A DNA stretch of 64,000 nucleotides from Trypanosoma brucei (lineage: Eukaryota), in NCBI GenBank assembly GCA_000002445.1, contig CM000207.1, positions 704,001-768,000 on the forward strand. Reading direction: 5' to 3'. Of this stretch, positions 1 to 64,000 are shown piece by piece. A program made the translations under genes and the position numbers. Numbering within the stretch: the first letter of the stretch is position 1; the number at the start of each line of letters is the position of its first letter. The notes beneath the pieces are model-generated. The model made no database searches, was not told the DNA's origin, and was given only the letters and a program-made list of their open reading frames with translations.

Positions 1-40
1 GTGAGAAAAAGCGAAGTAGCGGATAGACGCTAAAGAGACA

Positions 41-895
41 ATGTCGGATGTAAAAGGGGCGCTTACACGCCTGGAGCGCCTGCACGAGGCGTGCGGCGGT
101 GCCGGTCTTTCAACCGTGGGAGCGTTACCGGCTGACGGTGGGGCAAATATGAGTGTCAACGAAGTGGGTTCCTACGAGAAAGGCCAATACCATGTCGCCT
201 GCTTGATGAAGAGAGCAAGAGAGAGTATGACTATCCTGGCGGAGACTGGGGAATCCATGGACATAGCGCGGAGAGCCGAGATATCAAATTCGATCCGGCG
301 GGATATGAGTGCTGTTAAGAAAGAGTGCACAGCCTTGAATCGGGTGGCAATGAAGGAGGGGAAGCGTGGTGACTACATGCAACTTCTTTCTTTTGTTAAT
401 AAGACCGAGCAATTTCAACGCCGTCTCCATAATGGCCCAGTGTTGGGCGAGGCTTCAGGAGCAATAGGTGATGGGAGCACACACGTCGGTGGAACTACTC
501 CAGGGGTGCCGGAAGCTAATGCGGTCACTGCCGATTCAGAAAACCGCGAAGTCGGCTCGTTTATTTCGGCCAGTGAAGTTGAAGGGTTTCTCCAGTTTTT
601 TGAGGAAACGAGGAAGCGTGACGCTGAAATAGATCAGGTATTGGAGAGAATCAGCGCCGGCGTTACGCGTTTACAAGAAAACGCGTTGACACTTCGTTCC
701 GAACTGTGTACACAACAGCGTCTTCTCGACGATACGGAAGAAAAGGTCGATGGTATACACGCAAAGTTGGACTCCTTGAATATCAAACTTCGTCGCACAC
801 TAGAGCAGGTGGATAAGGATCGCATGTCCGTGTATATCCTTTGCTGTTTGCTTCTCCTTGGCATCTATGGGGCGATATACAACATGTCTAGGTGA
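41..895 (+). CDS. Qc-SNARE (syntaxin-6/Tlg1-like), tail-anchored
   Basis: 284-aa ORF from an ATG. The C-terminal ~60 aa form a heptad SNARE motif with a central Gln (LERISAGVTRLQENALTLRSELCTQQRLLDDTEEKVDGIHAKLDSLNIKLRR). A single hydrophobic tail follows (VYILCCLLLLGIYGAIY). The pattern resembles the syntaxin-6 SNARE motif. Confidence 0.55.
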   Translation: MSDVKGALTRLERLHEACGGAGLSTVGALPADGGANMSVNEVGSYEKGQYHVACLMKRARESMTILAETGESMDIARRAEISNSIRRDMSAVKKECTALNRVAMKEGKRGDYMQLLSFVNKTEQFQRRLHNGPVLGEASGAIGDGSTHVGGTTPGVPEANAVTADSENREVGSFISASEVEGFLQFFEETRKRDAEIDQVLERISAGVTRLQENALTLRSELCTQQRLLDDTEEKVDGIHAKLDSLNIKLRRTLEQVDKDRMSVYILCCLLLLGIYGAIYNMSR

Positions 896-1962
896 GGCAT
901 TTTATAAATTACCTGCACAACATAATGAAAGGGAGGTGCTTCGATCCTGAAGCTGCAGGGATCCAACAAGGAGAGTATTACCAGTTAGTTAAATTTGCGC
1001 TGAAGTTATGGGGAGCTAACAGGGAGGGGGCATTCATGCTCTTTCTTCAAACTTACCCATTTCCATCCATCTCTTTGCTCTTTTGCATACTTTCTACTGC
1101 GTGTCTGCCCGTGTTTGTTAGGTTGGGCACAAACTTCACTTTGCTTTTGATACTATGTGATGGGGGTTTGTTGTTGCGCCCTCCAGGGGCGTCGGATGAA
1201 ATCCGTGAGGTATGATCCTCGGTTTGTGTCTTTATTTTTCATCCCCGTTCCTTTAACTTTTAGTAGCAGCTTTGCCCCTCTGCGGTGGCGTCTACCGACT
1301 TCTGGTCACAGGTTGCGGACACACACACACAAAAAAAAACTGTAGTGCCATCAAAGGGAGGAAGTGAAGGATTGCATCCCTCGGTTCCAACACGACGAAT
1401 GCAACGCCGAGTGCAGCTGCGTATCTCTCTTACTGCAGCCTCTAGTTTTTTCTTCTGGCAGCATCGCTCCTATTATGACAAAGTGCGCAGGGAGCGTGAG
1501 AAAAGCGATGACACTCCCTGTGCAATGTTTGACGAGTTTCCCAAGAATCCTCATGCGAGTAGTGTCCCCAACCAATTTCGTACACCGAATGCGGATGCCG
1601 TGAAAGATGCTGAATTGTTACAGCGCGGGTTCCTTTTGTCACTTGTAGTCATGCTGTTTGCACTTTTTTACAGTGGATTCTTGGATCCCTTCAATGAGGG
1701 GTATCGGCGCCCAGACGGATATGGTATGCCGGCTGTGGAGAAGAGCGTATGATATCTGTGAATGGGGGTGGTGGAAGGTGCGTGTGGTCTGTTGGTGGCA
1801 TCGGTAATACACACCAAGAAGGAAATGCACTTTCTATGTTGGTCCAAATATCTGCATACCGGTAAACGTCGTTAGGCAGTTATTGGAGGCGGTTACCTCA
1901 CTGCTTTTTTCTTCCAACCTCTTACTTACAGCCCCGTTGGGAAAGAATTACGTAGATTAAGC

Positions 1963-2493
1963 ATGGCCAAGGATACGGCGAAGAAGAACATGCGTGGGAA
2001 TGCTGTCCGCATGCAGGTGTTTTCTCTGATAACACTCACTGTTAACGTGATCTGCTTTCTCGTATCCTTTTGGCGCCAAAGTTCTTTCCCAGGTTTTGGT
2101 AGCTTGGCCGCGCTAGCATTTTGGGCGGGGCAGGAGTACGCGTCGCTCGCGCTCTTGAAGCATTTCGCAAGACCCGTGTTCAACGCGGAGGGTGAGTTAT
2201 TGGATTGCCCGGACGCTTCAGATCCAAAGGAGCTGGGATATTATTCCCTTGCGCAGGACGTCCTTTGGGTGTGCTGGGTGGTTCAGGTACTGTGTTTTCT
2301 GTTTCATTGGGGGTTCATGGTGCTGTATCTTCCTGTCCCTGTCATGGGTCTCTACAAGCTGTGGGGAATCATAGGGCCCTTGCTCACGCCCGCTCAGCCT
2401 GCGGCTGGTGAGGGGTGTGGATTTGCCCCCGGGGGGTTGAGCCGAGCGGAGCGGAGAAAGATGGAATTGCAACAGCGCAAGAAGAGAGTGTAA
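1963..2493 (+). CDS. TMEM208 / SND2-like ER membrane protein
   Basis: 176-aa ORF with three predicted TM helices and a basic C-terminus (ERRKMELQQRKKRV). The length, topology and C-terminal RRQERRQ-like tail match the TMEM208 family as I recall it. Confidence 0.55.
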   Translation: MAKDTAKKNMRGNAVRMQVFSLITLTVNVICFLVSFWRQSSFPGFGSLAALAFWAGQEYASLALLKHFARPVFNAEGELLDCPDASDPKELGYYSLAQDVLWVCWVVQVLCFLFHWGFMVLYLPVPVMGLYKLWGIIGPLLTPAQPAAGEGCGFAPGGLSRAERRKMELQQRKKRV

Positions 2494-3234
2494 GAACAAA
2501 AGCGATTTCGGTTGCGGGGGTCAGGGACCGGGGCGAGTGTGGGGGGAGGTGGAGGATAAAAGATGAAAGACTCCAGTGTACGGCTAGTGGGTCGGTTCGT
2601 CTCTTTGCACTGTCTGTTTCCTACTGTACACCACGGAGTCATCCGTGGGAGTCTGAAAAATGTAGAGTAGTGGCATTGTAGTGCGGTGGAGCCGGGGGAT
2701 GGAGACCCACAGCAGGCACTTTCGGTCTTCTTGGTTGATTAACCGCTGTCGCAGAAGGGAGTTATCTTACCCTTACTACCTCTAGTTTATTGTCATTCAC
2801 GCGTTCGCCTCGCAGTCACGCTCTTCTTCGAGGCTGTGGTAGACGTGGATGAGTGTCTTGCTATTCCCTTGTTCAAACTGAGGCATTTTTTTTTTTGCAC
2901 TATGGGGTATTTTCTGCCCTCCAGCTCTTTCTTGTTTCGGTCCTTCGTCCAAATACATGTTTCTTGTAATGGCATAGGGGGAGGTTCGGTGGACAAGAGC
3001 TGAGCAAGTGCGTGTGCTATGAGGTGCTACACCGCATTCTAATTGCTTTTAGGTAATGTACGTCATAATAATAAGCAGAGAGTAAGTGCAGGAGATACTT
3101 CCGAGTAAGGTTATGCAGATACACTTTGCACTTCCTGTCACTTTACCCTTAATTATTCTTCGGGTGTTTCTCACCCTTCTATCTGTACTTTCTGCGTCCA
3201 TTCTCACCCTCTTGCGTAGTATATCCGCGTGTAA

Positions 3235-5433
3235 ATGGGAGGGACGTCTACGAAGGAGTCACTTTTGTACTTCATGGATGTGGCGCGTGGTGTTTCCCCT
3301 CCGGATGAGAAGGACTTTTCCAGCCACTTGGGACGCTGTAGGAAGGAGCTCTGTTCGGGTGCTGAACTCTACAGGACGTTATTACCAATTATGCAGACCT
3401 TAATGCCTGCCAATGCCCAAGCATCTCAGGTTCAGTGGGTTGTGAGGTTCTGCTTAAAACAAGTTGAACATGCTTCCTGTAACTACAGTCAAGGCGTTAG
3501 TGACATCTTTCTTACCACAGTACGTGCTGTGCAGTTTGTGGTGCGTCACGCATGCGAAACTTCCCGTGGGGATGCCTCCCGCTTGCTGTGGACAATCGGT
3601 GAAGATCTAGGGGAGAGTGTACATGGTGCCTTGCGGGTCAGCACCACTGGTGATAGTGACACTGTATTCATGAATAGGTGGCTGTCCACCGGTATAGGTA
3701 AGCTGTGTATTGCGCTGGAAAAGTTTATTGTTTTTGTGCCTTTGACGGTGTCGACAGTGGAGGCACATGGTGAGGTCGTAAGCCTTCTTCTTTGCATGTG
3801 CTCTACTGCACTTTATCATTCGACTGCGTGCGACACGAACTTTACAGACCCCTTTACAAGACTTATTTTGGCGTCAGGCGACCTACATGCGCTTGTGCTG
3901 GTGCTGCTGCAACGACTTATGGACTGGGGTGAAGGTCGGCTCCCAAAGACACCAGTGTTATACCGCTGTGCCCAGTATTCGTCGTTGTGGACGCTTTACA
4001 ATATGTTCGCTGGTGGGACTGAAAATGAATCTATCACCTGCGGGAATCACCTTGGGCGGCACTGCGCACAGCTGTTGTCCGTTCTTGTATCGTATGGGAA
4101 AGGCTACAGACCGAATGAGGCACTACATTACATCGCAAGCTTAGGGGACTCCTCCCAGATTCAGGTCAAGGCCCTGTTAGTAACGTTTAACCGTCACGTA
4201 TTGCGATGCCCTGCCCTTTGCATTTTGCTGTACACCCTACTTCACGATAATCCGACATTTATCCACACCGTCATGACTGCCTACCCTGATGAATTTTTGG
4301 GGGTTATTCAGGGAGTGCTTCGTCTGAGCTATACGGCGTCATCAGAGGCTTGGGCTTCCGGTTTTAATTCAAGTGATGATGATATAGATGGTGGCCAATG
4401 CGCCATTCCTATCGTTGAAGATGCGATTACACCTGAAGCTGTTGCCAGTATTGTGCGTAGGATGACAGCATTTTCTTACCCGTTTATCAGCTTCATGACG
4501 GGAACATTGGTGCTCGTGTGTTCGCAAGATCAAGTAATTAACAAGCGTATGAGTAATACCATAGCTGAGACCACATTCAAGGTTGGCCGTCTGGTAGGTA
4601 GGTGCCCGGTGATTGCCGTTTGCATTGTGATCATCGTACACAGCATTGCCAGAGCGCTAAACGACGGAAACGAAGCACTGGCGGCTGTTTTTATTCCATG
4701 TCTAGCGAACTTTGCCCCATTCGTTCATGATATTGACGTGTACACTTCTCAGCGTTTGGTCGGGTTGCTTTTGTTAACGTTGCGGAAGGTACAGCGGACT
4801 GCGGAACATGCGCGCTCCGGGGCAGGAGATTGTTTGGGCACGTTAGAAGGTACAACTCCGGCTGGGGGTTGCAGTAGCGCTGATACATCAATTCAAATGT
4901 TTCTTCGTCAACTTCTTGCATTAACGGAGGCGGTTGGAGGGCTGTTGCAAGGTGATTGCCGAAACAATTATTCCTTCATATACGAACTGGTCTACCAACG
5001 CTCTCACTTGGAGGAAGGGGCGAAATTGCTGAGCACAGTTAGTTGTCATAGCTCTGAAGCCCAAACGGCTCTCCAGTCACTTCTTAGCGTTGCGAAATTC
5101 TACGATGAAGAAATAGCAAACTCTACCGCGACCGACTCGTACGGCGGCGCATTGGCCGTCATTCGGCAGGTGTCCCAAAACAAAGTTGTACCGACGGGGC
5201 CCTCGTCGCGGTTATCCGTGCGAACGGGAACATATGCGGCAACCGCAAGCGCAGATGTTGAATACTGCACCTCCCTGGAGATGGGCGAAATTCCTTTTCT
5301 GTATGAAGAGTCGACGTGCAGCTATGATTTCTTTGGGCCCTTCCTGTGGTCCACACTGTTGAGTGATGCTGCGTATCCAGGAGGCATATTGTGGGCGACG
5401 GATCTGTCTACGTTGGGGATATTCCCTCACTAA
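3235..5433 (+). CDS. hypothetical protein (732 aa); N-terminus MGGTSTK fits the N-myristoylation consensus MGxxxS/T
   Basis: Long uninterrupted ORF on the + strand starting at an ATG. No recognisable catalytic motif. Codon composition is similar to neighbouring genes. Confidence 0.45.
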   Translation: MGGTSTKESLLYFMDVARGVSPPDEKDFSSHLGRCRKELCSGAELYRTLLPIMQTLMPANAQASQVQWVVRFCLKQVEHASCNYSQGVSDIFLTTVRAVQFVVRHACETSRGDASRLLWTIGEDLGESVHGALRVSTTGDSDTVFMNRWLSTGIGKLCIALEKFIVFVPLTVSTVEAHGEVVSLLLCMCSTALYHSTACDTNFTDPFTRLILASGDLHALVLVLLQRLMDWGEGRLPKTPVLYRCAQYSSLWTLYNMFAGGTENESITCGNHLGRHCAQLLSVLVSYGKGYRPNEALHYIASLGDSSQIQVKALLVTFNRHVLRCPALCILLYTLLHDNPTFIHTVMTAYPDEFLGVIQGVLRLSYTASSEAWASGFNSSDDDIDGGQCAIPIVEDAITPEAVASIVRRMTAFSYPFISFMTGTLVLVCSQDQVINKRMSNTIAETTFKVGRLVGRCPVIAVCIVIIVHSIARALNDGNEALAAVFIPCLANFAPFVHDIDVYTSQRLVGLLLLTLRKVQRTAEHARSGAGDCLGTLEGTTPAGGCSSADTSIQMFLRQLLALTEAVGGLLQGDCRNNYSFIYELVYQRSHLEEGAKLLSTVSCHSSEAQTALQSLLSVAKFYDEEIANSTATDSYGGALAVIRQVSQNKVVPTGPSSRLSVRTGTYAATASADVEYCTSLEMGEIPFLYEESTCSYDFFGPFLWSTLLSDAAYPGGILWATDLSTLGIFPH

Positions 5434-6025
5434 ACTACCCGCGCGGAGCGATCGGAACATTCACCTCTGGTCTTCCCTCCGCCTTGTCCACATATCTTGT
5501 CTGTGTTACTGCTGGTCCCAGTCCTGGTTTTGCATTTGTGAGGTGTACAGGTGTGTGTAAAGTAGGTTGGAATTTACGGACGGGGCTCCAAAAGGTAAAT
5601 TGGAAGGTGGTGCCACGTTAGGGGTTTGTTGGAGTGGTGGGCAGGGCGCACGGACTTTCCTTCTTGCCCCCATTTCGACATCATCGTGTTGTTGATTTGA
5701 AGTCACTGCTTGAGGTGCCGGCAAAAAGAACCTTCAAGGGAGCTTGGGTTTACAGGCAGTTAGGCCAGTACCGCGTCTGAGCAGTGTCTTAAAGTGGTGA
5801 CTGTCTTGGATGTGGAATCAGGTTTGGTACTTGATAATTTAAAAAAAAAGGTCTTGTCGCTGTTGGCTTATTCCCCTGCATTGCGATGATTCATCCCAGT
5901 CGTGTTGATCATGAAGGGATGAGGTACGCGAAAGAGGGAGGTGATCAATCTCATCAACACAAATTCTGGTCATTTTTTTAAAAAAAAGATATTTATATCG
6001 GATAACAAAGGTAATTATTAGAAAA

Positions 6026-8140
6026 ATGAAAAAGAGGAGGCCAATACCCAATCCTACAAAGATCAGTTCCTACTTTTTCCAGCAGCTGGTAAGCCCAGGT
6101 GCAACAACTCCGGATGATAGGAAGGAGCGTGCCCAGTCCGAGCAAACGAAGCGGGCTGCCGCGTCGGTGCTAAGTGAGTCGTTTACACCAGAGGGCGTCG
6201 CTGCTTTCCTTCAGAGTAGGTCAGAAATTGAGCGACAGCACAGTGAAGCGCTAGAGGATGTGCTTGATGCTTGTTGGAAGCGTGTTGAGGACATAATCGA
6301 GCGAAATAAGGAGCGCCGTCGGGTTATAGAGGAGGACATTCCCCAAGTTGTTGCTCCCACAGGCACGTTCACCTTTTGGACACCCGAGGGCGTTGAACAA
6401 TACTACAGCCTGAAAACTTTGCCCGTTTTTGCCAGTGATGAGGAAGGCGTCAGAAGCGACAGCAATGGCTTCGGTACCGACAATAGCAACGCAATGAAAA
6501 GTGATAGAAATGGCCCTGCTGCCGCTGACCATGCAGTAATTTCGCCTCAGGGTCGCTCAGCGGAGGACAAAGTTGACGGAAACGCAGCGGCAGAGGGGGA
6601 CGGGAGGACTGATCCGGTTGCTGAATTTTCATCCCAAAGGGCATGTGGCAGGGCGCCCATTGTGTCGGGAGCCCACCATACGAAGGGGCGGAAATTGACG
6701 GACAAAGAACTTCTTGATGAATCGAAGGTCCCCCATTGTCTGCGTCGGTTGTTCGCCTCACTTCTTAGGCGTCGCAACGAATTTCCCAAATCAACAACAC
6801 TTCTATTTGATGCAATCCAGCGAACGCAGTCGGAGAGATTTCCTGAAATTGAAGCGGTGATCGAAGATGTACCCTTTTCAATGCCTCTTCATCGACCATT
6901 TAGATGCATCGCTGCCTTCGTGGCCCGGTCTTTCGCAGAGAACCCCAAGGGTGAAGCACCTGAGCAGGCATTTGCTGCGACTTTCAAAACGGTGAGCAAA
7001 GATTTGAAGACGGCATACGAGAAACTGCATGAACTAAAGGGTTATGTGCACCCTGTGGGTGAACGAACAGATCGGGCGGAAGTCATCTACAAAACCCTTT
7101 TGGGTGAGTTGCAGGGTCGGAAGAGTCTTCATGAAACCTACGGTATTGATATAGAAGCCATAATGAAAGCATCGGCAGTGGAGCTGAGCGTGATGGAGGG
7201 GGCTCTTAAAGAGTGTAATGAAACATCCCGGAGGTTGCTTGCCACCATTGAGGATCAGACCGCACAGTTCATAGCTGACGTGCACACCAGCCTTGATCGA
7301 CGAGAGGAGGCTATAGAGGAAATTGCCTCGTTCTACAAGCGGGATCGTGATCGCCTGCAGTCGTCATTGCAGAGGAAGATTTATCGTGCGAAGAAGAGTG
7401 AGGAACTTCAAGAAAAGTGCGCTCGACGTATTCGGGAGGTTACGAAGGAGCTTTACATTGAGCAGGTCAATTACGAGGAGCTGCTGCAGGAAATATTGGC
7501 AGAGAGTTTGCTGCTACAGCAGCTGGACAGCAGCTACACGCAGTTGTCAAGTTCGCTTAATAACGCAGCTTCCGTTCATCAGGAATCAAAGATAAGCTCT
7601 ATTAGGGAGGCGCTTCAGCGGTCGGAAGATGTTCGTGTGCATCTCATTGAACAATGTCAGTTCCACATAAACCGACTTAAAAAGGACGAGCACTATCGGC
7701 TCTGCCGCTTAGCCACAAACGCCAAGGATAATGCATTGTGCTGGTCTCGCTGCCTGAACGACCTTTCAACAATATATGAGACTCACTTTAACTCCCTAAA
7801 TGAGAAGTGCAGGGTCTCCACGCAAATGCGTTACCTTCTTTCGTACGAGAAAGATTGCGTTTCTCGTGACCTGAACCAAGTTCAAAAGGAAATGGAACAG
7901 TTAGATAGCAAATGGCACGAAATTTCCACTCTCCTGGAGGAACTCGGTGAACCAGTTCCACCACTTTCATTACTTGAAAAGGACCCCTCGTGTGGAGAGC
8001 TCCGCCACGCTTTGACCGCACTGGCATTAACTCGCCTTGTGCATGGAGAGTCTTCCCACCTTGTGCGCCCCGAACAGTGGAGAGAGCGAACTGTTGTGGC
8101 CACCGGTGACGGCAGTGCGACTGCGAATGATATGTCGTAG
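6026..8140 (+). CDS. hypothetical protein (704 aa), predicted coiled-coil rich
   Basis: Long ORF starting at an ATG. The middle part is heptad-like and rich in E/K/R/L/Q. No enzymatic motif was recognised. Confidence 0.5.
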   Translation: MKKRRPIPNPTKISSYFFQQLVSPGATTPDDRKERAQSEQTKRAAASVLSESFTPEGVAAFLQSRSEIERQHSEALEDVLDACWKRVEDIIERNKERRRVIEEDIPQVVAPTGTFTFWTPEGVEQYYSLKTLPVFASDEEGVRSDSNGFGTDNSNAMKSDRNGPAAADHAVISPQGRSAEDKVDGNAAAEGDGRTDPVAEFSSQRACGRAPIVSGAHHTKGRKLTDKELLDESKVPHCLRRLFASLLRRRNEFPKSTTLLFDAIQRTQSERFPEIEAVIEDVPFSMPLHRPFRCIAAFVARSFAENPKGEAPEQAFAATFKTVSKDLKTAYEKLHELKGYVHPVGERTDRAEVIYKTLLGELQGRKSLHETYGIDIEAIMKASAVELSVMEGALKECNETSRRLLATIEDQTAQFIADVHTSLDRREEAIEEIASFYKRDRDRLQSSLQRKIYRAKKSEELQEKCARRIREVTKELYIEQVNYEELLQEILAESLLLQQLDSSYTQLSSSLNNAASVHQESKISSIREALQRSEDVRVHLIEQCQFHINRLKKDEHYRLCRLATNAKDNALCWSRCLNDLSTIYETHFNSLNEKCRVSTQMRYLLSYEKDCVSRDLNQVQKEMEQLDSKWHEISTLLEELGEPVPPLSLLEKDPSCGELRHALTALALTRLVHGESSHLVRPEQWRERTVVATGDGSATANDMS

Positions 8141-8596
8141 ATCACTCATTTTGTTTGCTCACCCCCCTTTCCTTCACGTTTCCCCTGTTTCAGCTGTACA
8201 TCATATGTAAGCATTAGAGCATTATGGGATGCAGAGTGAGAAATTGGCAAAGGCTGCACAGCGGATGGATGTGTAAGTCAATGAACTTTCTCATGTTGCT
8301 TTTCTCGCTCACATCAACGCGTCGTTTCCCTCCTCCCTATCACAAATGTTTACTAATGGGATCACGTTGACGTTGGTTAACTGATGTCGCGCATTCATCG
8401 AAGCACTTCTCAATGGTGCACCATTCAACAAATGCTTTTGCTGTCGTGTTTGCTATTTTTGCTTGAGCCTTCTTGTTCCTTTCGTTAATCTCACTCTGTA
8501 AAACCCTTAAGTTGGACTCACGTTAAACAGGCAGTGATCTGAGCTATTGCTCCACGTAAGGGGAGAAGAATAAATCCCCCTTTTCACGCTGAATAC

Positions 8597-9553
8597 ATGG
8601 CTCCAGTAGTGTGGCCGTGCGCCCTTAACCCATCAAATCACATACTGGTGCAAGAGTTGCTGCTACACGCGTCATTAGGTCGTCACCGCCATTCCCTGAG
8701 GGACAGAAAGGACTTTTTTCACCTTGCTAGGCACATTTCCTGCCTCAAAGAACCTTGCAAATACCTCGTTTCTGCGCCACCAACCTCTCGTGGACCACTG
8801 TGGGCTCCTTGGCGAAGCACAGTCCCCCGGCAAATAGTTTTCAATCGTATACTCCGTCAGTGCACCGATACTTATACGCAATCATCCCATAAAGAAGACA
8901 AAGAAGACGAGGAGGGGAGACGCGTACCAGTGTTTTATGATGATGCCATTGCTCATTTGAACAGAATAGCAGAAGAACTGGGGCCACACGGATACAAAGT
9001 AACTCTGGTCGGAGCACTGCGACGCGGGTGCCCCGTTGCTTCCCGAGCTGAGTTCCTTTTGACGTACGATGATGACGATAGAATCAGGAAACATCGTGAC
9101 AACGACACCACTGTGTCCCACAGTGTTCATTTTGAGCGAGCGATACAGGGACTAAGGGCTTCCGGATACATCAAGCATCATAGGACAAAAAGAAAGATTG
9201 ATATTCACACAAAACAGTACATAACACTTGCTTCTAGGTCCCATTCACATCCAGAAACCCTCTCCACATCACGAGAGGAAAGACAGGTTTTGTCTATTAC
9301 CTGGTCAAAACCACAACAGTTTCACACGCGGCAGCTGTTCCTCACGGGCCCGAACCCATTCGTGGTGCACCTTGTGCTGCTGGCCCATGCGAAGGGCCTG
9401 GGACTGGATCCTTGCGGGTTGTACAAATCCCAATTAGGGTTTCGGGAGTCTGTGGCACTTGAATGTGAAAGGGACATCTTCGCTGCGTTGCAGTTGCCGT
9501 ACGTTGAGCCCATTCACCGCCATGCATACTGCCGCGTTCACAACCTGTTTTGA
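8597..9553 (+). CDS. Pol X family (DNA polymerase beta-like) nucleotidyltransferase-fold protein, possibly non-canonical
   Basis: The C-terminal half aligns by eye to Pol beta palm and thumb. GALRRG(x5)AEFLLTYDDDD corresponds to GSFRRG(x5)DMDVLLTHP. KRKIDIHTKQY corresponds to RRIDIRLIPKDQY. FLTGPNPFVVHLVLLAHAKGLGL corresponds to [21 protein letters not shown]. The C-terminal ERDIFAALQLPYVEPIHRHA corresponds to the Pol X tail E(x)DIF..LGL.Y.EP..R. The two positions aligned to catalytic Asp190/Asp192 read R and E here. Confidence 0.45.
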   Translation: MAPVVWPCALNPSNHILVQELLLHASLGRHRHSLRDRKDFFHLARHISCLKEPCKYLVSAPPTSRGPLWAPWRSTVPRQIVFNRILRQCTDTYTQSSHKEDKEDEEGRRVPVFYDDAIAHLNRIAEELGPHGYKVTLVGALRRGCPVASRAEFLLTYDDDDRIRKHRDNDTTVSHSVHFERAIQGLRASGYIKHHRTKRKIDIHTKQYITLASRSHSHPETLSTSREERQVLSITWSKPQQFHTRQLFLTGPNPFVVHLVLLAHAKGLGLDPCGLYKSQLGFRESVALECERDIFAALQLPYVEPIHRHAYCRVHNLF

Positions 9554-9728
9554 GAGCGCCCGCGCCTTCCTTTTATTTGTTCTCCATGGGATATTGCTGT
9601 TCTTTAACTTCCTAACTGTATGGTTTTCTGTCGCATGTGTCGTCACAGACGCGCATCACTTTTTATACGACTAGATATGCCGCGTTACAGAGACCTATCG
9701 ATTGCCTGATTAAGTACTCTTGCAGGTG

Positions 9729-9793
9729 TTGCTTTGTCTTCTCCGCACTATTACTCATTCCCTTTTTCTTTACTGATTTTTTCTGGTATGAAG
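9729..9793 (+). promoter_or_regulatory. polypyrimidine tract plus AG (putative trans-splice acceptor region for RPS7)
   Basis: ttgctttgtcttctccgcactattactcattccctttttctttactgattttttctggtatgaAG lies immediately upstream of the RPS7 ATG. The same tract precedes the BRAP2-like gene at 22716 to 22750. Confidence 0.4.
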
Positions 9794-9815
9794 GCACTTC
9801 TATACACTAAGGGTG

Positions 9816-10424
9816 ATGTCCGCACAACCGCACCTCCGCAAGCTGCGTAAGCTCAAGCGCGCCAACCCGTCTCAGGAGGAGGAGGGCGTCGCGAGGGTGC
9901 TCTTTGAATTGGAAGGCTCCCACAAGACTCTCCGCGCGCAGTTGCCCCGCTTCCATATAAACACTGTTCGCACGTCGTCGAGTCCCCGTCACAAGAAGAC
10001 AGCTATGATCATTTTGTACCCGTTGCGTTTTATCATGCTTGTACGCAAGATTCAGCGAACGCTTACGGCAGAGCTCGAGAAGCGCTTCCCCGGAAACATT
10101 GTTGTGCTTGTTGCGCAGCGCAAGATAACGAAGCGACCGAATGATGTGTACAAGCTTCAGCAGGTGCAACGTTCCCGTACGAGCGTAGCGGTGTTTGAGA
10201 ATATCTTGAATGATCTTATATATCCGTGTGACGTGGTGGGCCGCCGTTGGCGTTACCGTACGGATGGGAGTAAGCTGATGAAAGTGTTCTTGGACGCCCG
10301 TGACCGCAAGAGGGTGGAGTCGAGACTTCCCCTTCTTGCCCACGTCTACAAGTTGTTGACGCACCGAACTGTCACCTTCGGGTTCATGTGGAACCCTAAG
10401 TTGCAGCAAGTGTCCTCCCGGTAG
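9816..10424 (+). CDS. RPS7: 40S ribosomal protein S7 (eS7), copy 1
   Basis: MSAQPHLRKLRKLKR..IVVLVAQRKI..RTLTAELEKRF..RSRTSVAVFENILNDLIYPCDVVGRRWRYRTDGSKLMKVFLDARDRK..VYKLLTHRTVTFGF aligns along its length with eukaryotic RPS7 (human ...[46 protein letters not shown]...). The track ORF starts at GTG 9813; the first ATG is at 9816. Confidence 0.85.
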   Translation: MSAQPHLRKLRKLKRANPSQEEEGVARVLFELEGSHKTLRAQLPRFHINTVRTSSSPRHKKTAMIILYPLRFIMLVRKIQRTLTAELEKRFPGNIVVLVAQRKITKRPNDVYKLQQVQRSRTSVAVFENILNDLIYPCDVVGRRWRYRTDGSKLMKVFLDARDRKRVESRLPLLAHVYKLLTHRTVTFGFMWNPKLQQVSSR

Positions 10425-10975
10425 ATGAGTTTCGCCCAGCTACTTTGAAGGTGCCATTATCAGTTTTTTGTTTTGATTTATTTTCACTACGCTGCCATCC
10501 TCGGTTGTGTAGTGCTAGAAAATGAAATGACACATGTCAGTACTGAAACTAGTGTAAGTTACAACCTCGAAGCTGCCTGTGTTTCCATGTTAGTCACCCC
10601 TTTGACATTTTCTTACCTTTTTGCTCATTAGTATTTTATGCTGGTGATAGACGCCCACTTTGGTGGTTCCTATGTGATGCAGCGAGTGAGATGAGGTGGC
10701 ATGCTATACTTCACTTCCGTGAGCTGCGTCACCACAGGTTCACCAACCCCTTCTCCACTGCGTGAGGATCGCGTGGTAAAAGCGTTTTCCGTGTTGGTGT
10801 CTTGTAGTAGAGTCATCCGAATGTGCCTCTCGCGGATAATGTGATTTATGTTTCCCACTGTTGCAGGCGGCTGCGAGTAGTCGGGTGCATCACAGATCAG
10901 CTTAGATTTCGCACAAGATCTGAGGCCCCGGAAGGTGTTTTCAAGCCTCTTCCTTATCGTCTTGGCGCTACGTTG

Positions 10976-11143
10976 TGGTTACTCCAATCGCATACCAACC
11001 AAGGCCTGAATGCCAGGATATCGAGCTTAGGAGCGAATATCGACAAGGCCAGACAGCGTGGCGAACAGCAGGTTGCGTTAAAGGAAGAGGAGTTAAGGGA
11101 TCTGCAGGGGAGACTTGAGAGTTTGATGAGGGATTTGGAGTGA
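10976..11143 (+). pseudogene. orphan 3' fragment (last 55 codons) of the BRAP2-like gene fused behind RPS7
   Basis: The track ORF 10823 to 11143 ends with LLQSHTNQGLNARISSLGANIDKARQRGEQQVALKEEELRDLQGRLESLMRDLE. That is identical to the C-terminus of the 22777 to 24432 gene. The upstream 51 codons have no counterpart in that gene and begin at GTG. Confidence 0.5.
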
Positions 11144-11543
11144 TGGTTTTCGGCGTCGTCTTGTCATCCCATCCCGCCTCCCTTCCGTATCATGCTGCGT
11201 CATTCCCCTTCGCCACTTATCAACACAGTCGTGTGCACTCCTACTGTTCTCACATCAGTCAGTGCAGCTTAGTTACCTCGTTTGGCTTACTTTGACTTAA
11301 GTACCTTTTTTTGTGCTCATTGCGGTTGCTGTATGACTGCCAGCTCTCAGATGTCTGGACTTTCCATTCTCTTTATGTTGACCCTACACACCTGCCCCAC
11401 ACTGCATTTCCCCCCACCGTTCCCTGTTTGCACCTTCCTGCTGTATGGGTGGTGTAAAATACCCATTAGCATTATAGCAGTTGGTGGCTTGTTAATAACT
11501 GAAGTTCGGATTACCGTGGCGAGTAAAGGTTTCCGGTGATATT

Positions 11544-12629
11544 ATGGTCGTCAAACGCCGTGGAAATGGCCGGTTAGGCAAACCTCCGACAGATACTGGA
11601 GTGAGTGAGAACTCTACCGGTGGAACCCCACCCCCGGAGTCTGCTTCTCAACGTGGCGGGGCGAAACAAACTACGGTTGCTTCCGCGATCAAGCAGCCCG
11701 CTTCGATGCCCGACGGCTCGTTGTCGCAGGATCGACGAAAGCGCCGCCGTAGGTTATCGGTGCCAGAGGAGGTGGCCCATGCCGTTGTGGAGGGGGAAGA
11801 AGCTACAGGTGCTGTAAGGGATGAAAGACTACCCGAAAATACTCGAGTTGTTGAACCTCAATTGAATGATCATGATGGTAAAGAGAGATACCCTCTGGGC
11901 GTTGTCCAGTTCCCAGAGGAGCAGCGCCCGTGGAGGAGCGCAAGGCGTAAAGCTGGGGTAGCTGAGGGAGGTAGTGACGAGGTTAACGCCGCACAGCTTC
12001 CTCCGACGGGCAACGCTGTGCCGCAGAAACCAACTAGGCGTTTAGGTAGAGCATCTGCCCCTCCGATACCACCTGTCGGTACTGTTGAACATGATTTGCA
12101 GACAACTGGTGGAACGTGTACGAGTGCTCCTATTGCGGGTGACCGCGCTTCCCGAACGTTTCAGGCGGCGGCGAGCCCCTCCGAAGATATTAAACAAAGG
12201 CCGCATAGAATTCCATTGATAATAGATAAGGGGCGTTTCAGTAAGCAAAAAGTCGAGGCTCCTCCCGGGACCGCAACCGTGGTGCCCATGGACACTGGAG
12301 AAAACCAGGCTGGCGTTTGTGAAGCAAACTCCGCACCACCAACTTCCTGTTCCCACCGTGGCGCCCAGCGCTTGGGGCATGGCCAACCTGCTGATGGCAC
12401 AAGTGGTGCTGTTGATAGTATAGAGGAGGGGCCCGGGCGCGGAATTGAGGAAGCCTCCGTGGACGCGCGACGTAGGAGGTTTATGCAGGTGCCGGTGAGC
12501 AGAATCTCGTTGTATACACGGCTTGCCGAGGGGGGTTTGGATGCTGCCGACCGCCCATTTGTCACATGTGTGGTAAAACATGCCCAATCGTCTGTTTCCG
12601 CATGGGTATCCGGGTTCTTGTCGCCTTGA
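11544..12629 (+). CDS. hypothetical protein (361 aa), Pro/Arg/Ser-rich, copy 1
   Basis: ORF from an ATG, duplicated at 18031 to 19116 with 3 aa differences. Low-complexity basic and proline-rich composition; no motif recognised. Confidence 0.45.
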   Translation: MVVKRRGNGRLGKPPTDTGVSENSTGGTPPPESASQRGGAKQTTVASAIKQPASMPDGSLSQDRRKRRRRLSVPEEVAHAVVEGEEATGAVRDERLPENTRVVEPQLNDHDGKERYPLGVVQFPEEQRPWRSARRKAGVAEGGSDEVNAAQLPPTGNAVPQKPTRRLGRASAPPIPPVGTVEHDLQTTGGTCTSAPIAGDRASRTFQAAASPSEDIKQRPHRIPLIIDKGRFSKQKVEAPPGTATVVPMDTGENQAGVCEANSAPPTSCSHRGAQRLGHGQPADGTSGAVDSIEEGPGRGIEEASVDARRRRFMQVPVSRISLYTRLAEGGLDAADRPFVTCVVKHAQSSVSAWVSGFLSP

Positions 12630-13920
12630 TGTGAGTGATGCTTTTATTTTTTCTTTGGAGGTGTGCGAATTTCTGTTTCTTGAAACAGATACTGACCGAT
12701 GGAGGGTCGTTGTTTTTCTTAGTTGGCTGTGCTGCTGGTGAAAGCACATTGTGAATGGGATAAATGGGTGTGAGGGTTTTCTTTCTAAATTTCTGCTGGC
12801 GGTTTATCCCTCATATTGTTTGCCTGAACTGGAGTGAATACAGTTCTCTTTTTGATACGGCTTCCTTTGCCGGTTGAACGGGGACACGCCTTCTTATTGG
12901 TTCTGTCGTGTACGCTTTTTCAGTGTAGTATTGGAGGGACTAACAGTGTGAGGAGCGGTGCCGAACCCAGTTGAACGCCTGTCATTGTGTGTGATGCCTG
13001 TACAACCGTGTTTCGGTTGCTTTGATTGCTCGATTGGCTGTGCGGCAGCCGTTGTGAAGGTGATGTAATCCCTTCAGTTGATGTGGCTTCTGCAGGTTGT
13101 TTCTTCCGGTGCGCGGGAACGGCAGACATAAGTGGTATATGTTTGGCTAGATACCGGCACTACTCTATAGGTTTACTTTTACTCTACTTTTTTTTTGTGT
13201 GTGTGCTTCCACTCACTTTGGTGTTCTGTTGCTGAGGCGGTGTTGCAACTGTGTCAGTGAACAGTACGCCATCTACGGATAGCACTACCGGCAGTCGGTT
13301 GCCGCTGGCGGTTGCTCATGAGGAGGTTTGTATTTACCTGCCGGTGGGTTGGCTTCTTGATGGGAGGTTAACAGGCGTGGGTGCCTTGTATGGTATCAGA
13401 TATTTCTCTAGGATGAAGGTTATGCACCATTACCATACCGTGGAGTTCGCCGTAATAAGGTGAAGTCATTTGAGCAGTAGTTCCTTTTGCTGTCATCTCT
13501 TGGTATATTATTGCCAAAAATACCTGTGCTATTGCTGCTACGTTGTAACCATGTCCTCTTTTGTGTTCAGTAACGGGGGTAGTGACTGTGACGACATATT
13601 CCGAGGCCGCATCGAGTTGTGTTTGACATTTGCCCTCCGTGTCGTAGCTTATACAACCTTCGTGGGTGGTGGTGCACATGTTTGTGTGCCCTGCAACGTC
13701 GCCGTTCACTACTTCAATTTTTTTGTACCCACTTGCGGATGAAACTTTTAGTCGGTATGTTCCCTTCTGGAATGACAGAGGGGAAGGACTGGTGATGTGC
13801 CGGTCGTCCCTCATTGTTGGTCTTTTCTCTTCTTGAACACGTAAATGCAAGCAGTGTCATAGCTATATTTTGGGGTGAAGAAAGGGCGAGGTTCACCTTC
13901 ATTTGGTTGGATTGCTGGGT

Positions 13921-14535
13921 ATGTCTACATCCCGCATTACGTTGTCGTCACAGCACGATGCACTGATAATTGTGGATATGCAGAATGATTTCGTGCTTCC
14001 CGACGGTGCGCTCTCCGTAACTGGTGCCACTGAGATCATACCGATAATTAATCGCGTTGTCGGAGATCACCAGTTTCGTGCCGTTGTCGCATCGATGGAC
14101 TGGCACCCTCCTGGACACATGTCGTTCCGAAATGAAGATGGGACAGGGGGTCCATGGCCTCCCCATTGCGTACGGTCAACGACTGGTGCCCAACTTCATT
14201 CAGAGATGAAACAAGGAGAGATAACCCACCTTATTCACAAGGCGACATCTCTGGATTCTGAAAGTTACTCCGCCTTCAGCGATGACAGCGGTAAGACAAC
14301 CGGTCTGGCTGCAATGCTGCGCGCCATGGACGTGAGAAGGGTTTTTATGTGTGGCGTAGCTTCCGATTACTGTGTATACTTTACCTCACTACACGCTATC
14401 CAAGAGGAATTTACCGTTGTTGTGTTGGAGGACGCCGTTCGCCCCGTCGACCCTGTTGCCATGGAGAAGAAGCGAGCACACCTGGAAAAGGAGGGCGTAA
14501 TCTTTGCGCGAAGCACAGACCTTTCCAGCTTCTGA
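13921..14535 (+). CDS. nicotinamidase / pyrazinamidase (isochorismatase family), copy 1
   Basis: ALIIVDMQNDFVLPDGALSV...WHPPGHMSF...WPPHCVRSTTGAQLH...VFMCGVASDYCVYFTSLHA carries the Asp, Lys and Cys catalytic-triad context and the metal-binding His/Asp pattern typical of PncA-type nicotinamidases. The track ORF begins at TTG 13903; the first ATG is at 13921. Confidence 0.75.
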   Translation: MSTSRITLSSQHDALIIVDMQNDFVLPDGALSVTGATEIIPIINRVVGDHQFRAVVASMDWHPPGHMSFRNEDGTGGPWPPHCVRSTTGAQLHSEMKQGEITHLIHKATSLDSESYSAFSDDSGKTTGLAAMLRAMDVRRVFMCGVASDYCVYFTSLHAIQEEFTVVVLEDAVRPVDPVAMEKKRAHLEKEGVIFARSTDLSSF

Positions 14536-15808
14536 GTCGGAGGTGGCTTCTTCTAGTGGTTCCTCCAGAAGTGTGGGACCGCGTAGGTGTGCCTAAGTGA
14601 TGAACGACAGGATGGAATGTAATGTGCTAATAATATGGGGCTGGGTGGCGGTGGTGGTGGTGAGCATGTCAAGGCGTACAGTGAGGGCTAGGTATATGCA
14701 ATCACCACCGTTATCATTGATTCTCAAGTGCATATTCCCAATAGGGCCACACATGCGCTCATGTACGGTCTCCTAAGGTGTATGTATGTGTGCGTTAGGT
14801 GTGTATGAAGCGAGCAAAGAAGAGAGGGGGGTCGAAATGGATGGCTCGGCAAACGGGTCTGCCAACTATTTTCTTCCCTCTCCCTTGGTTCTATTGCCTT
14901 GGTCGTTTTGCCATTTGAAAGACCTCTTCTTTGTTTTTTCTTCCATTGCACCGCGCCCGTCCCCGACGCCACCGGGTTCCCATTTTTTTTGTAACTGAAA
15001 AGAGGGACGGTACTGACACTTGGGGCGAATAACGGACACTAAGCGAACCTCACCCCTGAGTCTTCCCCACAAGGTGTTGGTTGCCGCGCAACAGAAGAAA
15101 TGGCGGGGTAGTAAGTGATGTGCGCGCGTACATGCACGATCCTGCGCGGCATCCGAAATTAATGGGCGGCGAGCTTTTGCTTACGGTTGGCCCTTGACAT
15201 GTGCGTTCAAATGGTGATGCCCTTCCATCATTTGCCGCAGTAACTTTTTTCCAGTGCAAACTCACAAGACATGCATTTGGAACATATTGGCGCTGGGGAT
15301 GTCAGGTGCCAACAGGGGTACTCTGTTTAATTGACGGTCAATAGCAGACAGCGTTTGTGTGATCTCCCTTTACCAGGCTGCAGATCCGTAGGGGTTGCCG
15401 AGTGGGAAGCCATCCGTTACGTTCCTGTCCCATTCCTCTCTTCCTCACACATGATGGTCGCAGCCGCCTGTAGGTATAATGTATTACCTATGGGTACAGT
15501 GAGCATTTGTTTGGAATAAAATGCCTTTTGCGACCATACAACAACCTACGCGTAATCGGCTACACTTATGCCTGAGCTGGTCGTGCGTAGGTCGCGTGTC
15601 TTGAAGGATGGTGCCGGGTTGACATGGGCTTCGGACTCTCATGAAGAGTGTCGATTCTTGTGGTATGCGCTGGTGCTATTTATATTGGAGTGATGTCTAC
15701 TGTGTGGAATCACAGCATGATGGCTTTGTGTGACGATTACCCGCCATTGGATTGAAATGTACTGCTTTGAACAGGTTGTGTGGCTGTGCCCACTGTCATT
15801 AATCGTAT

Positions 15809-16040
15809 TTACACGCGGCAGCTGTTCTTCACGGGCCCGAACCCATTCGTGATGCACCTTGTGCTGCTAACCCATGCGAAGGGCCTGGGACTGGATCCTT
15901 GAGGGTTGTACAAATCCCAATTAGGGTTTCGGGAGTCTGTGGCACTTGAATGTGAAAGGGACATCTTCGCTGCGTTGCAGTTGCCGTACGTTGAGCCCAT
16001 TCACCGCCATGCATACTGCCGCGTTCACAACCTGTTTTGA
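15809..16040 (+). pseudogene. detached 3' fragment of the Pol X-like gene (last ~77 codons)
   Basis: Translation TRQLFFTGPNPFVMHLVLLTHAKGLGLDPxGLYKSQLGFRESVALECERDIFAALQLPYVEPIHRHAYCRVHNLF matches the C-terminus of 8597 to 9553. The upstream sequence is unrelated to that gene. Confidence 0.45.
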
Positions 16041-16302
16041 GAGCGCCCGCGCCTTCCTTTTATTTGTTCTCCATGGGATATTGCTGTTCTTTAACTTCCT
16101 AACTGTATGGTTTTCTGTCGCATGTGTCGTCACAGACGCGCATCATTTTTTATACGACTAGATATGCCGCGTTACAGAGACCTATCGATTGCCTGATTAA
16201 GTACTCTTGCAGGTGTTGCTTTGTCTTCTCCGCACTATTACTCATTCCCTTTTTCTTTACTGATTTTTTCTGGTATGAAGGCACTTCTATACACTAAGGG
16301 TG

Positions 16303-16911
16303 ATGTCCGCACAACCGCACCTCCGCAAGCTGCGTAAGCTCAAGCGCGCCAACCCGTCTCAGGAGGAGGAGAGCGTCGCGAGGGTGCTCTTTGAATTGGA
16401 AGGCTCCCACAAGACTCTCCGCGCGCAGTTGCCCCGCTTCCATATAAACACTGTTCGCACGTCGTCGAGTCCCCGTCACAAGAAGACAGCTATGATCATT
16501 TTGTACCCGTTGCGTTTTATCATGCTTGTACGCAAGATTCAGCGAACGCTTACGGCAGAGCTCGAGAAGCGCTTCCCCGGAAACATTGTTGTGCTTGTTG
16601 CGCAGCGCAAGATAACGAAGCGACCGAATGATGTGTACAAGCTTCAGCAGGTGCAACGTTCCCGTACGAGCGTAGCGGTGTTTGAGAATATCTTGAATGA
16701 TCTTATATATCCGTGTGACGTGGTGGGCCGCCGTTGGCGTTACCGTACGGATGGGAGTAAGCTGATGAAAGTGTTCTTGGACGCCCGTGACCGCAAGAGG
16801 GTGGAGTCGAGACTTCCCCTTCTTGCCCACGTCTACAAGTTGTTGACGCACCGAACTGTCACCTTCGGGTTCATGTGGAACCCTAAGTTGCAGCAAGTGT
16901 CCTCCCGGTAG
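16303..16911 (+). CDS. RPS7: 40S ribosomal protein S7 (eS7), copy 2
   Basis: Identical to copy 1 except G25S (EEEGVARV becomes EEESVARV). Confidence 0.85.
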   Translation: MSAQPHLRKLRKLKRANPSQEEESVARVLFELEGSHKTLRAQLPRFHINTVRTSSSPRHKKTAMIILYPLRFIMLVRKIQRTLTAELEKRFPGNIVVLVAQRKITKRPNDVYKLQQVQRSRTSVAVFENILNDLIYPCDVVGRRWRYRTDGSKLMKVFLDARDRKRVESRLPLLAHVYKLLTHRTVTFGFMWNPKLQQVSSR

Positions 16912-17462
16912 ATGAGTTTCGCCCAGCTACTTTGAAGGTGCCATTATCAGTTTTTTGTTTTGATTTATTTTCACTACGCTGCCATCCTCGGTTGTGTAGT
17001 GCTAGAAAATGAAATGACGCATGTCAGTACTGAAACTAGTGTAAGTTACAACCTCGAAGCTGCCTGTGTTTCCATGTTAGTCACCCCTTTGACATTTTCT
17101 TACCTTTTTGCTCATTAGTATTTTATGCTGGTGATAGACGCCCACTTTGGTGGTTCCTATGTGATGCAGCGAGTGAGATGAGGTGGCATGCTATACTTCA
17201 CTTCCGTGAGCTGCGTCACCACAGGTTCACCAACCCCTTCTCCACTGCGTGAGGATCGCGTGGTAAAAGCGTTTTCCGTGTTGGTGTCTTGTAGTAGAGT
17301 CATCCGAATGTGCCTCTCGCGGATAATGTGATTTATGTTTCCCACTGTTGCAGGCGGCTGCGAGTAGTCGGGTGCATCACAGATCAGCTTAGATTTCGCA
17401 CAAGATCTGAGGCCCCGGAAGGTGTTTTCAAGCCTCTTCCTTATCGTCTTGGCGCTACGTTG

Positions 17463-17630
17463 TGGTTACTCCAATCGCATACCAACCAAGGCCTGAATGC
17501 CAGGATATCGAGCTTAGGAGCGAATATCGACAAGGCCAGACAGCGTGGCGAACAGCAGGTTGCGTTAAAGGAAGAGGAGTTAAGGGATCTGCAGGGGAGA
17601 CTTGAGAGTTTGATGAGGGATTTGGAGTGA
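17463..17630 (+). pseudogene. orphan 3' fragment of the BRAP2-like gene, copy 2
   Basis: Identical to 10976 to 11143. Confidence 0.5.
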
Positions 17631-18030
17631 TGTTTTTCGGCGTCGTCTTGTCATCCCATCCCGCCTCCCTTCCGTATCATGCTGCGTCATTCCCCTTCGC
17701 CACTTATCAACACAGTCGTGTGCACTCCTACTGTTCTCACATCAGTCAGTGCAGCTTAGTTACCTCGTTTGGCTTACTTTGACTTAAGTACCTTTTTTTG
17801 TGCTCATTGCGGTTGCTGTATGACTGCCAGCTCTCAGATGTCTGGACTTTCCATTCTCTTTATGTTGACCCTACACACCTGCCCCACACTGCATTTCCCC
17901 CCACCGTTCCCTGTTTGCACCTTCCTGCTGTATGGGTGGTGTAAAATACCCATTAGCATTATAGCAGTTGGTGGCTTGTTAATAACTGAAGTTCGGATTA
18001 CCGTGGCGAGTAAAGGTTTCCGGTGATATT

Positions 18031-19116
18031 ATGGTCGTCAAACGCCGTGGAAATGGCCGGTTAGGCAAACCTCCGACAGATACTGGAGTGAGTGAGAACT
18101 CTACCGGTGGAACCCCACCCCCGGAGTCTGCTTCTCAACGTGGCGGGGCGAAACAAACTACGGTTGCTTCCGCGATCAAGCAGCCCGCTTCGATGCCCGA
18201 CGGCTCGTTGTCGCAGGATCGACGAAAGCGCCGCCGTAGGTTATCGGTGCCAGAGGAGGTGGCCCATGCCGTTGTGGAGGGGGAAGAAGCTACAGGTGCT
18301 GTAAGGGATGAAAGACTACCCGAAAATACTCAAGTTGTTGAACCTCAATTGAATGATCATGATGGTAAAGAGAGATACCCTCTGGGCGTTGTCCAGTTCC
18401 CAGAGGAGCAGCGCCCGTGGAGGAGCGCAAGGCGTAAAGCTGGGGTAGCTGAGGGAGGTAGTGACGAGGTTAACGCCGCACAGCTTCCTCCGACGGGCAA
18501 CGCTGTGCCGCAGAAACCAACTAGGCGTTTAGGTAGAGCATCTGCCCCTCCGATACCACCTGTCAGTACTGTTGAACATGATTTGCAGACAACTGGTGGA
18601 ACGTGTACGAGTGCTCCTATTGCGGGTGACCGCGCTTCCCGAACGTTTCAGGCGGCGGCGAGCCCCTCCGAAGATATTAAACAAAGGCCGCATAGAATTC
18701 CATTGATAATAGATAAGGGGCGTTTCAGTAAGCAAAAAGTCGAGGCTCCTCCCGGGACCGCAACCGTGGTGCCCATGGACACTGGAGAAAACCAGACTGG
18801 CGTTTGTGAAGCAAACTCCGCACCACCAACTTCCTGTTCCCACCGTGGCGCCCAGCGCTTGGGGCATGGCCAACCTGCTGATGGCACAAGTGGTGCTGTT
18901 GATAGTATAGAGGAGGGGCCCGGGCGCGGAATTGAGGAAGCCTCCGTGGACGCGCGACGTAGGAGGTTTATGCAGGTGCCGGTGAGCAGAATCTCGTTGT
19001 ATACACGGCTTGCCGAGGGGGGTTTGGATGCTGCCGACCGCCCATTTGTCACATGTGTGGTAAAACATGCCCAATCGTCTGTTTCCGCCTGGGTATCCGG
19101 GTTCTTGTCGCCTTGA
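18031..19116 (+). CDS. hypothetical protein (361 aa), copy 2
   Basis: Differs from copy 1 at 3 positions (R to Q, G to S, A to T). Confidence 0.45.
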   Translation: MVVKRRGNGRLGKPPTDTGVSENSTGGTPPPESASQRGGAKQTTVASAIKQPASMPDGSLSQDRRKRRRRLSVPEEVAHAVVEGEEATGAVRDERLPENTQVVEPQLNDHDGKERYPLGVVQFPEEQRPWRSARRKAGVAEGGSDEVNAAQLPPTGNAVPQKPTRRLGRASAPPIPPVSTVEHDLQTTGGTCTSAPIAGDRASRTFQAAASPSEDIKQRPHRIPLIIDKGRFSKQKVEAPPGTATVVPMDTGENQTGVCEANSAPPTSCSHRGAQRLGHGQPADGTSGAVDSIEEGPGRGIEEASVDARRRRFMQVPVSRISLYTRLAEGGLDAADRPFVTCVVKHAQSSVSAWVSGFLSP

Positions 19117-20407
19117 TGTGAGTGATGCTTTTATTTTTTCTTTGGAGGTGTGCGAATTTCTGTTTCTTGAAACAGATACTGACCGATGGAGGGTCGTTGT
19201 TTTTCTTAGTTGGCTGTGCTGCTGGTGAAAGCACATTGTGAATGGGATAAATGGGTGTGAGGGTTTTCTTTCTAAATTTCTGCTGGCGGTTTATCCCTCA
19301 TATTGTTTGCCTGAACTGGAGTGAATACAGTTCTCTTTTTGATACGGCTTTCTTTGCCGGTTGAACGGGGACACGCCTTCTTATTGGTTCTGTCGTGTAC
19401 GCTTTTTCAGTGTAGTATTGGAGGGACTAACAGTGTGAGGAGCGGTGCCGAACCCAGTTGAACGCCTGTCATTGTGTGTGATGCCTGTACAACCGTGTTT
19501 CGGTTGCTTTGATTGCTCGATTGGCTGTGCGGCAGCCGTTGTGAAGGTGATGTAATCCCTTCAGTTGATGTGGCTTCTGCAGGTTGTTTCTTCCGGTGCG
19601 CGGGAACGGCAGACATAAGTGGTATATGTTTGGCTAGATACCGGCACTACTCTATAGGTTTACTTTTACTCTACTTTTTTTTTGTGTGTGTGCTTCCACT
19701 CACTTTGGTGTTCTGTTGCTGAGGCGGTGTTGCAACTGTGTCAGTGAACAGTACGCCATCTACGGATAGCACTACCGGCAGTCGGTTGCCGCTGGCGGTT
19801 GCTCATGAGGAGGTTTGTATTTACCTGCCGGTGGGTTGGCTTCTTGATGGGAGGTTAACAGGCGTGGGTGCCTTGTATGGTATCAGATATTTCTCTAGGA
19901 TGAAGGTTATGCACCATTACCATACCGTGGAGTTCGCCGTAATAAGGTGAAGTCATTTGAGCAGTAGTTCCTTTTGCTGTCATCTCTTGGTATATTATTG
20001 CCAAAAATACCTGTGCTATTGCTGCTACGTTGTAACCATGTCCTCTTTTGTGTTCAGTAACGGGGGTAGTGACTGTGACGACATATTCCGAGGCCGCATC
20101 CAGTTGTGTTTGACATTTGCCCTCCGTGTCGTAGCTTATACAACCTTCGTGGGTGGTGGTGCACATGTTTGTGTGCCCTGCAACGTCGCCGTTCACTACT
20201 TCAATTTTTTTGTACCCACTTGCGGATGAAACTTTTAGTCGGTATGTTCCCTTCTGGAATGACAGAGGGGAAGGACTGGTGATGTGCCGGTCGTCCCTCA
20301 TTGTTGGTCTTTTCTCTTCTTGAACACGTAAATGCAAGCAGTGTCATAGCTATATTTTGGGGTGAAGAAAGGGCGAGGTTCACCTTCATTTGGTTGGATT
20401 GCTGGGT

Positions 20408-21022
20408 ATGTCTACATCCCGCATTACGTTGTCGTCACAGCACGATGCACTGATAATTGTGGATATGCAGAATGATTTCGTGCTTCCCGACGGTGCGCTC
20501 TCCGTAACTGGTGCCACTGAGATCATACCGATAATTAATCGCGTTGTCGGAGATCACCAGTTTCGTGCCGTTGTCGCATCGATGGACTGGCACCCTCCTG
20601 GACACATGTCGTTCCGAAATGAAGATGGGACAGGGGGTCCATGGCCTCCCCATTGCGTACGGTCAACGACTGGTGCCCAACTTCATTCAGAGATGAAACA
20701 AGGAGAGATAACCCACCTTATTCACAAGGCGACATCTCTGGATTCTGAAAGTTACTCCGCCTTCAGCGATGACAGCGGTAAGACAACCGGTCTGGCTGCA
20801 ATGCTGCGCGCCATGGACGTGAGAAGGGTTTTTATGTGTGGCGTAGCTTCCGATTACTGTGTATACTTTACCTCACTACACGCTATCCAAGAGGAATTTA
20901 CCGTTGTTGTGTTGGAGGACGCCGTTCGCCCCGTCGACCCTGTTGCCATGGAGAAGAAGCGAGCACACCTGGAAAAGGAGGGCGTAATCTTTGCGCGAAG
21001 CACAGACCTTTCCAGCTTCTGA
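20408..21022 (+). CDS. nicotinamidase (isochorismatase family), copy 2
   Basis: Protein identical to copy 1. Confidence 0.75.
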   Translation: MSTSRITLSSQHDALIIVDMQNDFVLPDGALSVTGATEIIPIINRVVGDHQFRAVVASMDWHPPGHMSFRNEDGTGGPWPPHCVRSTTGAQLHSEMKQGEITHLIHKATSLDSESYSAFSDDSGKTTGLAAMLRAMDVRRVFMCGVASDYCVYFTSLHAIQEEFTVVVLEDAVRPVDPVAMEKKRAHLEKEGVIFARSTDLSSF

Positions 21023-22295
21023 GTCGGAGGTGGCTTCTTCTAGTGGTTCCTCCAGAAGTGTGGGACCGCGTAGGTGTGCCTAAGTGATGAACGACAGGAT
21101 GGAATGTAATGTGCTAATAATATGGGGCTGGGTGGCGGTGGTGGTGGTGAGCATGTCAAGGCGTACAGTGAGGGCTAGGTATATGCAATCGCCACCGTTA
21201 TCATTGATTCTCAAGTGCATATTCCCAATAGGGCCACACATGTGCTCATGTACGGTCTCCTAAGGTGTATGTATGTGTGCGTTAGGTGTGTATGAAGCGA
21301 GCAAAGAAGAGAGGGGGGTCGAAATGGATGGCTCGGCAAACGGGTCTGCCAACTATTTTCTTCCCTCTCCCTTGGTTCTATTGCCTTGGTCGTTTTGCCA
21401 TTTGAAAGACCTCTTCTTTGTTTTTTCTTCCATTGCACCGCACCCGTCCCCGACGCCACCGGGTTCCCATTTTTTTTGTAACTGAAAAGAGGGACGGTAC
21501 TGACACTTGGGGCGAATAACGGACACTAAGCGAACCTCACCCCTGAGTCTTCCCCACAAGGTGTTGGTTGCCGCGCAACAGAAGAAATGGCGGGGTAGTA
21601 AGTGATGTGCGCGCGTACATGCACGATCCTGCGCGGCATCCGAAATTAATGGGCGGCGAGCTTTTGCTTACGGTTGGCCCTTGACATGTGCGTTCAAATG
21701 GTGATGCCCTTCCATCATTTGCCGCAGTAACTTTTTTCCAGTGCAAACTCACAAGACATGCATTTGGAACATATTGGCGCTGGGGATGTCAGGTGCCAAC
21801 AGGGGTACTCTGTTTAATTGACGGTCAATAGCAGACAGCGTTTGTGTGATCTCCCTTTACCAGGCTGCAGATCCGTAGGGGTTGCCGAGTGGGAAGCCAT
21901 CCGTTACGTTCCTGTCCCATTCCTCTCTTCCTCACACATGATGGTCGCAGCCGCCTGTAGGTATAATGTATTACCTATGGGTACAGTGAGCATTTGTTTG
22001 GAATAAAATGCCTTTTGCGACCATACAACAACCTACGCGTAATCGGCTACACTTATGCCTGAGCTGGTCGTGCGTAGGTCGCGTGTCTTGAAGGATGGTG
22101 CCGGGTTGACATGGGCTTCGGACTCTCATGAAGAGTGTCGATTCTTGTGGTATGCGCTGGTGCTATTTATATTGGAGTGATGTCTACTGTGTGGAATCAC
22201 AGCATGATGGCTTTGTGTGACGATTACCCGCCATTGGATTGAAATGTACTGCTTTGAACAGGTTGTGTGGCTGTGCCCACTGTCATTAATCGTAT

Positions 22296-22527
22296 TTACA
22301 CGCGGCAGCTGTTCTTCACGGGCCCGAACCCATTCGTGATGCACCTTGTGCTGCTAACCCATGCGAAGGGCCTGGGACTGGATCCTTGCGGGTTGTACAA
22401 ATCCCAATTAGGGTTTCGGGAGTCTGTGGCACTTGAATGTGAAAGGGACATCTTCGCTGCGTTGCAGTTGCCGTACGTTGAGCCCATTCACCGCCATGCA
22501 TACTGCCGCGTTCACAACCTGTTTTGA
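22296..22527 (+). pseudogene. detached 3' fragment of the Pol X-like gene, copy 3
   Basis: Track ORF 22267 to 22527 (86 aa) reproduces the last ~77 residues of 8597 to 9553. Confidence 0.45.
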
Positions 22528-22749
22528 GAGCGCCCGCGCCTTCCTTTTATTTGTTCTCCATGGGATATTGCTGTTCTTTAACTTCCTAACTGTATGGTTT
22601 TCTGTCGCATGTGTCGTCACAGACGCGCATCATTTTTTATACGACTAGATATGCCGCGTTACAGAGACCTATCGATTGCCTGATTAAGTACTCTTGCAGG
22701 TGTTGCTTTGTCTTCTCCGCACTATTACTCATTCCCTTTTTCTTTACTG
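22296..22749 (+). repeat. partial third copy of the tandem unit (Pol X-like 3' fragment plus downstream UTR and polypyrimidine tract)
   Basis: Matches 9322 to 9775 and 15809 to 16262. Homology ends inside the pyrimidine tract ctttttctttactgatt, after which the BRAP2-like gene body begins. Confidence 0.75.
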
Positions 22750-22776
22750 ATTGGTGTTGATAGTATATTTTTTGAA

Positions 22777-24432
22777 ATGAGTGTCACCGGCTTCGGTGAT
22801 GTTGTTGTATCTTTTGATGCGGAAGGTGTTGTAGTTGTTGGGCTAACTTATGAGCGTTCAAATGCGACACAGTGGTTGCTGCTCCCGGAAATTCCCGTTG
22901 AAGTCCCTCTTGTTAAGGTTCTTCGTGATCTTGAGGAATCTGGTGCTTCTCGACAACGGTCACCTGGTCGAATGAGGGGAGAAGGAGTTAAAGGAGATGT
23001 TTGTTTGCCAGACAGTGAAGTTGGATCACCTTGTAACGCGTGCGGTGTTAATAACATTCGTAGTGATTGTTGCATTTCTGTTGCTCGTGTGGGGCACATT
23101 CCGGAACGAAATCGCGCATACTGTTTGCTTTTGGAGTTGTCATCTTCTTCTGATGCCGCTGATGTGCAAAGAGATCTGCTGCACGTCGAGTGGGCTAATG
23201 GGCCCTTGTGTGCACCGCAGTTTTTGCAGTCCGTCGGCCGTATAATGAGGGTGGAGCATGAAGGGCGTGATGCCGCATGCGTGAGCAACTGCGCGGGTTG
23301 GCGGACACAAGTGTCTACGGACAATGCGGAAGATGTTTGCCTACGTGTCCTTTGCAGTGTGTCGTGCGGTGTTGATGGGGCGTCATCTCGGCGGCAGTTG
23401 GAAAGTGAAAAGGAGATATCTAGCGTTGCGCTCCGGAGAGACGCTCCTCTAGCACCGATAGAAGAGTTTTGCCCCATCTGCCGTGAGGAAATCGCATCTG
23501 GAAGAACGTGCGTTGTTACTATGTGCACCCACGTCTTCCACCTTGTTTGCCTCATGAAGCACTTAGAAGATGTTAGTTCATATTGCCCTCTTTGTCGTTT
23601 TTCGATGTCGTCTCTTGAAACTAAGTGCAACGCGTGTGGAACGTGCCAGGACTTGTGGAGTTGTTTAGTTTGCGGTTGGGTGGGATGTGGTAAGGGGCGG
23701 CACGGACATAGCATACGGCACTTCCACAGCACAGGGCACTCGTGTGCCGTGCAGAATAGCACTTCACGCATATGGAACTATCGCGCCAGCACATTTCTCC
23801 ACCACCAACTAGCTATGGAATTGGGTTACGAAGACGACGCAAGGGCGGAGCGTGCTGCAGCGCAGGAGGAGGGCAGGTCGGCCCTCTCTGTTCGTCACAG
23901 CGGGGAAAAACCCAGGGTCAGTGCTTCATCCTATTGGCGCAGTAGGTGGTGGTGGGACGAAAAGGAAGAGGAAGCTGCACAAGAGCTCAATGGCGACTAT
24001 GTGCGGGAGTATTATCTCCGTGTAATGGAGGAACTCATGCAGGAACAGGCGGACTATTTTGAGGGGCGTACAATGGTGGAGGGAGAGAATGCGGCTGTAC
24101 CCATCGGGACATGGAAGAAGCTGCAAAGCGCAGAACGGCGTCAACGGCGTAGTCTTGCTTCGAGGTACATTGCTGGTTTGCGCCGTATTGCGCTACACAG
24201 CCAGATGGCCGTCAACAATTTTGTGAAGCAGGAGGTCTTATGGAGGGATTCGTTGCGTGAAGAGTTATTACTCCAATCGCATACCAACCAAGGCCTGAAT
24301 GCCAGGATATCGAGCTTAGGAGCGAATATCGACAAGGCCAGACAGCGTGGCGAACAGCAGGTTGCGTTAAAGGAAGAGGAGTTAAGGGATCTGCAGGGGA
24401 GACTTGAGAGTTTGATGAGGGATTTGGAGTGA
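22777..24432 (+). CDS. BRAP2/IMP-like E3 ubiquitin ligase (RING-H2 plus ZnF-UBP plus coiled coil)
   Basis: The RING-H2 is CPICREEIASGRTCVVTMCTHVFHLVCLMKHLEDVSSYCPLCR. The ZnF-UBP is CNACGTCQDLWSCLVCGWVGCGKGRHGHSIRHFHSTGHSCAVQNSTSRIWNY, which follows the BRAP2 pattern C..CG....LW.CL.CG..GCGR...HA..H...H. A long E/R/Q-rich coiled coil follows. The track ORF starts at TTG 22708; the first ATG is at 22777. Confidence 0.65.
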   Translation: MSVTGFGDVVVSFDAEGVVVVGLTYERSNATQWLLLPEIPVEVPLVKVLRDLEESGASRQRSPGRMRGEGVKGDVCLPDSEVGSPCNACGVNNIRSDCCISVARVGHIPERNRAYCLLLELSSSSDAADVQRDLLHVEWANGPLCAPQFLQSVGRIMRVEHEGRDAACVSNCAGWRTQVSTDNAEDVCLRVLCSVSCGVDGASSRRQLESEKEISSVALRRDAPLAPIEEFCPICREEIASGRTCVVTMCTHVFHLVCLMKHLEDVSSYCPLCRFSMSSLETKCNACGTCQDLWSCLVCGWVGCGKGRHGHSIRHFHSTGHSCAVQNSTSRIWNYRASTFLHHQLAMELGYEDDARAERAAAQEEGRSALSVRHSGEKPRVSASSYWRSRWWWDEKEEEAAQELNGDYVREYYLRVMEELMQEQADYFEGRTMVEGENAAVPIGTWKKLQSAERRQRRSLASRYIAGLRRIALHSQMAVNNFVKQEVLWRDSLREELLLQSHTNQGLNARISSLGANIDKARQRGEQQVALKEEELRDLQGRLESLMRDLE

Positions 24433-24976
24433 TGTTTTTCGGCGTCGTCTTGTCATCCCATCCCGCCCCCCTTCCGTATCATGCTGCGTCATTCCCCTTC
24501 GCCACTTATCAACACAGTCGTGTGCACTCCTACTGTTCTCACATCAGTCAGTGCAGCTTAGTTACCTCGTTTGGCTTACTTTGACTTAAGTACCTTTTTT
24601 TGTGCTCATTGCGGTTGCTGTATGACTGCCAGCTCTCAGATGTCTGGACTTTCCATTCTCTTTATGTTGACCCTACACACCTGCCCCACACTGCATTTCC
24701 CCCCACCGCTCCCTGTTTGCACCTTCCTGCTGTATGGGTGGTGTAAAATACCCATTAGCATTATAGCAGTTGGTGGCTTGTTAATAACTGAAGTTCGGAT
24801 TACCGTGGCGAGTAAAGGTTTCCGGTGATATTATGGTCGTCAAACGCCGTGGAAATGGCCGGTTAGGCAAACCTCCGACAGATACTGGAGTGAGTGAGAA
24901 CTCTACCGGTGGAACCCCACCCCCGGAGTCTGCTTCTCAACGTGGCGGGGCGAAACAAACTACGGTTGCTTCCGCG
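24270..24976 (+). repeat. dispersed copy of the T segment (BRAP2 3' end, intergenic, first 48 codons of the 361-aa gene)
   Basis: Near-identical to 10976 to 11687 and 17463 to 18174. ORFs 24571 to 24828 and 24833 onward mirror 11282 to 11539 and 11544 onward. Confidence 0.75.
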
Positions 24977-25018
24977 ATGGAGGTGCTTCCGTTTGTTTTC
25001 CTTTGGTGCCTTGATTAA
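24833..25018 (+). pseudogene. truncated start of the 361-aa hypothetical gene (48 conserved codons, then unrelated sequence and a stop)
   Basis: MVVKRRGNGRLGKPPTDTGVSENSTGGTPPPESASQRGGAKQTTVASA is identical to copies 1 and 2 and then diverges into MEVLPFVFLWCLD followed by a stop. Confidence 0.4.
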
Positions 25019-26060
25019 GTGGGAACAGAAGGGCACATGCTGGTCGTCAGTATTTTTTTGTGAGGCCAAATTAAATTTAGTGTTTTTGTTCAGTGCTTTT
25101 TTTTTTGACTTGGAAGGTATTCAAAATTATGCTGGGGAGGTGCTTTTGTCCCTCTGCAGGAAAGGAGGGTGCTGACGCTTTTTGTATATTATGCGCTTGC
25201 TTGCTTTTGCCCACGTGGCTTGTGTTGGGTGAATAAATTGAATATCAATATTTGTGGCGTAATATCAACGTTTATGTGCCCTTTTTTATTGTTTTGTGAA
25301 GGAGCATATGACTCATTCCCCCCTCGCGTCTCCCCACCGTTGCATTGCCTTTCCAGTGTGTCGGTGACTGAAGCGGAGGTTTTGTCCTGTCTTTTATAAA
25401 GTTATTCCTGGTGAGGACTGGGTGGATTTCCGGTGCCTGTGTGCAATACCTATTTTCTGATGCGGGGTAGTGGATGAGGTTTCCACGCCAGCGGGCAGTT
25501 TGACTTTTCTTTTGCAATGTGTATCGATTGGTTATTGATGTGTTTTGCCTTGGTTGTTTTCTAGTTCTGAGAGCGTTATGCATTTTCCATACTTTTCGTT
25601 TCCTGAGGTGTGCACTTGCTGACCTATTGTGGCAACATGCGAAGCATCATGTTGAAAAGGTGTCATCGTTGAGCGTCGTATTTATTCGGTTCCCACCTGG
25701 AGCAAGATGACGAGTGCCCTCGTGGACTTACGGTGTGACAGAAGTGGTTGTTGCCGCGTGAGAAATACTTTGTGTGGAAATTGGTGTGAAGGTTGCCCTC
25801 GTAATGCTTAAATTGGCGTTTTGGGAAGATGGTAGTATCAATTTGTTTGTGTTATCTGTTAATGCCATTTTTTCTTTTTTGTGCGTCAAAGGTATCCGTT
25901 AGCGTCCCAACTGCCCCTTTTTTGTTAGCGATTTCCCCGCAGCAGGCTGTATGAAGATGGTTGGAAGCAACTGTTCCCCGTTCGTTGTTTTGGTCAACCT
26001 CTGCTCCTTTTATTTTTCTTCTTTAAACAAGTTGTTACGTGGTAGAATACGTGCACTGAT

Positions 26061-29000
26061 ATGGCATCGGAGGCAGCGTTATCGCTTCCTGCTGATGATG
26101 AAAAGGTGCAGGCGGATGCTGCTACTAATCACGGTACCACAACGCCCCCCTCTTCAGTAGAGACAGCACCAAGTACGGCCACTGGTGCTGTTGCACCGAC
26201 GGGTTCCAGCGAACGGGAAAGCAACGTAGTAATGCCCGCGGTTGCTGTTGTGCCCGCATTGGAAGCAAGTGAATGTCAGGTGCAAACAGAGCCGGGAGGG
26301 AACGACCCTATTACGTCTGGGGAGCTTTCGCTCGTTAATGACCATACGGCACCGCAAAAGCTGAATGCTGATGTGAAGTTGTTCTCGGGTGACAACCGGC
26401 CTTCAAAGTCGTTGGCTGCACCTTTCAGGGGCCCTAGTAATCGACCACAAGGAATTCCCCCTGGCGGCGGCACCCCTTTATGGCCCCCCAATGCTCCTCT
26501 TGGCCAAACTGTGATGTCGCTTCCGCATCCACCCATGCCTCCTCATCAACTTTATCAACCTCCTTTGATGATTCCAACACTGGTGCCGAATATGCATCCA
26601 CTGATGGCACCGTTCATCTCAGGCATGGCCCACGCCCCACAGCCGCCCCCGCCCCCCCCACCGCCGCCAGGGTTTGGACCCCCACCGGGTTCGTTTGGGC
26701 CACTGCCGTTTCCCGCAGCATTGAATGGACCTCTTGGCGCACCGCCTCCGCCCCTCATGATGCCCAATCCACCCGATTTGGCAGTTTTTCAACCGCGGTT
26801 CCCTGGTGACAAGATGGCGGCGTCGCAGTCATCCCAGGGTCCGGCGCTTTCGAAGCAAAAATCACATGTGTTGTCGGCTTCATCACCAAGTGCGAAGATA
26901 ATTGTTGGTAATGCTTCCCTTGCCGCACATGTGTCAAATGATCCGCCTAAATTCTCGTGCGTATTGCTTTCTGGAATATCAGCAGTTGGCAAAACAACAA
27001 TGGGAAGGGAGTTAGTTAACGAACTACAGGCAGATGGTTTAGGCTGGGTATTTTTTTCTGGTGCTGATTTCATTTCAGCTCCTACAACGAGGCGGGCCGT
27101 GTGGGAGACCACAAAGGAGGTATTTGATGCCCTGGAGAAGCAGCTGGAGAGGCTTCTTGACCAACAGAAGGAAAAGCGAGACTTGAAGGGTCTTGTCATC
27201 GACAAAAATGTGAAGAACGTAGAGGACATTTTTTATTTGGCGGCGCTGCTAAGATCGAAGCAGATCCCATTTGTTGGAATTGTAGGCATGGAAGCTGATG
27301 ATGATGAGGTGCTTCTGCAGCGCATGGGTGGCGAGCGGGAACTTCATGAAAAGCTAAAGTACCACCGTGTTATTCATTATAGGATCCGTAATTTAGCCAG
27401 GAAAGCGGCTATGTACCGAGAGATTGACGCCAACAAGCCGAGGCAAGAGGTTCTCAACGCATTGCGCACTAAGGTGCTGGGTTGTTGCGCCCAACCACCG
27501 CAGAATGGTATACTTTCTGATCTATACGTGAAATCGGCTTCCATTTCAATGGTTGATGACTATGCCGAATACTACACGGTTGTGACACAACTTTTCGACT
27601 TAATTAAACCATTGAATGGCTCTGCACACTTCCCCGGAACAACGAACTACGTTCCCTTGTCAACCCGTGATATGGCCGACAAGAATCGTGTGAGTGCAAT
27701 CAAGGAATCCTACGGTGCCCGTCGATTTAACAAAGGCACCCGCTACCTGCTCATGTATGATAAGGGGAAATTGTACCTGATTTCGACTCATCTTAGGGCG
27801 GTATTACGCCTGTCTCCCAAAGCGCTGTTAGGAGATAAGATGGCTTCGGTAACGTGCGCCGTGTTTGAGGGTGATTTAGTGAGAATAAGGGAGGACCCGC
27901 AGACCGAAATATTTCTTGTTTTTGACGTTCTCTTTTGGAATAATGCAGCGGATCCGGAGGGCAATGAGGTGACACAGATGAGTATGGAACAGCGTCATGC
28001 CCTTCTGAGCGCCCACCTATGCAGTGAAAGCAGTGCCTTCTCCCCTACGGGTACTGACTGCGTTGTGGCCTACCGAGCCACGGTAAAGCTTGAGGAGATT
28101 CCAAAACTTCTGGAGCCATGCGGTTTCCCAGGTGAGGGCATAATATTCCAACCCACTTCTTCGGTACACAATCTGAACAAAGTGTATTTGTGGCGACCCG
28201 CGAGCAGTATTTCAGTAGATTTTCGCATTGGTGCGTTGAGGGGGACACGAGAAGAGAGTGCTGTTTCGGAGAGCGGTGAATTGTGTGCGGATGCGGGCTC
28301 CCCAACGCTGAATGATTCTGCTAATCCCGGTGCCACCGCTGGCCAATCTCAGTCCCAACTGTCAAATAGTAGTAACCCGGCAGGGCAGAGCGCTGTGGGC
28401 TCCGGAGGGTCTAGCCATGTGCGTTGTAATGAAGGCGGTCCCACGCGTACCTTTGAGCTTGAAGTCTATGACAAGCAAGAAAAGGAATACACACAATTCG
28501 AAGACTGTACAGTGGATGTGAGGCACCCAGACGTGGTAGAGGGTTGCATATGCACTTGTGCGCTCGCGGACGAAAAGGGCCGTAAGTGGAGTTTCCAGAA
28601 TATCTGCTACGATGCGGTTCGTCCTGCATACAAGCGAGATGTAAGTTCACTGCTCGAGCACTCTATCATTCCAAAGTCCAAACTTCTTCAGTGGCTCGCT
28701 AGCGAAAAGATTACACCACCACTTCCAAGTGGTACAGTGCCACAAGCGGCGACTTCGAGTGCCCCACAGCAACAATTCTGGGAGGCGGTTTCGAATTCCA
28801 TTCGACAACCTCCACCGCATGCACCCCCGGCGTACGCCAGCGCCGTCCTCATGCAGCATGCTATGCCCCGACCAAACCCATCAGGGGCCCACGGCGGCGG
28901 CACAAACCTTGCAGCACTTGCAGAGGTAGTTGCCCCAACTGAAATTTCAAAGGGACACCAACCGGTGCTAACATCAACCTCTAGCGCGGGTGTGGGCTCT

Positions 29001-30005
29001 CCTCCCCGGGGGCTGTCAATTGGTCAACCACCAAGCTACAAGATGCATGGGCTTTTGCAGCAGGGGCTATCGACGTCACCGGGAACAAAGAAGGTTGTGG
29101 GAGTGGCACCCGACAACACTGTGGCTGCTGTTGGTGGCTCTTCCGCGGCGGGCGGCAGCGCAACGAACACGTATGTGGTGCAGTTGTTAACGTCAATGGT
29201 TCGCTCCGTACGCACTGTTCGTAAGGATGGGGTGGGCGACGAGTGCCAAAGTACAGCGGGTGCGACTCGACAGGAACAGCACCCTTCATGTGTCGATCGG
29301 TCAGACGGCGATCAGCACAGACGAGGGCACACTCGTTTTGATGATGTGAAGGATAGGAGGGAGCGGGGTCACGGGAAAATGCGGCGGGCCACCAGTGGTA
29401 CACCTGGTCGCTGTATGGGGTGTGGCAAGGACAAGCCAGCGGAGGAACTTCGCTTCCGCCCAAAGGACAATTTGTACTGCTATGACTGCTGGGCAGCGAA
29501 GGGTTGGGAAACATGCCGTGAGTGTGGAGAGTTTAGTAGGGGCTACCACGAACGCACGCGTGAGTGTGTGGGTGAGTTTTACTGCAACAACTGTTGGGAG
29601 AAGTTCAAGGAAGGAGACAACCAAAAAAAGGAAGGGAGGAAAGAAGATACCGAAAACCAACAAGGGGAGAGGAGGCGGCGAAGACCCAAGCGGCAAATTC
29701 AAACAGTAGAAGTGAAGGATGAAGGGGAGAGCAAAACTGCAAGCGATTTTACAGCGGAGGCAGCGGGGAGAGACGGTGCGGCGAAGCGGCGGGCGCGGCG
29801 TGGACAGAAGAACGACACCAAAGACCGTGCAGCTGTTGATATTCATGTTGGATGTGAGGAAGTTAGCGAAGGGAGGACCGCCGCGAACGACACGAATGCC
29901 GCGGAACAGGCACAGGAGGACGGCACGAAGTCAAATAAGAGGCATGGAGTTGAGAGTAGATCCAACAAAAGGCATAGGCGGAAGGAGGCAGTTAGGGGCG
30001 AATAA
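26061..30005 (+). CDS. large multidomain protein (1,314 aa): Pro-rich N-terminus, P-loop NTPase/kinase-like domain, capping-enzyme/ligase-like nucleotidyltransferase motifs with degenerate motif I, two Cys4 zinc knuckles, Arg/Lys/Glu-rich tail
   Basis: Walker A is LLSGISAVGKTTMG near nt 26975. Downstream motifs occur in the canonical order of covalent nucleotidyltransferases. Motif I would be NKGTRYLLMY, where KxDG has become K-G. Motif III is FEGDLV. Motif IV is GEGIIFQP. Motif V is KVYLWRPASSISVDF. The zinc knuckles are CMGCGK..(15)..YCYDCW and CRECGE..(15)..YCNNCWE near nt 29410 to 29600. The domain order (P-loop, then NTase) is that described for the kinetoplastid capping enzyme CE1. Confidence 0.55.
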   Translation: MASEAALSLPADDEKVQADAATNHGTTTPPSSVETAPSTATGAVAPTGSSERESNVVMPAVAVVPALEASECQVQTEPGGNDPITSGELSLVNDHTAPQKLNADVKLFSGDNRPSKSLAAPFRGPSNRPQGIPPGGGTPLWPPNAPLGQTVMSLPHPPMPPHQLYQPPLMIPTLVPNMHPLMAPFISGMAHAPQPPPPPPPPPGFGPPPGSFGPLPFPAALNGPLGAPPPPLMMPNPPDLAVFQPRFPGDKMAASQSSQGPALSKQKSHVLSASSPSAKIIVGNASLAAHVSNDPPKFSCVLLSGISAVGKTTMGRELVNELQADGLGWVFFSGADFISAPTTRRAVWETTKEVFDALEKQLERLLDQQKEKRDLKGLVIDKNVKNVEDIFYLAALLRSKQIPFVGIVGMEADDDEVLLQRMGGERELHEKLKYHRVIHYRIRNLARKAAMYREIDANKPRQEVLNALRTKVLGCCAQPPQNGILSDLYVKSASISMVDDYAEYYTVVTQLFDLIKPLNGSAHFPGTTNYVPLSTRDMADKNRVSAIKESYGARRFNKGTRYLLMYDKGKLYLISTHLRAVLRLSPKALLGDKMASVTCAVFEGDLVRIREDPQTEIFLVFDVLFWNNAADPEGNEVTQMSMEQRHALLSAHLCSESSAFSPTGTDCVVAYRATVKLEEIPKLLEPCGFPGEGIIFQPTSSVHNLNKVYLWRPASSISVDFRIGALRGTREESAVSESGELCADAGSPTLNDSANPGATAGQSQSQLSNSSNPAGQSAVGSGGSSHVRCNEGGPTRTFELEVYDKQEKEYTQFEDCTVDVRHPDVVEGCICTCALADEKGRKWSFQNICYDAVRPAYKRDVSSLLEHSIIPKSKLLQWLASEKITPPLPSGTVPQAATSSAPQQQFWEAVSNSIRQPPPHAPPAYASAVLMQHAMPRPNPSGAHGGGTNLAALAEVVAPTEISKGHQPVLTSTSSAGVGSPPRGLSIGQPPSYKMHGLLQQGLSTSPGTKKVVGVAPDNTVAAVGGSSAAGGSATNTYVVQLLTSMVRSVRTVRKDGVGDECQSTAGATRQEQHPSCVDRSDGDQHRRGHTRFDDVKDRRERGHGKMRRATSGTPGRCMGCGKDKPAEELRFRPKDNLYCYDCWAAKGWETCRECGEFSRGYHERTRECVGEFYCNNCWEKFKEGDNQKKEGRKEDTENQQGERRRRRPKRQIQTVEVKDEGESKTASDFTAEAAGRDGAAKRRARRGQKNDTKDRAAVDIHVGCEEVSEGRTAANDTNAAEQAQEDGTKSNKRHGVESRSNKRHRRKEAVRGE

Positions 30006-33000
30006 ACAAAAAGGTAGGGGTTCCACACTTAACTGTCACGGTTATGTGGCAGGTTTATGCAGCAAGCGGTGACATTTGCCAATTTGTAGTGTGTTTCCCT
30101 CCCCCTCCCCCTGCTGAGGGGGGAAGGGGGAGGGATCCGCACGTTTTTTTGCGCGCATAATACTTCCCTTATTTCTGTTAGTGGACGAATGTCGTTTGCT
30201 TTTCGTGTTTTCTCAACCTGCAGGAGGTGGTGTGAAAAAAAAGAATTTCATGAAAGAAGCCATGGGGTAGCCCGTTATGAAACTTCTCGGCCGCCTAAGG
30301 GGAAGACAAGGGGGAAGAGAGCTTGAGGAGGGAGGGATTTAGGATGAAAAATGTGTACCATTTATTGTACAGGGTGCATCTAAATGATTGACGCCGTTGT
30401 GCGTTAACTCATTACAACAGTTGTTATCTTTTCATTCCCCCCCCTCCCCACTGCATCTTCTTTTGTTTTCCTCGAAAGGGGGAGTTTTCTTTCTTTCTTT
30501 CTTTTCATTCAACTCTTCCGTGACTGCCGTTACTTTTGGACCGCGCATGTCTCCCTCTACATACTGGAGTAGCGAGCGATGTTTCCGTTCCATATTTCCT
30601 CAACCGAAGGATGAAAAAAAATAAAAATAAAAAGAAATGGGCGAAACGATGGTGTGGAATCGATCCTTGATGCGGAGGGGGAAAGTGTGTGTTTGTGTTT
30701 TTGTTTGTGTGGAAGGTAAGATCGAAGCAGAAAAAAGAATAAGAAGGATAAGAAGAAAAGGAAAAAAAAAAGGATTAACAACCGTGCAAGGGGAACGATG
30801 ACATCTGCTTTTTTTTTTTTTTTTAATTTTCTTCTTACGCATTTCATTTCATTTCATTTCACTTCTGTTGTTTTTTTTTGTTTTTTGTTGTTGTCGCTCC
30901 TGTTAGACATCATTCCTAAAATTGCGCGGTGAAGTTCTTACGGTGTGCCGGGAAGTATGAAGGAGGGAGAACGGAACAGAAAGCGAGCGATAAAGCGAGT
31001 GTTAAGGGAGTAAGAACAAAGGGAAAGGAAGAGAAACAGAGAAATGTATGGGAACAAATAAAATAAGAGAAAAGAAAGGAAAAACAAACAAACAAACAGA
31101 GAGATGAAAGGATGCAGAGGAAAAGGAGGGGGAAAAGTGTTCCCGTTGTTGCCTACTTCCTTTCCACAATCCTCTTCTCTTTCTTCCTTTCCTACGTGTA
31201 CTATTTTCCCAGTGATTCACTATCATTTTTTCTTTTTCTTTTTTTTTTTTAATGGTTATTTGTTTTTTGTTCATTCACAAGAAAAAAATCATTTTCTTGT
31301 TTTTTTTTCCGATGTTGTTGCTGTTGTTATTGTTATTGTTATTGTTATTGTTGTTGTTTTGTTTTCGAGACAATCCCTACGGAGAATTATCACACCTCTT
31401 TTTTTTCTTTTTTTTTTTGTATCATTTTTTTTGTTTTTACAACCTAAATTATTAAAGGAGTGTGTGTGTGTGTGTGTGTGGAAGGAGGAGAGGAGGAGAG
31501 GGGGAGAAAGAAATAAATAGAATGAAATGAAAAAGTGAAAAAGGGGTTTAATAACCTCTTGTTCTTCTTCGTTTTGTTTTTTTTTTTTACAGTTCATCTT
31601 TACAAGGCTGCAGGCAGGGGAGATGAAAAGAGGATGGGATGAAACCCCCTCCTCCAAAAAACAACGACAAAAACAACAACAAAGACAATAATAATAATAA
31701 TAACAATATCAGTAACAGTATCCAAAAGATGAAAAGTAAACAAAAAATAATAAGAATAATAAATGAAGCATCAAGAGGGGGAAAGAGCTACCGTGCGGTA
31801 AAGTATGGAATACGGTGTACGTTTCATGCAGGCGCGCACATGTACTTATATGTGTGTATATTTTTCCTCATCTTGTTTTTTTTGTTTGTTTTCCATTATC
31901 TTTTTTTTCTTTTTCTTTTTCTGTCTTTTTTCTGTTTTTTTTTTCTGTTTTTATGTTTATATTTGCGTTACTTTTTTTTTTCCCTCCTCCTCTTTTAGTT
32001 ATCCTGCAGTCCTTTTCCCGTCATTCATTCATTCTTTCATTCTTTTGTTCGTTTGTTTTTTCTTTGGCATCCCAGCAGCACTTGTTTATATATTTATAAA
32101 TGCCTGCGCGTTTGTGGTATTGTAGTGAGCAGCAAAAATAACAGAAATACAAAGGCATCGGTTGAATGAGTTTGTACTGCAACTGCGGCCGGAAAATTTT
32201 AAAAAAAAAAGAAAGAAAAAGAAGAAGAAAAAAAAAAGAAAGAAAAAGGAGGGGATTGTGTGATGCAGGCAGTTTAAAAGCAACGGAAGGGACACGGGCG
32301 CTTCGGTTGCGAGGTGTAGCGACTCACATCACATTATTCGAACCAAAAAGAAAAAATAAAATAAAAGACAAAATAAAAGAAAAGAAAAGGAAAAAAAAAG
32401 TGTATCGGTTTACATATTTCTGTTTTTTTTTCCTTTTCTTTTATTTTGGTTTGGTCGTGATTGATATGTTTCGTTTCACGTTGTTATTGTTCCCTCGTAC
32501 TTCCTTTCTTTTTTGTTTTTTTGTTTTTTTTTTCCACTCCCTTCACTCCCTTCCCTCCCTTCCCTCCTCCTTTGGGTTTATTTCCGTTTTCGTTTTTTTT
32601 TCTCCTTTTCCCACGCACGCAGTTGTTATTTCCCCTCTTTTTTTTTTTATTTACTTCATTTTTTTTTTGTGTATTTGTGCAACCTCCGCTGTGTTTGTGA
32701 GGACGTATCGCTTTCAGTTGATTTTTTGTCCCCTTCTTTTCTTCTCTTTTTCTTTTTTTCTTTTTTGTTATACCGTCGTGTCGTTTTTTTTCCTTTTTTT
32801 CGTTTATTTTGCTGTTCTTTTTTGCGTTTTGTGTTTTGTTTTTTATATTTTCATGTTTTTATGTTGTGAGGCATATGACAGTCGCGGTCGGCCGAACGCT
32901 AAAAAAAAGAAAAACTGATCGCCAATAATCTTACATCAACAAGGCGTTTTTCTTTGTGTTTCTTCTGTGATTTTTTTTTTGTTCCCTCTTTTCACTCACT

Positions 33001-33319
33001 CCATTCCCATTCGTTTCAACTTCATTTTGTTTATTTTTGTGTTTCGTTTTTGTTTATTTTATTTTGTTTTTTTTTGTTGTTGTTGTTTCCTTCATTCGTG
33101 CTTCCTGTTGGTTTTTTTCCCCATATTTTATGGTATATGAAGTGTCAGAAGCAGTAAAGAACGGAAAAGAAATGAGAAATGGATCGCGTAGCAGCAGCGG
33201 CATGTAAGAATAAATAATAACGATGATGGTGAGGAGGAAAAGTAAGAGGATAATAACGTCAGTAAATAACCACAAATAACAAAATGATAATAATGTTTAT
33301 TATTATTACTATTACTTTT

Positions 33320-33397
33320 GTTGTTTTTGTTGTTACTATTATTACTATTATTATTCAACAACAATAATAATAGTAATAATAGTAACAACAAAAACAA
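33320..33397. repeat. perfect inverted repeat: 36-bp arms with a 7-nt spacer
   Basis: Left arm 33320 to 33355 is gttgtttttgttgttactattattactattattatt. Right arm 33363 to 33397 is aataataatagtaataatagtaacaacaaaaacaac, the exact reverse complement. Spacer is caacaac. The + strand changes from T-rich to A/G-rich around this point. Confidence 0.8.
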
Positions 33398-35608
33398 CGA
33401 AAACAGTATTGATGGATATAATAATATTGGGTCTAGATAATATGTGAGTGTGAAGAATGTAAGGGGGAGATTACGCGTATGTTTACATCAAAATAAAACA
33501 AAGTGACGGAAGCACAAAAGGACAAAAAATGAAGAAGAAGAAGAAGAAAAGAAATGAAAAAAAAAGAAAGAAAGGAGGAAAGAGGGAAGAGGAGGAGGGG
33601 AGACGTACCGGTATAAAAATATGAAAACAGACACGCGCGCACGCACATATATCTTTTATATATATGTCTTTTATATATTTATATATATATATACATATAT
33701 TCATATATACATATATTCATATATACATATATACATATATATATATATATTGTATATATTTAAACGAATACATGTGTTTTTTTCTTATGTTATTTTATCT
33801 ATTTAGGTGCGGGTAAGTGTACATGTTTTTTTCTTCTTTATTGTTTATTGTTTATTTGCTTTATTATTATTATTATTATGTTGAAACGATAGGGGGAGGA
33901 GGAGGGATGAGAAGGTTACTTTTCTGTCATCCATTTTTTCTCTTTATCTTTTTTTTTCTTTTAGTTTGTTTTTACTTTTTGATCCCTCCGTCACTGCGGC
34001 ATGTCCGGATGTACTCCCATTTTTCTTTTTCTTTTTTCTTTTTTGTTTCGTTTTATCTTACTCATCCGCCTCCAACCGTGCATTTTTTTTTTCCGTTTCA
34101 CTTAGTTTTGTGTTCTCCAGTTCTTTTTTTTTCTTTTTTAATTCACTTCAATTTTATTATTTTGCTTCACTTGCCTACTTTTTTTTTTCTTTTTTTTTCG
34201 CTTGTTATGTTTCCGTCATTTTATCATTGCGCTGCCATTGCGTTTTCTTTTTTTCTTTTTTTTTTTCCACACCGTTTCTCCTTTTGTTTCTTTTCTTTTT
34301 AAAAAAAAAAAAATTAGAAAAAAAAATATTGCGTTCCCCTCACTCATTTTCCTATCCCTTTTAAAACATACATACATACATACATACATGCGCACGTATA
34401 TGTATATGTAATAATACAAATATATGTGTGTACAACTTATGAGCATTATGGGAGGAAAGGAAGAGGAAGGGGAGTGAAAGGAGGATAGTAAAAAAAAAAA
34501 AAAAGAAAAATGAATAATTCAAGGAATAAAATAAAAAATAAAAAAATAAAGAAAAACGAATAGTGAAAACATGTTTAAATTATGATTGTTGTTATTATGT
34601 TTTTTTTTGATATTGATATTTTACACAGTGGAGTGTTGACTGAAAGGTTTCCAAACCTCCTATTTCCCTTATTTACTATCACATACATATCACATACGCG
34701 GGCTTTTCACTCTACCTCCCCTTTCCCTCCATTACGCAAGAAATAAATAAATTAAAAAGAAAAAAAGAAAAAAAAAAAGAAACGAAGAAAAAAAAACCGA
34801 AGAGTGATCGAAGGACAAAGTATAGTTTATTATTATTATTATTATCATTTTGTTTTCAAGTTTTTAATAGCAGAAAGAAACGAAAAAGGCAGAAAAGGAA
34901 AGGAGAATCACGAGTGAAATGATTGAGAAATGTTAACGGGTGGTGAGTGGTGTGCGCGTTTTGTCGTATTTGTGCATGTGAGTTGACTGGTGGAAAAAAA
35001 AAAGGAAAGATTTAAATAGGCCATTTGTTTTACGCAGAGGATGGGAAACTAAATAAAACCAGACGAACGGCTGAAGCCGTTTTTTTTTCTTTCATTTTCT
35101 TTCATTTTTTTTTTTTTGGTGAAGACGCAAACAGCAGCAGAACACGCAAGTATGAAATTGAAGGCGCCGCTCGCGTTAAGTGGGGTTTTCATGGAGGGCA
35201 AATTCGGTTGCTGCAAAGCATAGCCTTTTAGCAGCACGTTAAGCTCAGTGGAAAACTTACATGTGTGTTCGTGTTGGGGGCGTGTTTTTGTTTTTAAGTG
35301 GGAATGGTATTTTTGAAAACAAAAACAAAAACAAACGAACAAACAAACAAACTCAAATGAGTGCTCTTGTACACGCCGATCTGGCGGCTGTGCGCAAGGG
35401 GATACAAACGTAAAGAAAGAAGTTTATTATATTTTAAAGACAGGAAGAAAGTAAAAAGAAAAGAAAAACGCAGTAATTCCTCCATTGTAGTTTACGCAGG
35501 CGCGCCTCACCGCTCTTGTTTGTGCCATTTCCCCTTCTACAAAGAGACATGTACACATATGCCGCGTAACATAACTGCTGCATGAAGTGTGTGAAATGCC
35601 GTATATTT

Positions 35609-35700
35609 CCACTCTTTTCTTTCATTTTATTATCTGATTGTACCTCCTTTCCTTTCCCTTCCCCCTCCCTTTTGCTCTTTCTTTGTTAATTCATTAATAG
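35609..35700 (+). promoter_or_regulatory. polypyrimidine tract plus AG upstream of ACS1 (putative trans-splice acceptor)
   Basis: A C/T-rich run (ccactcttttctttcattttattatctgattgtacctcctttcctttcccttccccctcccttttgctctttctttgtt...) ends in AG, about 225 nt upstream of the ATG. Confidence 0.35.
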
Positions 35701-35925
35701 GTAAGTTGCCGAATATTATTTGAACTACATTTTATAGACTTGACTAAACTGTTCAACAACCAGGAACAATAACAAACGCCCAACGACAGGAGGGGTATCC
35801 CAACAATACAAGGGGGAGGGTAAGGGGGGGGGAAAAAAACTTACTGAGGAGATCGTTTCAACAAACCAGGTAAACGAGAAGTGACGATAATTAAATATTA
35901 ATAGTAGTGTGGCAGTTGTGTTTCG

Positions 35926-38022
35926 ATGGGAATGTACGTCACTAAGCTTCTCTCCCTCTGGAGTCACTGGTTTGAGGTGGATGACGAGGTGATCATTGCG
36001 AGACAAAAGTTTGGGCCACTTGCTCACATTTGTGGACCAGCGGAGGGCGAAAACTGTTCACCTGTTTACCGCTCCATAGGAGTCACAGATGAGGAGCAGG
36101 CGCGCATTACGAGGGAATGGTATTACGGCGAGCACTTTCTGAAACAGTTGGAGCAAACATGCACGAGCAGAAGAGATACTCTGGCAGTTGCTTACCGCAC
36201 AATTAACAAGGTTGAAAAGGAGTGGCGCGAGGACCATAATGGGAAGAGGCGCGAATGGCAGGTTACACATCTCAACGATCCGGTCTACATGACATATGGT
36301 GAATTATGGGAGAACTCTGTGGCCTTTGGAAAGGGTTTAAGGGAGTATGGAGCAAAGGAAGGGGACCGTGTTGCCATTTACGAGGATACGCGATGGGAGT
36401 GGCTTGCCTCTGCTATTGGGGTTTGGACGCAGTTGATGGTTACTGTAACAGTTTACGCTAACCTCTGCCGGGAGGGGCTGATGCACGCGCTCAAGGAGAC
36501 GGAGTGTGCCGCTATTATTTGCAACGGCCAAAACATAAAGGATCTCATTACCTTACTGAAGGAGGTCAATCTCACCAACACCACGTTGGTCTATCTCGAC
36601 TCTCTACCAGATGGGTTAAATGATGAAGGCATGCGCTTAATACCATGGAAACAGGTGCTGGAGACGGGAATGAAGAGTAACCTGGGCTATACCATTCCTG
36701 GAAATTGTGACACAACGGCTTTGATCATGTACACAAGTGGCACAGTGGCGGCACCCAAGGGTGTCATGCACACCTTTGGTTCTCTCACCGCCAGTAAAAA
36801 TGGGCTGGCGGACCGCTTCCTTGAGTGTATTGGACCCAAGGAGGAGGGTGAGACATATGTATCTTACCTCCCCCTTGCTCACATTTTGGAGTTTATTGCT
36901 GATGTGGTGATGCTTAGCCGCGGTACCTTGGTGTGTTTTGGTTCGCCACGAACACTCACGGATGATACGGCGCGACCACGAGGTGACTTGAAGGAGTTTA
37001 AGCCAGTGTTTATCGTTGGAGTCCCACGGATCTTTGAGACAATACGGAAGGTTGTGGAAAGTCGGCTACCACCTGTGGGTAGTTTTAAGAGGACCCTCTT
37101 TGATACTGCCTATGCTGACCGACTCCGTGCTCTCAAGGAGGGGAAAGATACGCCTTTCTGGAATGAAAAGGTTTTTAAGGTCCCACGCGACATGTTCGGT
37201 GGCAGGCTGCGTGGAGTGGTATGTGGTGGCGCACCTCTCGCTGACAGGACACAAGAGTTCATGCGGGTTGTCTTCGGCCTTCCGCTGGGACAAGGCTACG
37301 GATTGACAGAAACGTGCTGCAACGGAAGCATACAACGTTTGGGTGAGTTATATCCATCAGTTGGTCAACTCCTGAAAGGGGTTGAAGGGAGGCTATTGGA
37401 TACAGATGAGTACAAGCACACTGATAAGCCATTCCCGCGAGGGGAGCTCTGCCTTCGTGGGTCGTTTATGTTCAAGGGCTACTACAAGCAGGAGGCCATG
37501 AGCAAAGAAGTGTTGATTCCAGGGGGTTGGTTCCGCACGGGGGACGTTGTGGAAATTGGTGAAGATAATGCCCTGCGAGTCATTGGCCGTGTTAAGGCAC
37601 TGGTGAAGAACCTACTCGGAGAATACATTCAGCTGGAGTACCTGGAAGTGATTTACTCACAGCATCCATTGTCTGCCCCTAATGGCGTCTGCATTCTTGT
37701 AAATCAGCGGCGGGCATACATATGTGCCCTTGTAATCACCGACGAGGAAAGGGCTAAGAAGTTTGCCCAAGAAAATGGAATTGGTGGAACGTGGCCCGAG
37801 ATACTTAAGGACCCGACTTTCCACCAACGTGCCGCCAAGTCGTTGTCGAATTTCGGCGCTTCAATTGGTAGAAAACCCTTTGAACTGCTCCGTCAGGTAC
37901 GTGTGATCGCCGATGAGTGGACGGCAAAGAATGGGATGCTCACTGTCTCGATGAAAATCCGTCGCAACAAGGTGGAAGAAAGGTACGGCGATGTCATTGA
38001 ACAACTTTTCAAGTATGAGTAA
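35926..38022 (+). CDS. ACS1: long-chain fatty acyl-CoA synthetase (AMP-forming), most divergent member of the array
   Basis: The AMP-binding motif is MYTSGTVAAPKGVMHT. YLPLAHILEF, GYGLTE and the FRTGD and RVKALVKN C-terminal signature motifs of acyl-CoA synthetases are present. It is about 50% identical by eye to the three downstream paralogs. The numbering follows the known tandem ACS1 to ACS4 order in T. brucei and is an inference. Confidence 0.8.
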   Translation: MGMYVTKLLSLWSHWFEVDDEVIIARQKFGPLAHICGPAEGENCSPVYRSIGVTDEEQARITREWYYGEHFLKQLEQTCTSRRDTLAVAYRTINKVEKEWREDHNGKRREWQVTHLNDPVYMTYGELWENSVAFGKGLREYGAKEGDRVAIYEDTRWEWLASAIGVWTQLMVTVTVYANLCREGLMHALKETECAAIICNGQNIKDLITLLKEVNLTNTTLVYLDSLPDGLNDEGMRLIPWKQVLETGMKSNLGYTIPGNCDTTALIMYTSGTVAAPKGVMHTFGSLTASKNGLADRFLECIGPKEEGETYVSYLPLAHILEFIADVVMLSRGTLVCFGSPRTLTDDTARPRGDLKEFKPVFIVGVPRIFETIRKVVESRLPPVGSFKRTLFDTAYADRLRALKEGKDTPFWNEKVFKVPRDMFGGRLRGVVCGGAPLADRTQEFMRVVFGLPLGQGYGLTETCCNGSIQRLGELYPSVGQLLKGVEGRLLDTDEYKHTDKPFPRGELCLRGSFMFKGYYKQEAMSKEVLIPGGWFRTGDVVEIGEDNALRVIGRVKALVKNLLGEYIQLEYLEVIYSQHPLSAPNGVCILVNQRRAYICALVITDEERAKKFAQENGIGGTWPEILKDPTFHQRAAKSLSNFGASIGRKPFELLRQVRVIADEWTAKNGMLTVSMKIRRNKVEERYGDVIEQLFKYE

Positions 38023-38957
38023 CGCGTGCGGTCAGCGAGGGATGGTGTTGTGGACCACACGTTGGGTCTGTGCTGTGGGGTTATCGCTGGGTGAATCATT
38101 TGATGGTTGCTTTTTTTTTCTTCTTTTTTTTCCCTTTTTCGACACTTTTGTGTGTCTGGGCAGTTGGTGTTGTTATGTTCTTTTTCTTTCTTTTCTTGAC
38201 TTTGGTGCCCCTCCATCCCTTATGCCCCTTGTGTTTCGTCTCTTGGTTAAATTCCGACCCTGACAGTTGTTGTTATTATTATGGTTATCACTATTTTTTT
38301 CTTTGTTGGTGACGTTGGTGGCAGGAAATGTAACACATGAAGTGAATATACCCAACAGGTAGTAAAGAAAGTGGGAGTGAGGAGCGGGGGCAGTTTCGCC
38401 AACTGCGGTGTGCACGACTGAAAATAATGGAAGAGGAAAATACAGAAAGAGAAAGTGAAAGGGGGAAAAAAAGAGGAAAACAGAAGTGTCGCTCCACTGG
38501 TGAAGTGGAACCACGAGGAAACAATATTTCTTTTCCCCCTTCCTGTCTTCAAAAAGGAGTGCGGCGCATCGAGTAGGAAATGAACGATTCAGCCACCGTG
38601 GCACCAGATGTAAAACATTGGTTTAAACAGCCGGTAGGAGACGTTTGTAAACATAATGGACGAAACATATACCTACACTACACTGATGTTAATCGTAAAC
38701 ATGGTTTGGAGTGAAGGGGTGCGTTGCATGCGGGCACAAGTTTGACAGTTATTCCTCGCTTCTTACTTTTATTTGTGTTTTCCCGCGGAGGAACGTTTTG
38801 CCGCTCAGACGGATGTTTGCGCTACTACGCGTGCGTGGCTGCATCAGTAGCAGTTATGTGAATGCCATCGATTGATTGTGTGGATTCATCGGAGTGACCC
38901 TTATGTGTGTGTGTGTCACACACTATTATTTGTGTGTGCAGTACTTCTTTGAAGTGT

Positions 38958-39080
38958 TTCTTGTGCTCCTCGCCCTCTGGCTTCCTTACACCCCGCTGCT
39001 TCCCCCCTTTCCCTTTCCCCTTCAACTTTTTCTTAATTCCTCTCCCGATTTGATTCTTTTTCTTTAAATATAAACGAGGG
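38958..39080 (+). promoter_or_regulatory. polypyrimidine tract plus AG upstream of ACS2
   Basis: cttccttacaccccgctgcttccccccttttccctttccccttcaacttttttcttaattcctctcccgatttgattctttttctttaaatataaacgAG. Confidence 0.35.
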
Positions 39081-39435
39081 TTTTCAGTGGGTCTTACAAA
39101 CTTACCTTTTTCTTATTCCCCCCATGTCATCAGCTGTGGCCATTCGAGAATTTCGCCGTTCCCCCACTTTGTTAACTTATCTGATGTTCAGTGCCTTTCC
39201 TTCCTCGGACTTTTTTTTTTTTACAAACATTTCCTTTACATTGCCTTTAATACACGCATGCACGTTGGTATAATATGCCAACGTTCCTTTTGGTGTATGC
39301 TGCGCAACTGAACCTAGCAGAGACAAATCCAGGTCCCTTACAGCACTGCAGAAGATTGGGCAGGATTCCTCATATATATTATATATCTTACAGTATATAC
39401 GTGTATTTATTTTACACACAACACTTTTTAAAAAG

Positions 39436-41562
39436 ATGAACACCGCTTCTGCGCTGAACGAAATCGAGGTGGCGGTCCTCCAGCTTATGGATGAGGCCAA
39501 CAGCCGAGAATCGGCACCAAACGAAGACATTGTGCAGCTTCGGAGCAAAGGCTCACAGAACGAGGCGATTCCACAGACAGAAACGGAGAATATGTCGGCC
39601 ATCTACCGTCGTGCCGGAGTCAGTGGCGAAGAGCACACACGACTCTGTCGAGAGTGGTACTACGGTGTGAACATGCCACAGAAGTTCATGGCAATATGCA
39701 AGAAAGGGGGAAGTCGCAGGGCTTTCGCGTACCGGGTTCTGTCAAACATATCGAAAGAAGTGCTAAGGGACCAAAATGGGCTTGAACGTTCATACGATAT
39801 AACATACTTTAAGGAAACGTGTTATATTAACTACCGTGTCCTCTGGGAAAATATCGAGTCGTTTGGGCGAGGTCTTGTGGAGTTGGGTATTTCACCAAAC
39901 TCCCGAGTCGCCATATACGAGGAGACGCGGTGGGAGTGGTTGGCAACAATTTACGGTATCTGGTCGCAGAATATGGTTGCCACCACAGTGTACGCCAATC
40001 TTGGGGAAGATGCGCTCGCGTATGCCCTCCGGGAAACAGGATCCCGTGCAATTATATGCAACGCAACAAATGTGCCAACACTGGTCCGGTTGGTGCAGAG
40101 CAACCGCATTCCGCCCTTGGTGATCATTTACATTGGTCAGCTACCTCCGGATACAAAAAGCACACATTGCCGCATCATCTCTTGGCTTCATGTCGTGGAC
40201 AATGGTCGCCTCTCAGATGAACCACTTCGAATCCCCACTGACAATGACCAAGTTGCTTTCATCATGTATACGAGTGGTACGACGGGGGACCCCAAAGGTG
40301 TCATTCACACACATGGCTCACTGATCTCGGGTGTTACTGCTTGTGCCGACTACGTGAATGAACTGATTGGTCCTTACGAAGAGGGTGAGTCGTACTGCGC
40401 TTACCTGCCTCTTGCCCACATATTTGAATTTGGTGTCGTCAACATCTTTCTTGCTCGCGGTTCTTTTGTTGGGTTTGGAAACCCCAGAACACTTCTCGAC
40501 ACGTACACTCGTCCACACGGTGATTACAGGGAGTACAAACCGGTTTTCACAATTGGCGTGCCGCGAGTGTACGACACGATAAAGAAAACGGTCGAGTCAC
40601 AGCTGGCACCCCGAGGGACACTACAGCGCCGTATATTCGAACACGCCTTCCAAACGAGACTTCGAGCCCTCAAGAAGGGTGAGGAGACCCCGTACTGGAA
40701 CAGGTTAATTTTTTCTCCATTTCGGTCCATGCTTGGAGGTAAGATGAAAACGATGCTTTCCGCCGGAGGGCCCCTCAGCGCACCAACGCAAACATTTCTT
40801 CATGTTGTATTTGGCATCATGCCACAAGGTTGGGGCCTCACGGAGACGGTGTGTGTTGGCACAAAGCAAGTCGCAGGTGATATGGAACCGGCCGCTGCAG
40901 GCAAGCAAGAGCGCACATGTGAAATGCGACTACTGGACGTGGAAGGATACAAGCACACCGATGAGCCCGATCCTCGTGGGGAAATTCTTCTGCGTGGTCC
41001 ATTCCTCTTCAAAGGGTACTACAAGCAGGAAGAACTAACCAAGGAGGTGCTTGATGAAGATGGTTGGTTTCATACGGGTGACGTTGGCAGCATCGGCCCC
41101 AATGGAACCCTTCGCATCATTGGCCGCGTGAAGGCCTTGGCAAAGAATGTTCTTGGAGAGTATGTTGCCATGGAAGCTTTGGAATCCATGTATGCACACA
41201 ACTCGCTGAGCATGCCCAACGGTGTTTGTGTCCTCGTGCATCCTGACAGACCGTACATTTGTGCGCTTGTTCTTACTGATGAAGCGAAGGTTGTTGCGTT
41301 CACGAGGGAGCATGGATTGAAAGGTAAATACCCTGAAGTTCTGCAGGACCCCGAGTTTCAGAAGAAGGCTACAGCATCATTTCAGGAGACGGCTCGTGCA
41401 TCTGATCGACAGAAGTTTGAGATTGTACGTCACGTACGCCTACTGAGTGATGAGTGGACTCCTGAAAATGGTGTGCTGACGGCCGCAGGCAAACTGAAGC
41501 GACGCGTCATCGATGAGAAGTACACTGATACTATTGTGTCACTTTTCGTGGAGGAGTGCTGA
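39436..41562 (+). CDS. ACS2: long-chain fatty acyl-CoA synthetase
   Basis: 708 aa with MYTSGTTGDPKGVIHT, YLPLAHIFEF and GWGLTE. Its last ~210 codons and two internal patches are identical to ACS3 and ACS4. Confidence 0.85.
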   Translation: MNTASALNEIEVAVLQLMDEANSRESAPNEDIVQLRSKGSQNEAIPQTETENMSAIYRRAGVSGEEHTRLCREWYYGVNMPQKFMAICKKGGSRRAFAYRVLSNISKEVLRDQNGLERSYDITYFKETCYINYRVLWENIESFGRGLVELGISPNSRVAIYEETRWEWLATIYGIWSQNMVATTVYANLGEDALAYALRETGSRAIICNATNVPTLVRLVQSNRIPPLVIIYIGQLPPDTKSTHCRIISWLHVVDNGRLSDEPLRIPTDNDQVAFIMYTSGTTGDPKGVIHTHGSLISGVTACADYVNELIGPYEEGESYCAYLPLAHIFEFGVVNIFLARGSFVGFGNPRTLLDTYTRPHGDYREYKPVFTIGVPRVYDTIKKTVESQLAPRGTLQRRIFEHAFQTRLRALKKGEETPYWNRLIFSPFRSMLGGKMKTMLSAGGPLSAPTQTFLHVVFGIMPQGWGLTETVCVGTKQVAGDMEPAAAGKQERTCEMRLLDVEGYKHTDEPDPRGEILLRGPFLFKGYYKQEELTKEVLDEDGWFHTGDVGSIGPNGTLRIIGRVKALAKNVLGEYVAMEALESMYAHNSLSMPNGVCVLVHPDRPYICALVLTDEAKVVAFTREHGLKGKYPEVLQDPEFQKKATASFQETARASDRQKFEIVRHVRLLSDEWTPENGVLTAAGKLKRRVIDEKYTDTIVSLFVEEC

Positions 41563-42611
41563 TGAATGGTGCGGATCTCCATGGGGCGGTCTATTAATTG
41601 TGTTTGTGATGTTAATCAGTTCCTATTGTCCATCTGAATTGTCCTCTCTACACGTTCCATTATCTGTTTTCCGTCGGTCCAACTTCTTGATGCTGGTGGC
41701 GACAGCTTGCACGACAGGTTGTAAGCGTTAAGGCATGCAGGGTTGGTTTTGCAGCACGGGGGAGGGTATTGAAATACGTAATTTTTCCTAGTTGATACAT
41801 TTGATTACACTTGGTTTTGTTGTAGTGACTCTGTTTATTTACTTATTTTTCGCATAGGGGGATCCGATAGTGCAGACAACACGGTGTGCAAGTCGAGAAA
41901 CCCAAGTTACACCTGTATGCTCGTTTTCACGGGGTTGTGTATGCGTGAGTGCTATTTATTGGGTAACAGAGTCACCCTGCTGTTGCCTTTTTTCTTCCGC
42001 TTCGGGTGTTGGGGATTCTTCTTTTATCATTATTATTGTTATCCTCTTTTTTACTTGTTTTTAATTTTTGGCTTACGGTCAGGAGATTACTTACCCCCCT
42101 CCCCATCCAGTGGTTTTCCACATTGTCTAACTCACCGTAGGCCTTAGGCGCTTTGACATGATTTTCCATTCGCCCCTCCTGTGCACTTATGTCCGCGTCC
42201 CGTTACTTCTCACTCGTGCACTGTGCCTCGGTGCGATTCTTCCATTGTTTGTTTTTATTGACTACAAGTTTTTGTGGAAGGTTTCTTATAACATAAGCAA
42301 CTTAGGAATCACTGAGACGCATTGGCACACATTTCCCACCGCATCCCTCCCCTTGCTGTAGTCTTGTGTTGTTACGAGTGCCAGATGTTTGACCATCCAA
42401 TATGTACGACAATGACATCTGACCGCGGCACGTACGGGATCTGAAGGGGATTATCATGACAGCTGCAACCCGTAAATGTATGCTCGCTGATCCTGGTGCG
42501 CGTGTCTGTATGTGTGTAGGTTGCGCATCCTCAATAGTTACGAACCTTCATATTTCCCATTTCTTGTCATCTCGCGAGCACAAACCCTGGAGGCCACAGG
42601 TTAACCGCGTA

Positions 42612-42701
42612 CCTGTTATTGCTTTTTTCCTCTGTTTTCCTTCTGTTCTTCCCATCTTCGTCACGCCCCTCCTCATTTCTCTATCTTGCTTGCTACGATA
42701 G
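42612..42701 (+). promoter_or_regulatory. polypyrimidine tract plus AG upstream of ACS3
   Basis: cctgttattgcttttttcctctgttttccttctgttcttcccatcttcgtcacgcccctcctcatttctctatcttgcttgctacgatAG. The same tract recurs at 46111 to 46200 before ACS4. Confidence 0.4.
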
Positions 42702-42959
42702 CCATACCAAAAGACTGTAAAGCACAACCGCTCTGCAACAAGCACTAAGGGAAGAAAGACAGGTGATTGTGGATACGGTTGAACCTGAAGGGAAGGGAAG
42801 CAATCGGGACAGCAGTGGTGCGCGCCACGTGTGTTTGTGGGAGGAAGGCTTGTTAAGGTTGGCGAAATCATCTTAAAAGCCACCATTCACACCCAGTAAG
42901 TATTGTACTTCATAGGAAGCCTTTGCTTTTAAGATCCGATATTGAGAAGTGGGGGCACC

Positions 42960-45068
42960 ATGGGGGGATGTGTGATTTCCGTCATGGACTACATGAACAA
43001 TCGCTCTGAGGTTGAGAATGAGCATGTGAAAAAATTTCGTGCGCTTGGCAAGGTTGCTGTCCCTGTGCCCGGCAGCGAAACTTCTGATTGCTCTCCCATC
43101 TACCGTCTCGTAACTGACGACGGCAAAGATATTGAAGAGGTGCGGCGGGAGTGGTACGAGGGTGAGTGCCTTCCGCAGCGCTTCGCAGCCCTTTGCAAGC
43201 GTCAACCCAAGCAGCGTGCCCTTGCCTACCGCCCAGTGGATCGGGTAGAAAAGGCTGTAATTAAGGATCTGCACACGGGAACAGAGAAGACAGTGAACGT
43301 AACACATTTCAAGGAGACGAAATACCTTGACTACGGCACCTTCTGGGACTACATCGAGTCGTTTGGGCGAGGTCTCGTGGAGTTGGGTATTTCACCAAAC
43401 TCCCGAGTCGCCATATACGAGGAGACGCGGTGGGAGTGGTTGGCAACAATTTACGGTATCTGGTCGCAGAATATGGTTGCCACCACAGTGTACGCCAATC
43501 TTGGCGAAGATGCGCTCGCGTATGCCCTCCGGGAAACAGGCTGCAAGGGGATCATTTGCAATGCGAAGAATGTGAGTGTTGTTATTAAATTCATGAGTGA
43601 AGGCATCACACCTTCCGCACCCATCATCTACAATGGGAGCCTTCCTGCCTCTGTCGACCAGGAGGCCTGCCATCTCGTATCGTGGGAGGAAGTTGTGAAA
43701 CTTGGTCGTGAGGCCCGTGACCGGCTTCCGTTGAACAACTCTGGAAGGGCAGATGACCTTGCTCTCATCATGTATACGAGTGGTACGACGGGGGACCCCA
43801 AAGGTGTCATTCACACACATGGCTCACTGATGTCGGGAGTTCATGCACTTGACCACAGGCTGAACGAGGTAATGGGTTGCCATGTTAAAGGGGAAACATA
43901 CTGCGCTTACCTGCCTCTTGCCCACATTTTGGAGTTAGGAGTCGTTAACATCTTCATTGCCCGCGGTGCACTGATATGCTTTGGAAGCCCCTTTACACTG
44001 ACTGACCTCACTGCAAGGCCCCGTGGTGACCTAGCAGAGTACAATCCATCACTTTTAATTGGCGTACCGCGCATATACGATACGCTGAAGAAGGCAATTC
44101 AGGCGAAACTGCCGGCTCCTGGCACGTTCAAGCGTCGTGCTTTTGACCATGCCTTCCAGAGCCGCTTGCGTGCCTTTAAGGATGGCAAAGATTCGCCGTA
44201 CTGGGATGCGAAGGTGTTTGCAGCTACCCGTGCCGTTTTGGGGAAGGGAATACGAATTGCTTTGTCCGGCGGAGGCCCTCTGAGTACAGCCACACAAGAT
44301 TTTGTTAATGTGGTTCTGGCTCGCACGATTCAAGGTTGGGGCCTCACGGAGACGGTGTGTGTCGGAGGTGTTCAGTTTACAGGCGATATTGAAACCGGTG
44401 CTGTTGGACCCCCGCTGCTATCGGAGGAAGTGAAACTACTGGACGTGGAAGGATACAAACACACCGATGAGCCCGATCCTCGTGGGGAAATTCTTCTGCG
44501 TGGTCCATTCCTCTTCAAAGGGTACTACAAGCAGGAAGAACTAACCAAGGAGGTGCTTGATGAAGATGGTTGGTTTCATACGGGTGACGTTGGCAGCATC
44601 GACCCCAATGGAACCCTTCGCATCATTGGCCGCGTGAAGGCCTTGGCAAAGAATGTTCTTGGAGAGTATGTTGCCATGGAAGCTTTGGAATCCATGTATG
44701 CACACAACTCGCTGAGCATGCCCAACGGTGTTTGTGTCCTCGTGCATCCTGACAGACCGTACATTTGTGCGCTTGTTCTTACTGATGAAGCGAAGGTTGT
44801 TGCGTTCACGAGGGAGCATGGATTGAAAGGTAAATACCCTGAAGTTCTGCAGGACCCCGAGTTTCAGAAGAAGGCTACAGCATCATTTCAGGAGACGGCT
44901 CGTGCATCTGATCGACAGAAGTTTGAGATTGTACGTCACGTACGCCTACTGAGTGATGAGTGGACTCCTGAAAATGGTGCGCTGACGGCTGTGGGAAAAC
45001 TGAAGCGACGCGTCATCGATGAGAGGTACACTGATATCATAGCACCACTTTTCGTGGAGGAGTGCTGA
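42960..45068 (+). CDS. ACS3: long-chain fatty acyl-CoA synthetase; N-terminus MGGCVIS
   Basis: The track ORF starts at TTG 42942; the first ATG at 42960 gives MGGCVISVMDYMNN. Canonical acyl-CoA synthetase motifs are present. It is about 95% identical to ACS4. Confidence 0.8.
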   Translation: MGGCVISVMDYMNNRSEVENEHVKKFRALGKVAVPVPGSETSDCSPIYRLVTDDGKDIEEVRREWYEGECLPQRFAALCKRQPKQRALAYRPVDRVEKAVIKDLHTGTEKTVNVTHFKETKYLDYGTFWDYIESFGRGLVELGISPNSRVAIYEETRWEWLATIYGIWSQNMVATTVYANLGEDALAYALRETGCKGIICNAKNVSVVIKFMSEGITPSAPIIYNGSLPASVDQEACHLVSWEEVVKLGREARDRLPLNNSGRADDLALIMYTSGTTGDPKGVIHTHGSLMSGVHALDHRLNEVMGCHVKGETYCAYLPLAHILELGVVNIFIARGALICFGSPFTLTDLTARPRGDLAEYNPSLLIGVPRIYDTLKKAIQAKLPAPGTFKRRAFDHAFQSRLRAFKDGKDSPYWDAKVFAATRAVLGKGIRIALSGGGPLSTATQDFVNVVLARTIQGWGLTETVCVGGVQFTGDIETGAVGPPLLSEEVKLLDVEGYKHTDEPDPRGEILLRGPFLFKGYYKQEELTKEVLDEDGWFHTGDVGSIDPNGTLRIIGRVKALAKNVLGEYVAMEALESMYAHNSLSMPNGVCVLVHPDRPYICALVLTDEAKVVAFTREHGLKGKYPEVLQDPEFQKKATASFQETARASDRQKFEIVRHVRLLSDEWTPENGALTAVGKLKRRVIDERYTDIIAPLFVEEC

Positions 45069-46110
45069 TGAATGGTGCGGATCTCCATGGGGCGGTCTAT
45101 TAATTGTGTTTGTGATGTTAATCAGTTCCTATTGTCCATCTGAATTGTCCTCTCTACACGTTCCATTATCTGTTTTCCGTCGGTCCAACTTCTTGATGCT
45201 GGTGGCGACAGCTTGCACGACAGGTTGTAAGCGTTAAGGCATGCAGGGTTGGTTTTGCAGCACGGGGGAGGGTATTGAAATACGTAATTTTTCCTAGTTG
45301 ATACATTTGATTACACTTGGTTTTGTTGTAGTGACTCTGTTTATTGCTTTGGCTGTGCTTGTTATATTGTGCAGACAACACGGTGTGCAAGTCGAGAAAC
45401 CCAAGTTACACCTGTATGCTCGTTTTCACGGGGTTGTGTATGCGTGAGTGCTATTTATTGGGTAACAGAGTCACCCTGCTGTTGCCTTTTTTCTTCCGCT
45501 TCGGGTGTTGGGGATTCTTCTTTTATCATTATTATTGTTATCCTCTTTTTTACTTGTTTTTAATTTTTGGCTTACGGTCAGGAGATTACTTACCCCCCTC
45601 CCCATCCAGTGGTTTTCCACATTGTCTAACTCACCGTAGGCCTTAGGCGCTTTGACATGATTTTCCATTCGCCCCTCCTGTGCACTTATGTCCGCGTCCC
45701 GTTACTTCTCACTCGTGCACTGTGCCTCGGTGCGATTCTTCCATTGTTTGTTTTTATTGACTACAAGTTTTTGTGGAAGGTTTCTTATAACATAAGCAAC
45801 TTAGGAATCACTGAGACGCATTGGCACACATTTCCCACCGCATCCCTCCCCTTGCTGTAGTCTTGTGTTGTTACGAGTGCCAGATGTTTGACCATCCAAT
45901 ATGTACGACAATGACATCTGACCGCGGCACGTACGGGATCTGAAGGGGATTATCATGACAGCTGCAACCCGTAAATGTATGCTCGCTGATCCTGGTGCGC
46001 GTGTCTGTATGTGTGTAGGTTGCGCATCCTCAATAGTTACGAACCTTCATATTTCCCATTTCTTGTCATCTCGCGAGCACAAACCCTGGAGGCCACAGGT
46101 TAACCGCGTA

Positions 46111-46200
46111 CCTGTTATTGCTTTTTTCCTCTGTTTTCCTTCTGTTCTTCCTATCTTCGTCACGCCCCTCCTCATTTCTCTATCTTGCTTGCTACGATAG
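46111..46200 (+). promoter_or_regulatory. polypyrimidine tract plus AG upstream of ACS4
   Basis: A copy of 42612 to 42701 at +3499 (one c to t change). Confidence 0.4.
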
Positions 46201-46458
46201 CCATACCAAAAGACTGTAAAGCACAACCGCTCTGCAACAAGCACTAAGGGAAGAAAGACAGGTGATTGTGGATACGGTTGAACCTGAAGGGAAGGGAAGC
46301 AATCGGGACAGCAGTGGTGCGCGCCACGTGTGTTTGTGGGAGGAAGGCTTGTTAAGGTTGGCGAAATCATCTTAAAAGCCACCATTCACACCCAGTAAGT
46401 ATTGTACTTCATAGGAAGCCTTTGCTTTTAAGATCCGATATTGAGAAGTGGGGGCACC

Positions 46459-48567
46459 ATGGGGGGATGTGTGATTTCCGTCATGGACTACATGAACAAT
46501 CGCTCTGAGGTTGAGAATGAGCATGTGAAAAAATTTCGTGCGCTTGGCAAGGTTGCTGTCCCTGTGCCCGGCAGCGAAACTTCTGATTGCTCTCCCATCT
46601 ACCGTCTCGTAACTGACGACGGCAAAGATATTGAAGAGGTGCGGCGGGAGTGGTACGAGGGTGAGTGCCTTCCGCAGCGCTTCGCAGCCCTTTGCAAGCG
46701 TCAACCCAAGCAGCGTGCCCTTGCCTACCGCCCAGTGGATCGGGTAGAAAAGGCTGTAATTAAGGATCTGCACACGGGAACAGAAAAGATGATGAACGTA
46801 ACACATTTCAAGGAGACGAAATACCTTGACTACGGCACCTTCTGGGACTACATCGAGTCGTTTGGGCGAGGTCTCGTGGAGTTGGGTATTTCACCAAGCT
46901 CCCGAGTCGCCATATACGAGGAGACGCGGTGGGAGTGGTTGGCAACAATTTACGGTATCTGGTCGCAGAATATGGTTGCCACCACAGTGTACGCCAATCT
47001 TGGGGAAGATGCGCTCGCGTATGCCCTCCGGGAAACAGGCTGCAAGGGGATCATTTGCAATGCGAAGAATGTGAGTGTTGTTATTAAATTCATGAGTGAA
47101 GGCATCACACCTTCCGCACCCATCATCTACAATGGGAGCCTTCCTGCCTCTGTCGACCAGGAGGCCTGCCATCTCGTATCGTGGGAGGAAGTTGTGAAAC
47201 TTGGTCGTGAGGCCCGTGACCGGCTTCCGTTGAACAACTCTGGAAGGGCAGATGACCTTGCTCTCATCATGTATACGAGTGGTACGACGGGGGACCCCAA
47301 AGGTGTCATTCACACACATGGCTCACTGATGTCGGGAGTTCATGCACTTGACCACAGGCTGAATGCTGTAATGGGACCGTTGCGGGATGGAGAAACTTAC
47401 CTGTCTTACCTGCCTCTTGCCCACATTTTGGAGTTAGGAGTGCTAAGCGTATTCATTGCCCGCGGTGCACTGATATGCTTTGGAAGCCCCTTTACACTGA
47501 CTGACCTCACTGCAAGGCCCCGTGGTGACCTAGCAGAGTACAATCCATCACTTTTAATTGGCGTACCGCGCATATACGATACGCTGAAGAAGGCAATTCA
47601 GGCGAAACTGCCGGCTCCTGGCACGTTCAAGCGTCGTGCTTTTGACCATGCCTTCCAGAGCCGCTTGCGTGCCTTTAAGGATGGCAAAGATTCGCCGTAC
47701 TGGGATGCGAAGGTGTTTGCAGCTACCCGTGCCGTTTTGGGGAAGAATATGTACATGGTTTTGTCCGGCGGAGGCCCTCTGAGTACAGCCACACAAGATT
47801 TCCTCAATGTTGCAGTCGTTCGTATAATTCAAGGTTGGGGCCTCACGGAGACGGTGTGTGTCGGAGGTGTTCAACTTACAGGCGATATTGAAACCGGTGC
47901 TGTTGGACCCCCGCTGCTATCGGAGGAAGTGAAACTACTGGACGTGGAAGGATACAAACACACCGATGAGCCCGATCCTCGTGGGGAAATTCTTCTGCGT
48001 GGTCCATTCCTCTTCAAAGGGTACTACAAGCAGGAAGAACTAACCAAGGAGGCAATAGATGAGGATGGTTGGTTTCATACGGGTGACGTTGGCAGCATCG
48101 GCCCCAATGGAACCCTTCGCATCATTGGCCGCGTGAAGGCCTTGGCAAAGAATGTTCTTGGAGAGTATGTTGCCATGGAGACGTTGGAATCCATGTATGC
48201 ACACAACTCGCTGAGCATGCCCAACGGTGTTTGTGTCCTCGTGCATCCTGACAGACCGTACATTTGTGCGCTTGTTCTTACTGATGAAGCGAAGGTTGTT
48301 GCGTTCACGAGGGAGCACGGATTGAAAGGTAAATACCCTGAAGTTCTGCAGGACCCCGAGTTTCAGAAGAAGGCTACAGCATCATTTCAGGAGACGGCTC
48401 GTGCATCTGATCGACAGAAGTTTGAGATTGTACGTCACGTACGCCTACTGAGTGATGAGTGGACTCCTGAAAATGGTGTGCTGACGGCCGCAGGCAAACT
48501 GAAGCGACGCGTCATCGATGAGAAGTACACTGATACTATTGTGTCACTTTTCGTGGAGGAGTGCTGA
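46459..48567 (+). CDS. ACS4: long-chain fatty acyl-CoA synthetase; N-terminus MGGCVIS
   Basis: The first ATG is at 46459 (track TTG at 46441). Differences from ACS3 are clustered (NEVMGCHVKGETYCAYLPLAHILELGVVNIFIARG versus NAVMGPLRDGETYLSYLPLAHILELGVLSVFIARG; GKGIRIAL versus GKNMYMVL; FVNVVLARTIQGW versus FLNVAVVRIIQGW). The C-terminal 28 aa match ACS2 rather than ACS3. Confidence 0.8.
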   Translation: MGGCVISVMDYMNNRSEVENEHVKKFRALGKVAVPVPGSETSDCSPIYRLVTDDGKDIEEVRREWYEGECLPQRFAALCKRQPKQRALAYRPVDRVEKAVIKDLHTGTEKMMNVTHFKETKYLDYGTFWDYIESFGRGLVELGISPSSRVAIYEETRWEWLATIYGIWSQNMVATTVYANLGEDALAYALRETGCKGIICNAKNVSVVIKFMSEGITPSAPIIYNGSLPASVDQEACHLVSWEEVVKLGREARDRLPLNNSGRADDLALIMYTSGTTGDPKGVIHTHGSLMSGVHALDHRLNAVMGPLRDGETYLSYLPLAHILELGVLSVFIARGALICFGSPFTLTDLTARPRGDLAEYNPSLLIGVPRIYDTLKKAIQAKLPAPGTFKRRAFDHAFQSRLRAFKDGKDSPYWDAKVFAATRAVLGKNMYMVLSGGGPLSTATQDFLNVAVVRIIQGWGLTETVCVGGVQLTGDIETGAVGPPLLSEEVKLLDVEGYKHTDEPDPRGEILLRGPFLFKGYYKQEELTKEAIDEDGWFHTGDVGSIGPNGTLRIIGRVKALAKNVLGEYVAMETLESMYAHNSLSMPNGVCVLVHPDRPYICALVLTDEAKVVAFTREHGLKGKYPEVLQDPEFQKKATASFQETARASDRQKFEIVRHVRLLSDEWTPENGVLTAAGKLKRRVIDEKYTDTIVSLFVEEC

Positions 48568-48572
48568 TGAAT

Positions 48573-48573
<1 letters not shown>

Positions 48574-48634
<61 letters not shown>

Positions 48635-48641
48635 CGTGTGT
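48574..48641. repeat. (TG)n microsatellite, about 28 perfect units plus an imperfect tail
   Basis: gtgtgtgtgt...cgtgcgtgtg immediately 3' of the ACS4 stop. It sits where the corresponding ACS2 and ACS3 3' flanks read tgcggatctccatgggg. Confidence 0.9.
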
Positions 48642-49841
48642 TTATTTATTTTATCATTTATCTTTGGATTTCTTTGCCTTCTGGCTTTTTGTGGTTAACA
48701 TGTAAGTTTACTGCTCTAATATCTTACATTTTAAGTATACTTTCCTAGTCTGTTTTTTTTTTGTCCTGGCAGCATTCTTATTCGGTGCCCTTATGGTTGT
48801 TAAAGTTTGGGAAGAGGAATAGGCGAAAATCTTTTGTTCACCGTAGTCACTTTATATTCAGTTGAGGAAATCGTCGCATCACCACAAATTCTCATTTTTT
48901 GTTTAACCTTGATAACCCCACCTTGTTGTCGTGGTACGTTAAAACATGTGTTTTCAATGTTTTGTTCAGGGTCGTTGCCTTTGAGAGGTGAGCCTGTACA
49001 TTTGTTGCTTGTGGGCGAATGACTGATGCTGTTGTTTTCTATATATTGGCAAACAAACGGTTTCTTCTGCATGTGCTGTGCTCTTTTCTATTACTTCTAC
49101 TGTTTGGATGTGTGTGAAGGGTTGTTTCTTCTTTTCGTTGTTGTTTTTGTCTGTGGCGCAGTCGACAGGAGGGGCTTGGTGGAAGCCGTTTTGTTTTTTT
49201 GCCTGTGAACCCTCCGCCGTTTTGTTGGTAATTGTTTTCCTTTTTTTGTGGCGTGCAGTCTGCCCGTTATTATAATTGTGACCGAGGCTTTGTCTTAACG
49301 GGCTTGCAAGTATTAGTGGAGTTTCTATTTAATGCTTCCCCCCGTTTGTTCTGTGACGATGTTTTGCCACTGTTTGTAATTAATTTCATTAACGTGAGAT
49401 CGTCTGCCTTCTTTGTGTTTTCACTTGCATGCGGCAGTGTCCGTGCTTATGATTTTGAGGCGCGCAAGGTTGTGCATTTAATGTCATTCCTTTTTTTTTT
49501 TAAACGTCGCCACCTTTCCCCGTCCTGTAACGTGTTGTCTTTCTGCAGGGTGATTAGTTATAGCTGAGCAGACGACCCTGTTTCTCAGCTGTCAAGCATC
49601 AAGGCGGAAGGAGTAGAAGCCCTTTCATTGAACAGACACGCTGCGGTGGGAGATCATTCGTTCACTGCCATATTTTTTGCTCCTATAGATTTACCCCTTC
49701 GCTTGTCTTTGCGTGCTAACGCAAGCACAGCGCTGTTGGGGGTGGGGGAGCAAGTAGTGAGAGGACTGCGGAATAATACCAGAGAAGGCGCAACAGAGGA
49801 GCACCGGGCCCATCGAAAGGTGACAACCCCAAACGATAGGA

Positions 49842-50957
49842 ATGCTTTCGACGGTTTGTGGTTCCGGAGCTGCAACTATGAACAATGGCCGGCAGAAGAA
49901 AGTTGATCATTCACGAGGACTTGATTTCTATTTGCCACCTCCAGACGATCGCGAATACCGGCGGGGGAGAATACAGCGGCTACGCGACCAAATAACCGCA
50001 TGGAAGGATCCAAGTCGACCATTTTCTGTCTCCGGCCCCAATTCTATGTTGGGGACGAAGGAGTTCAAGTGGCTGTCAACCCAAAGGAGTTGCTCTTCCG
50101 GACGCACGGCGAACAGCTGCGGCGCAGCCGCCGGAGGTGCAACAGGGTCGAAGTGCGGGAAGGCAGCACCACAACAACCGGATAATGTGTATTTCCATGA
50201 CCACATTGTTTTCTGTGTGCCCTCAGGTAAGGGTCAAACCGAGTCACGTGGTGGGGCTGACGGAATGTGTTATGGTGTTACTACGAACAAGGAAAGCATG
50301 GCTGAGTGTGAACAAGGCCTTCAGCAGACCCATGTTGGACAGCGGTCGGTGTCCACGCGCAGCATTGGGGCGAACTCTGTTGGCATTTCAAGAGCCGATG
50401 GCGACAAGCAAGGGACAATGCGTTCTGATTATCGTTCATGTGCAACTTCTCCAACACCCGTGGCCACCCTTCAAAGCATCAAGGCACAAAGCGTCGATCT
50501 CGCCTCCTCTGTTCATGAGGCTCGGATGCAATGCAGACAGGGGGACTTCCCTACACCCCATAGTTCCCAACAACAACTATTCATGCGCACAATGGAACTT
50601 CCAATTGATTGGGGGGAGTACACACGTAACTCGAAGGGCACCACTTGTGCGTCGCGTGGTGATCAATCCGTTCCAAAGTTCGATACGATTCATTCGTGCG
50701 GGCCTGATGTGAGTTCCGTCTGTTTTGTGAACACTTTTACGGGAAGTAATGCATCTTCTCTCGGATTGGAAGGCCGAGCTACAGGAATAAAAGGGGAGAG
50801 CACTCTTAGATCTGCCGCAACACTGCATAACAACGCCCGCCGGCCGTTGCGCCTTTACTCCATTCAGTTGAAGGATTTTCATCCAAGCAGGACATCGACT
50901 ATCACCCCCGGCGCGGATGCACCGCGGAACGGCATACGCGTAAAACTGAAATCATAA
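49842..50957 (+). CDS. hypothetical protein (371 aa), Ser/Thr/Gly-rich
   Basis: ORF from an ATG in the same orientation as neighbours. Low complexity; no motif recognised. An overlapping +2-frame ORF (50137 to 50712) makes the call uncertain. Confidence 0.3.
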   Translation: MLSTVCGSGAATMNNGRQKKVDHSRGLDFYLPPPDDREYRRGRIQRLRDQITAWKDPSRPFSVSGPNSMLGTKEFKWLSTQRSCSSGRTANSCGAAAGGATGSKCGKAAPQQPDNVYFHDHIVFCVPSGKGQTESRGGADGMCYGVTTNKESMAECEQGLQQTHVGQRSVSTRSIGANSVGISRADGDKQGTMRSDYRSCATSPTPVATLQSIKAQSVDLASSVHEARMQCRQGDFPTPHSSQQQLFMRTMELPIDWGEYTRNSKGTTCASRGDQSVPKFDTIHSCGPDVSSVCFVNTFTGSNASSLGLEGRATGIKGESTLRSAATLHNNARRPLRLYSIQLKDFHPSRTSTITPGADAPRNGIRVKLKS

Positions 50958-52000
50958 TCTCCAGTCGTGTCTAACTGAGGAAATAAATGTGGTAGGCGAA
51001 GGCTGACAATACGGATGCAAGGTTGGGTAAGTAGATGGTATGAGAGGTGCGAGATGGGCGATGTAAATAAAATTTATTTAGTGATGTACGCAGTTGTGTG
51101 TGTGTATGCGTCTGTGTGCGGGCGTAGGCTGAGATCCCTTTGACGTGGCCATACCAAAAATATCCTCATAGCCTACCTTTGTATATGCTCCTATGGGTGT
51201 GCGTTGTATAAATGTATATTCATTTCCCATTCCTTTCTTTGATGCGATTTGAGTTACCCGTCGTCGTGATCAAGCACGTGCCACGTGTAACTTGGATTTA
51301 CCTAGACGGCAGTCTTTATAACCCAACAGATGGGAGAGCGTTGCACCTTTCTTTGACCACAGTTGAGTTTTTGTAGACTTGCCACAATTTCACCCCCTTT
51401 TTATTGTGACTAGTTTGGGTCATTTAAACTCCTTATTCACGGGATTATATATATATATATATATAATTCTTGTATTACGCAAGGGCACGTCCATTTGTGC
51501 AAGCGGCAATCATTGGCGCCCAGTGCTCCCTCTTTTTTTTCTACGGCGATTGTGAGGGAGTGTGAGGCTCGTATCCTCGTTCATTTTCTTTTATTAACTC
51601 AAACACGTATAGGCAACCAAATGATCCGCACGTATGAGAGCACTAATATCTCTGTTGCATGTCAGCTCGCCAATCCCGTTGTTGTGCTTTGCTTCTTTCC
51701 ACATTCTCTTCAACTTTCGTTTTTGTTGTTTCTTCCTCATTTCTACTTCTCGCACGTAAATGCAAATCTGCTCTCCACTTACTCAATTTAGTTTGTGGAA
51801 TATAAAAGTCCCGAAGGGCCTTTGCTGGTGAAGCACAGGAGGTCCAAGGGAAGAAGAAGAAGTTTGAGACGAGGAATTAGTCACACGTGCAGGAAAAAAA
51901 AAATTGACACTCAAAACATTGAGTGGACAGCTTAGTAGGTGATAGTAGAAGTTGACGGAGGTGTGCTTGCCCTCGTTATAACCGGCAGTGATATATTCAT

Positions 52001-52753
52001 ATGGCACACTGTTGCTTTCTCATCTATCCCCTTGCCAAAGTTGCGGATGAATCATTTCTACAACTACTGTTTGATGACTCAGTTAAGCGCTCTGCGTTTC
52101 TCGGGTATCCTCCCCGTCGTTTCGCCATAGTGGAGCTTGAAGAAAGTCAAAACGAGGCTGTTTTGCGCGCAATCGGGGCAAGAGATGACGATGGCCGCGT
52201 GGAGGCGCGTGAAGATAACGCTGATACACCGTTTGTGGATCTCTTCACACGCACTGGAGCGAAAAAAGGGACGGATCGTAATGAGCCAATAGGACTTCGG
52301 ATGGGCTGTATTCCCCACTTGTCCCAGGTTCGGTTTCGTAGGACGTATTTGCGGGTGATCGTGAGCCCGGTTACCATTGATGAGTTATTTGGTTGTGTTC
52401 AGAAGGATTCTAATCATGTCAAAAAGGAAAAGCGGTCACTGAAAAGGTCGCGTCACACTGATGAGGATGCGGGACCGTGGGTCCCTCGGTGGCCCGTTGC
52501 GAATGGCGATCCAACACTAGCTGGTAGAGTTGAGGTGGTTTCCATGACAGGTGCTTCTCGTGCTGGTTTGAGTGGTGACCCGGAGGACGAAAGGTATCGT
52601 GAACCCTACGCTGAATGTAGTGGTGGTCCTGTTTGTAATATGAGTCCACCCAAAACCTTTTTATCTGACGATAGTGCTGGTGACGCGGCTGGGCGCCGTG
52701 CGCTTGATGTCAGTGTGCAGAATCTCATTAGAGAGTTGGGGTTCGATAAATAA
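52001..52753 (+). CDS. hypothetical protein (250 aa), acidic
   Basis: ORF from an ATG; no recognisable domain. Confidence 0.3.
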   Translation: MAHCCFLIYPLAKVADESFLQLLFDDSVKRSAFLGYPPRRFAIVELEESQNEAVLRAIGARDDDGRVEAREDNADTPFVDLFTRTGAKKGTDRNEPIGLRMGCIPHLSQVRFRRTYLRVIVSPVTIDELFGCVQKDSNHVKKEKRSLKRSRHTDEDAGPWVPRWPVANGDPTLAGRVEVVSMTGASRAGLSGDPEDERYREPYAECSGGPVCNMSPPKTFLSDDSAGDAAGRRALDVSVQNLIRELGFDK

Positions 52754-53330
52754 AGTAAGTGTGGCGTAATTTATGCCACTGTGAGTTACGTGAGGATAAT
52801 CTCCCCTTTGATTTGAAGGAGGATATAGGACCAATTGTGCGCTGCTGTAATACGTTCTCGACCTTGCTGAACACGTAATGGGGAGGGTGGGAAAGTATTA
52901 TAACAGTTTTTTCTTTGCTTTTTTGCTATCCCACGTACTTGTGAGCTGCACCAGTAGACTCTGAGTGGTGCTGATTGTTTTGGTGTTGCACACTCGCTAT
53001 TTGTCTTGCTTTCCACACGCACCTCTCTTCATGTGAAACAATCCTGACTTCTTTCCAATTTATTCTCTAACAAAGTGTTGTCGACTCGACAAGGTGTTGC
53101 TCTTGTCGCCGCGAGCTCGAAGGGGACACGGGTTGTAACGACGGGGAGGACCTCGTTGGCACGTGTGAGAGAGGCTTGTTTCTTCATTTCGTCGGCCGTT
53201 GCCCCCCCCCCCCCCCCCAGGAGTGTACGGTTGGTTTTTGCTCAGTTGAAGTCGACGTACGGTACCAAACAGCCACTAGACTGGCATTTGTGGTTCTGGT
53301 TGCAAACAAGGAAGGGAGGACGAGGGCAAA

Positions 53331-55013
53331 ATGCCTGCGAAGCGACGGCCGGTAAACATTGATAATGATGAAGTGATTGACTTCTCTACCGTTGGCAGTT
53401 CAAACATGATGAAGACGCCGGTACCTACCACGCTTCTGAAAAGTGTTGTTGATCTGAGCTCGTCAGAGCCCCCTTCCTCAGAGGCGGTAACAACTGCCAG
53501 CGCCATGGACATGAGACTGAACGCGTACACGCATCGCCATGCACCACGTCGTCGCATAGGTTTCTGCTGTAATATAGCACCGCAACCCATTGCAGTTAGT
53601 GGGGCGTCAGCATTACCCAAATCAACAACTGCCCCCACGGCTGCATCACCATCAAGTGCCGTTTCCCATGGTAGCAACACCACCTCTATGAGTGCCGATA
53701 GCAAAGAGCAGTTGGACGCGTTCTGGCGGGAGGAGGCGGCGCGGCGCGAGGAGAAGTCCAAGCAAGTAAGCCGCCAGCAGTACGAACAGCAATTGTGCGA
53801 CCTGTTTCGTGGTGCTGCACCGTTAGTGACTCCTGACCCAAAACCTTCCGGGAATGAGGACGGAAGTCGTGACATGGTTGAGCATCGTGCATATTCTCTA
53901 CTAGAACAGTTTTTTACTGACGGTGTACCGGATGTAGAGCCGTGGGATCATTGGGCACTGACGATGCCACGTTACAGTCGATCTAACATCGCTGTGGGCA
54001 TTAGCTTGGATCGGATATATCACCCTACGTTACCACCGACACACTACTCACAACTGTACCTCCATGCACCAAACAGTGAGGAGACTGTGTTCAGACTGCC
54101 AAAAACAAGGGATGAGCTGCGTGCCGAACGCCAGGAGCGGATGCGAAAAGCGAAGGAGGAACGTGATCGTGCCAAGAAAGCGGCTAAACAAAATGAACAG
54201 CTCACCGTTGTGGAATCCACCGGTGGTGGCCCAGCAAAAGTATCAATAACAGTAAGCGCAAAGGACCGACTTAGTAACCGCAACCTGCGGTACAACCTCT
54301 TCGGCGATAGTGTGCTGAACCCGTTAGGAACTGATAACAAAGTTTTTTCACAGTACCAAGAGCGCTTTCTGGAGCACCAGCGAAGGAACCATAAACGGCA
54401 CGTAGAGGCCATTCCCCATCAAATTGAAAAGCGTAAGCAAGATATAAAGCGGCACTCGGAGGAGCGACCTGTATTCCGTGCCTACCACATCTACCCCATA
54501 TACAGCTCAGCGCACTTGGGGAAGCTTCGTAACTTTGCAAATGACGGTTTGCTTCGCGGTTTCGTTTTGTGGATTTGCCGCTGCCATGCGATTATTGTCC
54601 TGACTGGTGGTGAGGTGGCAGTGCGGCACCTGGAGCGTTGGATACTCGAAAAGATGAAGTGGGAATCGTCGGAGACGAAAGCTGTGCGCCTTATGACGTG
54701 TCCCCTACCGGATCCCGCAACCTTTTCATTTGTTCGGCAGAAATCTCGGAAGCGTGATCGGCAACAACAGGGAGACGATGGCAGCCGAGGGCGTGAAGAG
54801 AATCAACTGGAGGGAGACCGTCATGGCACCGATGGGGAGCGGGCACATGTGTACATGAATTTTGTGGAGAGTGTACAGGAGGGCGAATCGTTCATGTGCA
54901 ACATGCCAGCAGAAGGCCCTTGGCGGGACCTTACCCATGTGTGGCGCGCAGCCGTTGGGGCAGTCGTAGCTGTGGGTGGTGGTAACAATACGGAAAGTCA
55001 GTCAACTGTGTGA
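53331..55013 (+). CDS. hypothetical protein (560 aa) with a basic coiled-coil segment
   Basis: ORF from an ATG. It is preceded by a C16 homopolymer at 53203 to 53218. An internal ELRAERQERMRKAKEERDRAKKAAKQNEQ coiled-coil is present; no enzymatic motif. Confidence 0.45.
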   Translation: MPAKRRPVNIDNDEVIDFSTVGSSNMMKTPVPTTLLKSVVDLSSSEPPSSEAVTTASAMDMRLNAYTHRHAPRRRIGFCCNIAPQPIAVSGASALPKSTTAPTAASPSSAVSHGSNTTSMSADSKEQLDAFWREEAARREEKSKQVSRQQYEQQLCDLFRGAAPLVTPDPKPSGNEDGSRDMVEHRAYSLLEQFFTDGVPDVEPWDHWALTMPRYSRSNIAVGISLDRIYHPTLPPTHYSQLYLHAPNSEETVFRLPKTRDELRAERQERMRKAKEERDRAKKAAKQNEQLTVVESTGGGPAKVSITVSAKDRLSNRNLRYNLFGDSVLNPLGTDNKVFSQYQERFLEHQRRNHKRHVEAIPHQIEKRKQDIKRHSEERPVFRAYHIYPIYSSAHLGKLRNFANDGLLRGFVLWICRCHAIIVLTGGEVAVRHLERWILEKMKWESSETKAVRLMTCPLPDPATFSFVRQKSRKRDRQQQGDDGSRGREENQLEGDRHGTDGERAHVYMNFVESVQEGESFMCNMPAEGPWRDLTHVWRAAVGAVVAVGGGNNTESQSTV

Positions 55014-55421
55014 CATGGACCCAATCGTACTGTGAGTTGAAGCGCCGCGGGCTTTAGGCCTGTGGGGTTTTTATATTTTGTTTTGTGTATGTGCTTCGGC
55101 AGATTCGTATGTGTTTCTTCCGCTGAAGACTGTGTGGTCGTGGGTTCTGTTGTGTTAAACGCTGCTATTTGACCTTTCCACACCGCAACACGAGACTTTC
55201 CTCCCCATGGAATTATGATTTATTTTTACCTTATAGGAGAATTGAAGGGAAAAAGTTTAGATACGAGAGCAAAAGAGGAGGTACAGGAAATCGCTTGAGC
55301 AGAAAGTTATCGCATCCGCAAGAGGCCTTCCAGAGAAGAAGGAACAGAGGCCAGCAGGTAGTATCACCGCCTATTTTTCAGGAACTAAATTGTTACGGAG
55401 GACTTTATCGCTACAATAAAT

Positions 55422-56405
55422 ATGCTTCCATGTCCGTCGTTCTCTACCACAACTCCAAGGTTTGACATGGACACCTATCTGGGTCGTACTTTTTACTTTT
55501 TTTCCACCATCAACCCACTGTTGTGCTTTGAGACGTCAAACTCATTGAAGCGCCATCAGGAGCTGCTCAATCGTGTGGCAGCGGGAGAGGAAGGGGTTGC
55601 AAGCGACAGACAACTGTGGAAAGCACGCACTGCAATAGAAATATGCGTGCATCCCACCACTAAGGAAGTTATATTTCCACCTTACAGGATGTGTGCTTTC
55701 CTTCCTGTGAATAGTTTTATCGTACCCTTCATGATGTCACCGACGACCATTGCAAGCCCTGCGCTCACAATATTCATTCAGTGGTTTAACCAGAGCTATA
55801 ACTGCGCGGTGAATTATGCAAATCGCTCCTCCGATAAGCAACCGATGTCGGAACTATCTAAGGCGTACGTCGCCGCTGTTGGTGTTTCCTGCGCCGGAGC
55901 ACTAGGTGCTACAGCAATGCTGAAGAAAGTAAAAGGTGGCACATTGAAAGCCACAGCTGTTCGTGCGGGGTTACCTTTCGTGGCGGTATCTGCGGCGGCA
56001 ATTGTGAATCTTTCTCTAATGCGTAAGAATGAGTGGATTCCATCAGGCACTGGCCTACAAGTTGTTGACGAGGATGGTGAGGTGCGGGGCAGCAGTCGTG
56101 TTGCCGGCATGCAAAGTCTCATGATGTGTTCCGTCACGCGTGTTACATGGAACCTTATTTCCATGGTGTTGCCGCTTTTGATGATGCGACCACTCCTTGC
56201 CCGCTGTGCAGCTGTTCGGGCTCGACCTGTTGTGTATGAAACAGCACTGCAGATTGCCAGCCTCGGCGTCGGTGTTCCGCTTGCATTGGGTGCATTTAGC
56301 ACAACAGTGAGTGTACCTGCGAATCGGTTGGAGCCGGAACTTCGTGGGTTGAAGCGAAAGGACGGCTCGCCTGTTGAAATATTCACGTATTACAAGGGTT
56401 TGTAG
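55422..56405 (+). CDS. sideroflexin (mitochondrial tricarboxylate/serine carrier family)
   Basis: N-terminal PRFDMDTYLGRTFYFF corresponds to the PRWDQSTF.GR..HFF box. HPTTKEVIFPPYRMCAFLPVNSF and FIQWFNQSYNCAVNYANRS correspond to the HP.T.E.I..P.RMS and FWQW.NQS.NA.VNY.NR signature motifs. The length (327 aa) and four to five hydrophobic segments fit. Confidence 0.7.
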   Translation: MLPCPSFSTTTPRFDMDTYLGRTFYFFSTINPLLCFETSNSLKRHQELLNRVAAGEEGVASDRQLWKARTAIEICVHPTTKEVIFPPYRMCAFLPVNSFIVPFMMSPTTIASPALTIFIQWFNQSYNCAVNYANRSSDKQPMSELSKAYVAAVGVSCAGALGATAMLKKVKGGTLKATAVRAGLPFVAVSAAAIVNLSLMRKNEWIPSGTGLQVVDEDGEVRGSSRVAGMQSLMMCSVTRVTWNLISMVLPLLMMRPLLARCAAVRARPVVYETALQIASLGVGVPLALGAFSTTVSVPANRLEPELRGLKRKDGSPVEIFTYYKGL

Positions 56406-57177
56406 TTGGTGGGGATAATTTTTCCCGTCGCGTTTGCATGTGCATGTGTGTATATGTGTGTGTGCGTGTGCGTGAAGGGACGCTGCTGGCGTGCCACTGT
56501 GGCATTATAATTTTGTTCTGTGCTGGGAATGCGCCGAATGCGTTAGAAGATGACTCAGTTAAAGCAGAATGGGGGGAAAATTTAAAAAAATGAGGAGGGA
56601 AAGAAAGAAAGAGAAGAGAATCATTATCGTACGTGGAGGTTTGAGTTTTTTTTCTTTATTGTTCCTTATCATTCCATGAAAACGAAATCATGAGGTTTAG
56701 CGGTTTTACCCCCTACCCCTACTCCCATTCTCATCTCTTTCTCTTTGCCTCCCCTTTTCCTTTTTTCCTTTTACCTATTTTTTTTTTGTATAGGCATGTT
56801 TCGGTAAAAGCAGGGGGATGGTGGCACTTTTACTTTCCTTCGACGCGAGGCCGACTGAACTTTCCACTATGATGAAGCGGGAAGATGCGGTAAAGGGTTA
56901 AAAAACGGAGTGAACGATTTTTATTAATTTGTTTAAAAAGAATGAAAAGAGGAGGTATTAACGAATTGTGTGGATAACACGAAGCGTTTTTTTAATAAAA
57001 GGAAGAAAGAAAGGGAAAGCACCTTGTTGTGCTGTATCCTCTTCTCCACATTTTTAATGATGACTGCGTGGTTTTTCTTTCTTCCTTCTCTCTTTTTATT
57101 CCTCTCAGAAGTATGTCTACCCCCGAAAATATATAAATATCCAAATATGCAGGTGTGTCTGTATTTATGTTTATGTT

Positions 57178-57180
<3 letters not shown>

Positions 57181-57210
<30 letters not shown>
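57181..57210. repeat. (TA)15 microsatellite inside a 3.2-kb low-complexity intergenic region (56406 to 59642)
   Basis: atatatatatatatatatatatatatatat. Further (TA)n runs lie at 57650 to 57667 and 58341 to 58373. Flanks are T-rich and A/G-rich homopolymer-like. Confidence 0.85.
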
Positions 57211-57214
<4 letters not shown>

Positions 57215-59642
57215 TTATTTATTCATATGTATGAATTTGTTTTTTTATTGATTTGCTCTATGCACCTGCTGTCTCTTTTGTTCATTCCCTTTGGATTCAC
57301 CGCACCACTTTGGCTACTGGTACGTCGCCGCGACGCATACAACTAAGAGAAAAACAAAATAAAAATATACGGCACCATGGCGAAAAAAAGGTGCACTGAC
57401 TCAGCAACACATGTACACGCATAATCAGACGCACACAAAATACACTTAAATGATGTGGACGACCATTTCGTGGGATCGTAGAGGACAATATACGCAAAAT
57501 AGAAACAATTAATGGGGAGGAGAAAATGTAGTCGACATTTTACGAAAAGGTGGGATTTATTTTCAGTTGTCGGGCTGTTAAATATATGCAGCTTCCACAC
57601 GACCCTCTCCCCTTGTGGGACTTGTCTCTGGATTTCACTGCCTCTTTCAATATATATATATATATATGCTTGTGTGTTTATGTGTTTTATTTTAATCGTT
57701 ATTATTTTCATCACTGTGTGTTGTGCTTTGCGACTCACACGTGGTTTTATTTGTTCCTTTTCTTACTTACTTTTTTTTTCTTGAGTTTTGTTATTATTAT
57801 TATTATTTTAATTTTTTTTTTCGTTGTTCCTCTCTCTGTTTTTTTTTTGTACTGCAGAAAACGGTAGTGAGGAATACAGTGCAAAGGATGGGTGTATATC
57901 GCATGTGACCATTTGGCGTTTTTTTTCTTTTTATTCTTTTCTTCAACATATCACTTATTTATAACGTCATGCAGGGGTAATTTTGTTTGATTCGGTTTTA
58001 TTTATGTATTTGCTTTCCTTTTTTCTTTTTTTCTTTTTTAAGGAAAAAAAATTTCCATTTCCATTTGTTTTTGTTACTTTTTTTTTTTTTCCAGACACCC
58101 TGTCTTCTTTTTTTTTTTTCATATTTTTGCTACTGTGGCAGTTTTGCTTTTTTTTCTTTTGTGAGGGAAAGGGAGAGATTCTCAGGGTTCGAAGAGAAAC
58201 ACAAGGAGCGATGAAAATGTGTGCGGCTGCGTTTTGAAGGTTTTGTTACACTTTTGTCCTCTTCTTAGTGGTTCAATCACTGAAAATAAAATAGTCCCCC
58301 CCCCAGCGCATACTCAAATATAAATATAAACAAATATAAACAAATATAAGTATATATATATATATATATATATTTATTTATTTATATACGCTAATTTCAG
58401 GTGACAATTGTCTAGAAGAAACAGACAGGTATATGTTCATATTTATTTATATTTATGTGTATGCGCAGTGGAGGTGTAATAAACTTATCTATACTGTCCA
58501 CGGGAAATGAAAGTGTGAGGGTACACTTCTTTCTTTCCTTCCCTTCGGTTTGTGTATTGTTTTCGTTTTTTCTTTTTTTTTAAAAAAAAAGAAAAGAAAG
58601 GGGGAAACATGTTGAATGTTCGATGGCTTATTATTTTTCACTCCTCGTTTGGTCTGTTCATTTGAAGGGCTTGCAAGCCAAGTTTGTGATCGCTTTTGTG
58701 TGTTTGTGTGGGTGTGTATTCATGTGCGTTCAGCAAATATTTTGTTTTTCTTTCTTTTTTTATTTTTGTTCATTTATCGGTTACGGGAAAACAAAGGTGT
58801 TGAATAGAAGGTGACAGAGGCAAAAAGCGATGAAACGATGATATCAATCCCCCCTTGCTCTTCCCAATTATTAAGAAAAAGGGAAGGGAAACTTAAAACA
58901 AAACAAACAAACACTGATTTAATCGCTAACCTCGCATCAAACGCATCCTAGGTGTGTAGCAAGTGTATCTGCACCTCTATAAAATGTTTTAAAGTATTTT
59001 TTTAAATTTAAAATAAAAAAGTGTCTTCATTGCATTTTATTTTGTTTTATCTCTTCGCTTTTCTTCTATTTTATATTAGGGTGCAGCGGCAAGGAGGAAC
59101 ACCACCACCACCACTTCCTCCACCAGGTCTCAGCAGCAACGGTAGCGTGGGAGAGAAATTGGGGGACGGGGAAGGAAAGAAGGAAACTTAAGCAAAAAAA
59201 AGAAAAGAAAAGAAAGAAAAGAAGTGAAGTGAAGTGAAGGCCATAAAGGCACAATTTATTGTACAAGAACGGAAGAAATAAAAAGCGGCGAGGGCTGTAA
59301 ACCCTCAGGGCGATAACCACAATCGCCAGCATCATATTAACACATACGTGGCCCGGTTGGCTGTGCGGTACGGCTCATTGGCGGGCCAAAGTGTCTGTGA
59401 GCAAAAGGAAAAAAATAATAAATTAATTTAATCAGTGGGAAACGCCGGGTCGTGCAGGTGTGTCCGAGGTTGAGTAAATCAAGGTTTTGAGACAGTGTCG
59501 GTGGACAGTGATTGGAAAGAAAAAAGGAGGAGAGAAAAAAAAAACGGCAATCAACAGGGGAAAGAAAGAGAGAGGGAAGGAAGGAAAAGAGGGAGGGGGG
59601 ATCTTCACAAGAGAAAAGTTAAAGCCATAGAACCAATAAAAC

Positions 59643-62288
59643 ATGACCGAATCTGAGAAAGCCCGTACCGTGACAGGGAGGGGACTCGTGGATTTACCTC
59701 AGCGGTTTAGTCAAGTGGACATAACGTACGCGGCATCCACATCCAACCAAACATCCGCTCGAACGGCTGAACCAACAGCTCCGATTCTTACTGACATTGA
59801 GATTACTGAAAAGGCTAGTCTGGTAAATGATGTCAAAGGCGCTTACGCCTCAGATGGGTATCCGATATGTTGCTCAGGAAGCAAAACGGGTGGTGCCCTA
59901 TACGGTGCTTTCGTGGAGCTTCGGAACCCTTCCCTGCATGGTGTAACGTTGCCACCAGCGGAAACTATCGTTGTTGCCAGCACTCCCAGCGACCCCGTTA
60001 AGCACTTCACTTCGGGGGGTGAAGGTGGCTCTCATTCAACTAATGGATCCGATGCTGATGGTGTGACTGCGGCGAGTAATATAGTTGACCCTCGCGCAGC
60101 CATCCTGCGTATTGTTTGGAAGCGTGGATCACATCTGCTTAATCCACATGCAGCAGAGCACTTGGATCTCCCAATGAAGGAAACACCCACCAAGACTGAG
60201 ATGTCGACATCAAGTGTAGTGCTTCCAAAACTTCCATGCTACGGGATCGAACGGCACCTGCGGCGGTTTCCCGATGGCGTGCACAGTGTGGACACTTCTC
60301 CCCGACTGAATGAACTTCTCTTGGATATTCCACCGGGTTCAGTGGGGGATACTGTGAAAACAGCACCACAAGAGCACGAGAAAAAGGCAGTTGACGATTT
60401 CCCTGATGGGGCAACCAGGGGTGCAAAGAAACGTACAAACAGTAATGGCAGCAGGAAAAGCAGAAGGAACAATAGATCGAAGGGCAATAATGCAGATATG
60501 GATGGAGATGACACATCTCCAGAGGATGGTGGCGGACGGAAGGGGGCGCCGTTACGAGAAAAGGAGCCCATGGGAAATGCACCTGTACAACTAACACTAA
60601 TAACAGCATGCAGTTTTAACCACCTCACTTTGTATGCTGTACGTCACCAGGCAGGAAATGTATTGGCGTTCGTACCACTGCAGACCATCATCGCCTCTGT
60701 AACGACGCGAAAAATTACCAGTCATTGTGTGTTTTTGCTGTCCGTTGATACATACGAGTCCTATGATTCCCCGGGTATGTGTACCTCTGGTGCTTCACCA
60801 GTATTGCACGGGGCGGAGAAGAAGGAACCGAAGAGAGGGACCGTGAAGCAAAAGCAAGGCCTTGGCGGTCAAGCGCTCAAAGGAGAAGGTGACAGCACTC
60901 CGCCATGTGAAGGGGGAAAGGAATTTTTGTTTGAACCCGTTCAAGTAGGTGGGGAGAGTTCCGGTGGTGGGGGAGTCATGCGCGTGGCGACCGTCTTTCT
61001 TGCGGTGGAGCCCTACTTGTTGCTGGGTAACCAGAGTGGGGATATTATGCTCTTCAGCGTTTTCAAGGGAAAAGTGGTGCAGCGGCTCAACCCTTCTGGA
61101 CTTCCCAGGTCAGACTCTTTCTTCAGAGGAAGCCAGGAAGATTCGACGGGGTCAAAGCAACTAGTAGGTGCAACTGTCTCGTGCATTGTGGAAATAAGCT
61201 GCGGTGCGGAGAAACGATTGACACGTTTAATTAGCAATGCGATTGCATCCCGTGTACGGGGCAGAGATCGTTTTACAGCTCCTTCTGTTGGAGCTGCGGG
61301 AACACCACCTTCTGTGTTTGCCGTCGGTTTTGATGACGGTCAGGTGCTGCTTGTGGACGTGACGGCTGAAGGAGCCTGCTTAAGTAAGCGTGTGAGCTCA
61401 TTCAGCGGGAATCCCATCCACGGGATCGCTATGCGGGCACCTCACTACTTTACAAGGGTATGGACTTCTCAGCAGTACATGAAGGGATATGAAAAGCAAC
61501 GCTCTCCCATATGCACGGTGTTTACACATGCGGATACCCTTACCTTCAACGAGGACGGTGCCATTGCCGCGGTATCTTCTAATGGCGGTGTCCTGCGTCT
61601 CCTGCGAGCACCCGAGATGGATGAGGAAGTGTGCCGATTGGCAACTCTTCACTGTGACACCGCAGGGGATTTCTTGTCTTTGCAGTGGATGTCAAGTTGT
61701 GTCGGTACAGCGCTTCTTCCTGATCTCCTCATCGCCACGAGCGAAGATGACAGTATTGGCGTTTACCAGTTTGTGCAGTCAAGGAATTGCACGACCAGCT
61801 TGGTTCGACAAGATGGTTTCACACCTGAGAGACCTAACTTTAATGCAAGTATGGATACTATACATGACAATATTACATTGATCTCACGGCGCTTCTTCCA
61901 TCACTCTTGGGTAGTTAATCTTACCACGATGCAGCGCCCCAACGGGAGTCTTCTGATCGCTACATCTTACGATGGTCGGAGTTCCTTCTGGCCAATCAGT
62001 TACGGCGGCACCACCGCCACTAATACTCCTGGCGGTTCACTCCCCCGCGGGGGAGGCTCTGAGGTGTCACTCCAAAAGTGCCTATCAGATTATCTTATAA
62101 GGGATATGGGTGCTAAGCTCCACAGTTTCGGGCACGTGTTTCCATCCCACCCAGCGGCGTCGTTTGTCCTTCACAAGGGCGACATATCGCGGTGCATCGT
62201 TGGTGGGGCTGGGAACAGTTACTTTATAGTTTCATTATGTTTGCAAGGGTTTGTGAAAGTATGGGAGGTGAAATGGAGTGGGGGATGA
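59643..62288 (+). CDS. hypothetical protein (881 aa) with WD40-like repeats in the C-terminal half
   Basis: ORF from an ATG. The C-terminal half has recurring beta-propeller-like blades (LLGNQSGDIMLFSV, FAVGFDDGQVLLVDV, VSSNGGVLRLLRA, IATSYDGRSSFWPI, GFVKVWEV). The N-terminal part is S/T/G-rich with a basic stretch (KKRTNSNGSRKSRRNNRSKG). Confidence 0.5.
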   Translation: MTESEKARTVTGRGLVDLPQRFSQVDITYAASTSNQTSARTAEPTAPILTDIEITEKASLVNDVKGAYASDGYPICCSGSKTGGALYGAFVELRNPSLHGVTLPPAETIVVASTPSDPVKHFTSGGEGGSHSTNGSDADGVTAASNIVDPRAAILRIVWKRGSHLLNPHAAEHLDLPMKETPTKTEMSTSSVVLPKLPCYGIERHLRRFPDGVHSVDTSPRLNELLLDIPPGSVGDTVKTAPQEHEKKAVDDFPDGATRGAKKRTNSNGSRKSRRNNRSKGNNADMDGDDTSPEDGGGRKGAPLREKEPMGNAPVQLTLITACSFNHLTLYAVRHQAGNVLAFVPLQTIIASVTTRKITSHCVFLLSVDTYESYDSPGMCTSGASPVLHGAEKKEPKRGTVKQKQGLGGQALKGEGDSTPPCEGGKEFLFEPVQVGGESSGGGGVMRVATVFLAVEPYLLLGNQSGDIMLFSVFKGKVVQRLNPSGLPRSDSFFRGSQEDSTGSKQLVGATVSCIVEISCGAEKRLTRLISNAIASRVRGRDRFTAPSVGAAGTPPSVFAVGFDDGQVLLVDVTAEGACLSKRVSSFSGNPIHGIAMRAPHYFTRVWTSQQYMKGYEKQRSPICTVFTHADTLTFNEDGAIAAVSSNGGVLRLLRAPEMDEEVCRLATLHCDTAGDFLSLQWMSSCVGTALLPDLLIATSEDDSIGVYQFVQSRNCTTSLVRQDGFTPERPNFNASMDTIHDNITLISRRFFHHSWVVNLTTMQRPNGSLLIATSYDGRSSFWPISYGGTTATNTPGGSLPRGGGSEVSLQKCLSDYLIRDMGAKLHSFGHVFPSHPAASFVLHKGDISRCIVGGAGNSYFIVSLCLQGFVKVWEVKWSGG

Positions 62289-62604
62289 GGCAGTTCATTT
62301 GTTTTCGCATGATTTATTCTTTATCGTATCGTCACTCGTTATCTTTATTTCGTTTATTCTAATTGATTAGCGTCCCCCTGTGCGCACGATTCACAGTTAC
62401 GTATATAAACTACTGTCATCTTTTTGTTCGCATTTCTCATAGTCGTTGTTGCGTGTGCGCCGCGTGTTAGTGACGGCGTGTGTATGTATGATTTCACTGT
62501 GTCATTAGATACTTTCCTTTCCACCATCATTCTGGTTTCATCTTAGGCGAGCCAGCACGCGGACACACAAATAAATATTGAGGAGAAGTGTGACGGAAGG
62601 TCGA

Positions 62605-62650
62605 ATATTTCTTTCTTCTCCATTCCTTTCCCATTCCACCAGATTTGTCT
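62605..62650 (+). promoter_or_regulatory. polypyrimidine tract plus AG upstream of REL1
   Basis: ctttcttctccattcctttcccattccaccagatttgtctttgtgtaAG lies about 120 nt upstream of the REL1 ATG. Confidence 0.35.
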
Positions 62651-62769
62651 TTGTGTAAGGGTGTACTTTATCTCAAGTTACACACGACGCTTAGCTGCAT
62701 CACTGTAATTTTACCCAAGTGGTGCTGTGGAAAACGAAAAGGGAAGGAACGTAGCGGAACGAAAAAGAG

Positions 62770-64000
62770 ATGCAACTCCAAAGGTTGGGTGCTCCACTAC
62801 TTAAAAGGCTTGTGGGGGGATGCATACGCCAATCAACGGCGCCGATTATGCCATGTGTTGTTGTTAGTGGCTCGGGTGGTTTTTTGACTCCCGTGCGTAC
62901 TTACATGCCGCTCCCCAATGATCAAAGTGACTTCTCACCGTACATCGAGATTGATTTGCCAAGTGAAAGCCGCATCCAATCACTGCATAAGAGCGGACTT
63001 GCGGCACAGGAGTGGGTTGCATGTGAAAAAGTGCATGGGACAAACTTTGGTATCTACTTAATTAACCAGGGAGACCACGAGGTTGTGAGGTTTGCAAAGC
63101 GTAGTGGCATCATGGACCCAAATGAGAATTTCTTTGGTTACCACATCCTTATCGACGAGTTCACAGCACAAATTCGTATTCTAAATGACCTATTGAAACA
63201 AAAATATGGACTGAGCCGTGTTGGGCGTTTGGTGCTCAATGGAGAACTGTTTGGTGCCAAGTATAAGCACCCACTCGTTCCAAAGAGTGAGAAGTGGTGC
63301 ACGCTACCAAACGGGAAGAAGTTCCCTATCGCCGGTGTTCAAATACAGAGGGAACCCTTTCCACAATATAGTCCAGAGCTCCATTTCTTTGCATTTGACA
63401 TTAAGTACAGTGTGAGTGGCGCGGAAGAGGACTTCGTGCTGCTTGGTTACGACGAGTTCGTCGAGTTTTCTTCCAAAGTGCCCAACCTGTTATACGCGCG
63501 GGCTCTTGTTCGTGGGACGTTGGATGAGTGTTTAGCATTTGATGTGGAGAATTTCATGACACCGCTGCCCGCGTTGCTTGGCTTAGGTAATTACCCCCTT
63601 GAGGGGAATTTGGCAGAGGGTGTGGTCATTCGTCACGTACGTCGCGGGGATCCGGCGGTAGAGAAACACAACGTCTCGACTATAATCAAACTCCGCTGCT
63701 CCAGTTTCATGGAGTTGAAGCACCCCGGTAAGCAGAAGGAACTGAAGGAGACATTTATCGACACGGTACGCTCCGGAGCTCTGCGGCGGGTGCGAGGGAA
63801 TGTGACCGTTATCTCAGACTCCATGTTGCCTCAGGTGGAGGCAGCGGCCAATGATCTGTTACTAAACAATGTAAGCGATGGCAGGTTGAGCAATGTGCTA
63901 TCGAAGATTGGTCGTGAACCTCTGCTGTCTGGGGAGGTATCGCAGGTTGATGTGGCGCTTATGCTTGCTAAGGACGCACTGAAAGACTTTCTCAAGGAGG
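62770..64000 (+). CDS. REL1: kinetoplastid RNA-editing ligase 1 (5' partial; 410 codons in window, continues past the right edge)
   Basis: Absent from the ORF track because there is no stop in the window. Manual translation from ATG 62770 (in-frame TAG at 62752) gives MQLQRLGAPLLKRLVGGCIRQSTAPIMPCVVVSGSGGFLTPVRTYMPLPNDQSDFSPYIEIDLPSESRIQSLHKSGLAAQEWVACEKVHGTNFGIYLIN... The ligase motif I, KVHGTNF, places its Lys at residue 87, matching the REL1 adenylation lysine K87. Motifs FAFDIKY and EGVVIRH follow. Confidence 0.8.
   Translation, partial: MQLQRLGAPLLKRLVGGCIRQSTAPIMPCVVVSGSGGFLTPVRTYMPLPNDQSDFSPYIEIDLPSESRIQSLHKSGLAAQEWVACEKVHGTNFGIYLINQGDHEVVRFAKRSGIMDPNENFFGYHILIDEFTAQIRILNDLLKQKYGLSRVGRLVLNGELFGAKYKHPLVPKSEKWCTLPNGKKFPIAGVQIQREPFPQYSPELHFFAFDIKYSVSGAEEDFVLLGYDEFVEFSSKVPNLLYARALVRGTLDECLAFDVENFMTPLPALLGLGNYPLEGNLAEGVVIRHVRRGDPAVEKHNVSTIIKLRCSSFMELKHPGKQKELKETFIDTVRSGALRRVRGNVTVISDSMLPQVEAAANDLLLNNVSDGRLSNVLSKIGREPLLSGEVSQVDVALMLAKDALKDFLKE

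What the first reader, a model, noticed from the sequence alone, without database searches (positions are those of the whole stretch)
9322..22749. Indel-free 6,487-bp tandem duplication carrying RPS7, a 361-aa gene and nicotinamidase
Two complete units plus a 454-bp start of a third are collinear at a constant 6,487-nt offset. About 6.5 kb has no length difference and roughly one substitution per 500 bp, for example RPS7 G25S and three changes in the 361-aa protein. This is either a very recent duplication, ongoing concerted evolution, or an assembly representation of a copy-number-variable array. Gene dosage of RPS7 and nicotinamidase depends on which.
Basis: seen in the sequence. Interest (0 to 1): 0.6.

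Follow-up and report, generated by a model that had tools for sequence, protein, structure and literature searches.

The report
Known three-gene tandem duplication, T. brucei
This is a real but already catalogued 6.5-kb head-to-tail duplication on Trypanosoma brucei chromosome 9 that doubles the genes for ribosomal protein S7, a conserved hypothetical protein and nicotinamidase; it is an ordinary copy-number-variable gene array, not a new kind of feature.

Summary
Unit 1 (9321-15807) and unit 2 (15808-22294) are collinear at a constant 6,487-nt offset. They differ by 18-19 substitutions and no indels. A 458-bp start of a third unit follows (22295-22752).

It is already published. Jackson 2007 lists it as array 81a on TREU927 chromosome 9: S7 / Tb09.v1.0130 / isochorismatase-family, 2 copies, with the same CDS lengths and the same span. 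Jackson et al. 2010 list it as one unit in T. b. gambiense DAL972 against two in T. b. brucei, with the per-gene distances I recompute.

Three things are new here.
- The "third unit start" is a 458-bp low-copy repeat that also flanks the single DAL972 unit. It is the natural substrate for unequal crossing-over.
- A 711-bp segment of each unit recurs at 24268-24978.
- Gene order in T. cruzi, T. theileri, T. grayi and T. vivax shows an older T. brucei rearrangement. It moved the BRAP2-like RING gene and left three gene relics.

Strain-specific substitutions shared by all repeat copies show gene conversion. True copy number in the source strain cannot be read from assemblies. Interest is low.

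The parts
9321..15807 (+). Repeat unit 1 (6,487 bp). It carries the 3' end of the pol-beta-thumb gene, RPS7, a BRAP2 3' relic, the 361-aa gene and nicotinamidase.
   Evidence: Constant-offset identity and blastn self-match.
15808..22294 (+). Repeat unit 2 (6,487 bp). It differs from unit 1 by 18-19 substitutions and no indels.
22295..22752 (+). Copy a3 of the 458-bp low-copy repeat 'A' (the 'partial third unit'). It holds a dead 3' fragment of the 318-aa gene plus 225 nt of intergenic sequence. It ends 24 nt upstream of the BRAP2-like ATG.
   Evidence: The same repeat sits after the single unit in DAL972.
9321..9778 (+). Copy a1 of repeat A. It is the functional last 233 nt of the 318-aa gene plus 225 nt of downstream intergenic sequence with a pyrimidine-rich tract. 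It ends 37 nt upstream of the RPS7 ATG.
15808..16265 (+). Copy a2 of repeat A, at the unit 1/unit 2 junction. It matches a3 at 9323-9659. It has a private TGC>TGA change at 15902.
8597..9553 (+). 318-aa gene with a DNA polymerase beta thumb domain. The left edge of the repeat falls inside it at codon 242.
   Evidence: Pfam PF14791, E 4.5e-13. The orthologue lies at the same position in T. cruzi, T. theileri and T. grayi.
9816..10424 (+). RPS7 copy 1 (202 aa, Gly24, the derived state).
   Evidence: Pfam Ribosomal_S7e..
16303..16911 (+). RPS7 copy 2 (202 aa, Ser24). It is identical to the DAL972 and T. b. equiperdum proteins.
   Evidence: Exact-protein look-up.
10979..11689 (+). Copy b1 of the 711-bp repeat 'B'. 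It holds a relic of the last 54 codons of the BRAP2-like gene (10979-11143), that gene's downstream region, and the first 146 nt of the 361-aa ORF.
17466..18176 (+). Copy b2 of repeat B, in unit 2.
24268..24978 (+). Copy b3 of repeat B. It holds the functional 3' end of the BRAP2-like gene and its downstream region. It also holds a 146-nt relic of the 361-aa gene's 5' end (from 24833). The relic reads on into a 61-codon chimeric ORF ending about 25018.
11544..12629 (+). 361-aa conserved hypothetical gene, copy 1. It is the positional and sequence orthologue of the gene between BRAP2 and nicotinamidase in other trypanosomes.
   Evidence: E 7e-17 to the T. cruzi counterpart, conserved C-terminal ~50 aa. 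One search found only T. brucei-group hits by word search.
18031..19116 (+). 361-aa gene, copy 2 (R101Q, G179S, A256T relative to copy 1).
13921..14535 (+). Nicotinamidase copy 1 (204 aa, isochorismatase family).
   Evidence: Pfam. Exact matches in DAL972 and T. equiperdum. GenBank EAN76480.1 and EAN76485.1 carry this sequence.
20408..21022 (+). Nicotinamidase copy 2, identical in nucleotide sequence to copy 1.
22777..24432 (+). BRAP2-like RING / zf-UBP gene (551 aa). It is single-copy and lies downstream of the array. In other trypanosomes it lies between RPS7 and the 361-aa gene orthologue.
   Evidence: Pfam, homologues and synteny.

Best explanation
**What it is.** The region is a genuine segmental tandem duplication of a three-gene block: RPS7, a conserved hypothetical 361-aa protein, and nicotinamidase. 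It lies on T. brucei brucei TREU927 chromosome 9. It is catalogued as tandem array 81a, and the nicotinamidase paralogues are named Tb927.9.3970 and Tb927.9.4040.

**Shown.**
- Two units lie head to tail.
- A 458-bp direct repeat (A) bounds the block on both sides. A is the last 233 nt of the upstream pol-beta-thumb gene plus 225 nt of intergenic DNA.
- In T. b. gambiense DAL972 the same 458-bp repeat flanks a single unit.
- Copies of the repeated segments within a strain share strain-specific substitutions.

**Inferred: how copy number changes.** The number of units moves between one and two by unequal crossing-over between the A repeats, or between whole units once two exist. Gene conversion keeps the copies alike.

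**Inferred: effect.** Trypanosome genes are transcribed polycistronically without individual promoters. The practical effect is therefore a doubling of template for the three genes.

**Inferred: older history.** The ancestral trypanosome order was pol-beta-thumb gene, RPS7, BRAP2, X, nicotinamidase, then the 1314-aa gene. The T. brucei lineage rearranged this. The likely route was a larger tandem duplication followed by reciprocal deletions, or one complex template-switching event. The result placed BRAP2 after nicotinamidase. It also created the A and B repeats as gene relics.
For: **Repeat anatomy.** Searches give the anatomy, and the effect of each substitution.

**Published identity.**
[quoted passage not shown] The CDS lengths are the same. 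The 11,207-nt span equals window 9816-21022.
- The neighbouring array 82 in that catalogue (acyl-CoA synthetase x4, 710678-723319) maps exactly to window 35926-48567.
- Jackson et al. 2010, Table 1a: Tbg972.9.1930-1950, 3 genes, 2 copies in T. b. brucei, distances 0.0016 / 0.0037 / 0. These equal my 1/609, 4/1086 and 0/615.
- PMC10994559 names the two nicotinamidase paralogues.

**One-unit allele.** DAL972 chr 9 (FN554972.1) is collinear with the window minus exactly one unit. It keeps A on both sides.

**Second two-unit assembly.** In T. b. equiperdum CM010680.1, RPS7 lies at 209560 and 216044 and BRAP2 at 222515. Its sequence is of the DAL972 type, not the window type, so it was not copied from TREU927.

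**Junction copy as unequal crossing-over predicts.**
- In T. b. equiperdum, a2 is a3-like at 9383 and a1-like at 9717.
- In the window, a2 is a3-like through 9659.

**Gene conversion.** Eight strain-specific differences are shared by all B copies, including b3, which lies outside the unit.

**Ancestral order and relics.** Searches give the order in other trypanosomes. One search confirms the relics. Searches show X is orthologous.
Against: - No read-level data were available. The number of units in the sequenced strain rests on assemblies. Jackson et al. 2010 warn that the assembled number of repeat units can be arbitrary.
- The DAL972 single unit could be a collapsed assembly.
- The T. b. equiperdum assembly used little PacBio data and TREU927 for chromosome ordering. 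Linking accession GCA_003543875.1 to strain IVM-t1 is my inference. Its support for two units is therefore not fully independent.
- The hybrid pattern in junction copy a2 rests on one informative site per side.
- One shared ancient duplication with homogenisation cannot be separated from independent duplications in each lineage.
- The older rearrangement pathway is a reconstruction. Only one parental side of each junction survives, so microhomology could not be tested.
Confidence: 0.85

Rival explanations
1. Assembly artefact. The genome has one unit, and the assembler stacked two alleles or two read sets in tandem through the 458-bp repeat.
For: - The junction paths C-A and A-RPS7 both exist in a one-unit genome. 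A false C-A-RPS7 path is therefore conceivable.
- DAL972 shows one unit.
- Jackson et al. 2010 warn that assembled copy number can be arbitrary.
Against: - Junction copy a2 has a private substitution (15902) and is not simply a duplicate of a1 or a3.
- The units differ at 12 further sites spread over 6 kb.
- A second assembly, with a different sequence haplotype, has the same two-unit structure.
- The array has been carried as two annotated copies in the curated reference since 2005-2007, and both nicotinamidase paralogues have been targeted experimentally.
Confidence: 0.04
2. Collapsed larger array. The true genome carries three or more units, and the reference shows only two.
For: - Near-identical 6.5-kb units are hard to count with Sanger or short reads.
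- The T. equiperdum OVI scaffolds break exactly at repeats A and B.
- Jackson et al. 2010 give a general caveat on assembled copy number.
Against: - Two different assemblies both give exactly two units.
- No third unit-specific variant set is visible.
- This remains untested at read level.
Confidence: 0.1
3. A single very recent duplication in the TREU927 lineage with no homogenisation. The 18 differences are simply mutations that arose since the event.
For: - At every one of the 18 sites one unit keeps the DAL972/equiperdum state, as expected for new mutations.
- Unit divergence (0.20% outside A) is about one third of the divergence from DAL972.
Against: - T. b. equiperdum also has two units on a different haplotype. 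That requires either a second, independent duplication or an old duplication plus homogenisation.
- Gene conversion is demonstrably active at this locus between B copies 6.8 kb apart.
Confidence: 0.3

Closest known systems
T. brucei tandem array 81a (Jackson 2007, BMC Evol Biol 7:54, Additional file), also listed as a species-specific segmental duplication Tbg972.9.1930-1950 (Jackson et al. 2010, PLoS NTD 4:e658, Table 1a)
   Same: It is the same object. The chromosome, gene trio, CDS lengths (609/1086/615), 11,207-nt span, copy number (2) and per-gene distances (0.0016/0.0037/0) all match.
   Different: - The papers give a unit length of 6,350 bp. The exact period here is 6,487 bp.
- In the text I read, they do not describe the 458-bp flanking repeat, the 711-bp internal repeat or the gene relics.
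Low-copy-repeat-mediated copy-number variation by non-allelic homologous recombination / unequal crossing-over. This is the mechanism proposed for trypanosome tandem arrays in Jackson 2007.
   Same: - Direct repeats of 458 bp at more than 98.4% identity flank a 6-kb segment in the one-unit allele.
- The two-unit allele has a junction copy with the polarity expected of a crossover product.
   Different: No crossover has been observed directly. Replication slippage or template switching would give the same product.
Concerted evolution of trypanosome tandem genes. Examples are the neighbouring acyl-CoA synthetase array and the RPS7 tandem pairs of T. cruzi and T. theileri.
   Same: - Paralogues within a genome are closer to each other than to orthologues in another strain.
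- The RPS7 pairs in T. cruzi and T. theileri show the same pattern.
   Different: Here homogenisation also reaches non-functional gene relics (repeat B), and not only the functional tandem units.
Duplication followed by reciprocal gene loss (fractionation), or a complex replication-based rearrangement (FoSTeS/MMBIR), as a route to local changes in gene order
   Same: The T. brucei order can be derived from the ancestral order by one tandem duplication of the block and three deletions. Each deletion would leave exactly the relic that is observed.
   Different: This is a reconstruction only. The intermediate is not observed, and the T. congolense order could not be obtained.

Membership tests
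Published T. brucei TREU927 chr 9 tandem array 81a (RPS7 / hypothetical / nicotinamidase) | Same three CDS lengths and the same span from the first to the last CDS | tested here: met
   The catalogue gives 609/1086/615 nt and 684568-695774, a span of 11,207 nt. The window's CDSs are 609, 1086 and 615 nt, and 9816-21022 is 11,207 nt.
Published T. brucei TREU927 chr 9 tandem array 81a (RPS7 / hypothetical / nicotinamidase) | Same inter-copy distances per gene | tested here: met
   Published values are 0.0016 / 0.0037 / 0. Observed values are 1/609 = 0.0016, 4/1086 = 0.0037 and 0/615.
Published T. brucei TREU927 chr 9 tandem array 81a (RPS7 / hypothetical / nicotinamidase) | Same neighbouring array at the published distance | tested here: met
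   Array 82 (acyl-CoA synthetase x4, 710678-723319) maps to window 35926-48567 with the same offset of 674,752.
Tandem segmental duplication | Head-to-tail collinear copies at a constant offset, with identity far above background | tested here: met
   Offset 6,487, 99.7% identity over 6.9 kb, no indels.
Unequal crossing-over (NAHR) copy-number variant | Direct low-copy repeats flank the segment in the low-copy allele | tested here: met
   DAL972 has 458-bp A copies at L005 9506-9963 and 15990-16447 around one unit.
Unequal crossing-over (NAHR) copy-number variant | The junction repeat in the duplicated allele is a chimera: downstream-copy sequence on the left and upstream-copy sequence on the right | tested here: inconclusive
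   The equiperdum a2 copy has C at 9383 (as a3) and T at 9717 (as a1). The window a2 is a3-like through 9659, with no informative site further right. The pattern is consistent but rests on very few sites.
Unequal crossing-over (NAHR) copy-number variant | Copy number differs between individuals or strains at read level | not testable with these tools
   Only assemblies were available: 1 unit in DAL972, 2 in the window and in T. b. equiperdum. No reads or depth data could be used.
Concerted evolution by gene conversion | Copies whose duplication predates the strain split share strain-specific substitutions | tested here: met
   Repeat B has the same junctions in all three genomes. Eight sites (11111, 11180, 11250, 11305 indel, 11403, 11492, 11662 and, in part, 11318) differ between strains but are the same in all copies within a strain.
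Assembly artefact (false duplication) | Copies carry no distinguishing variants, and the structure is absent from other assemblies | tested here: not met
   The units differ by 18-19 substitutions and junction copy a2 has a private variant. A second assembly, on a different haplotype, has two units.
Ribosomal protein S7e | Full-length match to Pfam PF01251 above the gathering score | tested here: met
   202.6 bits against a cut-off of 33.5, model positions 2-182 of 182. The protein is 83-86% identical to T. cruzi, T. theileri and T. grayi RPS7.
Nicotinamidase (isochorismatase family) | Isochorismatase-domain match and closest relatives named as nicotinamidases. Enzymatic activity is a separate question. 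| tested here: met
   PF00857 scores 84.6 bits against a cut-off of 27. Homologues across trypanosomatids and prokaryotes are named nicotinamidase/pyrazinamidase. Activity itself cannot be tested with these tools.

The most novel reading that the evidence does not exclude
The T. brucei lineage lost the ancestral tight RPS7 tandem pair during a duplication-and-reciprocal-loss rearrangement. The same rearrangement moved BRAP2 behind nicotinamidase and swapped untranslated regions. BRAP2 now sits behind the pyrimidine tract that also precedes RPS7. RPS7 is now followed by the BRAP2 3' relic and its UTR. Under this reading, the 6.5-kb duplication is maintained because it restores two RPS7 templates, and nicotinamidase and the 361-aa gene are carried along. 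If the single DAL972 unit is real, T. b. gambiense runs on half the RPS7 gene dosage.
Probability: 0.2. Interest if true: 0.3.

Novelty: already known. Interest (0 to 1): 0.12.

Why it matters
It matters little beyond bookkeeping. The duplication sets the template number for RPS7 and nicotinamidase, an NAD-salvage enzyme studied as a drug target in Leishmania. Trypanosomes regulate expression largely through gene dosage and untranslated regions. Anyone knocking out or silencing these genes must target both copies, as published RNAi work already does.

The anatomy worked out here has modest added value. It comprises the flanking 458-bp repeat, the 711-bp relic repeat and the ancestral gene order. 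It gives a clean small example of how one rearrangement creates the repeats that later drive copy-number change and gene conversion. It also supplies simple PCR and read-depth assays for typing strains.

Tried and rejected
1. **T. equiperdum OVI contig CZPT02001821.1 (L002).** It seemed to join an eIF4A-like DEAD helicase directly to the point where repeat B ends (window 11690). That hinted at a second genomic location for the nicotinamidase block. The junction is a 10-N scaffold gap, so I rejected the lead.

2. **Exact-protein look-ups with the window's own proteins.** I tried RPS7 copy 1, both 361-aa copies and the BRAP2-like protein. None found anything. The window's own assembly could not be fetched this way. 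I located the window through published coordinates instead.

3. **Homologues of the 361-aa protein.** The word-indexed search found only T. brucei-group proteins. Orthology came from synteny plus direct alignment.

4. **T. congolense gene order, to date the older rearrangement.** The question is unresolved.

5. **Non-coding RNA cargo in the long intergenic parts of the unit.** There are no Rfam hits at E <= 0.1 and no tRNAs.

6. **A decayed second RPS7 copy, or a relic of the MFS transporter seen in T. theileri and T. grayi.** tblastn found neither.

7. **The two 250-aa ORFs at 32166 and 52001.** They are unrelated.

8. **Asymmetry of derived changes between units.** Outside repeat A the split is 9 to 3, which is not significant (binomial p = 0.15).

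Full report
**1. Observation**

A self-comparison of the window confirms the repeat.
- Positions 9321-16265 match 15808-22752 at a constant offset of 6,487 nt, with 99.71% identity over 6.9 kb.
- The single blastn gap is an edge effect at 9320. Base by base, 9324-15807 has 18 substitutions and no indel against 15811-22294.
- This gives unit 1 (9321-15807), unit 2 (15808-22294) and a 458-bp third start (22295-22752).
- The density is 1 substitution per about 350 bp rather than 1 per 500 bp.
- Pfam confirms Ribosomal_S7e and an isochorismatase-family (nicotinamidase) protein.

**2.

(a) Six of the differences lie in 9341-9659.
- There unit 1 holds the live 3' end of a 318-aa gene with a DNA polymerase beta thumb domain (8597-9553).
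- Units 2 and 3 hold a truncated, dead copy of its last 77 codons. One of these copies has an in-frame stop.
- The left edge of the repeat therefore falls inside a gene.

(b) A 711-bp segment B (10979-11689 and 17466-18176) recurs at 24268-24978, outside the array, with 2-3 mismatches.
- At 24268 it is the genuine 3' end (last 54 codons) and downstream region of a BRAP2-like RING/zf-UBP gene (22777-24432).
- Inside the units it is a relic of that gene end.
- The last 146 nt of B are the first 49 codons of the 361-aa ORF. A relic of that gene's 5' end therefore also sits after BRAP2, from 24833.

**3. Identity and prior knowledge**

The one-unit counterpart was found by exact-protein look-up in T. 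b. gambiense DAL972 chromosome 9 (FN554972.1), which is about 99.2% identical to the window.

Two papers already describe the duplication.
- Jackson et al. 2010 (PMC2854126, Table 1a) list 'Tbg972.9.1930-1950, chr 9, repeat unit 6350 bp, 3 genes, 2 copies in T. b. brucei: Ribosomal protein S7 0.0016, Hypothetical protein 0.0037, Nicotinamidase 0'. These distances equal 1/609, 4/1086 and 0/615.
[quoted passage not shown] It also lists array 82: acyl-CoA synthetase, 4 copies, 710678-723319.

Both arrays map onto the window with the same offset, at 9816-21022 and 35926-48567. The window is therefore TREU927 chromosome 9, about 674,753-738,752 in that release.

Two further records agree.
- A 2024 paper names the two nicotinamidase paralogues Tb927.9.3970 and Tb927.9.4040 and silences both together.
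- GenBank holds two TREU927 accessions with this protein sequence.

The finding is thus already known and annotated.

**4. Copy number in other assemblies**

- DAL972 has exactly one unit. That unit is still followed by the 458-bp A repeat and then BRAP2.
- T. b. equiperdum CM010680.1 has exactly two units plus the A repeat. RPS7 lies at 209560 and 216044, and BRAP2 at 222515.
- The T. b. equiperdum sequence is of the DAL972 type, so it was not copied from TREU927.
- That assembly used MiSeq plus sparse PacBio data, and used TREU927 only to order contigs, if it is strain IVM-t1 as I infer.
- The T. equiperdum OVI scaffolds break at repeats A and B.
- Read-level copy number could not be tested.

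**5. Mechanism of the one-to-two change**

The 'start of a third unit' is better described as the downstream member of a pair of 458-bp direct repeats that bracket the block even in the one-unit allele. Unequal crossing-over between these repeats yields the two-unit allele, and the reverse exchange yields the one-unit allele.

The junction copy a2 behaves as predicted.
- In T. b. equiperdum it carries the downstream-copy base at 9383 and the upstream-copy base at 9717.
- In the window it is downstream-like through 9659.
- The number of informative sites is small, so I count this as consistent rather than proven.

**6. Recent duplication or concerted evolution?**

The pairwise divergences are as follows.

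| Comparison | Divergence |
|---|---|
| Window unit 1 vs unit 2, whole unit | 0.29% |
| Window unit 1 vs unit 2, outside A | 0.20% |
| Window units vs the DAL972 unit | 0.61-0.71% |
| DAL972 vs T. b. equiperdum | 0.10% |
| T. b. equiperdum unit 1 vs unit 2 | 0.07% |

- About 36 substitutions and 5 indels are shared by both window units against all DAL972 and equiperdum units.
- None of the window's unit differences is shared with the equiperdum unit differences.
- This means either independent duplications on two haplotypes, or one older duplication that has been homogenised. The data cannot separate the two.

Gene conversion at the locus is nevertheless demonstrated.
- Repeat B has identical junctions in all three genomes, so its duplication predates their divergence.
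- Even so, eight strain-specific differences are present in all B copies of a strain. This includes b3, which lies outside the unit.

**7. Older history**

Look-ups with BRAP2 orthologues gave the same gene order in other trypanosomes.
- T. cruzi, T. theileri and T. grayi show: pol-beta-thumb gene, RPS7 (two tight copies in T. cruzi and T. theileri), BRAP2, a 270-303-aa hypothetical gene, an MFS gene in some species, nicotinamidase, then a large AAA-like gene.
- The T. vivax contig covers the right-hand part of this order.
- The 270-303-aa gene is the orthologue of the 361-aa gene (E 7e-17, conserved C-terminal ~50 residues).

In T. brucei BRAP2 lies after nicotinamidase instead. Three relics mark the rearrangement.
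- The BRAP2 3' end sits after RPS7.
- The 3' end of the pol-beta-thumb gene sits before BRAP2.
- The 5' end of the 361-aa gene sits after BRAP2.

These relics are what a tandem duplication of the whole block would leave if three deletions followed, each removing one redundant gene copy. A single multi-switch replication event would give the same result. This is inference. Only one parental side of each junction survives, and the T. congolense order could not be obtained.

One consequence follows. The same pyrimidine-rich intergenic stretch now lies 37 nt upstream of the RPS7 ATG and 24 nt upstream of the BRAP2 ATG.

**8. Other checks**

- There are no Rfam or tRNA hits in the unit.
- There is no decayed extra RPS7 copy and no MFS relic.
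- RPS7 residue 24 is Gly or Ser across trypanosomes, so the difference looks neutral.
- Minus-strand ORFs in the unit overlap the plus-strand genes or lie in intergenic DNA. All confirmed genes in the window are on the plus strand.

**9. Verdict**

It is ordinary, and it has been catalogued since 2007-2010. The added anatomy is tidy but not surprising for trypanosome tandem arrays. Interest is 0.12 and the novelty class is 'already known'.

Noticed in passing
window 35926-48567: A second tandem array holds four AMP-binding (fatty acyl-CoA synthetase) genes of 698/708/708/708 aa at a period of about 3.5 kb. The last three units are 97-98% identical, and the first is much more diverged. It corresponds to array 82 of Jackson 2007.
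   Followed up: partly
window 24833-25018: A chimeric 61-codon ORF lies just downstream of the BRAP2-like gene. It consists of 48 codons of the 361-aa gene's 5' end, with that gene's upstream region, fused to unrelated sequence. It could still be trans-spliced as a relic transcript.
   Followed up: partly
window 9554-9778 and 22528-22752: The same 225-nt intergenic stretch with a pyrimidine-rich tract lies 37 nt upstream of the RPS7 ATG and 24 nt upstream of the BRAP2-like ATG. Both genes probably share their trans-splicing signal region.
   Followed up: no
L002 7760-7769 (T. equiperdum OVI CZPT02001821.1) and L007: The OVI scaffolds break or are N-joined exactly at the edges of repeats A and B. 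One scaffold joins an eIF4A-like helicase region to the nicotinamidase block across a 10-N gap, which is probably a mis-join.
   Followed up: yes
L006 14109-14789 / L008 1154-1834 (T. b. equiperdum CM010680.1): Unit 1 of this assembly is annotated with a 226-aa nicotinamidase instead of 204 aa. This coincides with a single-base insertion at window-equivalent 14341. It is likely a homopolymer error of the hybrid assembly rather than a real variant.
   Followed up: partly
L009 8213-9719 and L010 8172-9673: T. cruzi and T. theileri each carry two RPS7 genes as a tight tandem pair with a period of about 0.9 kb. The two copies are nearly identical within each species. T. brucei has one RPS7 per 6.5-kb unit.
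   Followed up: partly
L003 and L004 (Logan contigs from ERR7929159 and ERR7929157): Short-read contigs of unidentified T. brucei-group samples start at the edge of repeat B. They end at window-equivalent 14710, next to the unit 1/unit 2 variant at 14704. This is as expected if those samples also carry two slightly different copies or alleles.
   Followed up: no
window 1-64000: All confirmed genes lie on the plus strand, which fits a single polycistronic transcription unit. They are the Dymeclin-domain gene, the 704-aa gene, the pol-beta-thumb gene, the array, the BRAP2-like gene, the 1314-aa AAA-like gene, the acyl-CoA synthetases, a PRP3-like gene and sideroflexin.
   Followed up: no

What the first reader, a model, noticed from the sequence alone, without database searches (positions are those of the whole stretch)
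9322..24976. Cassette-like mosaic: shared X and T flanks around alternative inserts R (RPS7) and U (BRAP2-like body) generate chimeric gene fragments
The region reads A-X-R-T-H-N-X-R-T-H-N-X-U-T, where A is the unique Pol X-like gene body, H the 361-aa gene and N the nicotinamidase region. X is the Pol X-like gene's last 77 codons plus its 3' flank and pyrimidine tract (9322 to 9783, 15809 to 16270, 22296 to 22749). T is the BRAP2-like gene's last 55 codons plus downstream sequence plus the first 48 codons of the 361-aa gene (10976 to 11687, 17463 to 18174, 24270 to 24976). R or U sits between them. RPS7 and the BRAP2-like gene therefore share the same upstream pyrimidine-tract and splice-acceptor region. 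The 3' processing region of RPS7 is also built from BRAP2 coding sequence. In trypanosomes expression is set by UTRs and processing signals, so this swaps regulatory context between a ribosomal protein and an E3 ligase. The junctions at about 9783/22750 and at 10976/24270 are sharp.
Basis: partly seen in the sequence, partly recalled or inferred. Interest (0 to 1): 0.65.

Follow-up and report, generated by a model that had tools for sequence, protein, structure and literature searches.

The report
Rearrangement scars around a trypanosome gene duplication
The repeated "flanks" are real, but they are leftover gene ends from a rearrangement specific to the Trypanosoma brucei group, which moved two genes in front of a neighbour and then duplicated a three-gene block that is already published. 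This is ordinary genome evolution, not a cassette system.

Summary
The window is T. b. brucei TREU927 chromosome 9 and reads A-X-R-T-H-N-X-R-T-H-N-X-U-T.
- X is 458 nt: 9321-9778, 15808-16265 and 22295-22752.
- T is 711 nt: 10979-11689, 17466-18176 and 24268-24978.
- All junctions are sharp.

T. cruzi, T. theileri, T. vivax and Porcisia keep the order (PolX)-RPS7-BRAP2-H-nicotinamidase-AAA. T. congolense contigs keep RPS7 next to BRAP2 and BRAP2 next to H-N. T. brucei therefore has a derived order, PolX-[RPS7-H-N]n-BRAP2-AAA, with four novel junctions. Each junction is marked by a truncated gene end: a PolX 3' relic, a BRAP2 3' relic or an H 5' relic.

T. b. gambiense has one unit, with the same relics and junctions. 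TREU927 and T. equiperdum have two. That 3-gene duplication is already listed in Jackson et al. 2010, Table 1. Variants specific to one strain are shared by all T copies of that strain, which indicates gene conversion.

Published poly(A) mapping (Kolev 2010) puts the RPS7 mRNA end 51-94 nt after its stop codon. This refutes the claim that RPS7 3' processing uses BRAP2 sequence. The relics lie instead in four separate "novel transcripts": Tb9.NT.20, NT.100, NT.21 and NT.22. H is most likely TelAP3.

Interest is low to moderate.

The parts
8597..9553 (+). A plus the start of X1: the intact 318-aa gene with a DNA polymerase beta thumb domain (old ID Tb09.160.2480). Its last 76-77 codons are the coding part of X.
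   Evidence: Pfam PF14791 at aa 247-308. Exact match to TREU927 EAN76475. Poly(A) site at window 9673, giving a 120-nt 3'UTR.
9321..9778 (+). X1, the original copy: PolX 3' end, its poly(A) site, and the pyrimidine tract (9758-9771) that precedes RPS7.
9321..15807 (+). Tandem unit 1 (6487 bp): X1-R-T-H-N.
   Evidence: Between-copy distances are RPS7 1/609, H 4/1086 and N 0. These equal the 0.0016, 0.0037 and 0 given in Jackson 2010 Table 1.
15808..22294 (+). Tandem unit 2 (6487 bp): psiX2-R-T-H-N.
9816..10424 (+). RPS7 copy 1 (Tb09.160.2490). R1 spans 9779-10978. Poly(A) sites at 10475 and 10502.
   Evidence: Pfam PF01251.. The 5'UTR is conserved with T. congolense.
16303..16911 (+). RPS7 copy 2 (Tb09.160.2550, Tb927.9.3990). 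R2 spans 16266-17465. Poly(A) site at 17005.
10979..11689 (+). T1: a BRAP2 3' relic (54 codons plus stop, no usable ATG), the BRAP2-type poly(A) region, and the genuine splice acceptor (AG at 11468-9) and first 48 codons of H.
17466..18176 (+). T2: as T1, in unit 2.
11544..12629 (+). H copy 1 (361 aa). Inferred from gene numbering to be TelAP3 (Tb927.9.3930/4000).
   Evidence: Orthology to the gene downstream of BRAP2 in other species rests on the conserved C-terminus.
18031..19116 (+). H copy 2 (361 aa). It differs from copy 1 at 4 nt.
13921..14535 (+). Nicotinamidase copy 1 (204 aa).
   Evidence: Pfam PF00857. P0013 is named nicotinamidase.
20408..21022 (+). Nicotinamidase copy 2, with a CDS identical to copy 1.
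15808..16265 (+). psiX2: a PolX 3' relic that follows nicotinamidase. It has 7 substitutions relative to X1, including TGC>TGA at 15902.
22295..22752 (+). psiX3: a PolX 3' relic that now supplies the pyrimidine tract upstream of BRAP2.
22753..24267 (+). U: unique sequence made of 24 nt of 5' flank plus BRAP2 codons 1-497.
22777..24432 (+). Intact BRAP2-like gene (551 aa) with RING-H2 and ZnF-UBP domains.
   Evidence: Pfam. Orthologues are named BRCA1-associated protein. Exact match to EAN76486.
24268..24978 (+). T3, the original BRAP2 3' end and 3' flank, followed by an H 5' relic (splice acceptor plus 48 codons).
24833..25018 (+). Chimeric 61-codon ORF: 48 H codons plus 13 codons from the upstream flank of the next gene. 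It lies inside transcript Tb9.NT.22.
   Evidence: This exact protein is not in the protein collection.
10632..11317 (+). Published novel transcript Tb9.NT.20 (5.44 RNAs/cell). It starts after a pyrimidine tract and AG in the RPS7 3' flank, crosses the R|T junction and contains the BRAP2 relic.
   Evidence: Kolev 2010 Table S7. Sequence context.
17119..17785 (+). Published novel transcript Tb9.NT.100 (1.32 RNAs/cell), the unit-2 equivalent of NT.20.
21463..22660 (+). Published novel transcript Tb9.NT.21 (2.15 RNAs/cell). It crosses the N|X junction, contains psiX3 and ends about 12 nt downstream of the position in psiX3 that corresponds to the PolX poly(A) site (22648).
   Evidence: Its listed start does not follow an AG, so the 5' end is approximate.
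24759..25908 (+). Published novel transcript Tb9.NT.22 (1.59 RNAs/cell). It starts exactly at the T3 copy of the H splice acceptor and crosses the T|Z' junction.
26061..30005 (+). Next gene downstream (1314 aa, weak AAA/P-loop hits). In outgroups it follows nicotinamidase.

Best explanation
X and T are not cassette flanks. They are breakpoint scars of a local rearrangement that happened once in the Trypanozoon lineage (the subgenus that holds T. brucei), after which an unequal crossover duplicated a block.

Sequence of events:
1. The ancestral order was PolX - RPS7 - BRAP2 - H - nicotinamidase - AAA gene.
2. In the ancestor of T. brucei, gambiense and equiperdum it became PolX-X | R | T-H-N | psiX | U-T | Z'. 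H and nicotinamidase now precede BRAP2.
3. This created four novel junctions: R|T, N|X, X|U and T|Z'. It also left three truncated gene ends: a PolX 3' relic, a BRAP2 3' relic and an H 5' relic.
4. My preferred route, which is inferred, is a tandem duplication of the segment from PolX codon ~242 to about 1.27 kb past nicotinamidase. Loss of redundant copies followed: the BRAP2 body from copy 1, and RPS7 plus H-N from copy 2.
5. Unequal crossing-over between X1 and psiX then added a second R-T-H-N unit. TREU927 and T. equiperdum have two units. The gambiense DAL972 assembly has one.
6. The copies stay nearly identical through gene conversion.

How the relics behave (inferred from the known coupling of processing signals): trypanosome mRNA ends are set by intergenic splice and poly(A) signals, and every surviving breakpoint left such a module intact. 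Each relic is therefore still processed into its own small orphan transcript. BRAP2 now uses the PolX/RPS7 pyrimidine tract, and its 3' end is still defined by the retained H splice-acceptor copy.
For: Shown:
- Repeat anatomy and sharp junctions.
- Ancestral order in T. cruzi and T. theileri (PolX-RPS7-RPS7-BRAP2-H-(MFS)-N-AAA), in T. vivax (BRAP2-H-N-AAA) and in Porcisia (RPS7-BRAP2-MFS-N-large ORF).
- T. congolense contigs give PolX-RPS7-BRAP2-AAA and BRAP2(3')-H-N.
- H is orthologous to the gene downstream of BRAP2, judged by its conserved C-terminus.
- All four junctions are identical in TREU927, T. b. gambiense DAL972 (one unit) and the T. equiperdum PacBio assembly (two units).
- The relics are truncated. 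The BRAP2 and PolX relics lack an ATG that would translate more than their last few codons (BRAP2 relic), any ATG at all (psiX2), or anything but one created by a relic-specific substitution (psiX3). psiX2 has a premature stop, and TREU927 psiX carries 4 amino-acid changes.
- Concerted evolution: 7 variants in T that differ between strains are carried by every T copy within a strain. Within a strain T copies differ at 1-3 sites, between strains at 8-11.
- The 3-gene duplication is published: unit about 6.35 kb, 2 copies in T. b. brucei against 1 in T. b. gambiense. Its per-gene distances equal those I measure.
- Transcript ends fit the module model. The PolX poly(A) site at 9673 lies inside X. 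RPS7 poly(A) sites lie 114-157 nt upstream of the NT.20/NT.100 acceptor. NT.22 starts at the H-acceptor copy.
- Poly(A) sites are defined by downstream splice signals in trypanosomes (PMC9380746 abstract).

Inferred: the order of events, the X1/psiX crossover, and which signals BRAP2 uses today.
Against: - Four distinct novel junctions need four illegitimate joins. The data cannot separate a stepwise route from a single complex event.
- The parental sequences lost at each junction are unknown, so microhomology cannot be scored.
- The single unit in gambiense could be a collapsed assembly. Jackson 2010 itself warns that assembled copy numbers can be arbitrary.
- T. congolense is known only from two short contigs that fork 314 nt after the BRAP2 stop. 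Its full arrangement is unresolved.
- The RNA-seq was mapped to a reference in which X and T are repeated. Transcript ends that fall inside X or T may therefore be partly assigned by multi-mapping reads.
Confidence: 0.85

Rival explanations
1. One-step complex repair. A single broken or stalled replication end copied T-H-N, then X, then returned to U-T and jumped to Z'. This would be replicative template switching or templated insertion at a break just upstream of BRAP2. It would create all or most junctions at once, with no duplicated intermediate.
For: All four junctions lie within about 15 kb and all segments are in direct orientation. A pyrimidine tract (10946-10963) sits 15 nt before the end of R. 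U starts 24 nt before the BRAP2 ATG, with an AG at +10. This is what one would expect if R-end and U-start were once contiguous and a patch T-H-N-X was inserted between them. The summed length of 578 nt is close to the 537-nt RPS7-BRAP2 spacer of T. congolense.
Against: If R-end and U-start were contiguous, the R|T and X|U junctions show no microhomology. Both template switching and the end joining documented in T. brucei rely on microhomology (PMC2377438 and PMC3045614 abstracts). The pyrimidine-tract argument is weak, at about 1 in 8 by chance. T|Z' still needs a further switch or a later deletion. Non-coding alignment to T. congolense could not test contiguity.
Confidence: 0.3
2. X and T are functional shared flanks of a cassette-like arrangement that places RPS7 and BRAP2 under common 5' and 3' regulatory context, and they are maintained by selection.
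For: X supplies the same pyrimidine tract to RPS7 and BRAP2. T copies are kept nearly identical. The relics are transcribed.
Against: The RPS7 mRNA ends 51-94 nt after its stop, far from T. The predicted AG acceptors and 5'UTRs differ between RPS7 and BRAP2. Only two 'inserts' exist, and both are explained by synteny. psiX is decaying in TREU927, with a stop codon and 4 amino-acid changes. Identity between copies is explained by gene conversion, which needs no selection. RPS7 is at about 287 mRNAs per cell for the two copies counted together, which shows that its expression is very high, although no BRAP2 level was retrieved to compare it with.
Confidence: 0.07
3. Assembly artefact: chimeric joins created by misassembling repeats in the reference genome.
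For: Short-read assemblies break at the repeat edges. L008 starts at the left edge of T, and L012 joins at T|H across a run of Ns.
Against: Identical junctions occur in three independently generated assemblies, including a PacBio one. The duplication is reported in the literature. Published transcripts cover three of the junction types. Contig breaks at repeat edges are what a true repeat produces.
Confidence: 0.02

Closest known systems
Subspecies-specific segmental duplications of T. brucei (Jackson et al. 2010, PLoS NTD, PMC2854126, Table 1: Tbg972.9.1930-1950)
   Same: This is the same locus. The table lists a 3-gene unit (ribosomal protein S7, hypothetical protein, nicotinamidase), with 2 copies in T. 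b. brucei 927 and 1 in T. b. gambiense. Its per-gene distances of 0.0016, 0.0037 and 0 equal what I count.
   Different: The table gives only unit length (6350 bp; I measure 6487 bp), copy number and distances. It does not mention the PolX, BRAP2 and H relics, the change of gene order relative to other trypanosomes, or that the single-copy gambiense state already carries psiX and T.
Tandem gene arrays with concerted evolution in T. brucei (Jackson 2007, BMC Evol Biol, PMC1855330)
   Same: Head-to-tail units sit in one polycistron, are homogenised by recombination, and show less homogenisation at the edges of the repeat structure (conclusion).
   Different: That paper does not list this array. 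No hit was found for S7 or nicotinamidase. Here the homogenised tracts include non-functional gene fragments that exchange with the functional BRAP2 3' end and H 5' end.
Duplication followed by reciprocal loss of redundant copies, which changes gene order (general knowledge, for example after genome or segment duplication in yeasts)
   Same: Each gene returns to one functional copy, the order changes, and truncated remnants mark the deletions.
   Different: The scale here is a 6-7 kb segment. The duplicated intermediate is inferred, not observed.
Replicative template-switch rearrangements (FoSTeS / MMBIR; general knowledge)
   Same: Several breakpoints cluster within a few kb, and segments are copied out of order in direct orientation.
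   Different: The defining microhomology at junctions could not be shown, and it is absent under the contiguity assumption.
Novel trans-spliced, polyadenylated transcripts of T. brucei (Kolev et al. 2010, PMC2936537, Table S7)
   Same: Tb9.NT.20, NT.100, NT.21 and NT.22 are entries in that list and map onto the relics.
   Different: The paper lists them with no stated origin. They are absent from its tables of conserved, peptide-supported or non-coding novel transcripts. Here they are explained as transcripts framed by inherited processing signals around gene relics.

Membership tests
T. brucei tandem segmental duplication (multi-gene unit) | Two or more head-to-tail copies of a unit that contains whole genes, on one strand | tested here: met
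   The 6487-bp unit is present 2.07 times at 99.7% identity. It holds RPS7, H and nicotinamidase, all on the + strand.
T. brucei tandem segmental duplication (multi-gene unit) | Copy number differs between strains or subspecies | tested here: met
   One unit in the DAL972 assembly, two in TREU927 and in the T. equiperdum PacBio assembly. Published. A collapsed assembly for DAL972 is not excluded.
Concerted evolution by gene conversion | Paralogous copies within a genome share variants that distinguish genomes | tested here: met
   Seven fixed between-strain variants in T are present in all T copies of each strain.
Pseudogene relic (unprocessed, truncated) | Truncated relative to the parent gene, with no functional start | tested here: met
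   The PolX relic is the last 76-77 of 318 codons. The BRAP2 relic is the last 54 of 551 codons. In the BRAP2 relic frame the only ATG is 5 codons before the stop. psiX2 has no ATG, and in psiX3 the only ATG was created by a relic-specific substitution.
Pseudogene relic (unprocessed, truncated) | Disabling or unconstrained substitutions | tested here: inconclusive
   TREU927 psiX has 4 amino-acid changes, and psiX2 has a stop. psiX in gambiense and equiperdum differs from X1 at one site, and the BRAP2 relic is identical to its parent, probably because of conversion.
MMBIR / FoSTeS complex rearrangement | Microhomology of a few bases at each junction | tested here: inconclusive
   One parent of each junction is lost. 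If R-end/U-start and N-end/Z'-start were contiguous, no microhomology is present. The 8-mer TGCTTCCG on both sides of T|Z' is within chance expectation (1.3% per site).
MMBIR / FoSTeS complex rearrangement | Several clustered breakpoints created in a single event | not testable with these tools
   This needs intermediate or ancestral genomes close to Trypanozoon.
Recombination cassette system (silent or alternative inserts exchanged between conserved flanks by dedicated machinery) | Multiple alternative inserts, dedicated recombination sites or enzymes, and evidence of exchange | tested here: not met
   Only two insert types exist, and both are ordinary housekeeping genes in ancestral relative order. 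No further X or T copies occur in the 64-kb window. The flanks are gene ends whose origin is traceable by synteny.
Shared mRNA-processing module (RPS7 and BRAP2 co-processed) | Same poly(A)/3' region used by both genes | tested here: not met
   RPS7 poly(A) sites lie at 10475/10502 and 17005, upstream of T. The BRAP2-type poly(A) region in T1 and T2 belongs to NT.20 and NT.100.
Shared mRNA-processing module (RPS7 and BRAP2 co-processed) | Same pyrimidine tract and same AG acceptor | tested here: inconclusive
   The same tract is shown by sequence. The first downstream AG differs (9792-3 against 22762-3). The stored copies of the splice-site tables do not contain these genes.

The most novel reading that the evidence does not exclude
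The relic-derived orphan transcripts might not be inert. Tb9.NT.22 starts at a perfect copy of the TelAP3 (H) splice acceptor and 5'UTR. It could be translated into a 61-aa peptide carrying the basic N-terminal 48 residues of this telomere-associated protein. More generally, a measurable share of the 1,114 'novel transcripts' of T. brucei could be by-products, or co-opted products, of rearrangement scars that kept intact processing signals. Gene conversion between the relics and the live BRAP2 3' end or TelAP3 5' end could also feed mutations accumulated in relics back into functional genes.
Probability: 0.1. Interest if true: 0.5.

Novelty: new member of a known kind. Interest (0 to 1): 0.3.

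Why it matters
- **Gene-order change.** It documents at nucleotide resolution a rare change of gene order inside the otherwise strongly collinear core of trypanosomatid chromosomes. The change dates to the Trypanozoon lineage.
- **Which rearrangements survive.** In a genome where mRNA ends are set by intergenic signals, most breakpoints fall inside coding sequence or beside a pyrimidine tract. This leaves the splice and poly(A) modules whole.
- **Origin of four transcripts.** It gives a concrete origin for four published transcripts that had no stated origin.
- **Practical points for TelAP3.** The TelAP3 5'UTR and its first 146 coding bases occur three times, and the last 162 coding bases and 3' flank of BRAP2 occur three times. 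This matters for designing tagging and knock-out constructs, for RNAi specificity and for read mapping. TelAP3 also appears to have orthologues outside the T. brucei group, contrary to a published survey.
- **No new mechanism.** None of this requires a new mechanism.

Tried and rejected
1. **Microhomology at the four junctions.** One parent of each junction no longer exists, so this is not testable. Under the contiguity assumption there is none.
2. **The 8-mer TGCTTCCG on both sides of T|Z'.** Its background frequency is 1.3% per site, or about 5% over four junctions. I do not treat it as a signal.
3. **Testing whether R-end and U-start, or N-end and Z'-start, were once contiguous.** I aligned the T. 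brucei non-coding sequence to T. congolense, T. vivax, T. cruzi and T. theileri. Only the RPS7 5'UTR and the first 60 nt or so of its 3'UTR are recognisably conserved.
4. **A 44-nt, 75% match between the X tail and the T. congolense BRAP2 upstream region.** It scored z=3.1, with 5 of 300 shuffles as good. I rejected it as chance after a k-mer dot-plot showed many equal off-diagonal hits.
5. **Homologue search with H.** It returned only the Trypanozoon cluster. Orthology had to be shown by synteny plus pairwise BLAST.
6. **Exact-protein look-ups.** The TREU927 BRAP2 and H proteins are not in the gene-position index. T. congolense BRAP2 is also absent from it.
7. **Splice-acceptor tables for RPS7 and BRAP2.** The Kolev S4/S12 copies are truncated and lack these genes. 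The Siegel 2010 supplements are not held. The Nilsson 2010 supplements have no hit.
8. **Jackson 2007.** It does not list this array.
9. **Mobile elements (ingi/RIME).** Their involvement was not tested, because no reference sequences were available. No poly(A) tails or other repeats were seen at the junctions.

Full report
**What is there**

Self-comparison of the window shows a 6487-bp head-to-tail unit. Unit 1 is 9321-15807 and unit 2 is 15808-22294, with 19 differences between them.

A second repeat, T (711 nt), lies at 10979-11689, 17466-18176 and 24268-24978, with 2-3 differences between copies. U (22753-24267) is unique. The junction sequences are sharp.

Pfam and ORF analysis identify these genes:
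- a 318-aa gene with a DNA polymerase beta thumb domain (8597-9553);
- RPS7 (9816-10424 and 16303-16911);
- a 361-aa gene, H (11544-12629 and 18031-19116);
- an isochorismatase-family nicotinamidase (13921-14535 and 20408-21022);
- a RING plus ZnF-UBP protein of the BRAP2 type (22777-24432);
- a 1314-aa gene starting at 26061.

X is the last 76-77 PolX codons plus 225 nt of 3' flank.

**Source**

The proteins are exact matches to T. b. brucei TREU927 entries EAN76475-EAN76486. Annotated ORFs in Kolev 2010 Table S2 fix the offset: window coordinate equals Tb927_09_v4 coordinate minus 704,000. Two published transcript starts then fall exactly after a pyrimidine tract and AG, which confirms the offset.

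**What it is**

Gene order around the BRAP2 and nicotinamidase orthologues in other trypanosomatids gives the ancestral state.
- T. cruzi and T. theileri have Dymeclin, a ~700-aa gene, PolX, RPS7, RPS7, BRAP2, H, (MFS), nicotinamidase and the AAA gene.
- T. vivax has BRAP2, H, nicotinamidase and AAA.
- Porcisia has RPS7, BRAP2, MFS, nicotinamidase and a large ORF.

H is the orthologue of the gene after BRAP2, judged by its conserved C-terminal 45-80 residues.

T. congolense is known from two contigs.
- L015 carries PolX (from residue 128), RPS7, BRAP2 and AAA.
- L010 begins inside BRAP2 (its last 133 codons) and continues with H and nicotinamidase.
- The two share 714 nt at 99.7% and then fork 97 nt before the H ATG.

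T. congolense thus keeps RPS7 next to BRAP2 and BRAP2 next to H. It lacks the T. brucei junctions as far as can be seen, but it has a structural variant of its own.

In contrast, TREU927, T. b. gambiense DAL972 and T. equiperdum all have PolX-[RPS7-H-N]n-BRAP2-AAA with identical R|T, N|X, X|U and T|Z' junctions. The copy number n is 1 in the gambiense assembly and 2 in the other two.

The T. brucei arrangement is therefore derived. H and nicotinamidase moved in front of BRAP2. X and T are the scars of that move.

**How it arose**

Number the ancestral segments 1=A, 2=X, 3=R, 4=U, 5=T, 6=H, 7=N and 8=Z'. The one-unit state then reads 1 2 3 5 6 7 2 4 5 8.

It contains four adjacencies that do not exist in the ancestor: 3|5, 7|2, 2|4 and 5|8. 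Homologous recombination creates no new junctions, so four illegitimate joins are needed.

- **Route I prefer.** Tandem duplication of 2-7 creates junction 7|2. Loss of redundant copies follows: 4 from copy 1, and 3 and 6-7 from copy 2.
- **Alternative.** A single repair event with several template switches, for example insertion of a 5-6-7-2 patch at a break just upstream of BRAP2.

A pyrimidine tract 15 nt from the end of R would fit the second model, as would the 578-nt sum of the R flank and the U leader against 537 nt in T. congolense. However, that model then implies junctions without microhomology. Documented end joining in T. brucei is microhomology-dependent, and NHEJ has not been reported (PMC2377438, PMC3045614). 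The lost parental sequences make a direct test impossible.

The second unit is what unequal crossing-over between X1 and psiX predicts. The middle X carries the psiX alleles at all diagnostic sites. A crossover would therefore lie in the last ~120 nt of X. This step is inferred.

**Maintenance**

Within TREU927 the T copies differ at 3 sites. Between TREU927 and gambiense or equiperdum they differ at 8-11 sites. Seven of those differences are carried by every T copy of a strain, whether relic or functional. That is the signature of gene conversion, so the high identity says nothing about the age of the rearrangement.

X behaves differently in different strains.
- In gambiense and equiperdum, psiX differs from X1 at one site.
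- In TREU927, psiX2 and psiX3 share six C>T or G>A changes, four of which alter amino acids.
- psiX2 also has a TGC>TGA stop.

**Already known**

Jackson et al. 2010 (PMC2854126, Table 1) list Tbg972.9.1930-1950 on chromosome 9. The entry gives a 6350-bp unit of three genes (ribosomal protein S7, hypothetical protein, nicotinamidase), with two copies in T. b. brucei 927 against one in T. b. gambiense. The distances are 0.0016, 0.0037 and 0. I count 1/609, 4/1086 and 0, so this is the same feature.

I found no paper that describes the relics or the change in gene order.

**Expression**

Kolev et al. 2010 (PMC2936537) provide part of it, from procyclic cells.

- Table S13 puts the PolX poly(A) site at window 9673, inside X.
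- It puts the RPS7 sites at 10475/10502 for copy 1 and 17005 for copy 2. The RPS7 3'UTR is therefore 51-94 nt.
- RPS7 is not processed in BRAP2-derived sequence.

Table S7 lists four "novel" trans-spliced, polyadenylated transcripts:

| Transcript | Window coordinates | RNAs/cell |
|---|---|---|
| Tb9.NT.20 | 10632-11317 | 5.44 |
| Tb9.NT.100 | 17119-17785 | 1.32 |
| Tb9.NT.21 | 21463-22660 | 2.15 |
| Tb9.NT.22 | 24759-25908 | 1.59 |

- NT.20 and NT.100 start immediately after TTTTCTTACCTTTTTGCTCATTAG in the RPS7 flank. They cross R|T, contain the BRAP2 relic and end 155-174 nt after its stop.
- NT.21 crosses N|X and ends about 12 nt downstream of the position in psiX3 that corresponds to the PolX poly(A) site.
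- NT.22 starts exactly at the T3 copy of the H acceptor (AG 24757-8, equivalent to 11468-9). It carries the 61-codon chimeric ORF and ends before the AAA gene.

The fragments are therefore in mature RNAs, but as orphan transcripts framed by processing signals inherited from the parent genes. This fits the rule that poly(A) sites are set by downstream splice signals (PMC9380746).

Two caveats apply. Reads inside X and T map to several places. The listed start of NT.21 does not follow an AG.

For BRAP2 I could not find mapped sites. From the sequence, it should use the X tract and the AG at 22762-3, giving a 13-nt 5'UTR. Its 3' end should be set by the retained H acceptor in T3. Both points are inferences.

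**Identity of H**

RPS7 is Tb927.9.3990. Tb927.9.3930 and Tb927.9.4000 are a pair of "hypothetical proteins" that mass spectrometry cannot distinguish. They co-purify with TbTRF and telomeric DNA and are now named TelAP3.

H is the only conserved hypothetical gene in the unit, and it directly follows RPS7. It is therefore very probably TelAP3. This is an inference from gene numbering.

**Verdict**

The structure is a scar-bearing, lineage-specific rearrangement plus a published tandem duplication, kept homogeneous by gene conversion. It is a tidy example of known processes rather than a new kind of system.

Noticed in passing
window 11544-12629 and 18031-19116; L010 812-1798; L004 2413-3324; L002 12084-12917; L003 12197-13009: H is very probably TelAP3 (Tb927.9.3930/4000). 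[quoted passage not shown] Positional orthologues with a conserved C-terminal ~50 aa exist in T. congolense (67% identity over 51 aa), T. cruzi, T. theileri and T. vivax. It looks like a fast-evolving Trypanosoma-wide gene rather than a T. brucei novelty.
   Followed up: partly
window 10979-11689, 17466-18176, 24268-24978: The TelAP3 5'UTR, splice acceptor and first 146 coding bases are present three times, once as a relic downstream of BRAP2. The BRAP2 3' end and 3' flank are also present three times. Short-homology tagging or knock-out constructs and RNAi fragments aimed at these parts have extra targets. The TelAP2 preprint reports that TelAP3 could be tagged only in bloodstream forms, but no link was tested.
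   Followed up: no
L010 1-714 and L015 3242-3956 (T. congolense IL3000): Two contigs share 714 nt at 99.7% (the BRAP2 3' end plus 314 nt). They then fork to H-nicotinamidase or to the AAA gene, 97 nt before the H ATG. This is a different position from the T. brucei T|Z' junction. It is either an independent duplication or deletion at the same spot, or a heterozygous H-N deletion.
   Followed up: partly
window 15808-16265 and 22295-22752: All six substitutions that separate the TREU927 PolX relics from X1 are C>T or G>A, and five of them lie in the first 63 nt. The relics of gambiense and equiperdum lack them. This could be lineage-specific decay, or recent conversion by X1 in the other strains.
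   Followed up: partly
window 24966-24996: The 8-mer TGCTTCCG occurs 4 nt to the left and 5 nt to the right of the T|Z' junction. Such pairs occur at 1.3% of random positions in the window.
   Followed up: yes
window 35926-48567: Four AMP-binding (fatty acyl-CoA synthetase type) genes lie in tandem. The last three sit in 3.5-kb units that are 97.5% identical (40929-45077 against 44435-48576). A fatty acyl-CoA synthetase array is listed in Jackson 2007.
   Followed up: partly
L007 12379-13059 (T. equiperdum PacBio, first unit): The first nicotinamidase copy is called as 226 aa with a frameshifted C-terminus (P0014), against 204 aa elsewhere. This is either real decay of one duplicate or a long-read indel error.
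   Followed up: partly
L012 7770 (T. equiperdum Illumina scaffold CZPT02001821): The scaffold joins a DEAD-box helicase region to H codon 50, exactly at the T|H boundary, and it contains 47 Ns. This looks like a scaffolding join at the repeat edge.
   Followed up: partly
window 33316-33403: An 88-nt AT-rich, near-perfect palindrome (about 90% self-complementary) lies between two + strand ORFs.
   Followed up: no
window 10670-10816, 13368-13814, 17157-17303, 19855-20301, 25532-25868 (minus strand): Minus-strand ORFs annotated as 'hypothetical protein, unlikely' (Tb09.160.2500, Tb09.160.2560, Tb09.v1.0140, Tb09.v1.0160, Tb09.160.2630, Tb09.160.2640) are listed by Kolev 2010 as producing no detectable transcript. 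They are likely annotation noise inside the unit.
   Followed up: partly

Follow-up and report, generated by a model that had tools for sequence, protein, structure and literature searches.

Analysis of the window (the whole 64,000-nucleotide stretch of Trypanosoma brucei DNA considered here) revealed an uninterrupted open reading frame on the + strand at 8597..9553, which encodes 318 amino acids and ends with a stop codon at 9551-9553. The deduced protein is identical in sequence to EAN76475/XP_803692/Q38FE5 of T. brucei brucei TREU927, which is also present in the homolog set as P0003, and differs by 3 to 5 residues from the alleles of T. b. gambiense and T. equiperdum. In databases it is labeled either "hypothetical protein, conserved" or "DNA polymerase beta thumb domain-containing protein." The whole protein is basic, with a pI of 9.4. 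The start codon is backed by an N-terminal motif that begins 6 to 10 residues past the methionine in all orthologs. The reading frame is surrounded by a run of genes on the same strand, a pattern typical of a trypanosomatid polycistron. Pfam analysis of the open reading frames gave the gene order Dymeclin (3235-5433), a 704-amino-acid hypothetical protein (6026-8140), the 8597-9553 gene, RPS7e and, further along, a RING/zf-UBP gene. The gene lies on chromosome 9, directly ahead of the first copy of RPS7e. By TriTrypDB identifier, neighboring genes include TelAP3 (Tb927.9.3930/4000) and HYP2 (Tb927.9.4080). A search of phage records gave no match to the protein, as expected. The features of the locus are as follows.

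8597..9553, + strand: complete gene for a Pol X-like putative pseudo-polymerase (ORF list, exact identity, conserved N-terminal motif)
8597..8881, + strand: N-terminal basic helical domain, aa 1-95, pI 10.2 (AlphaFold helices, family alignment)
8882..8917, + strand: linker, acidic and modeled with low confidence, aa 96-107 (alignment; pLDDT under 50 at aa 96-103)
8918..9310, + strand: Pol X palm subdomain, aa 108-238, matching Pol beta 146-261
9011..9055, + strand: 'GALRRGCPVASRAEF', counterpart of Pol beta G179-V193 'GSFRRGAESSGDMDV' (HMMER, hhalign)
9044-9046, + strand: R150 in the D190 position, within SRAEF (aa 149-153, nt 9041-9055)
9050-9052, + strand: E152 in the D192 position, within SRAEF
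9194..9208, + strand: 'KIDIH', aa 200-204, not homologous to the catalytic strand (insert state in hhalign)
9293..9295, + strand: S233, aligned with the third catalytic Asp (D256 in Pol beta, D490 in Pol lambda; HMMER, hhalign)
9311..9520, + strand: Pol X thumb, C-terminal subdomain, aa 239-308 (Pfam PF14791, E 4.5e-13; pLDDT 93-98)
9521..9550, + strand: family-specific C-terminal tail 'HAYCRVHNLF', aa 309-318 (family alignment)
9321..15807, + strand: first repeat unit (self-BLAST, Pfam on ORFs)
15808..16040, + strand: copy 2 of the thumb-coding end, a relic with no upstream coding part and an in-frame stop, TGC>TGA (DNA alignment)
22295..22527, + strand: copy 3 of the thumb-coding end, a relic that is open, in a mechanical 86-aa GTG ORF at 22267..22527, within the partial unit 22295-22752

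The 3' end of the gene is part of a tandem repeat. Self-BLAST placed the beginning of a 6,487-bp unit at 9321, inside the gene at about codon 242-243. This first unit contains the thumb-coding 3' end, its 3' flank, RPS7e, a relic of the 3' end of the RING gene, a 361-aa ORF and an isochorismatase ORF. It is followed by a second unit (15808-22294) that is 99.7% identical to it and by the partial third. The last 233 nucleotides of the gene (9321-9553), essentially the thumb, are present in three copies and recur at 15808 and 22295, as the first-pass annotation of this DNA had reported. Copies 2 and 3 are relics; copy 3, although open, has none of the upstream part of the gene apart from the mechanical GTG ORF. 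The idea that the gene itself is a duplication chimera was rejected because the intact gene aligns collinearly, from end to end, with orthologs whose genomes lack the repeat.

Pfam analysis of the protein detected the thumb domain PF14791 only (aa 247-308, E 4.5e-13, 49.3 bits versus a cutoff of 25). A HMMER profile built from three Trypanosoma sequences was compared with PDB sequences and matched Pol lambda with an E value of 2e-4 and the palm and thumb of TdT (aa 135-311) with an E value of 6e-4. The Pol beta of L. infantum reached an E value of 0.058 in this search, compared with 2e-4 for Pol lambda. Homologs were collected with HMMER, run exhaustively against 1.84 billion representatives; this gave 219 matches at E < 1e-3, 20 of them at E < 1e-10. 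Word-indexed searches recovered few relatives by comparison: one found 2, and low-complexity words overwhelmed the rest. The family alignment comprises 24 of the best HMMER matches. The resulting 24-sequence profile was compared by hhalign with an alignment of Pol X proteins whose first sequence is human Pol beta (335 aa, with D at positions 190, 192 and 256). The two profiles matched with a probability of 99.2% and an E value of 2.4e-19, residues 108-312 of the query being paired with Pol beta 146-335.

Structure prediction agreed with these matches. AlphaFold2 with the 24-sequence alignment gave a mean pLDDT of 81.6 and values of 93-98 in the thumb; this model was used instead of one based on a 3-sequence alignment, in which the pLDDT was only 38.9. 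A Foldseek search of the PDB with the model returned exclusively Pol lambda or Pol beta among its best 50 matches (E of about 1e-13 to 1e-14). Both a Pol beta-type nucleotidyltransferase-fold palm and the Pol X-specific PF14791 thumb are present. In the thumb, 'LFLTGP' is the counterpart of YFTGS in Pol beta and 'ERDIFAALQLPYVEPIHR' is the counterpart of 'EKDIFDYIQWKYREPKDR'. The C-terminal tail (aa 309-318) runs past the end of canonical Pol beta and has the trypanosomatid consensus 'YCQxxxL'. These results establish, well beyond chance, the homology of residues 108-312 to the palm and thumb of Pol X, in agreement with the first-pass annotation, which had matched the C-terminal half to Pol beta signatures and had named the lack of any significant Pol X hit as a result that would refute it. 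Because the thumb is retained, the protein is a true Pol X derivative and not a generic nucleotidyltransferase fold.

Comparison of the catalytic residues revealed the same register by each route. In the HMMER alignments, 'GGFRRGKMTGHDVDFLIT' of TdT was paired with 'VGALRRGCPVASRAEFLLT'; in hhalign, Pol beta G179-H197 was paired with G139-Y157. Both methods align SRAEF (aa 149-153) with GDMDV/HDVDF, so that D190 corresponds to R150 and D192 to E152. The replacement of the two Asp of the GDxD motif, proposed earlier from a by-eye alignment, was borne out. The third Asp had been considered to be kept in KIDIH, and here the profile alignments gave a different answer: 'RHRRLDIIVVP' of Pol lambda, 'RVDLVMCP' of TdT and 'RRIDIRLIP' of Pol beta all pair with 'ERQVLSITWSK', which places the third Asp at S233. 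The distance to the invariant T-G turn of the thumb is the same on both sides, with 17 residues separating D256 from T273 and S233 from T250. KIDIH lies 31 residues upstream of S233 ('QVLSITW'), where the family profile has an insert state. It is missing in T. grayi, T. rangeli, P0002 and other Trypanosoma orthologs, the closest of which read 'GRI---V' and 'YGGVV' at this place. Structure-based matching agrees with HMMER and hhalign on this register. The option of a simple misalignment, which the first-pass annotation had left standing, is excluded because the three independent routes agree. The earlier observation is thus real and mostly right, and it needs one correction: three catalytic Asp residues are lost, not two.

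In place of the carboxylate triad D190/D192/D256, the protein carries R150, E152 and S233, and the aligned positions indicate that all three metal-binding carboxylates are replaced. The loss extends across the family. None of the 24 homologs has Asp at the D190 position (H, R, Q, A, M, S and others are found) or at the D256 position (V, R, T, A, K and others), and the complete triad occurs in none of them, which is the answer of the ortholog comparison that had been suggested as a check. At the D192 position, 15 of the 24 have E or D; within the genus Trypanosoma this residue varies among E, T, L and M. Two carboxylates at triad positions were found in Phytomonas (V/E/E) alone. In P0184, a syntenic 341-aa protein from outside the 24-sequence alignment, the first two triad positions are S and Q. 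The equivalents of R149, S180, G189, D276, N279, K280 and R283, which contact the dNTP and the nascent base pair in Pol beta, are variable or hydrophobic across the family. The sole conserved contact of this kind is R143, the equivalent of R183 (21 of 24).

These data bear on whether the protein could still be an active nucleotidyltransferase that uses other acidic residues, for example, E152 together with the DDDD loop at aa 158-161. The acidity of E152, the acidic run that follows the strand and the widely kept R143, counterpart of a dNTP-contacting residue, speak for such an enzyme. Against it, E152 is replaced by T, L or M in other Trypanosoma species, a pair of triad carboxylates is restricted to Phytomonas, and the positions that contact the triphosphate and the base pair are variable. 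The DDDD run (9070 to 9081), which the first-pass annotation had named as a possible source of the catalytic Asp residues, follows the second strand, is unconserved and occupies a metal-ligand position in no alignment; it was rejected as a set of alternative metal ligands. An enzyme of this type is, in our judgment, very improbable. Because none of the three metal-ligand positions is conserved in the 24 homologs and E152 varies within Trypanosoma, an active nucleotidyltransferase, including the template-independent one suggested earlier, is very unlikely, and the protein would be unable to perform two-metal nucleotidyl transfer. The acidity of the E152 position in 15 of 24 sequences could point to a remaining role, either structural or with a single metal. 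Of the options raised in the first-pass annotation, that of a pseudo-polymerase is the one supported, and more strongly than its author thought, because the third Asp is lost as well.

The structural core of the fold is kept. The protein retains the structural G-x-x-R-R-G, the R182-E316 pair (R142 and E291 here), the T-G turn in the thumb and, at the C terminus, P...R. Across the 24 homologs, retention in the palm is 22/24 for G179, 24/24 for R182 (R142), 21/24 for R183 (R143) and 23/24 for G184 (G144). In the thumb, T273 (T250) and G274 (G251) are retained in all 24 and F278 in 23, followed toward the C terminus by E316 (E291) in 22, P330 in 23 and R333 (R308) in 24. In addition, the family has conserved surfaces of its own: a helix at the N terminus ('HPANHxxVQELLL'), H120 on the first helix of the palm and the 'YCQ' tail at the C terminus. 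The protein resembles Pol beta in size (318 versus 335 aa), in the motifs GxxRRG, (Y/F)xTG and SExDIF...P..R and in the presence of an N-terminal helical domain at the place of the 8-kDa/fingers region. It differs from Pol beta in that the three catalytic Asp are replaced, the dNTP and minor-groove contacts are unconserved and, in the Trypanosoma proteins, HhH hairpins are missing, about 40 fewer residues precede the palm, and the N- and C-terminal motifs are specific to the family. This residue pattern points to a fold that was kept under selection after the loss of catalysis and not to gene decay.

Analysis of the N-terminal region predicted four helices by AlphaFold (aa 12-27, 34-48, 54-58 and 75-94). 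The first of them carries the motif 'HP(A/S)NHxxVQELLL' (aa 11-23), which is kept in nearly all full-length family members. Residues 1-95 are collinear with the 8-kDa/fingers region of Pol beta, and the Foldseek alignments to full-length Pol beta and Pol lambda cover about 300-360 columns. In hhalign, the best match of the N terminus to Pol beta 1-150 was aa 33-54 with Pol beta 32-53, which falls where an 8-kDa domain would predict it; at E 0.54 this match is not significant. An 8-kDa lyase domain is not claimed here. Neither the sequence nor the family alignment revealed an HhH glycine hairpin, the GIG hairpin of the fingers subdomain included, or a mappable K72 in the T. brucei protein. The earlier statement that no 8-kDa or HhH region is evident holds for the hairpin and for the profile match, and it has to be qualified by the predicted four-helix domain.

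Ahead of the palm, the T. brucei protein has about 107 residues and Pol beta has about 148. The region of the linker (aa 96-107) is about 100-250 residues longer in Leishmaniinae and other kinetoplastids. Two distant compact members, P0024 and P0025, keep one HhH hairpin, 'IPGVGRS', which HMMER placed at the fingers HhH of Pol beta or, insignificantly, at the 8-kDa HhH of Pol lambda. The hairpin site is degenerate ('EGAG') in P0184, a syntenic relative of these two proteins. We conclude that the ancestor would have been a full-size Pol beta-like protein whose HhH elements were lost in the Trypanosoma proteins.

Members of the family were found in T. grayi, T. rangeli, Phytomonas, Leishmania braziliensis, L. 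tarentolae, Novymonas and Lotmaria (P0010 cluster), and the L. braziliensis cluster includes six other Leishmania species. The T. rangeli entry is a 207-aa fragment; the orthologs of T. grayi, Phytomonas, Leishmania spp., Novymonas and Lotmaria are full-length. The gene order (Dymeclin)-hypothetical-pseudo-polymerase-RPS7e-(RING/zf-UBP) is kept wherever flanking genes are readable. It was read next to the gene for the 595-aa protein of L. tarentolae, next to those for two divergent proteins on Logan contigs and next to that for the compact P0184, which is encoded on an environmental scaffold whose genes share one strand and are separated by very short spacers. This scaffold belongs to a free-living kinetoplastid. 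Synteny, where neighbors can be read, supports the orthology of the kinetoplastid dead Pol X proteins. Conservation of the gene order from a free-living kinetoplastid to Leishmania and Trypanosoma indicates a selected function.

We considered whether the gene might be a decaying pseudogene or a chimeric product of the local tandem duplication that has no function. A repeat junction inside the reading frame, two non-functional 3' relics nearby and lost catalytic residues would fit such an origin. They are opposed by an intact reading frame that is collinear at full length with orthologs in species without the T. brucei-type repeat, by specific residues that do not vary among the 24 homologs, which come from several kinetoplastid genera, by the conserved synteny and by the confident AlphaFold model. 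This explanation is barely tenable, and the pseudogene reading appears effectively refuted by the conservation.

Taken together, the protein is best explained, with a probability of roughly 0.6, as an ancient, catalytically inactive Pol X paralog that has been kept under selection in kinetoplastids, probably as a nucleic-acid-binding or partner-binding subunit. A non-enzymatic role is inferred from the combination of basic charge, Pol beta-shaped cleft and conserved surfaces. The basic body with its family-specific surfaces would bind nucleic acid (DNA ends or gaps, or RNA), a partner enzyme, or both, and the pseudo-polymerase would act as a stoichiometric adaptor or stabilizing subunit. Binding of nucleic acid is inferred from charge and fold only. 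HhH motifs supply most of the grip of Pol X enzymes on the DNA backbone, and their absence from the Trypanosoma proteins is a point against the nucleic-acid-binding explanation.

Dead enzyme paralogs often serve as activating subunits in trypanosomatids, as in the AdoMetDC prozyme, DHS and PRMT1. With these prozymes and with other pseudoenzymes of the Pol beta-superfamily nucleotidyltransferase fold, the protein shares its origin as a dead paralog retained under selection; unlike in the prozymes, its pairing with an active Pol X paralog is only a conjecture. A more specific proposal along this line is a non-catalytic factor that binds DNA gaps or ends in kDNA or nuclear DNA metabolism, for example, by masking or marking minicircle gaps or as a prozyme-type partner of one of the active mitochondrial enzymes, Pol beta or Pol beta-PAK. 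The repeated use of dead paralogs by trypanosomatids, the basic charge and the derivation of the fold from a gap-filling polymerase are in keeping with it. So are the two active mitochondrial Pol beta enzymes that act on minicircle gaps in T. brucei, according to Saxowsky et al. 2003 as cited in PMC7576959 and PMC8375306. The Trypanosoma proteins, however, lack the HhH DNA-binding hairpins, kinetoplastid Pol beta is not a nearer relative of the family than Pol lambda, Pol mu or TdT, and Pol X enzymes are usually monomers. A dedicated gap-binding factor of this kind is doubtful.

The kinetoplastids have the diplonemids as their sister group, and the closest functional precedent for an inactive kinetoplastid Pol X comes from there. 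DAPX1 (DIPPA_70088) of Diplonema papillatum is a divergent mitochondrial PolX-like protein with a PF14791 thumb in which most catalytic residues are substituted (bioRxiv 10.64898/2026.09.04.749523, September 2026). It copurifies in a 1:1 ratio with PPRD1, a PPR-DYW deaminase, and both C-to-U and A-to-I editing require it; in the published model its 8-kDa and palm regions hold the deaminase and its nucleic-acid face is exposed (bioRxiv 10.64898/2026.09.04.749523). DAPX1 is the only functionally studied dead Pol X found. Compared by description, the two proteins are alike in being euglenozoan and PolX-like, with a PF14791 thumb and substituted catalytic residues, and in the proposed role of a non-catalytic partner or scaffold with an exposed nucleic-acid face. 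DAPX1 itself has been shown to be mitochondrial and bound to a PPR-DYW deaminase. A stoichiometric partnership with such a deaminase does not apply to T. brucei, which has no PPR-DYW gene according to the same preprint. The parallel would be one of "works like" and not of "is a member of."

This precedent raises the possibility that the protein is the kinetoplastid counterpart of DAPX1, either as an ortholog or as a functional analogue, in which case it would be a mitochondrial non-catalytic core subunit that stabilizes an RNA-modifying enzyme other than a PPR-DYW deaminase and extends its RNA-binding surface. The sister relationship of the two groups favors this view, as does the age of the kinetoplastid family, which is present in compact free-living kinetoplastid genomes and dead at the same sites. 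Outside its PolX domain, however, DAPX1 has no significant similarity to non-diplonemid proteins, and T. brucei lacks the deaminase (bioRxiv 10.64898/2026.09.04.749523). By sequence inspection, moreover, the kinetoplastid proteins begin straight with the conserved domain and have no obvious cleavable presequence. Such a counterpart is considered unlikely. A related and similarly improbable idea is that one ancestral non-catalytic Pol X gave rise to both the kinetoplastid dead Pol X and DAPX1 and had been recruited, before the lineages separated, into an organellar RNA/DNA-processing machine as a core subunit that binds nucleic acid. No diplonemid member could be assigned among the retrieved homologs. 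If ancestry were shared, the trypanosome protein would be an unrecognized subunit of a mitochondrial complex that processes kDNA or RNA, with a partner other than a PPR-DYW deaminase. The position of DAPX1 as a core mitochondrial RNA-editing factor in the sister lineage makes the gene a testable candidate subunit in kinetoplastid nucleic-acid metabolism.

A 2021 review dedicated to trypanosomatid Pol beta-like enzymes (PMC8375306) does not mention the protein. When the literature was searched with its accession, its product name and gene IDs, no functional study of the gene came up, and the one mention was a table entry in a survey of 2020 (Front Cell Infect Microbiol 2020, PMC7576959). That survey lists "Pol beta (thumb domain)" entries, Tbg972.9.2070 and TcCLB.506829.30, and leaves their homology open ("7-14% similarity... 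remains to be confirmed"). Tbg972.9.2070, from T. b. gambiense, is 99% identical to the protein described here and belongs to the same gene family as TcCLB.506829.30. The analysis goes beyond the survey in that palm and thumb homology is established, the loss of the triad is shown and syntenic orthologs are identified in Leishmania and on the scaffold of a free-living kinetoplastid. The gene is thus an annotated but uncharacterized member of a kinetoplastid-wide dead Pol X family. Inventories that count it as a possible third Pol beta would now list it as a pseudoenzyme and remove it from the number of repair polymerases. The survey also reported "Pol beta (thumb)" as present in Trypanosoma and absent from Leishmania and Bodo (PMC7576959). 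No Pfam domain was detected in the L. tarentolae protein or in P0024, which probably explains this report. The syntenic Leishmania orthologs correct the published statement that the gene is absent from this genus.

Analysis of the tandem array built from a 6,487-bp unit (window positions 9321-22752) revealed that both flanking genes left relics inside the unit. From the PolX-like gene, which encodes a catalytically dead Pol beta-like protein, the unit retains the 3' end; from the RING/zf-UBP gene, it holds a 3'-end copy of 711 bp (99.6% identity).

10979-11689, 17466-18176 and 24268-24978: 711-bp RING/zf-UBP 3'-end segment
22708..24432: ORF of the 574-aa RING protein
10823..11143: 106-aa ORF; its terminal ~52 residues are identical to those ending the 574-aa RING protein

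The simpler gene order PolX-like - RPS7e (one or two copies) - RING was found in Leishmania tarentolae and on an environmental kinetoplastid scaffold. In light of this order and of the relics within the unit, the T. brucei array looks like the product of a lineage-specific insertion and unequal crossing-over.

Comparison of the two PolX-like relics in the second and third units (15808-16040 and 22295-22527) with the intact TREU927 gene revealed two substitutions common to both, V257M and A263T (9365 and 9383 region). In T. equiperdum, the intact PolX-like gene has an allele with exactly these two substitutions, a pattern suggestive of gene conversion involving the relics and the functional gene.

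The PolX-like orthologs from Leishmaniinae and several other kinetoplastids (the L. tarentolae contig L003, the Logan contigs L004 and L006, and the ENA metagenome scaffolds L008 and L009) owe their length of 400 to 660 aa to long low-complexity insertions, which are located at the junction of the N-terminal domain and the palm, within the palm, and within the thumb. A Pfam search with the L. tarentolae ortholog detected no domain. This result probably explains why the gene was published as missing from Leishmania (PMC7576959).

The repeat also carries a duplicated ORF in which no Pfam domain was found.

11544-12629 and 18031-19116: 361-aa ORF

The telomere-associated protein TelAP3 is encoded by two identical chromosome 9 genes (Tb927.9.3930/4000) and, according to published reports (PMC5888660, PMC8311970, bioRxiv 10.1101/2024.05.22.595291), is confined to the T. 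brucei group. By its position and the spacing of the duplicate IDs, the duplicated 361-aa ORF is a candidate for TelAP3.

A 1,314-aa ORF at 26061-30005 showed weak AAA-type P-loop matches. By position, this ORF may be HYP2 (Tb927.9.4080), a quorum-sensing/stumpy-induction factor described in PMC4403954 as carrying "truncated AAA+ and adenylation domains". The window also contains four AMP-binding (fatty acyl-CoA synthetase-like) genes, the last three of which sit in a ~3.5-kb tandem repeat with 97 to 98% identity.

35926-38022: AMP-binding gene
39436-41562: AMP-binding gene
42942-45068: AMP-binding gene
46441-48567: AMP-binding gene

Markedly AT-rich stretches were observed at 30001-36000 (GC 0.32-0.38) and 56001-60000 (GC ~0.40); GC is ~0.50 elsewhere.

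Follow-up and report, generated by a model that had tools for sequence, protein, structure and literature searches.

TbHYP2 of Trypanosoma brucei: a probable pseudo-guanylyltransferase joined to an adenylate-kinase-like P-loop domain

Snurportin-1 is an m3G-cap binder with a non-catalytic fold resembling that of mRNA guanylyltransferases (GTases), and CMTR1 likewise contains a non-catalytic GTase-like domain. TbCe1, a cytoplasmic kinetoplastid mRNA 5'-end protein of ~67 kDa, places a P-loop domain ahead of a capping-enzyme module made up of a nucleotidyltransferase (NTase) domain and an OB-fold domain. This P-loop domain is reported to be an RNA kinase (PMC11417388), and a PAM2 motif has been reported in CE1 (PMC11754739). 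Here we describe a T. brucei protein that resembles TbCe1 in domain order and in being cytoplasmic, that is putatively an mRNA 5'-end protein as well, and whose orthologs also contain PAM2.

The protein is encoded in the 64,000-nucleotide stretch of T. brucei DNA that was analysed (the window), where positions 26061..30005 (+) form one complete ORF of 1314 amino acids and 142.1 kDa (computed 142,126 Da). The ORF is real, and its product matches XP_803708.1 / Q38FD1, a protein annotated in T. brucei TREU927, from end to end with 100% identity. It is very probably Tb927.9.4080 (TbHYP2), since molecular weight, zinc finger, location on chromosome 9 and domain description all agree. Tb927.9.4080 is listed as a 142.1 kDa Zn finger protein (PMC3493610), and the description of HYP2 as having 'AAA+ and adenylation domains' (PMC4403954) fits the ORF. 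Downstream lie four AMP-binding ORFs matching ACS1-4, and ACS1-3 are Tb927.9.4190/4200/4210 (PMC6299225). What had been taken for an anonymous giant is therefore a protein already named and genetically characterised. When tethered, HYP2 is a post-transcriptional activator of mRNA expression (PMC4055773). It is a member of the mRNA-bound proteome and is seen in cytoplasmic puncta (PMC6299225), its association with DRBD3 survives RNase (PMC3493610), and MKT1 is another partner (PMC3985637). HYP2 is a known quorum-sensing gene and a validated factor in stumpy induction; RNAi against it blocks stumpy formation (PMC6842576, PMC10589647).

Architecture and terminal regions of HYP2

All features lie on the plus strand. 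The low-complexity N-terminal region (residues 1-290, 26061..26930) was delimited by composition and alignment and is 20% Pro, in agreement with the ~290-residue proline-rich N-terminus that had been noted from the sequence. This region aligns poorly between species and is probably disordered. An adenylate-kinase-like P-loop domain (residues 291-515, 26931..27605) was assigned from Pfam, Foldseek, profile comparison and conservation. It is followed by a GTase-type NTase domain (residues ~535-724, 27663..28232) and an OB-fold domain like those of capping enzymes and ligases (residues ~795-885, 28443..28715), both supported by profile, alignment, model and Foldseek; weak Pfam matches to mRNA_cap_C occur in the OB domain among HYP2 orthologs. 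Between the two sits a disordered Ser/Gly/Ala-rich insertion of ~70 residues (residues ~725-794, 28233..28442), recognised by composition, by pLDDT below 50 in both models and by differing lengths in the ortholog alignment. A Ser/Gly/Ala/Pro-rich low-complexity linker, again judged from composition and alignment (residues 886-1115, 28716..29405), leads to a double Cys4 zinc finger (residues 1116-1182, 29406..29606) defined by its Cys pattern and family conservation. The protein ends in a basic, charged tail (residues 1183-1314, 29607..30002; pI ~9.8) with RR and KR clusters. More than half of HYP2 is low-complexity sequence.

The finger follows the pattern C-x2-C-x18-C-x2-C-W-x8-C-x2-C-x19-C-x2-C-W, with cysteines at 1118/1121/1140/1143 and 1152/1155/1175/1178, and all eight are invariant in 19 family members. 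Two C-x2-C-x15-C-x2-C-W knuckles had been proposed; the presence of two Cys modules holds, while the central spacings are 18 and 19 rather than 15 and the modules are Cys4 rather than knuckles. CCHC zinc knuckle, LIM and FYVE assignments were rejected: the arrangement is Cys4+Cys4, and the best PDB FYVE/LIM matches have E values of at least 0.04. No match was found in Pfam and no significant family in a PDB profile search. The finger profile also detects the Papus protein P0037, the prokinetoplastid proteins P0039 and P0041, and the methyltransferase-containing proteins P0054, P0068 (from Strigomonas) and P0090. The double Cys4 finger is family-specific. The last 124 residues (1191-1314) are rich in R, E, A, G and K, with seven RR and four KR pairs, a single RS, a single SR and no RE, so the RS/RE-like tail that had been suggested is instead a basic one.

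A canonical PAM2 motif, the PABP-binding element (LNANAKSFTP), is found near the N-terminus of many orthologs, three of which have a Pfam PAM2 match. In T. brucei, the best remnant in a PSSM scan is QKLNADVKLFSGD (residues 99-111, 26355..26393), with 7.6 bits vs 38-42 in orthologs, a score that is not significant, being equalled by 197 of 2000 shuffles.

The guanylyltransferase-type module

The relationship of the NTase-OB module to mRNA GTases is evident from both profiles and models. The HYP2 ortholog profile matches human/mouse capping enzyme (E=1e-8) over motifs I-V, its alignment with fungal GTases reaches motif VI, and PF01331 exceeds its gathering threshold in two orthologs. A first model of the whole core was moderate (pLDDT 64); the AF2 model of the NTase-OB module reached pLDDT 84 and pTM 0.77, and its best 15 Foldseek matches are exclusively GTases (1e-14 to 1e-8). 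HYP2 thus has an NTase domain followed by an OB domain in GTase topology, the combination (PF01331 + PF03919) that defines mRNA guanylyltransferases. Alignment to human capping enzyme places motif III at FEGDLV (602-607), motif IV at GEGIIFQP (691-698) and motif V across KVYLWRP (707-713) and SVDF (718-721), all as first read by eye. Since these motifs align to those of GTases and the order I-III-IV-V is constant in ~30 HYP2 orthologs, their succession is not due to chance. Two outcomes had been set beforehand as tests, an unrelated fold for residues 540-760 and absence of the motif order from orthologs; Foldseek and the profiles return a GTase, and the order is retained.

The catalytic residues tell a different story from the fold. 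At the motif I position (RRFNKG, 27720-27737, +), T. brucei R-F-N-K-G aligns with human W-K-A-D-G and with R-K-V-D-G of orthologs. The segment NKGTRYLLMY (557-566) had been correctly located as motif I and credited with a retained Lys; the nucleophile site is instead occupied by Phe556, and Lys558 falls on the Asp site. Nor is Lys558 conserved, as the original prediction had proposed to check: the residue is S, D and S in T. theileri, T. cruzi marinkellei and T. vivax, respectively. The three T. brucei-group sequences have F at the nucleophile position, where the other Trypanosoma have L; none of the four Trypanosoma species sampled retains the motif I lysine. KxDG is intact in Leishmaniinae and bodonid-like orthologs, and overall the lysine is present in 21/34 members of the HYP2 family vs 103/108 other hits. 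An unsupported NJ tree puts the losses of this lysine in two clades that branch apart from each other, and K-to-R replacements occur in other places as well.

The remaining motifs have changed as well, III, IIIa and IV being still recognisable and in their usual sequence. Motif III reads EGD in HYP2 vs the canonical DGE, and motif IIIa (FLVFDVLF) is kept. Motif IV of T. brucei has EG vs DG, an Asp to Glu change. In motif V (YLWRP), L-W-R stands where both lysines of K-x-K are gone, and across the HYP2 family each of these lysines is found in 0/34 members vs 82/95 (K1) and 87/95 (K2) of other hits. Motif VI of canonical GTases is WxFxRxRxDK. T. brucei has WSFQNICYDAV, with the arginines replaced by N and C; orthologs have R-I-R-Y-D-V/L. 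Across the family DK has become DV, DL or DA, and the motif VI Lys occurs in no HYP2 family member in the alignment.

Because Phe holds the nucleophile site, the motif V and VI lysines are lost and the motif IV Asp has become Glu, the GTase module of T. brucei HYP2 is most likely, as judged from its residues, a pseudoenzyme with a fold that is still conserved. Profiles and fold thus favour one half of an original either-or: a P-loop protein whose capping-type NTase has a degenerate KxDG and which is probably an inactive paralog. The other half, a distinct RNA-end-modifying enzyme, is clearly disfavoured, since the nucleophile is Phe and the nearby Lys lies at the Asp site and varies. At the family level, residual or different nucleotidyl-transfer chemistry is possible, given the orthologs that bear KxDG.

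The P-loop domain and the weighing of alternatives

The Walker A sequence GISAVGKTT, which had been recognised by eye, lies at residues 305-313 (26973-26999, +) within a fold that proves to be adenylate-kinase-like. Pfam gives weak matches to AAA_18 and AAA_17. Among the best 50 Foldseek matches of the AF2 model, nearly all are adenylate or UMP-CMP kinases (E 6e-6 to 3e-4), and the profile comparison with PDB adenylate kinases, weak at the sequence level, gives E 0.0065. In that profile alignment, D381 of the IDK motif (D381-K382) falls on the adenylate kinase Asp and Arg421, at the LID entry, on the Arg of the LID. The domain thus has the Walker A motif, the Asp after beta-3, the LID Arg and the overall fold of NMP kinases, and the GK[ST] of Walker A, IDK and the LID Arg are retained in 24/25 orthologs. 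It is the most conserved part of HYP2, with a mean column identity of 75% vs 54% in the NTase-OB module. With its NTP-binding residues kept, it probably binds or hydrolyses NTP. The NMP-binding arginine of GxPR is missing: 'DGYPR' of adenylate kinases aligns, in the profile alignment, to an invariant 'DKN' of HYP2, and therefore the acceptor site differs from that of adenylate kinase. The invariant DKN suggests a phosphate acceptor other than that of adenylate kinases. No similarity to characterised polynucleotide kinases was detected, NMP kinases being the best structural matches, and the one CE1-like protein compared, P0057, matched the profile over only part of the domain (E 1.6e-7). With Walker A at 305-313 and the NTase from ~535, the P-loop precedes the GTase module as in TbCe1, an order common to all HYP2 orthologs and to the Papus and Diplonema relatives.

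How these two domains work together can be read in several ways. We consider it probable that HYP2 is an mRNP activator in which a pseudo-GTase module for 5'-end or cap binding is combined with a probably NTP-binding P-loop domain. The TbCe1-type order, the intact P-loop residues, a Lys558 two residues away from the canonical site and the presence of KxDG in many orthologs could together suggest a functional TbCe1-like enzyme for recapping in the cytoplasm, with the P-loop phosphorylating 5'-monophosphate RNA and the NTase using, for example, Lys558. However, Lys558 is not kept by other Trypanosoma and the nucleophile is F or L genus-wide; the motif V lysines, found in none of the family, are present in ~90% of other GTases, the motif VI Lys is missing as well, and the changes in motif IV and in the motif VI arginines fall in T. 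brucei itself. We regard such an enzyme as highly improbable. An ATP-dependent polynucleotide (RNA) ligase is scarcely credible. The idea derives from the 'adenylation domain' in Table 1 of a 2015 review (PMC4403954); DNA/RNA ligases do share the NTase-OB fold and occur among the structural hits, and one HYP2 ortholog has a weak match to PF01068. Nevertheless, every search placed ligases behind the best GTases, and the motif I Lys that would be adenylated is missing.

The high conservation of the P-loop, with Walker A, Asp381 and Arg421 kept, could also mean that this domain alone is catalytic, as an RNA 5'-kinase or NTPase switch, with the dead GTase presenting the 5' end for conversion of pRNA to ppRNA. 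The exchange of GxPR for DKN points in the same direction, as does the RNA kinase activity reported for the TbCe1 P-loop. Against it, kinase activity of HYP2 is a prediction from a domain whose nearest structures are NMP kinases rather than polynucleotide kinases and which P0057 matches only in part; we hold this reading to be possible, if rather doubtful. If both globular domains were inert relics, HYP2 would be a disordered scaffold bridging DRBD3, MKT1, PABP and mRNA. Its abundant low-complexity sequence, a documented function that consists of tethering and protein interaction, and the repeated loss or replacement of the catalytic Lys (on the unsupported tree) would fit. Yet the NTP-binding residues of the P-loop are near-invariant across Kinetoplastea, which would be difficult to account for if no nucleotide were bound, and the NTase-OB fold is well conserved and confidently modelled, which makes a scaffold unlikely.

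On the favoured reading of a pseudo-GTase joined to an NTP-binding P-loop, HYP2 would be a cytoplasmic mRNP protein built on a euglenozoan '(re)capping enzyme' chassis, and it most likely binds mRNA 5' ends rather than modifying them. By analogy with snurportin-1 and CMTR1, the dead GTase module may bind guanine nucleotide, cap or RNA 5' end. The P-loop may phosphorylate the 5' end or act as a switch governed by nucleotide; the disordered N-terminus would ancestrally have been PAM2/PABP-binding, and the double finger and basic tail could anchor HYP2 to RNA or to partners, of which DRBD3 and MKT1 are documented. An mRNA to which HYP2 is brought is expressed more strongly, and bloodstream forms need this activity for the quorum-sensing switch to stumpy. 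More tentatively, and with considerable doubt on our part, HYP2 could have evolved from a recapping enzyme into a 'reader' of caps or 5' ends. The dead pocket would sense what kind of end a trypanosome mRNA bears (for example cap-4, ppRNA, or an end that is unmethylated or decapped), and the P-loop would couple this to NTP. Its targets, stabilised or activated selectively by this binding, would be the mRNAs through which bloodstream trypanosomes become committed to the transmissible stumpy form. If such a reader exists, a lysine lost in Trypanosoma but still present in Leishmania would record the passage from enzyme to reader, and the quorum-sensing pathway would be tied directly to mRNA 5'-end chemistry.

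HYP2 among related proteins

Human RNGTT, S. pombe Pce1 and the Chlorella virus PBCV-1 enzyme have the NTase and OB domains and the motif I-VI order in common with HYP2. In contrast to these canonical GTases, HYP2 is without the motif I, V and VI residues needed for catalysis and has the 70-residue disordered insertion at the hinge. The tie to snurportin-1 and CMTR1 is, at the sequence level, one of superfamily, and cap binding by HYP2 would follow from analogy.

The HYP2-type finger recurs in methyltransferase-containing relatives of the type of TbG1-IP (Tb927.11.6720), trypanosomatid proteins that combine GTase-like and cap N7-methyltransferase domains. Papus P0037 carries a P-loop, a GTase domain, the double finger and an N7-methyltransferase, whereas no methyltransferase domain was found in HYP2 with Pfam. 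TbG5-IP (Tb927.11.14590), a 'capping enzyme homolog' bound to EIF4G5/EIF4E6, is comparable in its NTP-hydrolase and guanylyltransferase domains, cytoplasmic location, puncta, PAM2 and association with a cap-binding complex. It differs in size (~70 kDa vs 142 kDa for HYP2) and in its EIF4G partner, none having been reported for HYP2. The shorter P0039 and P0041 have a HYP2-type P-loop (E ~1e-20), a single copy of the finger, and S or V instead of the canonical Lys in their GTase-like domain; their putative tie to G5-IP is one of architecture.

As for TbCe1 itself, it is by description an active kinase and GTase, unlike the 142 kDa HYP2, where the motif I Lys is absent in Trypanosoma and the motif V and VI lysines are absent from the family. 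To the arrangement that the two proteins have in common, HYP2 adds the double Cys4 finger, the long proline-rich N-terminus and the basic tail.

Identity and surroundings of the gene

The single ORF (26061..30005, +) encodes a protein of 1314 aa that matches XP_803708.1/EAN76489.1/UniProt Q38FD1 of T. b. brucei TREU927, an entry labeled "hypothetical protein, conserved", at 100% identity from end to end. The proteins of T. b. gambiense and T. equiperdum share a 90% cluster with it. A chance ORF is ruled out by orthologs across Kinetoplastea and by published proteomics. The ORF is very probably the gene of TbHYP2 (Tb927.9.4080), given its computed mass (142,126 Da, equal to the 142.1 kDa published for Tb927.9.4080 in PMC3493610), an acyl-CoA synthetase-like array downstream, and interpolation of UniProt accessions against gene numbers (PMC9585242), which puts Q38FD1 near Tb927.9.4000-4100; a literature search by the accession itself returned no paper. 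The array comprises four tandem ORFs of about 700 aa on the + strand (35926..38022, 39436..41562, 42942..45068 and 46441..48567), the first two of which were scanned and are AMP-binding enzymes. This is consistent with the fatty acyl-CoA synthetase cluster ACS1-4 of T. brucei chromosome 9, whose fourth gene is ACS4. ACS1-3 are Tb927.9.4190, 4200 and 4210 (PMC6299225).

HYP2 belongs to the mRNA-bound proteome and is found in cytoplasmic puncta (PMC6299225). When tethered, it boosts the expression of a reporter (PMC4055773); its binding to DRBD3 withstands RNase (PMC3493610), and it associates with MKT1 in yeast two-hybrid and TAP experiments (PMC3985637). Its knock-down leads to "inducible monomorphism" and, in mice, to a delay before the parasites commit to the stumpy form (PMC6842576; PMC10589647). 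Few effectors of the quorum-sensing pathway, which governs trypanosome transmission and virulence, have been validated genetically, and HYP2 is one of them. In the literature found, it is still a "hypothetical protein" with a loose annotation as a possible polynucleotide ligase; no test of enzymatic activity was found there, nor a placement in the capping-enzyme family, apart from an "adenylation domain / ligase" remark.

Several further features of the window can be recorded here. The stretch 30001..36000, which separates HYP2 from the start of the acyl-CoA synthetase array, is strongly AT-rich (GC 0.32-0.38 vs about 0.50 elsewhere), and a 250-aa ORF within it (32166..32918), F-rich, of low complexity and with no Pfam match, is probably not a gene. 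The upstream neighbor (22708..24432, +) is a RING-H2 and zf-UBP protein of BRAP2/IMP-like architecture; as listed it begins at TTG, and translation probably starts at an ATG further in. With its PRP3 and Prp3_C domains, the ORF at 53331..55013 (+) likely encodes a homolog of the U4/U6 snRNP protein PRP3. Two 361-aa ORFs (11544..12629 and 18031..19116, both +), about 6.5 kb apart and 99% identical (358/361), represent a recent segmental duplication; the copy at 18031..19116 had no match when scanned against Pfam.

The guanylyltransferase-like core and its motifs

Against Pfam, the T. brucei sequence gives only weak P-loop matches, and phmmer against the PDB reaches the human capping-enzyme guanylyltransferase (GTase) at only E=0.21. 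Two orthologs exceed the gathering threshold of PF01331 (mRNA_cap_enzyme; 38.0 and 31.8 bits vs 29.6), and PF03919, the OB domain, matches weakly in orthologs. A 12-sequence profile of the nucleotidyltransferase (NTase)-OB module (residues 515-885), run against the PDB, finds the human and mouse capping enzymes at E=1.1e-8 and 1.4e-8, spanning motifs I-V. It also reaches the enzymes of Candida, Saccharomyces and S. pombe, in two cases by way of the OB domain and motif VI, and matches nothing in the PDB beyond capping enzymes. A prefiltered protein search with the NTase-OB profile returned a single T. rangeli fragment, probably because low-complexity inserts swamped the word prefilter, and an exhaustive search of representative sequences was used in its place.

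Structure prediction agrees with the profile. An earlier AlphaFold2 model of the whole core (275-885, 17 sequences) had a pLDDT of 64, and the P-loop domain accounted for most of what its fold search returned; for fold assignment it was replaced by a model limited to NTase-OB (T. brucei residues 515-885, 26 homologs), with a mean pLDDT of 84.2 and a pTM of 0.77, in which only the insertion 725-794 is disordered. The first 15 Foldseek matches of this model in the PDB are all capping-enzyme GTases (E from 1.4e-14 to 6.7e-8), and DNA ligases rank after them, at about 1e-7 or weaker. On profile and model together, "guanylyltransferase-like" is a more apt name for the core than "ligase". The disordered insertion (28233..28442) is a 70-residue Ser/Gly/Gln-rich stretch placed precisely at the hinge between NTase and OB. 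Trypanosomatid orthologs differ greatly in its length, and the bodonid-like ortholog P0017 has almost none of it.

The original prediction had described a protein of capping-enzyme-like domain order, either a diverged or inactive paralog of the capping/ligase family or a distinct RNA-end-modifying enzyme. That central intuition was good and the finding is real, residues 540-760 being no unrelated fold by either search. Every motif it quoted is present: Walker A GISAVGKTT (residues 305-313), NKGTRYLLMY (557-566), FEGDLV (602-607), GEGIIFQP (691-698), KVYLWRP (707-713) and SVDF (718-721). Its reading of motif I (KxDG) as retaining the lysine was in the wrong register. The T. brucei "R-F-N-K-G-T-R-Y" aligns to "W-K-A-D-G-T-R-Y" of the human capping enzyme and to "R-K-V-D-G" in the ortholog alignment; therefore the nucleophile position is Phe556, with Lys558 at the Asp position. 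A relocated nucleophile at Lys558 is rejected since the lysine of NKGTR is not conserved, being S in T. theileri, D in T. cruzi marinkellei and S in T. vivax, all three of which have Leu at the nucleophile position.

Across 34 aligned sequences of the HYP2 family, the nucleophile position is K in 21, L in six, F in three (the T. brucei group), I in two and R in two; of the other aligned proteins that the profile retrieved, 103/108 have K there. Lysine is found in Leishmania, Leptomonas, Angomonas, Phytomonas and most of the bodonid-like clade. Arginine occurs in P0027 of Neobodo designis (RRRSDG) and in P0014, a homolog within the Leishmaniinae/Phytomonas/Angomonas clade, and leucine in Trypanosoma other than T. 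brucei. A clade of four homologs (P0025/28/31/32) with L or I branches apart from Trypanosoma on a simple, unsupported NJ tree, which suggests that the motif I lysine was lost at least twice. The decay is not confined to motif I. Both lysines of motif V (K-W-K) are absent throughout the HYP2 family (0/34 and 0/34; x-W-R or x-W-Q instead) vs 82/95 and 87/95 in the other profile matches, and motif VI "RxRxDK" reads "RIRYDV/L", with the lysine in no member. T. brucei is the most decayed member, with Asp to Glu in motif IV and R to N and R to C in motif VI. Covalent nucleotidyltransferases attach NMP to the lysine of motif I and contact the triphosphate through basic residues of motifs V and VI. 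With these residues lost, self-guanylylation by the T. brucei domain would be very unlikely.

The P-loop domain and the termini

The P-loop domain is predicted well in the whole-core model. Foldseek pairs it almost exclusively with adenylate or UMP-CMP kinases (E 6e-6 to 3e-4), along with O-phosphoseryl-tRNA kinase, and a sequence profile built on residues 278-515 gives weak matches to adenylate kinases (AK), the best at E 0.0065. In the alignment, the Asp of the AK "GFILDGYPR" pairs with Asp381 of "GLVIDKN" and the LID arginine with Arg421, both HYP2 residues being invariant. Where AK has the AMP-binding "GYPR", HYP2 has "DKN", likewise invariant. Walker A GK[ST], IDK and Arg421 are retained in 24/25 orthologs, and the domain is the most conserved part of HYP2 (mean column identity 75% vs 54% for NTase-OB). 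The conserved NTP residues, the DKN replacement and the high column identity argue for a P-loop that would still bind NTP or transfer phosphate to an acceptor other than AMP. The equivalent domain of TbCe1 is reported to be an RNA 5'-kinase (PMC11417388).

The N-terminus is proline-rich as predicted (290 residues, 20% Pro). Many full-length orthologs open with a canonical PABP-binding motif, PAM2 (LNANAKSFTP), recognized by Pfam in three and scoring 38-42 bits in a PSSM. For T. brucei the highest-scoring match is QKLNADVKLFSGD at residue 99, with 7.6 bits, a score equalled by 197/2000 shuffles. It may be a PAM2 remnant, and as the match is not significant we make no claim of a functional PAM2 in T. 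brucei HYP2. PAM2 motifs are reported in G1-IP, G5-IP and CE1 (PMC11754739).

Toward the C-terminus, the predicted twin zinc knuckles are Cys4 modules rather than CCHC (Cys 1118/1121/1140/1143 and 1152/1155/1175/1178), with spacings of C-x2-C-x18-C-x2-C-W and C-x2-C-x19-C-x2-C-W in place of the x15 first proposed. The eight cysteines are invariant across 19 sequences, and no significant family was found for the module in Pfam or the PDB. The tail had been called RS/RE-like; it is basic and charged instead (seven RR and four KR, with one RS, one SR and no RE), and an RS domain is ruled out. Many orthologs end in CaaX-like tetrapeptides (CRQQ, CLAQ, CRAQ, CSQQ, CATQ, CSTQ, CLVQ), noted in the homologs P0005, P0007, P0009, P0013, P0014, P0016, P0025, P0031 and P0032. 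Such ends suggest C-terminal prenylation of the proteins that carry them, and are missing from T. brucei (…AVRGE; 29994-30002), T. theileri and T. vivax.

Relatives, interpretation and place among capping-enzyme-like proteins

A profile of the zinc finger detects the same finger in P0037 of Papus ankaliazontas, in the shorter proteins P0039 and P0041 (the latter from Papus) and in methyltransferase-containing proteins such as P0068 of Strigomonas. P0037 (1177 aa) combines P-loop, GTase, double finger and cap N7-methyltransferase; P0102 of Diplonema japonicum (905 aa) has P-loop, GTase, OB and N7-MTase with canonical motifs; and P0042 (889 aa) joins an AK-like P-loop, guanylyltransferase (+OB) and cap N7-methyltransferase in one polypeptide. 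Proteins of this type could represent an ancestral "all-in-one" recapping enzyme of Euglenozoa. P0039 (661 aa) and P0041 (788 aa), a paralogous family of shorter proteins, have a P-loop, a GTase-like domain, a CCCH finger and one HYP2-type finger, and lack the canonical motif I lysine (RQSKDG, RQVRDG). They resemble G5-IP in architecture only, and with P0039 as query the search returned only prokinetoplastid sequences, so the link to G5-IP stays architectural. Seen beside these relatives, HYP2 appears to be a single branch of an ancient euglenozoan family in which P-loop and capping-enzyme domains are fused; CE1, G5-IP and G1-IP, as the literature names them, are taken as other branches.

How might such a protein act? 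We consider it probable that the NTase-OB module would be a non-reacting binder of a guanine nucleotide, a cap or an RNA 5' end, that the P-loop would provide an NTP-dependent activity or switch, and that the disordered N-terminus, zinc fingers and basic tail would link HYP2 to PABP, DRBD3, MKT1 and RNA. Bound mRNAs would thereby be stabilized or translationally activated, as the parasite would need for stumpy formation. The main rival differs only in emphasis, making the P-loop a genuine RNA 5'-kinase, as reported for TbCe1, and the dead GTase its substrate-holding platform; we regard this version as unlikely, though less so than the other rivals.

The remaining explanations are less well supported. 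A purely inert scaffold would suit the decayed NTase-OB and the documented binding partners, and is improbable beside a P-loop retained in 24/25 orthologs. An active recapping enzyme is more improbable still with the lysines of motifs I, V and VI gone. A ligase, as the existing annotation has it, is the least probable of all, with ligases ranking behind GTases in the fold search. The motif states add a lineage-resolved case in which an enzyme turned into a pseudoenzyme: Trypanosoma has lost the motif I lysine, Leishmaniinae and bodonid-like orthologs retain it, and the lysines of motifs V and VI are gone from the whole family.

Nothing here overturns what was known before. HYP2 was already named and genetically characterized, and kinetoplastid "capping enzyme homologs" such as G5-IP and G1-IP are a known kind. 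As far as the literature found shows, what is new is the firm assignment of HYP2, by profile and predicted model, to the guanylyltransferase fold and not to ligases; the corrected motif register, by which the nucleophile is lost in Trypanosoma while Leishmaniinae and most bodonid-like orthologs retain it; the family-wide loss of motif V/VI lysines beside a strictly conserved P-loop; and a zinc finger that HYP2 has in common with other capping-enzyme-like proteins. Its placement beside CE1, G5-IP and G1-IP yields hypotheses testable with point mutants, namely cap or 5'-end binding and NTP dependence.
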